NCBI GenBank assembly: GCA_030744635.1
Contig: JASLQE010000387.1
Coordinates: 1-29,017 of the forward strand
Source of the DNA: Dehalococcoidia bacterium
GTDB lineage: Bacteria > Chloroflexota > Dehalococcoidia > JACVQG01 > JAHKAY01
Direction of reading: 5' to 3'
Length of the DNA: 29,017 bases
A model generated the notes under the pieces. The model was given only the letters and a program-made list of their open reading frames with translations, searched no databases and was not told the origin of the DNA. The position numbers were made by a program, and so were the translations under genes. This document shows, one piece after another, positions 1 to 29,017 of the stretch; positions within the stretch are counted from its first letter, which is position 1, and every line of letters starts with the position of its first letter.

Positions 1-1
1 G

Positions 2-751
2 CTGGATAAACGCCTGTCCCGTTTGCCGGAGGCCCAGCGGGAGGAGAGCCACCCCGCCCTGCTACAGGATATGAAGGAGCGGATCCGCAAATTCAACACC
101 TGGGGTTGCAACCTGGGACAGAGTGAACGGCGCATTCTTCCCTTCGCTGCCATAGATATCGGCCTTTTCTTCGGGGATGAGACCGCTATGATGGAGGAGT
201 TGGAGGATAAGCTGCGGATGGGGGCGAGGGGGGTGAAGGTGGTGCCGACCTTCACAGGCTACTACCCCGGAGACCGCCGAATGTTCCCGCTATACGACCG
301 CCTGCAGGAGGCCAGTTTACCCATGCTTTCCGATTCCGGCACCGGCGACGGGTTGGGACTGTACATAGACCAGGGCTATGGTGAGCCGGCTAACTTCGCA
401 GATGTGTTCCGCAACTTCCCCCGCCTGAAGTTCATCCTGGCCCATCTGCCCAGCGCCTATTGGGACCAGCGTCTGGATATCGCCAGGCAGTTCCCACAGG
501 TGTATTTTGACACCTCCGGCGGCTTCAGCAGCCAGCAGTGGCAGGGTAGGGACGGTCATCGCTCCTGCGCCGTGGAGGATGCCGCCCGTCTGATGCGCAA
601 TGTGGGCATCCAGAGGGTGCTGTTTGGCACCGATGGCCCGATGGCGGACTTCCGCATCCAGTTTGAGCAGATTATGGAGCTGGCCCTCTCCGACGAGGAG
701 AAACGCCGCATCTTCTCCGAGAACGCCCGGGAACTGTTGGAGCTGGCCTGA
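2..751 (+). CDS. Amidohydrolase family protein (amidohydro_2/ACMSD-like TIM barrel), 5'-truncated by the window edge
   Basis: Frame is open from base 2 (LDKRLSRLPEAQ), so the TTG at 23 is not the true start. Motifs GARGVK, ILAHLP, VYFDTS, VLFGTDGP and the C-terminal IFSENARELL are typical of the family. Confidence 0.85.
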   Translation: MDKRLSRLPEAQREESHPALLQDMKERIRKFNTWGCNLGQSERRILPFAAIDIGLFFGDETAMMEELEDKLRMGARGVKVVPTFTGYYPGDRRMFPLYDRLQEASLPMLSDSGTGDGLGLYIDQGYGEPANFADVFRNFPRLKFILAHLPSAYWDQRLDIARQFPQVYFDTSGGFSSQQWQGRDGHRSCAVEDAARLMRNVGIQRVLFGTDGPMADFRIQFEQIMELALSDEEKRRIFSENARELLELA

Positions 752-761
752 GCGTCCCGTA

Positions 762-770
762 TGCGATAAT
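762..770 (+). promoter_or_regulatory. Extended -10 element TGcGATAAT just upstream of the DUF3786-like start (possible leaderless transcript)
   Basis: TG-N-GATAAT at 762-770, ATG at 776, no Shine-Dalgarno between them. Confidence 0.4.
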
Positions 771-775
771 GGGCC

Positions 776-1375
776 ATGCCGGCGGGTGAGCAGCAGGCCT
801 GGGGCATCCTGGCCGGTCTGGACCCGCATGATGTGTGCGTCAGGGCGGATGCCGCCTTCGATAGCTCATCAGGCCTCTACATTCTGAGGTCGTTCAGCCA
901 GGATATCTTTGTCTCCCCCGGGGATAAAACCATATTCGGGCACACCCCCCCGGCGGACATGTTGCTGAATAAGCTCAATCGCTACTCAAGGCTTCCCATA
1001 CTCTGGTATCTGATTGGGGCACAGAATGTGCCCCTTTCGGGGGAACTGATAAAACCCAGCTCTCTGAGCGGCGGCCAGATTTATGAAAAGGGGACACACG
1101 TGCTCCCTTTGGGCCGGATTGCAGAGGAATATGGGAGCGATGTTCCGGAGTTTCTAAGCAGAGGCTTAGAGCTGGGCGGCGAGCCGCTCCGCTATGGGGA
1201 TGCTTCGGTTCAACTCTTCCCCTTCCCTCGGGTTGCCGTTACCCTACTGCTCTGGAGAGGGGATGGCGAGTTCCCCTCACGGACAGACCTGTTGCTTGAC
1301 TCCACATGTGAGCTACACCTGCCCGCGGACATCATCTGGTCCACCGCCATGATGTGCGCCCTTGTGATGTTGTAG
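776..1375 (+). CDS. DUF3786-domain-like protein
   Basis: 199 aa. LWYL..A..VPLSGELI, GG..Y.KG, F...G..LGG....GDAS....PFPRV.V...LW.GD.EFP....LL.D match my recollection of the DUF3786 pattern. Confidence 0.75.
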   Translation: MPAGEQQAWGILAGLDPHDVCVRADAAFDSSSGLYILRSFSQDIFVSPGDKTIFGHTPPADMLLNKLNRYSRLPILWYLIGAQNVPLSGELIKPSSLSGGQIYEKGTHVLPLGRIAEEYGSDVPEFLSRGLELGGEPLRYGDASVQLFPFPRVAVTLLLWRGDGEFPSRTDLLLDSTCELHLPADIIWSTAMMCALVML

Positions 1376-1401
1376 GAGAATGGGGGGGCTTCCCCGGTAG
1401 C

Positions 1402-2631
1402 TTACTTGCCTGTTGGGGCGGTCTCAGAGAAATACCTATCTGACATGGATATGGCTTTCTCCGTAAGGGCAAAGCGGAAAAGGATGCTGGCCCCGATGAC
1501 TGAGGCACCGCACATGAAGCCCAACATCCCGTAGCCCCACTGGGCCACCAGCAGCCCTCCCAGGGACATTCCAACAACAACCCCTCCCTGGTTTCCCGCC
1601 ACCAGGAGCCCCATCAGGGTGCCCCTTGAAAGTCCACCGGCATCGTTGCCCAGCGTCAGCATCACGGTGAAGGCAATGCGAAGTCCCAGCATCAGTATGG
1701 CGGCCATCGCCACCGAGGGCCACAGACCGGCCTCGAGCAGAAATGTAGCCAGGGCAAAGGCCAGTATTCCCAACAGGATGGTCGCAGACCGGTTCAGGCG
1801 GTTGCGGTGTCCGGCCACCCTGCCCCCCAAAAGCCCGCCCACTATGGTGCCCAGGGCAAACAGGGATACCGGCAGGGCTACCTGCGAGGCGGTTAGCCCA
1901 TACACCTCTCGCAGGAACGGTGGGAAGAAAATCAAAAGAATACCGTAGACGCCCTGCAGCAGAATTGCCATCGCCAACAGTTTCAGGCTTAACCGTAAGG
2001 AGAGAACTCGCCTGAGCCGGGCGGTATACCCCACCGAGCTACTGCGGGTGCCGGGAAGGCTTGGGGACAAAAAGAAGAAGGCCGCACCGGAGAGGAGCAG
2101 GAACAGCCCCACCGCTACAAAGGAGGCCCGCCACCCCATCAAGTCCCCAAGCACTGCCAGCAGCGGGACACCCACCAGGTTTGCGGTCCCCGGCATAGCT
2201 ACGAAGAACCCAGTTGCTCGTGCCTTTTTCTCCTGAGGGAAGGTGTCTCCGATAAGGGCCATTGCGGTGGGTGGTATCATTCCGGAGCCTATTCCCACCA
2301 GGATGCGAAAACCGGCCAGGACGACGAAGCTATCGGAGACAGCGGTGCCCAGCGCTCCGGCACCGGCCAGGGCCGCACCCAGGAGTAGCAAAGGCCTGCG
2401 TCCGTAGATATCAGACAGCGGCCCCACCAAGAGGCCTGTGGCGGACCAGGGGACCGCGGAGAAGGTCACAAGCTGTGCCAGGAGCGGGACACTGGTACCC
2501 AGGTCCTGGGCCATGTCCGGCAGCAGGGGTCCCAGCATAAAGAGTCCGGCAACCACATTGAATAACAGGGCACCCACGCCGGTGAGCATCACCCATGGAT
2601 GGGCAGGCCTGACTACGGTTCCTGTGCTCAA
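1402..2631 (-). CDS. MFS transporter
   Basis: 409 aa with about 12 hydrophobic segments, MFS motif A (GPLSDIYGRR) and FRILVGIG. Confidence 0.9.
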   Translation of the reverse strand: MSTGTVVRPAHPWVMLTGVGALLFNVVAGLFMLGPLLPDMAQDLGTSVPLLAQLVTFSAVPWSATGLLVGPLSDIYGRRPLLLLGAALAGAGALGTAVSDSFVVLAGFRILVGIGSGMIPPTAMALIGDTFPQEKKARATGFFVAMPGTANLVGVPLLAVLGDLMGWRASFVAVGLFLLLSGAAFFFLSPSLPGTRSSSVGYTARLRRVLSLRLSLKLLAMAILLQGVYGILLIFFPPFLREVYGLTASQVALPVSLFALGTIVGGLLGGRVAGHRNRLNRSATILLGILAFALATFLLEAGLWPSVAMAAILMLGLRIAFTVMLTLGNDAGGLSRGTLMGLLVAGNQGGVVVGMSLGGLLVAQWGYGMLGFMCGASVIGASILFRFALTEKAISMSDRYFSETAPTGK

Positions 2632-2650
2632 CGTTATGTTTCGCTTGTGT

Positions 2651-2686
2651 CCACCCAGAACGCACTACCAACCCGGTTCTGGGTGG
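2651..2686. other. Perfect 11-bp inverted repeat (stem-loop) between the QueG-like and MFS genes
   Basis: CCACCCAGAAC (2651-2661) / GTTCTGGGTGG (2676-2686), 14-nt loop, no U-tract on either side. Confidence 0.5.
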
Positions 2687-2746
2687 GTAGAGGTGGCCCC
2701 GGAATAGCAAACGCCTGTGCTAAGTTGAGGCATAGAACCAACATAA

Positions 2747-3916
2747 TCAATAGCCTCCAGTTGACCGTGATACGCCAGACGCGGCAATAATCTCACTCCG
2801 GGCATATTCGGAACATTCGGTAGCCAGGCTACCCTCCAGGATTTCCATGGCGCCCCGGCCTCCAATCCGCCCCAGCGCCCAGGCGGCGTGGCCGCGGACC
2901 AGCTCATCTGGGTCTCGCATCGCCCGGGCTAGGTGTGGAACGGCCTCCTCCTGTCCCAGGTTGCCCAGGGCCACTGCGACGTTCCGCTGCACATACCGCC
3001 CGTCCTTGATGTAGTGCAGCAGCGGGTATACTTTGTTGCGGAAGTACTCGGCGGACATATTGAGCAGCTTCTCCAGCCGGAAATCAGCGGCCACTTGCGC
3101 AGTGTACGCATGGGGAGGCAGCTTGGCCTTGAGCCGGGGCTGGTTGTGCGGACACACCTGCTGGCAGATGTCGCAGCCGTATATCCAGACGCCCATACGC
3201 TCTCTTATGTCCATGGGCAGCACCGTCTGTCCATCTCCCAGGAACGACCCCGGCGTGGCGTAGGAGTTGTAGGCCACACACATGAGGGGGTTCATCCTTA
3301 GGGGCTCGTAGAGGGCCCCAGTAGGGCAGGCATCTATGCACAGAGTGCACTTGTCTGGGCAGCTGACCTGCATCGTCGGCCGGTCATATTCCAGCTCCCC
3401 ATCTATGACCAGGGTGTCTATCTCGATGAACGAGCCGATACCCTCGGCAAAGGCGAAGCAGTTCTTGCCGAAGGTAGTCACCCCGGCGCGGGCGCCCGCC
3501 TGCCGGGCTGGAGGATTCACACCTCCCCTGCTGGTAAAGAACCCCTGCTTCTCCAGGAACTCCCTCAGCAGACGGTAGCGGGCACGGGGAATGGGGAGGG
3601 GCGTGCCGCCCCCATGGCCCAGGTAGAGCCGCCCAATCCTGCCCACCATCTTCGGTGGAAAGCTCTTCTTGAAGTAGTCGTAGACGGCAACTACGATGGT
3701 CCTAGCCTCGGGCATGGCGTTCCGGGGGTCGGCGGCCCGCAGCAGCCGCTGGTTGTCCCCCATGGCCCAATCGTACATGTGGAGGCGGCTGGAAAGCTCC
3801 CGTTGATAGATGGGGAAGCTCTCGGCGGGGGTGAACCCCACCCGGTCATAGCCGAGACGCAGCGCGTACTCTTTAATATCAGAGCTGACCGAGATGGTTG
3901 AATCCCCTTCCGGCAA
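2747..3916 (-). CDS. QueG-like (epoxyqueuosine reductase/reductive dehalogenase superfamily) cobalamin and 2x[4Fe-4S] protein with C-terminal HEAT repeats; substrate residues divergent
   Basis: CPDKCTLCIDACPTGAL and CVAY...GCDICQQVCPHN clusters, RAG...GKN...GS, and a HEAT-type tail (RNVAVALGN...VRGHAAWALGRIG). The start codon is uncertain. Confidence 0.85.
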   Translation of the reverse strand: MPEGDSTISVSSDIKEYALRLGYDRVGFTPAESFPIYQRELSSRLHMYDWAMGDNQRLLRAADPRNAMPEARTIVVAVYDYFKKSFPPKMVGRIGRLYLGHGGGTPLPIPRARYRLLREFLEKQGFFTSRGGVNPPARQAGARAGVTTFGKNCFAFAEGIGSFIEIDTLVIDGELEYDRPTMQVSCPDKCTLCIDACPTGALYEPLRMNPLMCVAYNSYATPGSFLGDGQTVLPMDIRERMGVWIYGCDICQQVCPHNQPRLKAKLPPHAYTAQVAADFRLEKLLNMSAEYFRNKVYPLLHYIKDGRYVQRNVAVALGNLGQEEAVPHLARAMRDPDELVRGHAAWALGRIGGRGAMEILEGSLATECSEYARSEIIAASGVSRSTGGY

Positions 3917-4060
3917 ACCGGTGAATTACCATCCCAAGATTACCACAGATTGGGTGTGGCATTCAGGTGTAGAGTAATAAGGGGGTAATGGGACACAGCA
4001 ATTTGGCTATGGCAGAGGACTAATTTTCCAATATGAGAGAAACACGATAAAAACAGAAAA

Positions 4061-4133
4061 TGGGCGATAGTGGAATTGAACCACTGACCCCTGCGATGTC
4101 AACGCAGTGCTCTAACCCCTGAGCTAATCGCCC
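4061..4133 (-). tRNA. tRNA-Val(GAC), CCA not encoded
   Basis: Reverse complement folds to a cloverleaf: acceptor GGGCGAT/ATCGCCC plus discriminator A, D-stem GCTC/GAGC, anticodon arm CTGCG-TTGACAT-CGCAG, T-arm AGTGG-TTCAATT-CCACT. Confidence 0.97.
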
Positions 4134-4144
4134 ATAGCGCAGAT

Positions 4145-4173
4145 ATTGTAGCAAAGGGGTAATATAGCGTCAA
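4145..4173 (-). promoter_or_regulatory. Sigma70-type promoter of tRNA-Val
   Basis: Minus strand TTGACG-N17-TACAAT with extended TG, 11 nt upstream of the mature tRNA 5' end. Confidence 0.75.
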
Positions 4174-4211
4174 CGCAGCAGGGATGGAGTCTCTGGGGTG
4201 GAATTTGTGCT

Positions 4212-4269
4212 GCCCACCGGCCCGCCCAGTAAGATTGTACTGGGGGACTTCGCCCCCCAACCCCCCCCT
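4212..4269 (-). repeat. G/C-run REP-like repeat, family B, uninterrupted copy
   Basis: Minus strand AGGGGGGGGTTG-GGGGGCGAAGTCCCCCAG-N10-CTGGGCGGG-CCGGTGGGC. Same layout at 11508-11566 and 15381-15581. Confidence 0.6.
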
Positions 4270-4395
4270 AAGACATGTATAACAGACACTTCTTCTTCAC
4301 CCACCTAACCTCAGTCTTTCTGCTGGGGCCTCCAGGCCTTATAATGTGGGCAAGTACACCACCGGGCAGTAGCTCTTCCCGGTGGAGGAGGGACC

Positions 4396-5178
4396 GTGAG
4401 CAAAGTAGTCACCGAAGTCAGAGGCCGTAGCTTCATTGTAACCATCAACCGTCCCCAGGTGCGCAACGCCGTGGACGGTGAGACGGCGGGGCTGCTTCTG
4501 AAAGCGGTGGACGAGTTCCGCCGGGACGAATACTTGGATGTGCTCATCATCATCGGCGCCGGGGACCTGTCCTTCTGCGCCGGTGCCGACCTCAAGGCCC
4601 TTGACGGCCTGCTACAACACCCCGGGGCCGAGGCCACAGGCCCCATGGGTGTCAGCCGTATCACTGACCTGCCCAAACCCGTCATCGCCGCCATAAACGG
4701 CTACTGCCTGGCTGGGGGCCTGGAGCTGGCCTGCTGGTGCGATTTCCGCATCGCCGATAGCACTGCCACCTTCGGAGTCCTCAACCGCCGCTGGGGTGTG
4801 CCGCTGATAGACGGAGGCACTCAGCGCCTGCCCCAGATAGTGGGCCTGGGCAACGCACTCTATCTGATTGAGACCGGTGCACAGATAGATGCCTCCCAGG
4901 CCCTCCGCATGGGGCTGGTGCAGGAGGTGGTACCCCCGGGGCAGGCCCTGGGCCGCGTACTGGAGCTGGCCGCCGTCATGTCCACCTATCCCCAGGCCAG
5001 CTTGCGCACAGACCGGCTCTGCACATACCAGGGACTGTCTTTGTCGCTATCCGAGGGGCTGGAGCTGGAGAAGCGGCTTCATCGGGGCAGCCTGACTGAC
5101 CCCAATATGTCGGACGGACTGGAGCGCTTCATCACCGGCCAGAGGCCGCAGCCACCCCGCCCCCCGGCCCTTTCCTGA
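4396..5178 (+). CDS. Enoyl-CoA hydratase/isomerase (crotonase) family protein
   Basis: SD GGAGGAGG before GTG. Motifs INRPQVRNAVD, FCAGADLK, KPVIAAINGYCLAGGLELA, RRWGVPLIDGGT. Confidence 0.93.
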   Translation: MSKVVTEVRGRSFIVTINRPQVRNAVDGETAGLLLKAVDEFRRDEYLDVLIIIGAGDLSFCAGADLKALDGLLQHPGAEATGPMGVSRITDLPKPVIAAINGYCLAGGLELACWCDFRIADSTATFGVLNRRWGVPLIDGGTQRLPQIVGLGNALYLIETGAQIDASQALRMGLVQEVVPPGQALGRVLELAAVMSTYPQASLRTDRLCTYQGLSLSLSEGLELEKRLHRGSLTDPNMSDGLERFITGQRPQPPRPPALS

Positions 5179-5194
5179 TTACCCGGGGCCTGCG

Positions 5195-5203
5195 TGCTAC
5201 AAT
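5195..5203 (+). promoter_or_regulatory. Extended -10 element TGcTACAAT of rarA (possible leaderless transcript)
   Basis: TG-N-TACAAT ends 6 nt before the GTG at 5210, with no SD. Confidence 0.55.
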
Positions 5204-5209
5204 GGTTGC

Positions 5210-6577
5210 GTGGAGGTTCCGGTGGACCTGTTTGAGCAGCAGCGCCGTGAGCAGACCGCCAGGGAGGCCCCCCTGGCCGCCCGCATGCGCCCCAGGAGCT
5301 TCGATGAGTTCGTGGGCCAGGCGCATCTGGTGGCACCGGAAAGGGTGCTACGCAAAGCCATTGAGGCTGACCAGGTGCCATCCATGGTGCTGTGGGGGCC
5401 TCCGGGCAGCGGCAAGACCACCCTGGCTTTTCTCATCTCCTCCCTTACCCGCTCCCACTTCGAGCCTGTCAGCGCCGTAACTGCCGGCGTGGCCGACCTG
5501 CGCCGCATAGTGGAGGAGGCTCGCCAACGCCGCGCCATGTACAGCAGGCGTACCATCCTCTTTGTGGATGAAATCCATCGGTTCAACAAGGCACAGCAGG
5601 ATGTCATCCTGCCCCATGTGGAGGAGGGGGTAGTGACCTTCATCGGGGCCACCACCGAGAACCCCTCGTTTGAGGTGGTCTCCCCGCTACTCTCCCGCAG
5701 CCGGGTGTTCTCGCTGGAGCCTCTGACACGGGAGGAGGTCAGCAGCATCGTGGAGTGGGCGCTCAAGGATTCGGAGAGGGGGCTGTGGGGGCTGAAGGTG
5801 GAGATGGCCGGAGAGGCCATGGACTTCCTGGTGGAGATGGCGGGAGGCGACGCCCGGGTGGCCCTCAACACCCTGGAGCTGACCGCTACCGCAACGGCTC
5901 CCGGCCCCGATGGGGTACGGCACATCCCCCTGGACACTATTGTTGATGCCGTACAGAAGCCGGCCTTGCTCTACGATAAGGCGGGCGACCAGCACTATGA
6001 CACCATCTCCGCCTTTATCAAGTCCGTCCGGGGCTCGGACCCTGATGCCGCAGTATACTGGCTGACCCGCATGATAGAGGCCGGGGAGGATCCCCTGTTC
6101 ATCGCCCGCAGACTGGTAATCCTGGCGGCGGAGGACATCGGACTGGCCGAACCCCAGGGGCTGCCGGTGGCGGTGGCCGCCTACCAGGCGGTGCACTTCG
6201 TCGGCATGCCGGAAGGGGCTATCCCCCTGGCCGAAGCCACCGTTTACCTGGCCACCGCTCCCAAGAGCAACACTACTTACGCCGCCCTCAACCGTGCCCG
6301 GGAGGAGGTGAAGAAGAGCCGACACCAGTCGGTGCCCCTGCACCTGCGTAACCCAGTGACCGGCCTGATGAAGCAGAAGGGATACGGCAAAGGATACAAG
6401 TACGCCCATGATTTTGAGGGCCATTTCGTGAATATGGACTTTCTGCCCCAATCGCTCCAGGGTCGGCGCTTCTACTACCCGGCGGAGCAGGGCTATGAGA
6501 AGGAGATAGCGCAGCGCCTCAAACAATGGTGGCGGGAGAAGAAGCCCGGGACGGAGCTACCAGATGAGTCTGGATGA
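5210..6577 (+). CDS. rarA: Replication-associated recombination protein A (RarA/MgsA AAA+ ATPase)
   Basis: PLAARMRP, Walker A GPPGSGKTT, FVDEIHRFNKAQQD, GATTENPSFEV, YDKAGDQHYD, KSVRGSD, VPLHLRN. Confidence 0.96.
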   Translation: MEVPVDLFEQQRREQTAREAPLAARMRPRSFDEFVGQAHLVAPERVLRKAIEADQVPSMVLWGPPGSGKTTLAFLISSLTRSHFEPVSAVTAGVADLRRIVEEARQRRAMYSRRTILFVDEIHRFNKAQQDVILPHVEEGVVTFIGATTENPSFEVVSPLLSRSRVFSLEPLTREEVSSIVEWALKDSERGLWGLKVEMAGEAMDFLVEMAGGDARVALNTLELTATATAPGPDGVRHIPLDTIVDAVQKPALLYDKAGDQHYDTISAFIKSVRGSDPDAAVYWLTRMIEAGEDPLFIARRLVILAAEDIGLAEPQGLPVAVAAYQAVHFVGMPEGAIPLAEATVYLATAPKSNTTYAALNRAREEVKKSRHQSVPLHLRNPVTGLMKQKGYGKGYKYAHDFEGHFVNMDFLPQSLQGRRFYYPAEQGYEKEIAQRLKQWWREKKPGTELPDESG

Positions 6578-6586
6578 GACCTCTCG

Positions 6587-6740
6587 CCCTTCGGACTGGC
6601 TCAGGGCGGCGGTCTCAAAGCCGCCGTGGTGTCTGAAGGACTCTCCGCCTTACGGTTCGAAGGACTCCGGACTCCTTCGGAGAGTCCGATACTTCGTTCG
6701 GACCGGATTCCTACGGAGAACCTGTCGAACCATGAGCGGC
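6587..6740 (+). repeat. REP-like long hairpin (family A) interrupted by an 87-bp hairpin cassette at 6632-6718
   Basis: Host arms TTCG(G)ACTGGCTCA-GGGCGGCGG and CCGCCGTGG-TG^AACCTGTCGAA. The insert aligns without gaps to the reverse complement of 26147-26233 (73/87 identical by hand count). Confidence 0.8.
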
Positions 6741-6814
6741 GAGTCGGGTAAGAAGGTGAGCATGGCCCGGCTGCGGTATCCGTGGAGCATGAATCAAAAT
6801 AAAAGGGGGTGGTC

Positions 6815-7566
6815 ATGAGACTTGAAGGCAAGGTAGCTCTGGTTACAGGGGCGGGGTCTGGCATTGGCAGGGCCATAGCCGTGAAGTTCGCCACGGAGGG
6901 GGCCGCTGTGGTAGTGGGCGATATCAACGAGGAAACAGCGGCGGCAACCGCAGAAAAAGTGCGCTCAGCGGGTGTAGCGGGGCTGTCTATTAAGGCCGAT
7001 GTGTCCAGCACCATGGAGACACAGGACATGGTCGCCAGGGCAGTGGCCGAGCTGGGGCGCATAGACATCCTGGTAAACAATGCGGGTGTCGGGGACTACA
7101 AGCCTTTTCTGGAGATAACGGAGGAGGCCTGGGACCGGTTCTGTCCATTCACCTGAAGGGCGCTTTCAACTGCACCAAAGCGGTGCTTGGCGATATGCTG
7201 GCCCGGCGTAGTGGCTGCATAGTCAACATCTCCTCGCTGGCGGGGACAACCGGCACCCCTTTCCATGTCCACTATTCAGCGGCCAAGGCGGGCATCATTG
7301 GCCTTACCAAGTCCCTGGCCAAAGAGATTGCACGGCACGGTGTTAGGATCAACGCCGTGGCCCCGGGATGGATTGACACCCCCCTGGGCCGCCAGGCCGA
7401 GGAGTACTTCGCCCGGCTGACCTCGCGCAACCGTATAGTAAGACCTCCCCTCGGCGTATCGGGCACGCCGGAAGATATTGCGGCTGCCTGCACCTACCTG
7501 GCGTCCGATGAGGCGGGTTTTGTTACCGGCCAGGTGTTAAGCCCTAACGGGGGGGCCTGGATTTAA
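6815..7566 (+). pseudogene. Short-chain dehydrogenase/reductase (FabG-like), split by a 1-bp deletion near 7137-7140 (possible sequencing error)
   Basis: TGAGSGIG and NNAG lie in ORF 6809-7156. YSAAK and NAVAPG lie in the next frame. Adding one base at CGG-TT-CTG restores WDR[V]LSIHLKGAFNCT. Confidence 0.85.
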
Positions 7567-7606
7567 GGCCGTGCCTCAGCTCTGGTGCGGCACCGGGAGC
7601 TGCCGA

Positions 7607-7635
7607 TTGCCTGTCAGGGCGTGTAGTGCTATGCT
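7607..7635 (+). promoter_or_regulatory. Sigma70-type promoter of the first CoA-transferase
   Basis: TTGCCT-N17-TATGCT with extended TG. Confidence 0.5.
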
Positions 7636-7670
7636 GTGAGGCAAATATTCAAAGAGCAAAGGGGGGTAAG

Positions 7671-8891
7671 ATGCCGGGACCGCTATCGGGAATAAGGATT
7701 CTGGAATGGGCCATCTGGCATGCCGGGCCGGGGGCCAACTATATGCTGGGTGACCTGGGTGCGGATGTGATAAAGATTGAGCAGCCGGAGGTGGGCGACC
7801 CAGAGCGGGGCTACACCCGCCTGGAGGGTTCCCACATTATGGACCCAGACCGCCCCACCGGTATCCTTTTCCATATAACCAACCGTAACAAGAAGAGCGT
7901 CACTATTGACCTCACCAAGGAGGAGGGGCAGCAGATTCTCTACCGGCTGGTGGAGAAGTGCGATGTTTTTCTGCAGAACTTCCGGCCTGGGGTGGCCGCC
8001 CGGCTGGGTGTGGACTACGAGACCCTGAAGAAGTTCAATCCCAAGCTGATATATGTAAATGTCTCCGGCTACGGGCCGAAGGGCCCGGAGAGCGGCCTGC
8101 GGGGTCAGGACTACATAGGCCTGGCCCGCTCCGGCTTCCTCTCCGCAATGCACAGCGGGGATGATGAGCTACCCCATGTCACCGGTGCCATCGCTGACCA
8201 CATGACCTGCACTACAGCCGCCTACGGTATCCTGGCCGCCTTGGTGGCGCGGGAGCGGATGGGCGTCGGCCAGGAAATCCACACCTCCCTTTTCGGTAGT
8301 ATGCTGGGACTGCAGTCGGTGCGTATAGGCCAGACGCTGATGATGGGCCGCGAGCCGGCCCCCCGCCGCCGCCGTGAGATGCTAAACCCCATTTACAACC
8401 ACTACCGTTGCGCCGATGACAAGTGGTTAGCCCTGGCGGTGCTGGCGACGGAACGGGTATGGCCTGATGTGTGTAAGGCCCTGAGCATGGAGGAGCTGGA
8501 GAAAGACCCCCGGTTTGACAGCACGGAGCACCGGGCCGAGAACTGCCGGGAGCTTATAGACCTCCTGGACCACACCTTTGCCGGCAAGCCGCGGGATGAG
8601 TGGCTGAAGCTTCTACGCCAGCACCGGCGCATCATTTGCTCGCCCATACTTGACCCCATGGACCTCCTGGATGACCCCCAGACCATGGAAAACGACTACA
8701 TAGTAGAGGTGGAGGACCAGGAGCTGGGGCGTATCAAGCAGGTGGGATGCCCGGTGACCTTTACCGAGACCCCTGCCAAGGTGCAGGGACCGTCCCCGAT
8801 GTTCGGCCAGCACACCGAGGATGTGCTGTTGGAGGTCGGAGGCTATACCTGGGATGACATATCCCGCTTCCGGGAGGGCGGGGTTATCTAA
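7671..8891 (+). CDS. Class III CoA-transferase (CaiB/BaiF family)
   Basis: PLSGIRILE, LGDLGADVIKIE, NRNKKSVTIDL, QNFRPG, and GAIADH with the catalytic Asp. ATG 7671 follows a purine-rich SD-like run, so it is preferred over 7626. Confidence 0.93.
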   Translation: MPGPLSGIRILEWAIWHAGPGANYMLGDLGADVIKIEQPEVGDPERGYTRLEGSHIMDPDRPTGILFHITNRNKKSVTIDLTKEEGQQILYRLVEKCDVFLQNFRPGVAARLGVDYETLKKFNPKLIYVNVSGYGPKGPESGLRGQDYIGLARSGFLSAMHSGDDELPHVTGAIADHMTCTTAAYGILAALVARERMGVGQEIHTSLFGSMLGLQSVRIGQTLMMGREPAPRRRREMLNPIYNHYRCADDKWLALAVLATERVWPDVCKALSMEELEKDPRFDSTEHRAENCRELIDLLDHTFAGKPRDEWLKLLRQHRRIICSPILDPMDLLDDPQTMENDYIVEVEDQELGRIKQVGCPVTFTETPAKVQGPSPMFGQHTEDVLLEVGGYTWDDISRFREGGVI

Positions 8892-8945
8892 AAGGCCACA
8901 GGGCAGGCGGGTATAGCAAACAGCCCGTCTCCGGCGGGAGCGGAG

Positions 8946-10154
8946 TTACTCTATAACCCTCTCCAGCACCAGGTTCACATACTCCTCCTCGGAGAGGCCC
9001 AGGAGGTCCCGGAGCACCTCCTCGTTGTGCTCCCCCACCAGGGGTGCCCGTGTGATTTCGGAGGGGGTCTCCGAGAAGCGCACCCCATGGGCCTGGGGGC
9101 GGTGGGGGCCTATCTCCGGGTGGTCCAGGAGAGGGAAGTGTTGCCGGTGCTCTAACTGGGGATCCTCGTAGATTTCGGCCATGTCCTCCACCACGCCGGC
9201 GGGGACACCCGCTTTCTGAAGCAGGTGCATGGTATCGTGAGCGGGATGCTCCCGTGTCCAGGTGGATATTGTCCTTTCCAGTTCGTCCTCGTTGTCCTGA
9301 CGGGACTTGAGGGTGGCGAAGTTGGGGTCCGAGGCCAGCTCCGGTCGCTCCATAACCTGGCAGAGGGCCTGCCACTCCGCATCGCTGGTACAGGCGATGG
9401 TCAGCCAGCGGTCCTCCCCCTGGCAGGGGAAAGCCCCGTGGGGGGCAAAATGTGGGTCACGGTTGCCCATACGCACCGCCTCCCGGTTGTTGGCGATACG
9501 GTCCAAGATGATAGGAGCGATGAGCCAGGAGGAGATTTCAAACTGGGAAAGGTCTATATACTGGCCCTTACCGGTGCGGCGGCGGTGGTCCAGGGCAGCG
9601 CTTACGGCCAGTGCACCGAAGTAGGGGGCCACGAAGTCGGGGATGGCACCAAAGGGGGTAACCGGGCCCCTGTCGGGCCAGCCCATTACATGAACCAGCC
9701 CGGCAACCGCCTGAGCCACCGTGCCAGTGCCGGGGTGTCCGGCGTAAGGGCCGGTCTGGCCCAGGTTGGTCAAGCTTATCATCACCAGGTCCGGGTTGAC
9801 CTCCGTGAGGTCATCGTAACCCAGTCCCATGCGCACCATTACCCCGGGGGCGAAGTTCTCCACCACCACATCCGCCCAGGCGGCCAGCTTCCTGCCAAGG
9901 TCTACACCCCGCTCCGTCTTAAGGTTTATGGAGAGGCCCATCTTACTGGTGTTAAGACTGGCAAAGAAACCGCCGCGGTTGAGACCCACCGCGCCATCCC
10001 TAAAGGGTGGCGAGGTGCGCACCGAGTCAGGCCGGGTAGCTGACTCGACATGCACCACGGTGGCCCCGTGGTCCGCCAAGTAGCGGCCGGTCATGGGGCC
10101 TATGCCGAAGTGGGTGAAATCCGCCACTTTAATGCCGTCAAAGATACCTGACAT
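8946..10154 (-). CDS. Class III CoA-transferase (CaiB/BaiF family, BbsF-like catalytic subunit)
   Basis: FDGIKVADF, LADHGATVVHVES, ENFAPG, and GAIPDF with the Asp retained. Confidence 0.93.
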   Translation of the reverse strand: MSGIFDGIKVADFTHFGIGPMTGRYLADHGATVVHVESATRPDSVRTSPPFRDGAVGLNRGGFFASLNTSKMGLSINLKTERGVDLGRKLAAWADVVVENFAPGVMVRMGLGYDDLTEVNPDLVMISLTNLGQTGPYAGHPGTGTVAQAVAGLVHVMGWPDRGPVTPFGAIPDFVAPYFGALAVSAALDHRRRTGKGQYIDLSQFEISSWLIAPIILDRIANNREAVRMGNRDPHFAPHGAFPCQGEDRWLTIACTSDAEWQALCQVMERPELASDPNFATLKSRQDNEDELERTISTWTREHPAHDTMHLLQKAGVPAGVVEDMAEIYEDPQLEHRQHFPLLDHPEIGPHRPQAHGVRFSETPSEITRAPLVGEHNEEVLRDLLGLSEEEYVNLVLERVIE

Positions 10155-10155
10155 G

Positions 10156-11391
10156 CTAAATCACCCCCTGCTGCTTTAGCGCATCTATCTCATCCACAGG
10201 AAGCCCCAACCACCCCCCGTAGACTTCCCGGTTATGCTCACCCACCATGGGCGCTCGTTTTCCGGGCTGCACCGGAGTCGGTCTGGACTGGATAAACGCT
10301 CCAGGATAGGTGATGGAACGACCCAGTTCAGGGTGCTTCACATCCATCCAGTAGCCGCGTGACTGTAGCTGCGGATCATTGATGATATCCGTCATGTCAT
10401 ACACCGGAAGGAGAATAAGACGGCGCTCCAGCGCACCCTGTAGCATCTCATTCTTGGTATGGGTTAGGAAAAAGGCCCCCAGCCTATCCTCCACGGGCTC
10501 CATCCATTCGCGGGTCACTGTGGACATATCCAGGGCTTTCCAGTCTATCCCGCGCAGAAATTCATCGGCCATGCCCTCGCTATCCATCCAGTCCACCAAA
10601 GCTTGGTTCACACGGGCGCCAGTAGCGCCGCCGTATATGGCGAAGCAGATAAAACCGTCCTTACACGGCCATACCTGCCGTTCTGGGATGGCGGCCAGAA
10701 GCTCTCCCCGGAACTGGCCCGAACGTCTGAGTCGGCGCTGATTAATGTCTTGAAAGGCGGGGGCATTAGCACTCAAGCTCACCGAGGACTGCTGGGCTGA
10801 GGCATCCACCCGCTGACCCTTACCGGTGCGTCCTCTGTGGAACAGAGCCATGACCGTGCCAGCAGCTGCCTCGGTGCCAGCGATCGGGTAGGCTATAGGA
10901 AAGCTATCCCGCACTGGGGCTCTATCTGTATCTCCGCATAGGGACATGTAGCCGCTCATGGCCATGGTTACGATATCCGGCCCCTTGTAGTCCTTGTAGG
11001 GGCCTGTAGTACCGAACGGGGTGACGGTAGTGTACACCAGGGTGGGATTGACCTCCGTGAGGGCATCATAGCCCACCCCAATTGAGTCAAGGTATCCGAT
11101 GGGTAAAGACTCAATAACAGCATCGGCCTTTGCTGCCAAGTTCTTTAACAGGTCCCGACCACGCTGGTCCTCCAAATTCAGAGTAACGCCCTGTTTGCCC
11201 TGGCAGAAGGCAAACCAGAATAGGCTTTTATCTGGATGAGGGTCGTCCTGGTAGAAGGGGCCAATCATGCGGGCGGGGTCTCCCCCAGGTCTCTCCACCT
11301 TCACCACCTCAGCGCCCATATCAGCCAGCAGTTTACCGCAGAACAGGCCCTTATCATCGCTGAGGTCTAATATGCGGTATCCGTTGAGCAA
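10156..11391 (-). CDS. Class III CoA-transferase (CaiB/BaiF family, BbsE-like, catalytic Asp absent)
   Basis: LNGYRILDLS, LADMGAEVVKVE, KQGVTLNL. The Asp position reads PIAYP. Its stop is 1 bp from the next ATG. Confidence 0.9.
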   Translation of the reverse strand: MLNGYRILDLSDDKGLFCGKLLADMGAEVVKVERPGGDPARMIGPFYQDDPHPDKSLFWFAFCQGKQGVTLNLEDQRGRDLLKNLAAKADAVIESLPIGYLDSIGVGYDALTEVNPTLVYTTVTPFGTTGPYKDYKGPDIVTMAMSGYMSLCGDTDRAPVRDSFPIAYPIAGTEAAAGTVMALFHRGRTGKGQRVDASAQQSSVSLSANAPAFQDINQRRLRRSGQFRGELLAAIPERQVWPCKDGFICFAIYGGATGARVNQALVDWMDSEGMADEFLRGIDWKALDMSTVTREWMEPVEDRLGAFFLTHTKNEMLQGALERRLILLPVYDMTDIINDPQLQSRGYWMDVKHPELGRSITYPGAFIQSRPTPVQPGKRAPMVGEHNREVYGGWLGLPVDEIDALKQQGVI

Positions 11392-11420
11392 TACACAATC
11401 CTTCAGTAATATTTTGTCAT

Positions 11421-11450
11421 ATGATAAGAGTCATACAAGTAGCTTGTCAA
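11421..11450 (-). promoter_or_regulatory. Sigma70-type promoter of the CoA-transferase pair
   Basis: Minus strand TTGACA-N18-TATCAT in an AT-rich intergenic stretch. Confidence 0.6.
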
Positions 11451-11507
11451 ATTAATACCCTCTACAGGGTAAGGGAGGCCCTGTTAGTCCCACACGCCCT
11501 CCCGGTT

Positions 11508-11566
11508 AGATGGGTCCTGGGGGGTTTTACCTCCCAAAGACAGTCTATCTGGACGGGTAGGTGGGA
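11508..11566 (+). repeat. G/C-run REP-like repeat, family B, uninterrupted degenerate copy
   Basis: AGATGGGTCCTG-GGGGGTTTTACCTCCCAA-N11-CTGGACGGG-TAGGTGGGA, same layout as 4212-4269 and 15381-15581. Confidence 0.55.
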
Positions 11567-11606
11567 GTGAGGGGATCCCGCTTTTGGTTCACGGGCTTGG
11601 AATGGG

Positions 11607-13244
11607 CTACATGGGGCAGGTGAGGTGGCCCAGACGCTCGGTTAGGCGCAGGTTCTCCGAGTAGTCCACGGGCACTTCTATCACCACCGGCTGGCCCATT
11701 CCCATGGCCTGCTGCAGTGCGGGCAGGAGCTGGGAGGCGGCCTCTATACGGAAACCGGGCAGTCCCATGGAGCGGGCCAGCAGGGCGAAGTCCGGGTTGG
11801 TGAAGGAGGTGCCGAAGTCATGCTCATAGCGTTTCATCTCCTTCCAGGAGATGAGGCCGTAGCCGGAGTCCACCCATACCAGAACCACGAAGCCAAGCCC
11901 CAGGCGGCGGGCGGTCTCTAGCTCGGCGGCCGTCATCATAAAGCCCCCGTCACCTACCACGGCCACCACCTGGCGGTGGGGAAAGGCCAGCTTGGCGGCT
12001 ATGGCCCCCGGTAAAGCCACCCCCATGGAGGCCAGACCGTTGGAGATAACCACGGTGTTGGTCTTGGCGGCGGGGAACAGGCGGGCCAGCCATACCTTGT
12101 GGGCACCCACATCGGAGAGCAGAATGTCCTCGTATCCCATGCCGCGGCGGAGGTCGGAGATAATCCGCTGTGGCTTGAGGGGGAAGGAGTCATCGCTGCT
12201 GAAGTCCTCCAACTCCTGGAGGACGAACTCCCTGAGCAGCGCTGGTCCAGAGGGCATCCCCTGGCGCAGGGGACAGGCCGCTGATAGGGCGGAGAGGGAA
12301 TCCCCGATTTCGGCCACAATCTCCACCGCCGGCTGATAGGACTCGTCCACCTCGGCGGGGGTGGTGTCAATATGGATAATCTTCTTATCGCCGCTGCCGT
12401 TCCAGAGGCCGGGCCCGTACTCCACCTGGTCATAGCCCACGGCTATAACCACATCCGCCTTTTCCAGGCCGCACATAACCCAGTCCCTATCGTGCAGGCC
12501 CACGGCGAGCAGGGATAGATAGTCCCGGTAGTCCATAGCGCCCATGCCCATGAAGGTGTTGGCCACGGGCACCCCCAGGTGGTGAGCGAACTCGCTCAGC
12601 CGCCTCCCTGCCCCACGCCGTATGACACCGTTCCCGGCCAGTGCTACGGGATAGCTGGCTTCTTGAATGAGGCGGGCCGCCTGGGCGATTGCGGTTTCGG
12701 CGGGTATGGGGTATACCACCGGGGGGTGCTGCAACGGCTCGCCGTCTGCCCCTTCGTCGGCCACATCCTCGGGCAGCTCTAGGTGCGTGGCCCCGGGCTT
12801 TTCCATGACTGCTTCCTTGAAGGCCTTGCGCACCATCTCCGGAATGGCTTCTCCCCGCTCTATACGGGCGTTCCACTTGGTCACCGGTCGGAATATCTCC
12901 ACCACATCTATGTACTGGTGGGCCTCCTTGTGGGCCTTGCCCAGGGATGCCTGTCCGGTGATGGCCACCAGCGGGGAGCGGTCCAGGTGGGCATTGGCCA
13001 CCCCGGTGAGCAGGTTGGTGGCCCCGGGACCAAGGGTGGAGAAACACACCCCAGGCTTGCCAGTGAGCCGGCCAGTGACGCCGGCCATGAAGGCGGCCCC
13101 GGCCTCGTGGCGGGTGAGAACGAACTTGATGGGGCTGCGGGACAGGGCATCCAGCAGCCCCAGGGTCTCCTCACCCGGGAGGCCGAACAGGTACTTTACC
13201 CCCTCAGCCTCCAGGCACTTTAGCAGCAGCTCAGCGGCTTTCAA
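11607..13244 (-). CDS. ThDP-dependent acetolactate synthase large-subunit-like enzyme
   Basis: FGLPGEE, RHEAGAAFMA, STLGPGATN, GLASMG, GDGGF..VDSGYG ThDP motif. Homology starts at TTG 13244 (MKAAELL), with SD-like GGGTGAG and a promoter upstream. Confidence 0.9.
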   Translation of the reverse strand: MKAAELLLKCLEAEGVKYLFGLPGEETLGLLDALSRSPIKFVLTRHEAGAAFMAGVTGRLTGKPGVCFSTLGPGATNLLTGVANAHLDRSPLVAITGQASLGKAHKEAHQYIDVVEIFRPVTKWNARIERGEAIPEMVRKAFKEAVMEKPGATHLELPEDVADEGADGEPLQHPPVVYPIPAETAIAQAARLIQEASYPVALAGNGVIRRGAGRRLSEFAHHLGVPVANTFMGMGAMDYRDYLSLLAVGLHDRDWVMCGLEKADVVIAVGYDQVEYGPGLWNGSGDKKIIHIDTTPAEVDESYQPAVEIVAEIGDSLSALSAACPLRQGMPSGPALLREFVLQELEDFSSDDSFPLKPQRIISDLRRGMGYEDILLSDVGAHKVWLARLFPAAKTNTVVISNGLASMGVALPGAIAAKLAFPHRQVVAVVGDGGFMMTAAELETARRLGLGFVVLVWVDSGYGLISWKEMKRYEHDFGTSFTNPDFALLARSMGLPGFRIEAASQLLPALQQAMGMGQPVVIEVPVDYSENLRLTERLGHLTCPM

Positions 13245-13264
13245 AAAGATCTCACCCTGACTGA

Positions 13265-13293
13265 ATTGTAAGGTGGCCGGCACCGTATGGCAA
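13265..13293 (-). promoter_or_regulatory. Sigma70-type promoter of the ALS-like gene
   Basis: Minus strand TTGCCA-N17-TACAAT, about 20 nt above TTG 13244. Confidence 0.6.
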
Positions 13294-13376
13294 GTAAGAG
13301 GGAATACCGTCAGGCCTAGTGGCCGTGTATTATGGAGCCCTTCCCGTTCGGGTGCCAGATTCCTCCCCAAAAGCTA

Positions 13377-13404
13377 TTGACTTTCTAAGGATATTTGTTA
13401 TAAT
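13377..13404 (+). promoter_or_regulatory. Near-consensus sigma70 promoter of the GalT-like gene
   Basis: TTGACT-N16-TATAAT with extended TG, followed by SD GAAAGGAG at 13433-13440. Confidence 0.75.
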
Positions 13405-13444
13405 TTGTCAAAACTGGCTTTAAATAATTACCGAAAGGAGTGCG

Positions 13445-14545
13445 CTGGCTGGTTTTCTCAGGGAGTTTCAGGGGCTGACAGCCAGCTTCTCAGTTGACGG
13501 AACCTCCCAGGGCCACCCTTTCCTTACCCGGGTTGACCCCCTTTCCGGCAATGTGGCCAAAATCTCACCGGAGCGTGCCCGCCGCACCATCGGCATATCG
13601 GTAGAGATGGACATGCGGCCAGCAACCCACTGCAGCTTTTGCGATTACGCCACCGCCACCCCCGAGCCTCGGATTCAGCATGCCGGTGGCGCGGTATCCG
13701 TGCCCAATCTGTACCCCTGGGAGAAGTACGACTGGATTACCATTTACCCGCCCTTTTCCCAGCACAAGGTGCTGCTCTCTGACCTCTACTTCGAGGACAT
13801 GGAGATGATGATGGAGTCCTCATACGACCTGGCCGAGCGATGCGCATATGAAGAGGATGTAATCGCTTTCATGGACTTCACCAACTGGGGTGCCTTCGCC
13901 GGAGCCTCTCAGCAGCACCCCCACTCCCAGCGCAAGAGCATCACCTTTATGCCGGATCCGGTTCAAGAGCGGGAGTGGCAGCGGTGTCTGGAAATTGTGG
14001 AGACGCTGGGGCGACATCCCTTTGACATCCTACTGCAGGAGGAGCGGGAGGACGGCCGTCGCCTTATCTTTGACAACGATGTGGTGGTGCTGGCCGCCTT
14101 TGCGCCCACCTGTTCGGACGAGCTGTTGGTCTTTCCCCGTGAGGACCTCTCCCATATTCTGCAGAGCACCCCCGCCCAGCGTAACCATCTTATGCGCCAA
14201 GTGCTGGGTATATTCCCCGCCCTGTTTCTATACCGGGGAATCACCGACCTCAATATCGCCATGCACATGGCCCCCTTCGCCTCTATGGAACCGGCCCGCA
14301 AGTACTTCAGGTGGCATATGCATGTCTACCCCCGCCGCTCCCGCCTGCCCGCCGATAGGGCCGGAGCCGAAATCGGTTTCCAGACCAGCGTGATTGATAC
14401 GCTTCCGGAGACTACCGCCGAGGCCCTGCGCCACTGGTACGAGGCCGGTCCCCGTGAGGAGATGGTGGCCCGGTGCGACGATGGCACCCCCAGCCCGCTG
14501 CTGGTGCGGGAGCTGCGCCGTATCTCCAACGGCAACGGCCACTAA
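13445..14545 (+). CDS. GalT-like (galactose-1-phosphate uridylyltransferase/HIT superfamily) nucleotidyltransferase, probable CTG start
   Basis: CSFC, VPNLYP, NWGAFAGASQQHPHSQ (HxHxQ), WHMHVYPR. The frame is open upstream of GTG 13553 and encodes RVDPLSG..KISPERARR, like the GalT N-terminus. Confidence 0.8.
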   Translation: MAGFLREFQGLTASFSVDGTSQGHPFLTRVDPLSGNVAKISPERARRTIGISVEMDMRPATHCSFCDYATATPEPRIQHAGGAVSVPNLYPWEKYDWITIYPPFSQHKVLLSDLYFEDMEMMMESSYDLAERCAYEEDVIAFMDFTNWGAFAGASQQHPHSQRKSITFMPDPVQEREWQRCLEIVETLGRHPFDILLQEEREDGRRLIFDNDVVVLAAFAPTCSDELLVFPREDLSHILQSTPAQRNHLMRQVLGIFPALFLYRGITDLNIAMHMAPFASMEPARKYFRWHMHVYPRRSRLPADRAGAEIGFQTSVIDTLPETTAEALRHWYEAGPREEMVARCDDGTPSPLLVRELRRISNGNGH

Positions 14546-14565
14546 GCCTTCAGCCACACCCGGTT

Positions 14566-14595
14566 TTGACGCTCCTCTGACTCCTGTGCCAGAAT
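14566..14595 (+). promoter_or_regulatory. Possible sigma70-type promoter of the V4R-like gene
   Basis: TTGACG-N18-CAGAAT with extended TG. SD AGGAGGAG precedes ATG 14639. Confidence 0.45.
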
Positions 14596-14638
14596 AGCAT
14601 TAGCCAGCAACCAGATTTCAGCCGACAGGAGGAGCGCT

Positions 14639-15289
14639 ATGCCCAGACAGCTAAGCCAGGAAGAGCGCCGCAAGGTAGGGTTCAATATGCCGTTTGCCAA
14701 AGCGGTGGAGTGCTTCCGCCGGGACGCCCTATCCAGGAAGGACTATGACCCGGCCACCATGGCTGTCTTCGGGTCAATCATGTCCCGGGCGCTCCTGGAG
14801 ATGCTCCAAGCGGTGGAGCGTGAGTTTGGAGAGAGGGGACAGGAGGTGGCCACCGGTGCCCTGGTGGGGGTGGGCCGCAGGGTGGCCGAGGAGATGCTAC
14901 AGGGGGTGGAGTTCCCCGCCGGCATGACGCCGGTGGAGAGGGCCTCCGCCTTCATCACTTGGCTCAACGAGGTGGTATATGCCTCCGTGGAGGAGCCGGT
15001 AATAGACAGTGAGGACTCCTTCTCTTTTCACATCCGGTGGTGCCCCCTACAGGACATCTACTCCCCGATAGACTGCCGTATACAGCGTTACCTGGTGGAG
15101 GGGGAGCTACAGGCGGCTGCGGAGATTATGGGGGACTTCCAGATAGCCTTTGACTTCGGGATACCCTCGGGGCACCCCACCTGTCACTTCAGCATCCGGC
15201 GGCGTAAGCCCGGCGAGGAGAGCGCGTGGGACCAGTACACCCGCTCCATCAACCGCAAGGGGCTGGAGAAGTCCCGCCAGGGGAAATAG
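14639..15289 (+). CDS. Hypothetical protein, V4R/ATC-hydrolase-like fold
   Basis: Strong SD. The pattern WCP...DC...EG......C.F.I resembles 4VR/ATC_hydrolase-type small-ligand domains. The family call is by resemblance only. Confidence 0.6.
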   Translation: MPRQLSQEERRKVGFNMPFAKAVECFRRDALSRKDYDPATMAVFGSIMSRALLEMLQAVEREFGERGQEVATGALVGVGRRVAEEMLQGVEFPAGMTPVERASAFITWLNEVVYASVEEPVIDSEDSFSFHIRWCPLQDIYSPIDCRIQRYLVEGELQAAAEIMGDFQIAFDFGIPSGHPTCHFSIRRRKPGEESAWDQYTRSINRKGLEKSRQGK

Positions 15290-15380
15290 CGCCTTATTGT
15301 GGGCACGATTGCCCTCCACAGGCTTCCCCAAGGAGTCCACAGGGCGGACAGTACGGCGGCCCAGAGGGTGTCTTGCCTGA

Positions 15381-15581
15381 AGGGGAGGCCTGTCCGATGA
15401 TGCTTTGCTCATCGGACTCCGATAGGCGAAGCACTATCGGAGGGGGGCTTGTCCCCCCCAGAAAACAAAACTGGGCGGGTCTGCCCTGCGGACTCTCCTA
15501 AGGAATCCGGTCGGAACGGAGTATCGGTCCGAAGGACTCTCCGCCTTGCGGAGTCCGATACTCCGTTCCGACCGGGTGGGC
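15381..15581 (+). repeat. Family B REP-like repeat carrying two hairpin inserts (15393-15442 and about 15481-15573)
   Basis: Removing the inserts gives AGGGGAGGCCTG-GGGGGCTTGTCCCCCCCA-N10-CTGGGCGGGT-GGGTGGGC. Contains a perfect 21-bp inverted repeat at 15507-15527/15555-15575. Lies between convergent genes. Confidence 0.75.
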
Positions 15582-15591
15582 TAAAGCAGAG

Positions 15592-16818
15592 CTACCGTAT
15601 ATTACGCAGGACGGGGCGCAGCACCGATATCAGGGCCACTACCAGCAGGGCCGCACCCCCCAGTCCCACCGATAGGGGCGCTCCCCACACCTCCGCCAAG
15701 GCGCTGAAGCCAAGCACCCCCAGGGTGGCCATACCGAAGCTGAACAGCGTCAGACTGCTCACCCGGCCCCGCAGCTCCTGGGGAGTATGACTCTGCAGCA
15801 GGGCCTGGTTCACCGCCATGTATCCCATATTGCCCGCCCCCACCCCCACCAGGGCTGCGAGCGAAAGGGCGAAGACTGTGGATAGGGAGAACAGCAGCAG
15901 GCTGAGGCCGAAAAGCAGGGCTAACCCCAGCAGCAGCATCCCCTTGCGACGATAGTTTCCCAAACTGGCCACCGTAAGGGTGCCGGCCACAGCCCCCAGC
16001 CCCATCGCTGCCATCATCCAGCCCAGCCCTACCTCCCCCACCCGGAGGACATCTGCGGCGAACACCGGCAGCAGGAACATATAGGGCATGGCCAGCACGC
16101 TGACACCTAAGAACATCCCCAGCAGGTAGGGCACGGTGGGACTGTTACGCACAAAGCTCAGGACATGGCGCAGGTCGGTTGCCAGCGAGGTGCCCTGGTG
16201 GTTGCTCTCTCCCTTCACCCCCACCAGCGCCAGGGTTAGGGTGGACAGCCCGTAGAGGGCTGCGGTGAAGAGATATACCCAACCCACCCCTATCAACGCC
16301 ACCAGCAGGCCGCCGATTGCCGGGGCCGCCACCCGCATGAGGTTGAGCCCTGCGTAGTTCAGGGCATAGGCGTTCATCATGCCGTCCTTCTCCACCAACT
16401 CCGGTATGAACGACATACGGGCGGGGCCGTTGAGGGTGAAGGCCAGGCCCATGACTACGGCGGCGCTAACCAGGTGCCACAGGGCGATGTTGCTGGAGAG
16501 GATTAGCCCCGCCACCAGGAATGATACTAGGGAAAAGATGGCCTCAGTGGCGATGATGAGGCGGCGCTTGGGAACCCTGTCCACCACGGTGCCGCCCACC
16601 AGGGAGAAAAGCAGCACCGGCAAACCCCAGCCCACCGTCACCAGGCCCAGGGCCAGGGGGGAGGATGTCATCTGGTACACCAGCCACCCCCGGGCCAGTA
16701 TCTGCATCTGGAGGGCGGCGAAGTCCAGCACCACACCTATCCAGAACCAGCGGTACTCCCGGTTCTTCAGAGAGCCAAAGGTAGTGCCCCACCACCCCGG
16801 GGTAGGAAGCTCGGCCAC
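15592..16818 (-). CDS. MFS transporter (macrolide-efflux/H+ antiporter-like, MFS_3)
   Basis: FGSLKNREYRWFW, GGTVVDRVPKRRL, PARMSFIPELV, A.ALN, LQSHTP.ELRGRV. Confidence 0.9.
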   Translation of the reverse strand: MAELPTPGWWGTTFGSLKNREYRWFWIGVVLDFAALQMQILARGWLVYQMTSSPLALGLVTVGWGLPVLLFSLVGGTVVDRVPKRRLIIATEAIFSLVSFLVAGLILSSNIALWHLVSAAVVMGLAFTLNGPARMSFIPELVEKDGMMNAYALNYAGLNLMRVAAPAIGGLLVALIGVGWVYLFTAALYGLSTLTLALVGVKGESNHQGTSLATDLRHVLSFVRNSPTVPYLLGMFLGVSVLAMPYMFLLPVFAADVLRVGEVGLGWMMAAMGLGAVAGTLTVASLGNYRRKGMLLLGLALLFGLSLLLFSLSTVFALSLAALVGVGAGNMGYMAVNQALLQSHTPQELRGRVSSLTLFSFGMATLGVLGFSALAEVWGAPLSVGLGGAALLVVALISVLRPVLRNIR

Positions 16819-16837
16819 AGATGCCTATATCGCTGAC

Positions 16838-17539
16838 CTACCAGCTATACTCAGTTCCCGCCTCCAGCACCACCACCTCTGTCCCCGGCGCCTCTTTTTT
16901 AACCAGCTCCACAAAGCGGTCGGCTGTTTGCTCCAGGATAGGGAATGTCTTGTAGTGCATGGGGATAACATTTTTGGGGGCCAGCAGGGCGGTGGCGCGT
17001 GCCGCCTGCACCGGATCCATCGTAAAGCAGCTACCCATGGGCAGCAGGGCCACATCCAGCGGGTACAGCTCGCCCAACAGTTTCATGTTCTGAAAGATGC
17101 CGGTATCGCCGGCATGATAGATGTGAGTGCCGTCCTCCAGTCGCATAATCCACCCCGCCGGGGCGGCGGTGGCGGAGGAGTGGAAGGCCTCCACCATGGT
17201 TATGGTTATGCCCTCCGCTGCGGCGCTGCCTCCGATATTCATGCCCATGCCGTTGATAACCTTTTCCTGGGGCAGGCCAAGCTCCTGCTGAAAGCGGCCT
17301 ATCGTCTCCGGCATAGCGGCCACGATGGCCCCGGTGGCCTTGGAGATGTCCACGGCATTGACGGCGTGGTCAAAGTGGTCGTGGCTAACCAGCACCAGGT
17401 GTGCCTGCTTGATATCACCCAAGGAGATAGGACACGAGGGGTTGCCCTCAATCCACGGGTCGGTGACTATCGTTTTGCCCCCGGGGGTGTTGATTATGAA
17501 AGTGGCGTGGCCGAGCCACCGTATTGATTTGCCTGCCAT
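16838..17539 (-). CDS. Metal-dependent hydrolase, metallo-beta-lactamase fold (UPF0173-like)
   Basis: WLGHATF, DPW, SHDHFDH, AFHSS, YHAGDTG, IPMHY. SD GAAGGAGG. Confidence 0.92.
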   Translation of the reverse strand: MAGKSIRWLGHATFIINTPGGKTIVTDPWIEGNPSCPISLGDIKQAHLVLVSHDHFDHAVNAVDISKATGAIVAAMPETIGRFQQELGLPQEKVINGMGMNIGGSAAAEGITITMVEAFHSSATAAPAGWIMRLEDGTHIYHAGDTGIFQNMKLLGELYPLDVALLPMGSCFTMDPVQAARATALLAPKNVIPMHYKTFPILEQTADRFVELVKKEAPGTEVVVLEAGTEYSW

Positions 17540-17600
17540 TATGTGCCTCCTTCTCTATTCCCCTGAACGGGTTAGCCGTAGGCCCATACCGTCTGGTGTT

Positions 17601-19166
17601 TTAGCTCTCGGCCTGGCCGTACATCTCCCGGAGGGCTTTGCGGATAACTTTGCCCATGGGGTTGCGGGGCAATGAGCTAACGAACACAACATCGCGGGGC
17701 CGTTTGAAGCTGGCCAGGTTGCTGCGGCAGTGCTCCATGAGCTCTTCGGGGGTGGCCTGCTGGCCCGCTTTGAGCACCACCACCGCCTTGGGCTGCTGGC
17801 CCCAGTCGGGGTCGGTAACACCGATGACGGCGGCCTCTTCCACCTTGGGGTGGGACTGAAGCACCTGCTCCACCTCCTCGGGGGAGATGTTCTCCCCGGC
17901 CCGGATAATCATGTCGTCTCCGCGGCCCGCCAGGAAGAAGTAGCCGTCCTCGTCCTGCCAGCCCATATCCCCCGTCTTGAGCCAGCCGGAGGCTGTCATG
18001 GACTGGGAGGTCTTCTCGCTGTCCTTCCAGTAGCCGCTCATCACCCGCTGGCCACGCACGGCAATCACCCCCACCTCGTTGGGTCCTAGGGGGTTACCCT
18101 CCTCGTCCAGGACGGCCACCTCGGCCCCCGGTAGGGGCTTGCCGATAGAGGATGACAGCCGCTGCAGCTTCTTCTCCACCTCCTCGGGGGTGCCTGAGAG
18201 GTCATGGTCCTCGGGCCCCAGGGCCAGCACCGTTGAGGAGGTCTCGGTCTGGCCGAAGGCGTTGATGAACTTTACCCCGGGCAACACCTTTATGGCCTTC
18301 TTGATAACCTCCAGCGGCATAGAGGCGGCCCCGTAGGTGACCAACCGCAAGCTGGACAGGTCATGCTTGTCAAAGCTGGGGTGGTCTATGACACGCTTGA
18401 GCATGGTGGGCACCAGCATGGCCCGGTTGACCCTCTCCCGCTCCACAGTGGCCAACCATCCCTCCTCGTCAAACTGGCCCATTATGGCCAGGGTGCGACC
18501 GCCGTAGATAGCGGCCAGCACCGCTTGGAAGCCGGCCACATGATACAGCGGGACGGCCAGCAGGTTGGTCTCCTCTATCTCCATATCCGGGGGGGAAACA
18601 TTCTCTGCCATGTAGGACTCGAAGCTGCCGTGGGTCAGGGGCACGCCCTTGGGGCGGCCGGTGGTGCCGGCGGTGTAAAGGAGCAGGGTGACATCCTCCG
18701 GGCCTACATCGGGGAAAACCTCGTCATCGGAGGCGGCGGAGACGATATCCTCGTAGGAGAGCATACCGGACTGCGCCTTGCCCAGCGCAATAATGTGCTT
18801 CACGCCGGGCGCTTCGGCCCTGGCCAAGTTCACTAGGTCCACATAGCGCTCCCCTACGATTACCACCGAGGCCTCCGCGTGCTGTAGCAGGTAGCTGAGC
18901 TCGTCCTGCCGGGCGCGGTAGTTGAGGGGGACGAAAATGGCCCCCAGCCGTGCGACACCGAAGTAAGTCTCCACGAACTGGGAGCAGTTGACATCCATCA
19001 TGGCCACCTTGTCCCCATGGCCTACCCCCAAACCCTGCAGGGCGTTGGCTACTTTGTTGGAGCGCTCCGCTACGTGGGAGAAAGAGATACGCTCGCTGTC
19101 CACCACCAGGGCGGTGCGGTCGGGGACGATGGCGCCGGTAAGGGAAATGAAGTCCACGGTGCTCAT
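17601..19166 (-). CDS. Long-chain-fatty-acid--CoA ligase/AMP-binding protein
   Basis: YTAGTTGRPKG, FGQTET, KTGDMG, GRGDDMIIRAGENI, NPMGKV. SD AGGAGG. Confidence 0.94.
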   Translation of the reverse strand: MSTVDFISLTGAIVPDRTALVVDSERISFSHVAERSNKVANALQGLGVGHGDKVAMMDVNCSQFVETYFGVARLGAIFVPLNYRARQDELSYLLQHAEASVVIVGERYVDLVNLARAEAPGVKHIIALGKAQSGMLSYEDIVSAASDDEVFPDVGPEDVTLLLYTAGTTGRPKGVPLTHGSFESYMAENVSPPDMEIEETNLLAVPLYHVAGFQAVLAAIYGGRTLAIMGQFDEEGWLATVERERVNRAMLVPTMLKRVIDHPSFDKHDLSSLRLVTYGAASMPLEVIKKAIKVLPGVKFINAFGQTETSSTVLALGPEDHDLSGTPEEVEKKLQRLSSSIGKPLPGAEVAVLDEEGNPLGPNEVGVIAVRGQRVMSGYWKDSEKTSQSMTASGWLKTGDMGWQDEDGYFFLAGRGDDMIIRAGENISPEEVEQVLQSHPKVEEAAVIGVTDPDWGQQPKAVVVLKAGQQATPEELMEHCRSNLASFKRPRDVVFVSSLPRNPMGKVIRKALREMYGQAES

Positions 19167-19221
19167 GTATTGATACCTCCTAAAGCCAGACCTTATCGTT
19201 ACCGTTAAGAATCTGGCCTAA

Positions 19222-19250
19222 ATTATGCTCATTCCGGCATTCTGTGTCAA
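19222..19250 (-). promoter_or_regulatory. Sigma70-type promoter of the acyl-CoA ligase operon
   Basis: Minus strand TTGACA-N17-CATAAT. Confidence 0.7.
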
Positions 19251-19394
19251 CGCTACCGGGGCATGGCGTAGGCTTTCCCGCACACCCTTCCCCCCGTACT
19301 TGATGTCTATCCCCACACTACATAGTCCACTGGCGGATAAGCACGGATGATGCGGCTGCCACAAGGCCCCCCCAGCTTTAATTGCCAGCCTAAA

Positions 19395-19423
19395 TTGAAG
19401 GCAGCAGGCGATTGGTGTAGAAT
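19395..19423 (+). promoter_or_regulatory. Sigma70-type promoter of the his operon
   Basis: TTGAAG-N17-TAGAAT, ending 11 nt before the hisZ ATG. Confidence 0.55.
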
Positions 19424-19434
19424 TACCACTCGGT

Positions 19435-20640
19435 ATGGAGAAGTGCCGTGGCATGCGCGATATGCTCCCACAGGACATGCGACAGTTCCGCCGTGTTGAG
19501 GACCAGTTCCGGCAGTGCTGTGTTCAGTGGGGCTACCAGGAGGTAAGGACGCCCCTGCTGGAGTACCTGCACCTGTTCACCGCCACTGGCACCCTTACAC
19601 CGGATATGCTCAACCGGGTGTATTCCTTCCTGGACTGGGACGGCTGGAGCGGGGAGAGGGTGGTGCTGCGTCCGGATGGCACCATTCCCGCTGCACGGCT
19701 GTATATCACCGAGATGGCCCAACGCACCACCGCTAGGCTTTTCTACGTTCAGGATGTACTCTCCTTCGGGGCCACCGGCACGGAGTCCCGTGAGAAGTGG
19801 CAGGCCGGGGTGGAGGTGATGGGGGGCCGGTCTCCTCAGGCAGAGGTGGAGCTGGTGTCCCTGGCCCTGGAGGTGCTGGAGGGCTTGGGCCTGAAGCCTG
19901 AGCTACGGCTGGGCCACATGGGGTTGCTGCGCTCCCTTCTGGAGGAGTTGGAGGTGACGGAGGAGGAGGTGGTGGACCGCTTTACCGCTCAGGAGGGCCT
20001 GCTATGGGAGAGGCTGCGGGACTCCCGTCCCGAGATGGGGGAGGCCCTGGCCCTGGCGAAGCTGGAGGGCCGGTCACCGGGCTTCCTGGAGAACCTGGGC
20101 TCCGTCCTATTGCCCCATCTGCCTATCCTGCGGCAGCCCCTGGAGGAGTTCTCGGCCATCGCCAGGCTGCTCACTTCGCTGGACTGCCCCTATGCGATAG
20201 ACCTGGGTCTGGGGAGCGGCTTTGAGTACTACACCGGAGCGGTGTTCCACTTCTATTGCGGGGATGTGCGGGTAGGGGGTGGTGGCCGCTACGACAATCT
20301 GATACCTCTGCTGGGCGGCAAAGCTGTGCCCGCCACGGGGTTTGCCCTGTATGTAGACCGGATAATGTCCATGGTGCCTGGACCGGTATCCGGACCACCG
20401 GTGCTGGTGCAGGCCGATGAAGGCTGCTGGCCGTGGGCCTTCTCCCTGGCCGGCGAGATGCGCGCCCAGGGCATCGCCGCCGAGATGGCGGCGGGTGAGC
20501 CGATGGACCATCCGGGAGTCTCCGTGATGGTCCAGGAGGGGCCTGTTTATATTCTGCCGGGCAAGGGCCGCTTTGCCTCACCGGCGGAGGTAGTGCGGGT
20601 GTTGAAAGAGGGAGGGGATGCTGAAATTAGCCCTGCCTAA
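19435..20640 (+). CDS. hisZ: ATP phosphoribosyltransferase regulatory subunit (HisRS paralogue)
   Basis: RGMRDMLP, WGYQEVRTP, LRPDGT, QAGVE, EYYTG.VF, GGGRYDNL. It lacks the HisRS FRxERPQ motif and overlaps the hisG start. Confidence 0.85.
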   Translation: MEKCRGMRDMLPQDMRQFRRVEDQFRQCCVQWGYQEVRTPLLEYLHLFTATGTLTPDMLNRVYSFLDWDGWSGERVVLRPDGTIPAARLYITEMAQRTTARLFYVQDVLSFGATGTESREKWQAGVEVMGGRSPQAEVELVSLALEVLEGLGLKPELRLGHMGLLRSLLEELEVTEEEVVDRFTAQEGLLWERLRDSRPEMGEALALAKLEGRSPGFLENLGSVLLPHLPILRQPLEEFSAIARLLTSLDCPYAIDLGLGSGFEYYTGAVFHFYCGDVRVGGGGRYDNLIPLLGGKAVPATGFALYVDRIMSMVPGPVSGPPVLVQADEGCWPWAFSLAGEMRAQGIAAEMAAGEPMDHPGVSVMVQEGPVYILPGKGRFASPAEVVRVLKEGGDAEISPA

Positions 20641-21997
20641 GGGGCGGCTACAGGCCGCCTCCGGCTCTTATTTGGAACAGGCGGGATGGGGCCTTGAAGA
20701 CTACCAGCCCGGCTCACGCTCCTATCGTCCCACCACTGCCTTCCCCGGTGTGGAGGCCAAGGTCTTTCAGGAGAGGGACATCCCGGTCCAGGTGGCCATA
20801 GGCAACTACGATATCGGGATATGTGGTCTGGACTGGGTGGAGGAGCTCCTGGCCCGCTACCCTCAGAGCCCCCTGGTAAAGGTCATAGAGCTTGGCTATG
20901 GTGGGGGACAGCTCTTCCTGGCCTCCAGCAGCCTGTCTCCATGGGGCTCCGCAGCGGACCTGAGCCGGAATGGTGCGCTGCTGGTGCTGGCCGGAGAATA
21001 CCCCAATTTGGCGTGGACGGCCGCCATGCGGCTACGGCTGAAGCGTTTCCGGGTCTTTCCTCTGTGGGGTGCGGTGGAGGTGTACCCCCCTGAGGACGCT
21101 GACCTGGTGGTGGTGCGCTCACCATCGGCATCCCGCCTGAAGGAGCGGGGCCTGGTGCCCCTGTTCCCCCTGTGTCACACTACGGCATATCTCATTGCCA
21201 ACCGGGATAGCTGGCAGAGCAAAGATATGGCCGGGGCTATATCCAGCCTGCTGGAGGCTTCCCCTTCGGTGGACAGCCTTCAGGGACCTCGGGTGGAGTC
21301 TTCGGACTGGCTGCCCCTGTACGGGGGCAACTGGCTAAGGCTGGCCCTACCCGACGGCCACCAGAAGGAGCCTTCGGTGGACTTCCTGCGTAAAGCCGGG
21401 CTGGAGGTGGCTGGCTATGCCTCAGGGAAGAGCCGCCCCGACCTGGGTGTGGAGGGGGTGGCCACCAAGGTCATCCGGCCCCAGGATATGCCGCTCCAGG
21501 TGGCCTCCGGCAACTTTGATGTTGCCCTTACCGGCAAGGACTGGCTGCGCGACCACCTGTGCCAGTTCCCTTCCAGCCCCGTGGAGCAGTTGCTGGAGCT
21601 GGATTTCGGCTGGGTGCGGGTGGTGGCCGTGGTCTGCGGCGATGTGCCCGTCTCCTCGGCGGCGGAGCTCAGGGGCCTGATGGAGTCGGGTCGGATGGGC
21701 GGGCTACGGGTGGCCACGGAGTATGTCAACATAGCCGATAAGTTTGCCCGGGACCATCACCTGGGTCACTACCGCATCATACCCACCTGGGGGGCCACGG
21801 AGGCATTCCTCCCCGAAGATGCCGACCTCCTGATAGAGAACACCCAGACCGGCCAGACCCTGGCCCGGCACGGTCTGAAGATAATTGATGTGCTCTTCGA
21901 GTCCACTGCCTGTATCATCGGCTCCCGGGATATCGCCCCCCAACGCAGGGGGCAGCGGGATGCCCTTTTGCAGCGGTTGGCCGGGGCCGTGGGGTGA
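20618..21997 (+). CDS. hisG: ATP phosphoribosyltransferase with two tandem short-form HisG catalytic units
   Basis: Unit 1: LALPKGRL...DIPVQVAIGNYDIGICGLD. Unit 2 from about 21335: LALPDGH...RPQDMPLQVASGNFDVALTGKD...TGQTL. No ACT-like tail. Confidence 0.88.
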   Translation: MLKLALPKGRLQAASGSYLEQAGWGLEDYQPGSRSYRPTTAFPGVEAKVFQERDIPVQVAIGNYDIGICGLDWVEELLARYPQSPLVKVIELGYGGGQLFLASSSLSPWGSAADLSRNGALLVLAGEYPNLAWTAAMRLRLKRFRVFPLWGAVEVYPPEDADLVVVRSPSASRLKERGLVPLFPLCHTTAYLIANRDSWQSKDMAGAISSLLEASPSVDSLQGPRVESSDWLPLYGGNWLRLALPDGHQKEPSVDFLRKAGLEVAGYASGKSRPDLGVEGVATKVIRPQDMPLQVASGNFDVALTGKDWLRDHLCQFPSSPVEQLLELDFGWVRVVAVVCGDVPVSSAAELRGLMESGRMGGLRVATEYVNIADKFARDHHLGHYRIIPTWGATEAFLPEDADLLIENTQTGQTLARHGLKIIDVLFESTACIIGSRDIAPQRRGQRDALLQRLAGAVG

Positions 21998-22007
21998 GGG
22001 GTATACG

Positions 22008-22757
22008 GTGCCACCACTTTGCCTCCACCTGAGTCTGGCCCGGGATGCTTTATTCCAACTGGGGGATAGCCCCGGGGGAGGCCGTGGCCGCTACTTGATC
22101 GGTGCCACCCTGCCGGATATTCATATGATGTCGGACTTCGTCCGTGAGCATACCCACTATATGGACCTGGCGCAGCGGGAGGAGGGGGGCGAGGAGATTG
22201 CCCGCTTCTTCAAGGCCAACCCGCACTTGGCCCATGAAAGCAAAAACCCACCTACCCGTGCCCTGGTGGCCGGCTATCTGTCCCACCTGGTGACCGATAG
22301 CACCTGGATAGCTCGTATCTACCACCCCTACTTTGGGCCCGAGTCTTCGCTGTCAGGTGAACCCCTGGCCAACCTGCTGGACCGGTTGCTACAGTTTGAG
22401 CTGGACCGGAGGGAGCAGGAGGACATGGCCGCCATGGCGGCCATGGTCAAGAACATCGGGCTGGTATCCTGGGACAAGGAGGCGGCCCTGTTTGATGAGG
22501 ATAGCCTCATGCGCTGGCAGACCTTTGTCATGGATGCGGCCGTACGCCCGCATACCTGGGACCGCTTCCCAACATTCGTCCGCCACTATGTGGCACGGCA
22601 TGGAAATCTCAGAGAGGACCAGGTGAAGCGGTTCTTGTCCGACATCCCTGCCAGGCTGTCCTGGGTGCTGGAGCATGTGCCGCCGGAGGCTTTGGTCGCT
22701 TTTCGCCAGGGGGCGCTCCAGGGCTCGCTCCGGTTGGCGCGGGAGCGTGGGTGGTGA
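22008..22757 (+). CDS. Zinc-dependent phospholipase C-like (PLC/P1 nuclease fold) protein embedded in the his operon
   Basis: Start GTG 22008 after GAGGGG. N-terminal MPP..LH, then GATLPD, THY and GYLSHLVTD..W. Its stop overlaps the hisD GTG. Confidence 0.7.
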   Translation: MPPLCLHLSLARDALFQLGDSPGGGRGRYLIGATLPDIHMMSDFVREHTHYMDLAQREEGGEEIARFFKANPHLAHESKNPPTRALVAGYLSHLVTDSTWIARIYHPYFGPESSLSGEPLANLLDRLLQFELDRREQEDMAAMAAMVKNIGLVSWDKEAALFDEDSLMRWQTFVMDAAVRPHTWDRFPTFVRHYVARHGNLREDQVKRFLSDIPARLSWVLEHVPPEALVAFRQGALQGSLRLARERGW

Positions 22758-24071
22758 GGAACATAGGGATAGAGGAGGCCCGGCGTCGGTTCCTGGGCCG
22801 CAGCCCCCTGGATATGCTCCCCTTTCCCGCTCCAGTGGCCCAGCGCCTGGAGGAGGTTTTCGGCCCGGGGGTCTCTCCCCTGGAGGCGGTGCGGCGCACA
22901 ATCACCGAAGTCCGGGACCGGGGGGATGAGGCAGTGGCCGAGCTATCCTGGAAGCTGGACGGGGTGGAGGTGCCCCGGGTGGAGGTGCCCCCTGGGCAGG
23001 TAACGGCCGCCCGGGATGGCATCCCTCCGGCCCTGGCCGCCGCCATGAGGCTGGCGGCGGACCGCATAAGGACTTTCCATGAGAGGGGCCGCCCCGAGGA
23101 CTTCTTCGACCCCCAGGAAGGGGTGGGCCGGAAAATGGTGCCGATGGACCGGGTGGGCATATATGTGCCCGGCGGCCGGGCGGCATACCCCTCCACAGTG
23201 CTCATGACGGCCATCCCCGCCCGCATCGCCGGGGTGGAAGAGGTGATAGTAGCCACCCCACCCCAGGCCGGCGGAGTGGCCCCGCTGGTGCTGGCGGCCT
23301 GCGCCCTGGCCGGGGTGGACCGCGTGTTCGCCATGGGGGGCGCTCAAGCCATAGCCGCCTTGGCCTACGGCACCGCTTCGGTTCCCGTCGTGGACACGGT
23401 GCGGCCCCGGCACCCTGTTCGTCATGCTGGCCAAACGGGAGGTCTTTGGCCAGGTAGACATAGATGGCTTCTATGGACCTACGGAGACGGTGGTGGTGGC
23501 CGATGATACCGCTGACCCTGCCCTGTGTGCCGCCGAGCTTTTGGCCCAGGCAGAGCACGACCCCCTGGCATCAGCCCTGCTCCTCACCCCCTCGGTAAGC
23601 GTGGCTAAGGGGGTGGTCCGGGAGTCGGAGGCCCAGCTTGAGGGACTGGAACGGCGCGACATCGCTGGCCAGTCGTTGGAAGGGCGGGGCGCCGTTATCA
23701 AGGTGGATGACCTGTCCCAGGCCCTTGATTTCGTCAACTCCTACGCCCCGGAGCACCTTACCCTGCTAATGGCCGATGCCGAAGGGTTCGCCGCCGGGGT
23801 GCGCCACACCGGGTGCATCTTCCTGGGGGGTGGGGAGGCCTTCGGCGACTATGTGGCCGGTCCCAGCCATGTGCTGCCCACCGGGGGTAGCGCCCGCTTC
23901 TCCTCCCCCCTTGGGGTGGAGTCTTTCCTGAAGGTAACCAGCGTGGTGGCCCTCAACAGTAATATAATGGAGGCGACCGCGGCGGCGGCGGATGAGCTTG
24001 CCCGCGCCGAGGGCCTCACCGCCCACGCCGCCGCCATACAGAGAATGTTGAGAAGGAAGGGCCCAAGGTGA
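22751..24071 (+). pseudogene. hisD: Histidinol dehydrogenase, split by an apparent 2-bp deletion near 23399 (possible sequencing error)
   Basis: VGIYVPGG.A.YPSTVLM and GGAQAIAALAYG lie in the first frame. CGPG.LFVMLAKR, ID..GPTE, YAPEHL and GDYVAGPSHVLPTG lie in the second. Confidence 0.9.
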
Positions 24072-25174
24072 CCTGGGAGAAGATGCTGCGTCCCCATCTG
24101 TCCGCTCTGGAACCCTACCAGCCCATCGTGCCCCTGGAGGTGCTGGCAAAGGAGGCGGGCAAGACGGTGGCCGAGGTCATCAAGCTGGATGGCAACGAGA
24201 ACCCCTACGGCCACTCCCCCCGCGTTAACCGCGCAATGGCCGAATACCCCTTTTTCCATATCTATCCGGACCCCGACCAGCGGCAGCTACGGCAGGCCCT
24301 GGAGGGCTATGTGGGGCTGGGTGCGGAGCATATCGTGGTCGGCGCGGGCAGCGACGAGATAATAGACCTGCTGCTACGGCTCTTCCTGGAGCCTGGGGAC
24401 CAGGTAATTAACCTGACTCCCACCTTCGGCATGTACCCCTTCAGCACCCACATCTGCGGAGGAGAGGTGGTGGAGGTGCCCCGGGACGAGGCCTTTGAGA
24501 TAGACCTGGAGGAGATGAGGCGGAAGGTGAGGCCGAGGGTCAAAGCGGTCTTCGTGGCCTCCCCCAACAACCCCAGCGGCAACCTGGCCACACAGGAGCA
24601 GGTGCTGGGGCTGCTGGAGATGGGGCTGCTGGTAGTGGTGGATGAGGCCTATTACGAGTTCGCCGGGGAGACAGCGATCCCCTTGGTGAAAGAGCACCCC
24701 AACCTGGTGGTGCTGCGCACCTTCAGCAAGTGGGCGGGACTGGCCGGGCTGCGGGTGGGCTATGCCATGTGCCACCCCGGACTGGTGGAGCACATCATGC
24801 GCATCAAGCCGCCCTACAACCTGAATGTGGCCGCACAGGTGGCGGCCCTGGAGTCCCTGAAGGACCTGGAGTACCTTCAGGCCAGGGTGCGGGACATCGT
24901 GGAGGAGCGGGAGCGTCTCTACCGCCTCCTTCAGGGGTTGGATTCTCTGCACCCCTTTCCCTCCCGGGCCAACTTCATCCTGTGCTCCCTGAAGGGATGG
25001 GATGCCAGGGAGGCGTATCTGCGACTCCGGGGGGAGGGAATATTCCTGCGCTACTTCAGCAACCCGCGGATGAGCCACTGCCTGCGTATCAGCGTGGGCA
25101 AGCCGGAGCAAAGCGATGCCGCTCTGGCAGCGTTGAACCAGGCTGAAAAAGAGCTGGCAGGACGGCACAAATGA
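24068..25174 (+). CDS. hisC: Histidinol-phosphate aminotransferase
   Basis: KLDGNENPYG, GAGSDEII, SPNNPSG, DEAYYEF, RTFSKWAGLAGLRVGY. GTGA overlap with hisD. Confidence 0.96.
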   Translation: MTWEKMLRPHLSALEPYQPIVPLEVLAKEAGKTVAEVIKLDGNENPYGHSPRVNRAMAEYPFFHIYPDPDQRQLRQALEGYVGLGAEHIVVGAGSDEIIDLLLRLFLEPGDQVINLTPTFGMYPFSTHICGGEVVEVPRDEAFEIDLEEMRRKVRPRVKAVFVASPNNPSGNLATQEQVLGLLEMGLLVVVDEAYYEFAGETAIPLVKEHPNLVVLRTFSKWAGLAGLRVGYAMCHPGLVEHIMRIKPPYNLNVAAQVAALESLKDLEYLQARVRDIVEERERLYRLLQGLDSLHPFPSRANFILCSLKGWDAREAYLRLRGEGIFLRYFSNPRMSHCLRISVGKPEQSDAALAALNQAEKELAGRHK

Positions 25175-25196
25175 TGGTTGCTATCTCCTACGGAAA

Positions 25197-25395
25197 GAAA
25201 GAGCGGAGTTCCCCGATGCATCGAGGCCGGGGGCTTGGGCGTCATTGTGAATTGCCTAAGGAAGGCGCCATGCTGTCCGCCTTGCGGACTCCGACACTCT
25301 GTTCGGAGAGCTTGTTGAAGCATGAGCGCTGCGCTGAGCTTGTCGAAGTACGCCGTTGTCGCGCACCCTTCGACTGGCTCAGGGTGGCGGATGAC
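25197..25395. repeat. Cluster of family A REP-like units between hisC and hisB, one carrying a 33-bp hairpin insert (25276-25308)
   Basis: CCATGCTG^[33 bp]^AGCTTGTTGAAGCATG, an intact GCTGAGCTTGTCGAAG (25333-25348), and the inverted unit CCCTTCGACTGGCTCAGGGTG (about 25366-25386). Confidence 0.75.
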
Positions 25396-25417
25396 TTTAT
25401 CAAACAGGGGCAAAGTG

Positions 25418-26017
25418 ATGTCTGATGTAGTTGATGCCCCCCGCAAGGCCGCGGTGCGCCGCCAGACCGCCGAGACCACCATCAGCGTGGAGCTGGACCT
25501 GGACGGACAGGGCCGCTGGCAGATTACGACCGGGGTGACCCTTTTCGACCACTTCCTGGCCCAGCTTGCCAGACACGGTCTCTTTGACATAAACATCTCC
25601 GCCACCGGAGACGAACAGCACCACCTGGTAGAGGATGTGGGGCTGTGCCTGGGCCGGGCCTTTGACCAGGCCCTGGGGGAGAGGCGGGGCATCGTCCGCA
25701 TGGGCAACGCCATTGTGCCGATGGACGAATCGCTGGCCCTGGTGGCCGTGGACATCAGCGGCCGTGGATATGCGGTGATAGACCCCGCCCTGGAGGCGGC
25801 GGTGGGGGGGATAGAGGCGGACATGGTACGCCACTGCCTGCACTCCCTGGCCCAAGAGGCCAGGTTCAACCTGCATGTCCAGATACTGAAGGGCAGCAAC
25901 GACCATCATCGGGCCGAGGCCGCCTTCAAGTCTCTGGCCCGCGCCCTCAAGGCCGCCACCCGATTTGACGACCGCCTGGGCGGCACTGTCCCCAGCACCA
26001 AGGGCACCATCGGGTAG
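25418..26017 (+). CDS. hisB: Imidazoleglycerol-phosphate dehydratase (monofunctional)
   Basis: [44 protein letters not shown]. No N-terminal phosphatase domain. Start set at ATG 25418. Confidence 0.95.
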
Positions 26018-26127
26018 CAGAGAAGTAATCCGTCCAAACATGTATTGCGAAAAAGGGCTTATCTCGTGAAACTCAGCTTGGCATACATGCTGGAACTAGT
26101 ACTAGGTTGCTTAAGTAAGCGTAACCA

Positions 26128-26282
26128 TGATATTCTTCGCTTTGCTCTCCGAAAGAGACCGGTTCGAACGGGGTGCCGGACTCTCCGAAGGAGTCCGGAG
26201 TCTTTCGGACCGCAAGGCGGAGAGTCCTTCGGGCAGAGTGACATTTGGAACCTCTGTCACCCTGAGCGTAACGAATGGTCTC
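26128..26282 (-). repeat. REP-like hairpin (family A variant) interrupted by the 87-bp cassette at 26147-26233
   Basis: Minus strand TTCGTTACGCTCA-GGGTGACA...TGTCACTC-TG^[87 bp]^AGCAAAGCGAA. Confidence 0.8.
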
Positions 26283-26316
26283 ACCCTGTAAAACATACTC
26301 ACACTTATTTCTGCCA

Positions 26317-26587
26317 GCAGGTACTATGCCGGTATGAAGAGGCGCTCCGGGACTACAACCGCTCGCTGGAGCTACGCCCCGATGACCTGGATGTCCTGTG
26401 CAACCGTGCCTGCGTTTTCTCACTAGCGGAGCGCTTAGACGCGGCACTGTAGGCGATAGCTAAAGCAATAGCCAGTGATGACAGCTTCCGGCAGATGGCA
26501 AATGAAGATGGAGACTTTGCCGAGTTGAAACATGACCCGGAGTGAGGGCCCCGTTTCTGGGCTTTAGTTGGTAAGGAGGGCAGTTGA
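26317..26587 (+). pseudogene. C-terminal remnant of a TPR-repeat protein with two in-frame stops
   Basis: RYEEALRDYNRSLELRPDD..VLCNRACVFSL is TPR-like and continues past TAG 26450 (AIAKAI..D..FR..A..DGDF..LK.DPE) and TGA 26543 (GPRFWALVG) to TGA 26585. No start is recognisable. Confidence 0.7.
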
Positions 26588-27459
26588 GCATCCTGATTGA
26601 TGAGAATACCAGGGTGGTGGTGCAGGGGATTACCGGGGGAGAGGGCGGTTTCCATGCGCAGCGGATGGTGGATTACGGCACCCGTGTGGTGGCGGGCGTC
26701 ACCCCCGGCAAGGGCGGCACCCAGGCCGCCGGGGTGCCCGTGTTCAACACCGTGGAGCAGGCGGTTCGGGAGACGGGGGTTACCGCCAGCATAATCTTCG
26801 TCCCCGCCCCCTTCGCCGCCGACGCCATCTTGGAGGTGGCCGATGCCGGCCTGGAGTTGGTGGTGTGCATCACCGAGGGCATCCCTACCCTGGACATGGT
26901 TAAAGTACGCCGGTACATGGATGGCAGGCCCACTCGGCTCATCGGCCCCAACTGCCCGGGGCTGATTACCCCCGGTAAAAGCAAGATGGGCATCATGGTG
27001 GGGGAGATTCACCTGCCCGGAACGGTGGGGCTGGTGTCCCGCTCCGGCACCCTCACCTACGAGGCGGTGGCCCAGCTAACGGCCATGGGCATCGGCCAGT
27101 CCACCTGCGTGGGCATCGGTGGAGACCCGTTTGTGGGCTCCAGCTTCGTTGACATATTGAAGCTCTTCCAGGGCGACCCGGCGACCTCCGGAATAGTCCT
27201 CATCGGGGAGATAGGCGGGGGCATGGAGCAGGAGGCTGCAGTTTACATAAAGGAAAACATTACCAAACCGGTGGTGGCCTTTATAGCCGGTAGCACCGCC
27301 CCGCCGGGGCGGCGGATGGGCCATGCCGGGGCCATAATATCCGGTAGCTCCGGCACCGCCGGGGGTAAGATAGCCGCCCTGGAGGCCGCCGGTGTGGCCG
27401 TCACCCACAGCCCCGCCGAAATCGGCCTGATTGCAAAGAAGTACCTACGGCCGGTTTAG
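26584..27459 (+). CDS. sucD: Succinyl-CoA ligase subunit alpha
   Basis: [43 protein letters not shown], and RMGHAGAII with the phospho-His. TTG start with SD AAGGAGG. Confidence 0.96.
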
Positions 27460-29016
27460 GGTTACATCTTTCAGCAGGGGGATGCCCAGGGGGCTCAGGG
27501 CGAAGCCCTTGACATAGGGCTTTATAAGCAGGTAGTCCTGGCCGAACCACAGGGGGATGGCGGCGGCATCGTCCACCAGGCTTTGCTCTATGTCCTGGTA
27601 GAGCCGTAGCCGCTTCTCGTGGTCAGGCTCCACACGGGCCTCTTTCAGCAGGGCGTCCAGCCCAGGGTTGGCATACTCGCCGTCGTTGTGCTGGCTCCCG
27701 CTGTGGAAAAGGATATCCAGGAAGTTCTGGGGGTCGGGGTAGTCGGCTATCCAGCCGAAGTCAAACAGGTCGTCCTTCTCCTCCTCCAGCCGGTAGAAGT
27801 AAATCTCCGAGGCGAGCTGGCGGATGCGGAACTCCACCCCCAGGTTGACGTGAATCTCCTGCAGGATGGCGCTATCCAGGCCGGAGGAAGGGCCTCCCTC
27901 GCCGGAGGTGGTGAAGGTGATGGCGGGCAGCCTTTCTACCCCACCGTAGCTGGAGGCTTCAAGCAGTTCCCGTGCTTTAACGGGGTCAAAGGGGAGGGGC
28001 TTCAGGTCGGGGTTGTGTCCCGGCAGCCCTGGGGGCAGGAAGCCCCCCGCAGGCTGGACCATATCTTTGAGCACCACACGGGCCAGCTTGTCCTTATCAA
28101 TGGCCATGGCGAAGGCCCGGCGCACCAGCGGGTCATCAAAGGGGGGGCGGGTGTGGTTGAAGCTTACATAGCTCACATTCAGCTGGGGGAAGAGGTGAAG
28201 CTCCCGGCTGAGGGGGTTGGTGGGGTCGCTCACGCGCTCGATATTGGACACCCCCACGGTGGCGGCGTCAATCTCACCCGTCTCATAGAGGACCAGGGGT
28301 TTGCCGCCCCACAGGCGGAAGAGGACATACTGTACTTGGGGCGTGCCCAGGTGATAGGCGGGGTTGGCCTCCAGCACCACCAACTGCTCCAGTTGCCACT
28401 CTTTGAGGCGGAACGGCCCGGTGCCGTTGGGCCGGCGCCACCAGTCCGGGCCCTGGGCCACATTTTCCCGGTCCACAACGAAGGCCACGGAATAGGTGAG
28501 CTTGGACAGGAAGTAGGCCTTGGGGGCGTCTATGGTGACCCGCAGGGTGTAGTCATCCACCACCTGGACGCCGCTTATCTCGGTGGACCGTCCCTCCAGC
28601 ACATCTTTGACGCCCACTATGTCATCCAGGTAGACGGGGGCGGTGGGAGAACCCAGCGAGGGGATGGCCGCCCGCTCCCAGGAATACTTGAAGTCGGCGG
28701 CTTTAACCTCCCGTCCGCTGTGGAAGCGAGCACCGCGGCGCAGGAAAAAGGTGTAGGTGGCGCCCTCAACCTGCCACCGCTCGGCTATATCGGGGACTAT
28801 GTTGAGGTCCTTATCGAAAATGACCAGGCCGCCGAATATATTGGCGATATAGGTCTGGGAGCGGGACTCCTGGGACATGGCGGGGTCCAGGGTTACGGGG
28901 CCTGCGTCCAGCAGGGTAAGGGTCCGGTTGCGGGGCAGCCCGAAGGGCTGAGGCTCCTCTAGCCGGAAACTATCGGCGATGTCGGCGATGGCCACGGCCT
29001 GACGGTTGAAGTCCGT
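27445..29016 (-). CDS. ABC transporter substrate-binding protein, family 5 (oligopeptide/nickel type), 5'-truncated by the window edge
   Basis: [44 protein letters not shown]. The frame stays open to base 29016. Confidence 0.92.
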
Positions 29017-29017
29017 C

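Follow-up and report, generated by a model that had tools for sequence, protein, structure and literature searches.

Hairpin-forming DNA cassettes of 27 to 93 nucleotides that insert into host repeats and into one another in a Dehalococcoidia-like genome

Introduction

The closest known parallel to the cassettes described here is provided by the small dispersed repeats of cyanobacteria, SDR1-8 of the Nostocaceae, which were reportedly described by Elhai et al. in 2008. These repeats are said to be 21-27 nt long with hairpin potential, to lie inside other small repeats and inside their own copies, and often to occur within heptamer tandem repeats; one family is said to insert into the HIP1 motif, and their presence or absence reportedly varies between close relatives. 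To our knowledge, no enzyme is known for them. The SDR work of Elhai et al. is cited in PMC3116915, PMC3733652, and PMC5861425, and the last of these reports SDRs only in Nostocaceae.

The cassettes resemble SDRs in having a 27-nt unit with a 9-bp stem, in its precise 27-nt presence or absence, in being nested in their own copies and in three host repeat families, and in that no enzyme was found for them; a copy in hutU (L122) also lies within heptamer tandem repeats. In contrast to SDRs, to which their sequences are probably unrelated, the cassettes share a unit that is letter-identical in at least six phyla and stands in frame in housekeeping genes, and their termini (TCCG..CGGAG), target (YKG^RR), strand asymmetry, and additive nesting are defined.

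Two further systems share features with the cassettes. Rickettsia palindromic elements (RPE; Ogata et al. 2000, cited in PMC3733652) are likewise palindromic selfish DNA in frame in functional protein-coding genes; however, they are ~100-150 bp long and confined to Rickettsia, and neither nesting nor such a target is known for them. Integron attC sites and the CTX-phage attP, which are folded single-strand substrates of tyrosine recombinases, also choose the strand through conserved mismatched or extrahelical bases in a palindromic hairpin, whereas attC sites lack sequence conservation, border gene cassettes, and have attI or attC as recombination partners.

Results

Anatomy and nesting of the cassettes

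All units started with TCCG and ended with CGGAG, and they fell into size classes of 27, 33, 50, 51, 60, 63, 87, and 93 nt. The minimal unit was the 27-mer TCCGAAGGACTCCGGACTCCTTCGGAG, a hairpin with a 9-bp stem that is strand-asymmetric because of two central C-C mismatches; the CC/GG form was seen in 126/126 exact-core copies, and the CG or GC form never. The 27-mer is nine codons long, is free of stop codons in all six frames, and matched no Rfam family. The 33- and 50-nt units consisted of two adjacent hairpins, [TCCG..CGGA]C[TCCG..CGGA]G. The terminal inverted repeats were 9 bp (TCCGAAGGA/TCCTTCGGA) in the 27-, 60-, and 87-nt forms and 5 bp (TCCGA/TCGGA) in the 33- and 50-nt forms. Folding gave hairpin z values of -3 to -8.5 for the 27-, 33-, 50-, and 93-nt elements, whereas the 87-nt composites folded less markedly (z -1.2 to -2.0).

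The larger sizes were sums of smaller ones (60 = 27+33; 87 = 60+27; 93 = 33+60). The sequence CGG^AG is present at the unit's own 3' end, where two hairpins meet, and, on the bottom strand, at the 27-mer apex; units therefore insert into each other, which yields the 60-, 87-, and 93-nt composites. The composites retain functional outer ends and travel on as wholes, and three 87-mers and about twelve 60-mers were found in different hosts.

The window, that is, the whole 29,017-nt stretch analysed (GenBank JASLQE010000387.1, positions 1 to 29,017), contained five cassettes. Four had been listed in the first-pass annotation, whose coordinates and junctions held, as did its description of elements nested within other repeats; elements were also found within one another. 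The first, an 87-nt composite on the plus strand (6632..6718), lay between GGTG and AACCTGTCGAA. Its outer 27-mer halves (6632-6642 and 6703-6718) enclosed a 33-nt two-hairpin unit on the bottom strand (6643-6655 and 6683-6702), within which a further 27-nt unit (TTCGAAGGACTCCGGACTCCTTCGGAG; 6656..6682, plus strand) was nested at GCGG^AG. The REP-like hairpin host consisted of a left part (6587..6631, plus strand; ..GGCTCAGGGCGGCGG..CCGCCGTGGTG) and a right part (6719-6745; AACCTGTCGAACCATGAGCGG). The host type of 6587..6745 carried a 60-nt element at the identical point in genome G000 (C10:3061), and an ortholog of the composite occupied the same site, with substitutions, in G001 (C66).

The second cassette was a 50-nt two-hairpin element on the plus strand (15393..15442) inserted at CCTG^GGGGG, which folded into a pair of neighbouring perfect hairpins (-17 kcal/mol, z -7.2). 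It was followed by a plus-strand repeat, Host C (15443..15479), composed of a terminator-like GGGGGGCTTGTCCCCCCC hairpin, an A-rich spacer, and CTGGGCGGG. Host C continued at 15573-15580 (CGGGTGGG) beyond the cassette that was additional to the four, a 93-nt plus-strand composite (15480..15572; -31.6 kcal/mol, z -8.5). In this composite an outer 33-nt two-hairpin unit (15480-15494 and 15555-15572) enclosed a 60-nt element (15495-15554) whose 5' 27 nt were inverted relative to the canonical 60-mer. Host C copies without insert were present in the window at ~4212-4260 and ~11508-11565, as the first-pass annotation had stated of uninterrupted host forms.

A 33-nt two-hairpin element on the plus strand (25276..25308; TCCGCCTTGCGGA-C-TCCGACACTCTGTTCGGA-G) lay between GCTG and AGCTTGTTGAAG, at GCTG^AGCTTG in a host hairpin loop (fold z -5.0). 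REP-like host repeats followed it (25309..25391, plus strand), namely AGCTTGTTGAAGCATG, GCTGAGCTTGTCGAAG, again an uninterrupted form as previously described (25331-25346), and CCCTTCGACTGGCTCAGGGTGGCGG. G000 contained sister copies in hosts of this type (C104:1777 and C236:4314), and a search for a clean ortholog of the 25276..25308 locus found none.

The second 87-nt composite was on the minus strand (26147..26233), between TCTG and AGCAAAGCGAA, with its nested 27-mer at 26183-26209. Its insertion point was TCTG^AGCAAAGCGAAG of a GTCACYCTGAGCGAAG-type host repeat, and a minus-strand GTCACCCTGAGCG-type host repeat flanked it (26234..26282; other flank, 26125-26146). In G000, elements of 27, 51, and 60 nt occupied the identical CTG^AG position of the GTCACCCTGAGCG-type host on C173, C363, C396, and C390. 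The two 87-mers of the window formed a 90-nt inverted repeat (84% complementary), and copies of the elements occupied three host repeat families.

Empty and filled sites

Five loci were precisely empty in congeners or relatives, and each pair differed by exactly one element. These empty alleles at orthologous loci support the earlier proposal that the cassettes are mobile but non-autonomous, and that their ends are exact. Two pairs came from the window: the 50-nt element at 15393-15442 and the 93-nt composite at 15480-15572 were both precisely missing in the ortholog in G002 (C273), in which CTGGGCGGG directly adjoined CGGGTGG at the site of the composite. The 50-nt element was missing in G001 (C66) too. 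The third pair was a 27-nt in-frame insertion in the single-copy mutS of G000, with none in G001, G002, G003, and G004; the fourth was a 27-nt insertion upstream of a gene in G000 (C77), compared with G001; and the fifth was a 50-nt element in G000 (C297:6534), compared with G002 (C288). At two orthologous filled sites the element and its flanks had diverged together, and these are therefore real genomic DNA. Population-level empty and filled alleles were not visible in public contigs, because such contigs break at cassettes.

It might be argued that the cassettes are static mosaic repeats, like the BIMEs of E. coli, which differ by recombination or gene conversion among host-repeat copies. 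Indeed, many copies lay in repeated hosts, host and insert were amplified as a whole, and most Host C copies carried the identical composite in the identical orientation. We nevertheless regard a static mosaic as very improbable: single-copy mutS gained exactly one 27-nt unit, the insertion upstream of the C77 gene had no repeated host, the unit occurs in unrelated genes of other phyla, and the same 87-mer is present in two different host families (6632-6718 and 26147-26233).

Target site and strand

Target statistics were calculated from 44 dereplicated, independent contexts. The target was approximately YKG^RR, often CGG^AG, and was present both in the loops of REP-like hosts and in the elements themselves. 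The earlier description of insertion after TG was right as to the G at -1 (42/44 contexts; p ~7e-22) and too narrow as to the preceding base, which was T or G (KG before the element, 36/44). Two purines followed the element in 34/44 contexts, and the strict motif CKG^AG occurred in only nine of the 44. The first-pass annotation had seen no target-site duplication; there was none, or at most 1 nt, and a 1-nt G duplication is possible because the position of the ends is uncertain by one base (G^TCCG...CGGA^G). The flanks were G..G on the CC strand in 40/42 contexts. The cassettes resemble classical MITEs (DDE transposase) in their terminal inverted repeats of 9 or 5 bp, whereas they lack a target-site duplication of >=2 bp and their orientation to the target was fixed in those 40/42 contexts.

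REP-like host hairpins are often hit because their loops read CTG^AG. A specific targeting of such hosts, as had been suggested, did not hold: the 27-nt unit was also present in unique sequence and in frame in genes, and the flanks of 48 independent copies were no more palindromic than shuffled pairs.

Abundance and distribution

In the source MAG (marine, Dehalococcoidia-like), the cassette family was the most abundant repeat family, with ~52 loci by BLAST, and the most frequent 15-mers of the whole 1.79-Mb assembly, with up to 19 copies, belonged to it. Its abundance was far beyond chance, and a reversed-pattern control gave 0 matches in 401 genomes. The 27-mer was carried, with identical ends and in the same strand-asymmetric form in every carrier group, by MAGs of Bacteroidota, Chloroflexota, Nitrospirota, Methylomirabilales, Peregrinibacteria, and Poribacteria. 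It was rare and patchy within a phylum (5/401 Chloroflexota genomes). All carriers were MAGs, and no copy was found in isolates, plasmids, or phage or viral contigs. The unit stood in frame inside mutS, cysS, hutU, an MFS transporter gene, a hybrid kinase, a T9SS C-terminal domain, and the C-terminal tail of gyrA. In Chitinophagaceae and Ktedonobacterales MAGs, nearly all copies lay within one host repeat. Where the host is itself repeated, the copies could have been multiplied along with it or through gene conversion, and not by their own transposition.

The 27-mer forms a stable hairpin, is often intergenic beside terminator-like hairpins, and is known from MAGs only, as might be expected of a selected functional site (a terminator, protein-binding site, or RNA hairpin) or else of a sequencing or assembly artefact. 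Either reading is very improbable, since copies occur in both orientations and in coding frames with no Rfam match, orthologous copies have diverged between two MAGs, words of the locus were recovered from >10 runs belonging to several studies, and the unit turns up in assemblies of long reads as well as of short reads.

Search for a mobilising enzyme

IS200/IS605 elements and their derived mini-elements (PATEs) are moved by the Y1 HUH transposase TnpA through single-stranded circles. The cassettes are like them in the missing target duplication (with the 1-nt G ambiguity), in insertion 3' of a short motif, in precise empty sites, and in imperfect hairpins at both ends on one defined strand (33- and 50-nt units) with conserved asymmetry. 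With REP, REPIN, and BIME sequences, for which the enzyme is a RAYT (TnpA-REP), they share short GC-rich palindromes, a conserved 4-nt foot, clusters or mosaics, a high copy number, and a model in which the enzyme acts in trans. The first-pass annotation had suggested an HUH/Y1 enzyme acting in trans, and the cassettes might be PATEs or REP/REPIN-type repeats moved by a TnpA or RAYT that is encoded elsewhere in the genome or has since been lost. Such a gene could have been missed in assemblies that are 70-86% complete (G000, 84.6%; G001, 86%), one IS200/IS605 copy exists in G002 of the same genus, and such genes have been proposed to be transient and later lost (bioRxiv 10.1101/279083).

The searches spoke against this suggestion. 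The Y1 profile PF01797 gave no match in G000, G001, or the copy-rich 2.8-Mb MAG G041. Among 28 Y1 matches in four other carriers (G042-G045), none of the 20 loci fetched had the unit motif within ~1.5 kb. The ends of the IS200/IS605 copy in G002 were CAGCTAAAGCAG hairpins, not TCCG..CGGA, and the only RAYT-like gene seen (G025, L011) was flanked by GTAGGGACG REPs, not by cassettes. Furthermore, the foot was TCCG...CGGA in all units, whereas the foot tags of the REP superfamilies are GTAG or CGTC (PMC3733652); REPs are extragenic and lineage-specific, whereas the cassettes occur within genes and in several phyla. Unlike in IS200/IS605 elements, the hairpins extend to the outermost bases and leave no spacer or guide segments, and a whole element may be 27 nt, far below the known minimal IS608 ends. 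No long-range pair of left and right ends that would mark an autonomous parent was found in G000, and no gene family was enriched beside 114 loci. PF04986 and PF01548 were also absent from G000, G001, and G041, although the absence of PF04986 carries low weight because the same search matched 0/14 control genomes. In all, these three carrier genomes yielded no Y1, Y2, or IS110 transposase gene. Movement by a Y1 HUH transposase is hence unlikely; the idea is mechanistically attractive but has no genomic support.

Strong hairpins obstruct replication, and the cassettes might spread with no dedicated enzyme if stalled forks led to template switching or microhomology-mediated copying from donor to target sites that share short flanks (..KG, AG..). 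Two to three nucleotides on each side were common to donor and target flanks, and the negative enzyme searches are in keeping with such copying. However, it predicts ragged or variable junctions and carry-over of donor flanks, whereas 5/5 pairs differed by the exact unit, and it leaves the letter-perfect cross-phylum conservation and the strict strand asymmetry unexplained. We consider this route quite improbable.

Discussion

The cassettes are probably best explained as a family of hairpin-forming mobile DNA elements that are ultra-small and non-autonomous and that would move as a folded single strand. The unit is inserted in a fixed strand orientation, with G (usually YKG) before it and purines (often AG) behind it, and a protein supplied in trans would recognise the folded strand and cut or join it, in a mode that may be likened to the 'peel and paste' of IS200/IS605 or to integron attC recombination. 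Strand-specific hairpin recognition, as by HUH enzymes, is the best fit to the anatomy, and judging from three carrier genomes the protein would not be a recognisable Y1, Y2, or IS110 transposase. It is quite conceivable, if somewhat less than probable, that the cassettes represent an undescribed class of strand-specific, self-nesting mobile DNA of 27-93 nt, with a 27-nt core shared letter by letter among at least six phyla and in-frame copies in essential genes, whose mover is either a novel nuclease or recombinase specific for hairpins or a housekeeping DNA enzyme that the hairpin has co-opted.

How DNA elements of ~25 bases move has been an open question since the cyanobacterial repeats were described in 2008. 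The cassette family makes the problem tractable, as it offers exact ends, a short target, a fixed strand, a nesting grammar, and insertions dated between congeners. The identity of the core unit in very distant bacteria points either to recent horizontal spread or to recognition by a highly conserved protein. Every copy breaks short-read assemblies, which matters for MAG quality. Nine residues were added to proteins such as MutS, CysRS, and urocanase, and the cassettes are therefore a source of protein indels. The mobilising protein, if found, would constitute a minimal sequence- and structure-specific system for inserting single-strand DNA.

Cassettes in the window and at orthologous sites

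The four cassettes that the first-pass annotation had placed after TG inside REP-like repeats (6632-6718, 15393-15442, 25276-25308, and 26147-26233 on the minus strand) were found in the window sequence with exactly the positions and junctions it described. The two 87-mers (6632-6718 and 26147-26233) make up an inverted repeat of 90 nt with 84% complementarity, and a fifth cassette, 93 nt long, occupies 15480-15572. The source genome is a 1.79-Mb metagenome-assembled genome (MAG; 401 contigs, of which the window is C387; 61% GC, 84.6% complete), in which the cassette family provides the commonest 15-mers of the assembly (up to 19 copies) and about 52 loci match the cassettes by BLAST. Words of the window are also contained in seawater metagenomes. 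The cassette finding is real and richer than had been proposed.

An Rfam search with gathering and E-value thresholds gave no family for the cassettes; its sole match was a tRNA gene (4061-4133, minus strand, 68 bits), which adjoins the uninterrupted copy of the terminator-like host C repeat at 4212-4260. At 6809-7566, what seems to be a 1-nt frameshift at about 7137-7160 leaves a short-chain dehydrogenase gene as two ORFs (6809-7156 and 7183-7566), the other frame carrying on ..DRVLSIHLKGAFNCTKAVLGDML..; the break reflects a sequencing error or else a pseudogene.

Precisely empty orthologous sites, as expected by the first-pass annotation, were found by comparison with two genomes of the same genus, G001 and G002, in regions aligned at approximately 82-96% DNA identity. 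In G002 (C273), the sequence GGCCTG|GGGGC...CTGGGCGGG|CGGGTGG precisely lacks both the 50-nt and the 93-nt elements of the window, and G001 is likewise empty at both sites. The single-copy mutS of the source genome contains exactly 27 additional bases, in frame (C222:7392-7418, +VRRTPDSFG), which are missing in G001, G002, G003 (same family), and G004 (same order); the insert therefore arose in the lineage of the source genome. Furthermore, a 27-mer located 5' of a gene on C77 is missing in G001, and the 50-mer at C297:6534 is missing in G002:C288, which reads GCCAGG|GGGTGAGGG. By contrast, G001 shares the 87-mer 6632-6718 and the 50-mer of C297:4235 at the corresponding sites, differing by a few substitutions, indicating that they are inherited genomic DNA and not artefacts. 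No clean ortholog was found in G001 or G002 for the loci at 25276 and 26147. Among population data, Logan contigs of public runs break at the cassettes, and no joint equals a cassette boundary. As judged from these MAG assemblies, the elements are mobile with exact boundaries.

Structure and nesting of the units

Genome-wide pairing of left-end and right-end words showed that the element lengths in the source genome are discrete, without a smear (27, 51, 60, 63, and 87 nt). All pairs lay 27-87 nt apart, and an autonomous parent with its left and right halves far apart was not found in this genome. The minimal unit is a 27-mer, TCCGAAGGACTCCGGACTCCTTCGGAG, with a 9-bp stem and a DNA fold of -8.5 to -9.1 kcal/mol (z -3 to -4). 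Two adjacent hairpins, [TCCG..CGGA]C[TCCG..CGGA]G, that cover all bases make up both the 33-nt unit at 25276-25308 (z -5.0) and the 50-nt unit at 15393-15442 (z -7.2).

The longer forms are built from these units. The 60-mer (about 12 copies) is a 27-mer with a 33-nt two-hairpin unit at its apex, and removal of 33 nt after TCCGAAGGACT restores the exact 27-mer. Read on the bottom strand, this insert starts with TCCG, ends with CGGAG, and occupies the site CGG^AG; the inner unit is thus a bottom-strand [hairpin]C[hairpin]G element. The idea that it is the 33-mer of 25276 was rejected, since it is not the reverse complement of that copy. The 87-mer (three copies in the source genome, two of them in the window) is a 60-mer with another 27-mer at GCGG^AG, and the 93-mer is a 33-nt unit with a 60-mer at its internal CGG^AG, 27 nt of the 60-mer being inverted in the window copy. 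The 51-nt form (C363 and C396) comprises the left 24 nt of the 60-mer and a nested 27-mer, and looks like the use of an alternative right end. Whole 87-mers are of ordinary fold stability (z -1.2 to -2.0), which fits with composites rather than a designed structure.

Distribution of the 27-mer

When GTDB species representatives were scanned with the 24-nt core of the 27-mer, at least 114 stretches matched. The matches listed include Bacteroidota (Chitinophagaceae, Cyclobacteriaceae, Mucilaginibacter, and Ferruginibacter), Chloroflexota (Dehalococcoidia, Ktedonobacterales, and Chloroflexia), and MAGs of Nitrospirota, Methylomirabilales, Peregrinibacteria, and Poribacteria; all carriers among them are MAGs. 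The distribution is rare and patchy: the 27-mer occurs in 4 of 41 relatives and in 5 of 401 Chloroflexota genomes (reversed control, 0). No copy was found in IMG/VR viral contigs, PLSDB plasmids, or INPHARED phages. In some MAGs among the matches listed, almost every copy lies within one larger host repeat, indicating that the copy number in these MAGs is due to host amplification. Host repeats were themselves found across phyla (L070-L183 and the source genome), with the types GTCACCCTGAGCGAAGG.., ..GAGCCTGTCGAACCATGA.., and CCCTCTCC..GGAGAGGG..GGTGAGGG, and may constitute another level of small repeats with a wide distribution.

Insertion sites and strand

The first-pass annotation had regarded REP-like repeats as the target. 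Three such host families do carry units in the source genome, namely GTCACCCTG^AGCGAAGG, CATGCTG^AGCTTGTCGAAGCATG, and the host C terminator repeat, the insertion point being where the host reads YKG^RR; as a general rule the claim did not hold, because units also lie in genes and their flanks are not palindromic. Insertion always in hairpin loops was likewise rejected, as flank pairing was 2.75 bp versus 2.65 bp after shuffling (48 dereplicated copies among the matches listed).

Genes with an in-frame 27-mer, confirmed by Pfam, were mutS (source genome), cysS (a Dehalococcoidia MAG), urocanase hutU (a Ferruginibacter MAG, L122:2100-2200), an MFS transporter (central loop), a hybrid histidine kinase, a T9SS C-terminal domain, and gyrA (C-terminal tail). 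The 27-mer corresponds to nine codons and is stop-free in all six frames, which by a rough estimate is only mildly improbable (about 0.1). In hutU it stands between two tandem heptamer arrays, (AAGTTTG)n and (AGGTTTG)n, so that the in-frame insert exceeds 27 nt; this context recalls that of the cyanobacterial small dispersed repeats. Two paralogous T9SS C-terminal sorting domain genes of one MAG (L080:216 and L115:2706) carry the 27-mer at the identical place of the domain, both reading ..FYRLQ-VRRTPDSFG-AGDF..; either the insertion was copied along with the paralog or one site was struck twice.

Among 44 dereplicated contexts of the matches listed, the full 27-nt unit extended beyond the searched core in 41, G stood immediately 5' of the unit in 42, with T or G one position further 5' in 36, and two purines followed 3' in 34. 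All 126 exact-core copies (source genome and matches listed) share the central C..C asymmetry, with no mixed forms, and the flanking G..G is found on the C..C strand (40 of 42 contexts), indicating strand-specific insertion. Both orientations would be expected from a symmetric double-strand cut-and-paste reaction, in contrast to this result. Accordingly, the elements have exact ends, a short target, and a fixed strand, they nest, and composites move as units. The conserved mismatches tied to the fixed insertion strand suggest that a trans-acting protein would recognise the folded single strand of the element. IS608 TnpA and the integron integrases choose the strand via such mismatches.

Search for a candidate enzyme

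A Y1/HUH gene flanked by cassettes, which the first-pass annotation had led us to expect, was not found. The Y1 transposase family PF01797 had no match in the source genome, G001, G003, or the copy-rich 2.8-Mb Dehalococcoidia carrier G041; the cassette motif was near none of the 20 loci examined of 28 matches in four other carriers (G042-G045), and was absent from the flanks of the matches in G002 and G025. A HUH enzyme as the mover of the cassettes is thus rather unlikely, and keeps some probability because the MAGs are incomplete and such genes have been proposed to be transient (bioRxiv 10.1101/279083). Y2/IS91 (PF04986) had no match in five carriers including the source genome, G001, and G041, a weak result since 14 control genomes also gave none, and IS110 (PF01548) had none in the latter three. 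Gene-neighbourhood enrichment over the 114 loci listed (8 kb each) returned common families only, among them short-chain dehydrogenases, hydrolases, and ABC ATPases. At one locus (L071), his operon genes lie between two 27-mer copies.

Other elements were observed during these searches. G002 (C137:1-3182) contains a complete IS200/IS605-type element with a tnpA of 133 aa and, next to it, an ORF of 377 aa regarded as tnpB. The hairpins at the ends of the element, CYGYCAGCTAAAGCAGRCRG and CAGCTAAAGCAG, are unrelated to the cassettes. G025, a distant genome of the class Dehalococcoidia, has at C1:459166-462495 what looks like a classical REP-RAYT locus: a RAYT-like Y1 gene, flanked by GTAAGGACG and GTAGGGACG REP hairpins, lies between two genes assigned by eye to the trp operon. 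A second repeat in the source genome (8-12 copies, e.g., C299:5480-5519) ends in ..GGATGTGTCACTAATGTACTGAACGAGTAC, and its upstream part resembles, by eye, an integrase-core C-terminus, ..YNTIRPHQALGYLTPQQY... The repeat probably represents the terminal part of an IS3/IS481-type insertion sequence at whose copies the assembly breaks. One copy on C299 abuts a cassette.

Relation to known repeats

Neither the 27-mer nor its six translated peptides, nor the host-repeat peptides, turned up in any paper of our literature search. The cassettes have some features in common with each of IS200/IS605 mini-elements, REP/RAYT, RPEs, and MITEs, but at least one defining feature of each fails. The known system most like the cassettes is the small dispersed repeats of Nostocaceae, reportedly described by Elhai et al. 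in 2008. A later paper (PMC5861425) reports that SDR5 inserts into HIP1 and that small dispersed repeats are missing outside Nostocaceae. The cassettes belong to the very small mobile repeats, a kind known before; what is new in them is the unusually clean rules and an unexpected core unit common to several phyla.

Follow-up and report, generated by a model that had tools for sequence, protein, structure and literature searches.

Three superfamilies are known to provide histidinol-phosphate phosphatase (HolPase) activity: HAD (HisB-N and the HisN of P. aeruginosa), PHP (HisJ and HisK), and IMPase-like proteins (the HisN of C. glutamicum) (PMC9798254, PMC10804674, PMC5516325). Among the gaps in amino-acid biosynthesis that have no explanation, the HolPase is the most frequent. 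About 32% of the organisms presumed to make histidine have none annotated (PMC10804674), and in the GapMind 2026 study, which mentions no phospholipase-type candidate, hisN was the commonest remaining gap, in 42 of 208 prototrophs (PMC13759103). The other described systems closest to the gene studied here are the zinc-dependent phospholipases C (PLC), which are secreted lipases or toxins, and the S1-P1 nucleases or 3'-nucleotidases, which also act as phosphomonoesterases (PMC5201275). Our literature search, whose coverage left out most subscription journals, returned no report of a HolPase of the PLC type or from the family PF00882. We know of no HolPase with the PLC/S1-P1 fold.

The window, i.e. 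the whole stretch of DNA that we analyzed, is a contig of 29,017 nt from a metagenome-assembled genome (MAG) of Dehalococcoidia that is 84.6% complete. Its histidine genes are in the order hisZ-hisG-X-hisD-hisC-hisB, where X is the gene under study:

19435..20640, + strand: hisZ, ATP phosphoribosyltransferase regulatory subunit (PF13393, and TIGR00443 as best match under its cut-off; also upstream of hisG in homologous loci)
20618..21997, + strand: hisG, tandem two-domain ATP phosphoribosyltransferase of 459 aa (TIGR00070 over cut-off in two stretches)
22008..22757, + strand: gene X, soluble protein of predicted PLC/S1-P1 fold, candidate HolPase (PF00882 over cut-off, AlphaFold2 model, VIA-align, conservation)
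22754..24071, + strand: hisD, histidinol dehydrogenase, in two frames (PF00815 halves 13-192 and 202-408)
24068..25174, + strand: hisC, histidinol-phosphate aminotransferase, which makes the proposed substrate of X (TIGR01141 over cut-off)
25418..26017, + strand: hisB, monofunctional imidazoleglycerol-phosphate dehydratase (IGPD), start inferred (PF00475 only and no HAD domain; NF002116, the monofunctional HisB model, over cut-off)

Gene X encodes 249 aa from a GTG start. The coordinates confirm the tight spacing reported in the initial annotation: X begins after a gap of 10 nt from the hisG stop (21997), and its own TGA (22755-22757) overlaps the hisD start, a GTG at 22754 (or 22751). The hisD gene has a 2-nt deletion near 23397-23400 and two nearby substitutions (23390-23415) relative to the intact locus of the same genus (L107), and its split into two frames is a probable assembly error. 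The other remarks made on the cluster also hold. HisB is monofunctional, none of the genes of the cluster within the window encodes a phosphatase, and further histidine genes lie away from it: contig C173 of the same genome carries hisA and hisF, and contig C88 carries a monofunctional hisI. A sigma-70-like site (9 of 12 positions) lies just 5' of hisZ at 19395-19423, in a scan whose count of sites was near background. Elsewhere in the window, 13553-14545 encodes a GalT or Ap4A-phosphorylase-like protein with weak Pfam matches (E about 0.009).

X had been described as Zn-PLC-like, and both the profile search and the structure prediction agree with this. PF00882 matches residues 7-107 with E=1.9e-7 and 31.6 bits, over the gathering cut-off of 26.8. 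NCBIfam gave no match at all, and the HAD, PHP, and IMPase-like HolPase models of Pfam and NCBIfam gave none at E 0.1, which places X in none of the three HolPase superfamilies. The AlphaFold2 model (pLDDT 88.6) is all-helical. When it was compared with known structures by VIA-align, the six top matches were three PLC (B. cereus 1ah7, Listeria PlcB 8cqm, and the N-domain of clostridial alpha-toxin 1olp; Z 6.6-7.4, rmsd 4.3-5.2, 151-164 residues aligned, 11-14% identity) and three S1-P1 enzymes (5fb9, 8qjl, 3w52; Z 5.5-5.8, 8-14% identity), followed by an unrelated protein at 3.5, values that are modest for a helical protein. Foldseek and sequence searches against the PDB gave no match, and the credible matches in the Atlas searches were unnamed or PF00882 clusters only. 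Hence, it is the combination of Pfam match, motif order, and VIA-align, with modest Z values and an empty Foldseek result, that indicates that X is a member of the Zn-dependent PLC/S1-P1 superfamily.

With PLC, X shares the fold and the ligand pattern of an N-terminal residue, His, Asp, His, and HxxxD. In contrast to PLC, it lacks a signal peptide or propeptide, the histidines of the third zinc site are replaced, and the gene is part of an amino-acid biosynthesis operon. With S1-P1 enzymes, it shares the fold and a catalytic Asp with a basic residue for phosphate binding after it, whereas the trinuclear site is not conserved and nothing indicates binding of nucleic acids. We found neither signal peptide nor propeptide nor hydrophobic segment in X (highest 19-residue hydropathy of 0.88), and a start-type codon lies immediately 5' of the invariant Pro codon in 213 loci. 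X is therefore predicted to be cytoplasmic.

Across 215 homologs from 34 families, 14 residues are 99-100% conserved: P2, H7, G32, P36, D37, R46, H50, G89, H93, D97, F109, D125, Q129, and W170. R126 is conserved as well. The metal-ligand-type motifs that the initial annotation had picked out (H7 near the N-terminus, P36-D37, T49-H50, and H93-x3-D97) are 97-100% conserved in these homologs. We took the ligand numbering of PLC as a guide to the metal sites of X, and by motif order P2, H7, D37, H50, H93, and D97, kept in 214 to 215 of the 215 sequences, would correspond to two of the three metal sites. In the VIA-align superposition, residue 2 of the model is aligned with residue 1 of the PLC chain; for PLC, the functions of W1 and D55 have been described (PMC10576769). 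D37 is similar to the Asp that acts as general base in S1 nuclease, and R46 to the Lys/Arg that binds phosphate there (PMC5201275). The caveat about the third zinc site, made of two His and a Glu/Asp, was justified. There is no conserved His after D97, and position 129 holds a Gln in 214 of 215 sequences and a His in some distant homologs, so that by this alignment the site is lost or remodelled. Removal of Met ahead of Pro-Pro may be inefficient, which would affect the N-terminal metal ligand and is a point against the HolPase reading set out below. Judged from the sequences, X is a real variant of the PLC/S1-P1 superfamily and a conserved enzyme of his operons without prior characterisation.

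A profile search identified homologs of X in 181 of the 301 sampled genomes of the class, nearly always as a single match (genome G243 enters only genome tallies of this kind). The closest homologs are labelled Dehalococcoidia, and a metagenome scan with a single query returned one locus. Outside the class we found only weak homologs, which lack the D125-R126-x-x-Q129 signature and have no his genes in their vicinity. PF00882 proteins of Chloroflexota encoded outside his operons (P0196, P0200, P0216, and family f94; E about 1e-19 to 1e-36) share the metal core, R46, and T49-H50 with X, but have H-N-x-x-R or Q-x-A-L-H-x-x-x-E at positions 125-133, where X has D-R-x-x-Q.

The hisG-X-hisD neighbourhood is conserved among relatives. 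Of the 217 testable loci, in which some genomes are represented twice, 216 have hisD directly 3' of X. These are all the testable loci of the class, and the exception is a distant homolog in another context. The stop of X overlaps the start of hisD in most loci, and hisG is upstream in most. In f25 and in two f18 genomes there is an X-hisD-hisC(-hisB) unit with hisG elsewhere (the position of hisG was checked in five genomes). X thus stays in f25 with hisD and hisC, whose products act on both sides of the HolPase step. Genomes without X mostly have hisG and hisD next to each other, and we found no displaced phosphatase in the slot of X in their operons, nor a phosphatase common to X-negative lineages in 40 loci with hisF/hisI clusters. 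In a HisD tree, X-positive and X-negative lineages are interleaved, with 10 parsimony changes, of which at least 3 are forced by strong branches. This fits an ancestral gene repeatedly lost, and X was probably present in the ancestor of the class and lost several times. The rate of X relative to HisD is 1.8-2.1 in f41, f54, and f18 and 1.0-1.6 in most families; f8 and f51 break this pattern.

The distribution and gene context thus provide good support for a link to late histidine synthesis, and X very probably has a role of some kind there. X could instead be an enzyme with no part in histidine synthesis, brought into the operon on a single occasion and kept there by the overlap with the hisD start. 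Its distant homologs in Chloroflexota, with the same metal core, do occur in unrelated contexts, and birA likewise has a place upstream of hisZ in many loci. However, no member of the class among the 34 families examined has X apart from hisD, whereas hisG and hisB do move, which makes pure hitchhiking unlikely. Four genomes of X-positive families (G067, G070, G160, G176) also lack X and hisD together, although assembly gaps could be the cause.

The same overlap, by coupling translation, would provide matched amounts of X and HisD if X were a non-catalytic partner of HisD, with a zinc-handling or regulatory function. The loss of the third metal site fits such a partner, and the distances of X and HisD are correlated (r=0.74), a correlation that shared ancestry explains. 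Yet we found no HisD residue convincingly specific to lineages with X, and D37 and R46, both invariant, look like the general base and the phosphate-binding residue of S1-P1 enzymes (PMC5201275). Of the explanations considered here, we regard this one as the least probable. Prediction of an X-HisD complex scored 0.00 and has no bearing either way.

Our proposal, which we hold with evenly balanced confidence, is that X is a cytoplasmic two-metal phosphomonoesterase that serves as the HolPase in many Dehalococcoidia. It would share metal dependence with the known HolPases, whose genes are likewise often found among his genes. The chances are similarly even that the fold of the three-zinc phosphodiesterases was remodelled in this lineage into a cytoplasmic monoesterase with two metals and a part in core metabolism, a HolPase probably ancestral in the class. 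If so, X would represent a fourth, structurally unrelated superfamily for this step, the PLC/P1 fold would gain a role in central metabolism, and the HolPase gap would be filled for many Dehalococcoidia. If not, X is still a conserved, apparently catalytic gene of his operons without an assigned function.

If B. cereus PLC and S1 nuclease are taken as models, Pro2 (through its amine and carbonyl, once Met is removed), H7, and D97 would hold the first metal, and D37, H50, H93, and D97 the second. The phosphate would be bound between the two metals and Arg46/Arg126, where the two arginines would stand in for the lost third zinc, and Asp37 would activate a metal-bound water. D125, Q129, and W/Y100 may bind the amino-imidazole part of the substrate. 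X would thus take up the histidinol phosphate made by HisC and pass histidinol to HisD, whose translation would be coupled to its own.

Several observations argue for the HolPase reading. The X-hisD-hisC(-hisB) units of f25 and two f18 genomes cover the last steps of the pathway, among which the phosphatase alone is unassigned, and HisN-like and HisJ-like matches are both missing from 107 of the 181 X-positive genomes. We searched the genome of the window for conventional phosphatases and found no canonical HolPase at its 84.6% completeness. PHP-type HisJ is missing, the single IMPase has no motif 5 and scores under the HisN cut-off, and the TIGR01656 match adjoins sedoheptulose-phosphate isomerase genes in a heptose cluster and reads as GmhB.

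Across the class the picture is less favourable. Our tallies cover HisN-like and HisJ-like proteins and leave out the HAD-type HolPases, which cannot be counted reliably. Of the 181 X-positive genomes, 56 have a HisN-like match (39 if f25 is left out), vs 16 of the 120 X-negative ones; HisJ-like matches occur in 19 vs 4, and 100 of the 120 X-negative genomes have neither, while hisD is present in about nine in ten of the X-negative genomes tested. X-negative genomes are therefore not enriched in HisN or HisJ, and the distribution of X is not complementary to that of known HolPases. On the favourable side, a HisN-like gene occurs in X-negative f6 and in two f22 genomes (with motif 5 in f6 and in G295) and is missing from the X-positive genomes G035 and G169.

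The main objection to the HolPase reading is that HisN-like IMPases with motif 5 co-occur with an intact X in f18 and f41. We judged co-occurring IMPases by motif 5 of Kulis-Horn et al. (PMC5516325), and it is perfect in the HisN-like proteins of f18 (all 11 loci checked) and f41 (11 loci reaching the gene). The f41 gene is found 0-3.5 kb downstream of hisB, in one case at a distance of 36 nt. All invariant residues of X are intact in both families. The HisN-like proteins of f25 are probably inositol monophosphatases, since they lack the Gly of motif 5 and their gene is beside that of myo-inositol-1-phosphate synthase. These f25 IMPases are near or over the TIGR02067 HisN cut-off, are encoded divergently to the synthase (L225:1352-3501 and 13 other loci), and are likely mis-annotated as HisN.

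HisN-like IMPases can be phosphoserine phosphatases (SerB) (PMC13759103), and no TIGR00338 SerB was found in any of the 80 Dehalococcoidia genomes that we searched, a class-wide gap for this enzyme and, being uniform, a result of no discriminating value. Together, these two points soften the objection from f18 and f41 without removing it. X and HisN may duplicate each other in these families, or the HisN-like protein may have another function, e.g. as phosphoserine phosphatase. Overall, the new HolPase suggested by the initial annotation has in its favour the fold, the conservation of the ligands, a class-wide position in his operons, and a genome of origin without a canonical HolPase. It is weakened by the co-occurrence with HisN, the lack of complementarity, the lost third zinc site, and a further HolPase candidate of HAD-IA type in some families (see below). 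Of the findings that were to speak against it, the co-occurrence of a canonical phosphatase was observed in part, as a HisN-type IMPase with intact motif 5 in f18 and f41.

The presence of an intact X beside HisN with motif 5 would be accounted for if X were an accessory phosphohydrolase of the pathway that dephosphorylates a by-product or an excess intermediate (imidazole-acetol phosphate, imidazoleglycerol phosphate, AICAR/ZMP, or a cyclic PRPP product), or a phosphatase with a broad range of amino-alcohol phosphates, phosphoserine included. It would also account for the 15 genomes that carry X, such a HisN, and HisE together, and for the repeated clean losses on the HisD tree, and the class-wide lack of SerB fits the broader activity. 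We consider this possible, with clearly less confidence than the HolPase reading. We know of no precedent for an accessory enzyme of this sort in a his operon, and X is tied to hisD and hisC rather than to the AICAR-releasing hisFH or to serine genes.

The position of X after hisG also raises the question of whether it replaces HisE, the phosphoribosyl-ATP pyrophosphohydrolase. The genome of the window, 84.6% complete, has no match to HisE (PF01503) and its HisI is monofunctional; moreover, 110 of the 181 X-positive genomes lack a full-length HisE match. However, the other 71 have HisE, the f18 operon hisE-hisG-X-hisD holds both genes, and 90 X-negative genomes likewise lack HisE. In f25, HisE is missing and X is yet beside hisD, with hisG elsewhere. 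The co-occurrence, even within one operon, and the lack of complementarity disfavour X as a HisE substitute, which we find very unlikely.

A few other observations were made on histidine genes of the class. A HAD-IA hydrolase of ~245 aa, resembling type II dehalogenases and lacking the DxD motif, is encoded between hisF and hisIE in f8, f32, f59, f64, f70, and f78 (L172:2094-2813, L176:2173-2895, L183:365-1102, L201:207-989), in X-positive and X-negative genomes. It is conserved at this position, another his-linked enzyme without an assigned role, and a further HolPase candidate in some families. In the X-negative genome G043, a HAD hydrolase gene directly follows hisB (L152:8877-9635) and could encode a replacement phosphatase. 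In an informal tally, lineages with the tandem two-domain HisG mostly lack HisE, and those with a single HisG of ~340 aa have HisIE (f6, f7, f8, f23, f30, f32, f37, f59, f64, f78). The second HisG domain may thus be linked to the gap in HisE, with f4 and f25 as exceptions. Finally, many f18 genomes have a short hisE and a hisG of ~280 aa in place of hisZ and the tandem hisG (L242:5900-7020; L354:1079-2300). We take this pair to resemble the actinobacterial arrangement, and it is a possible replacement by transfer.
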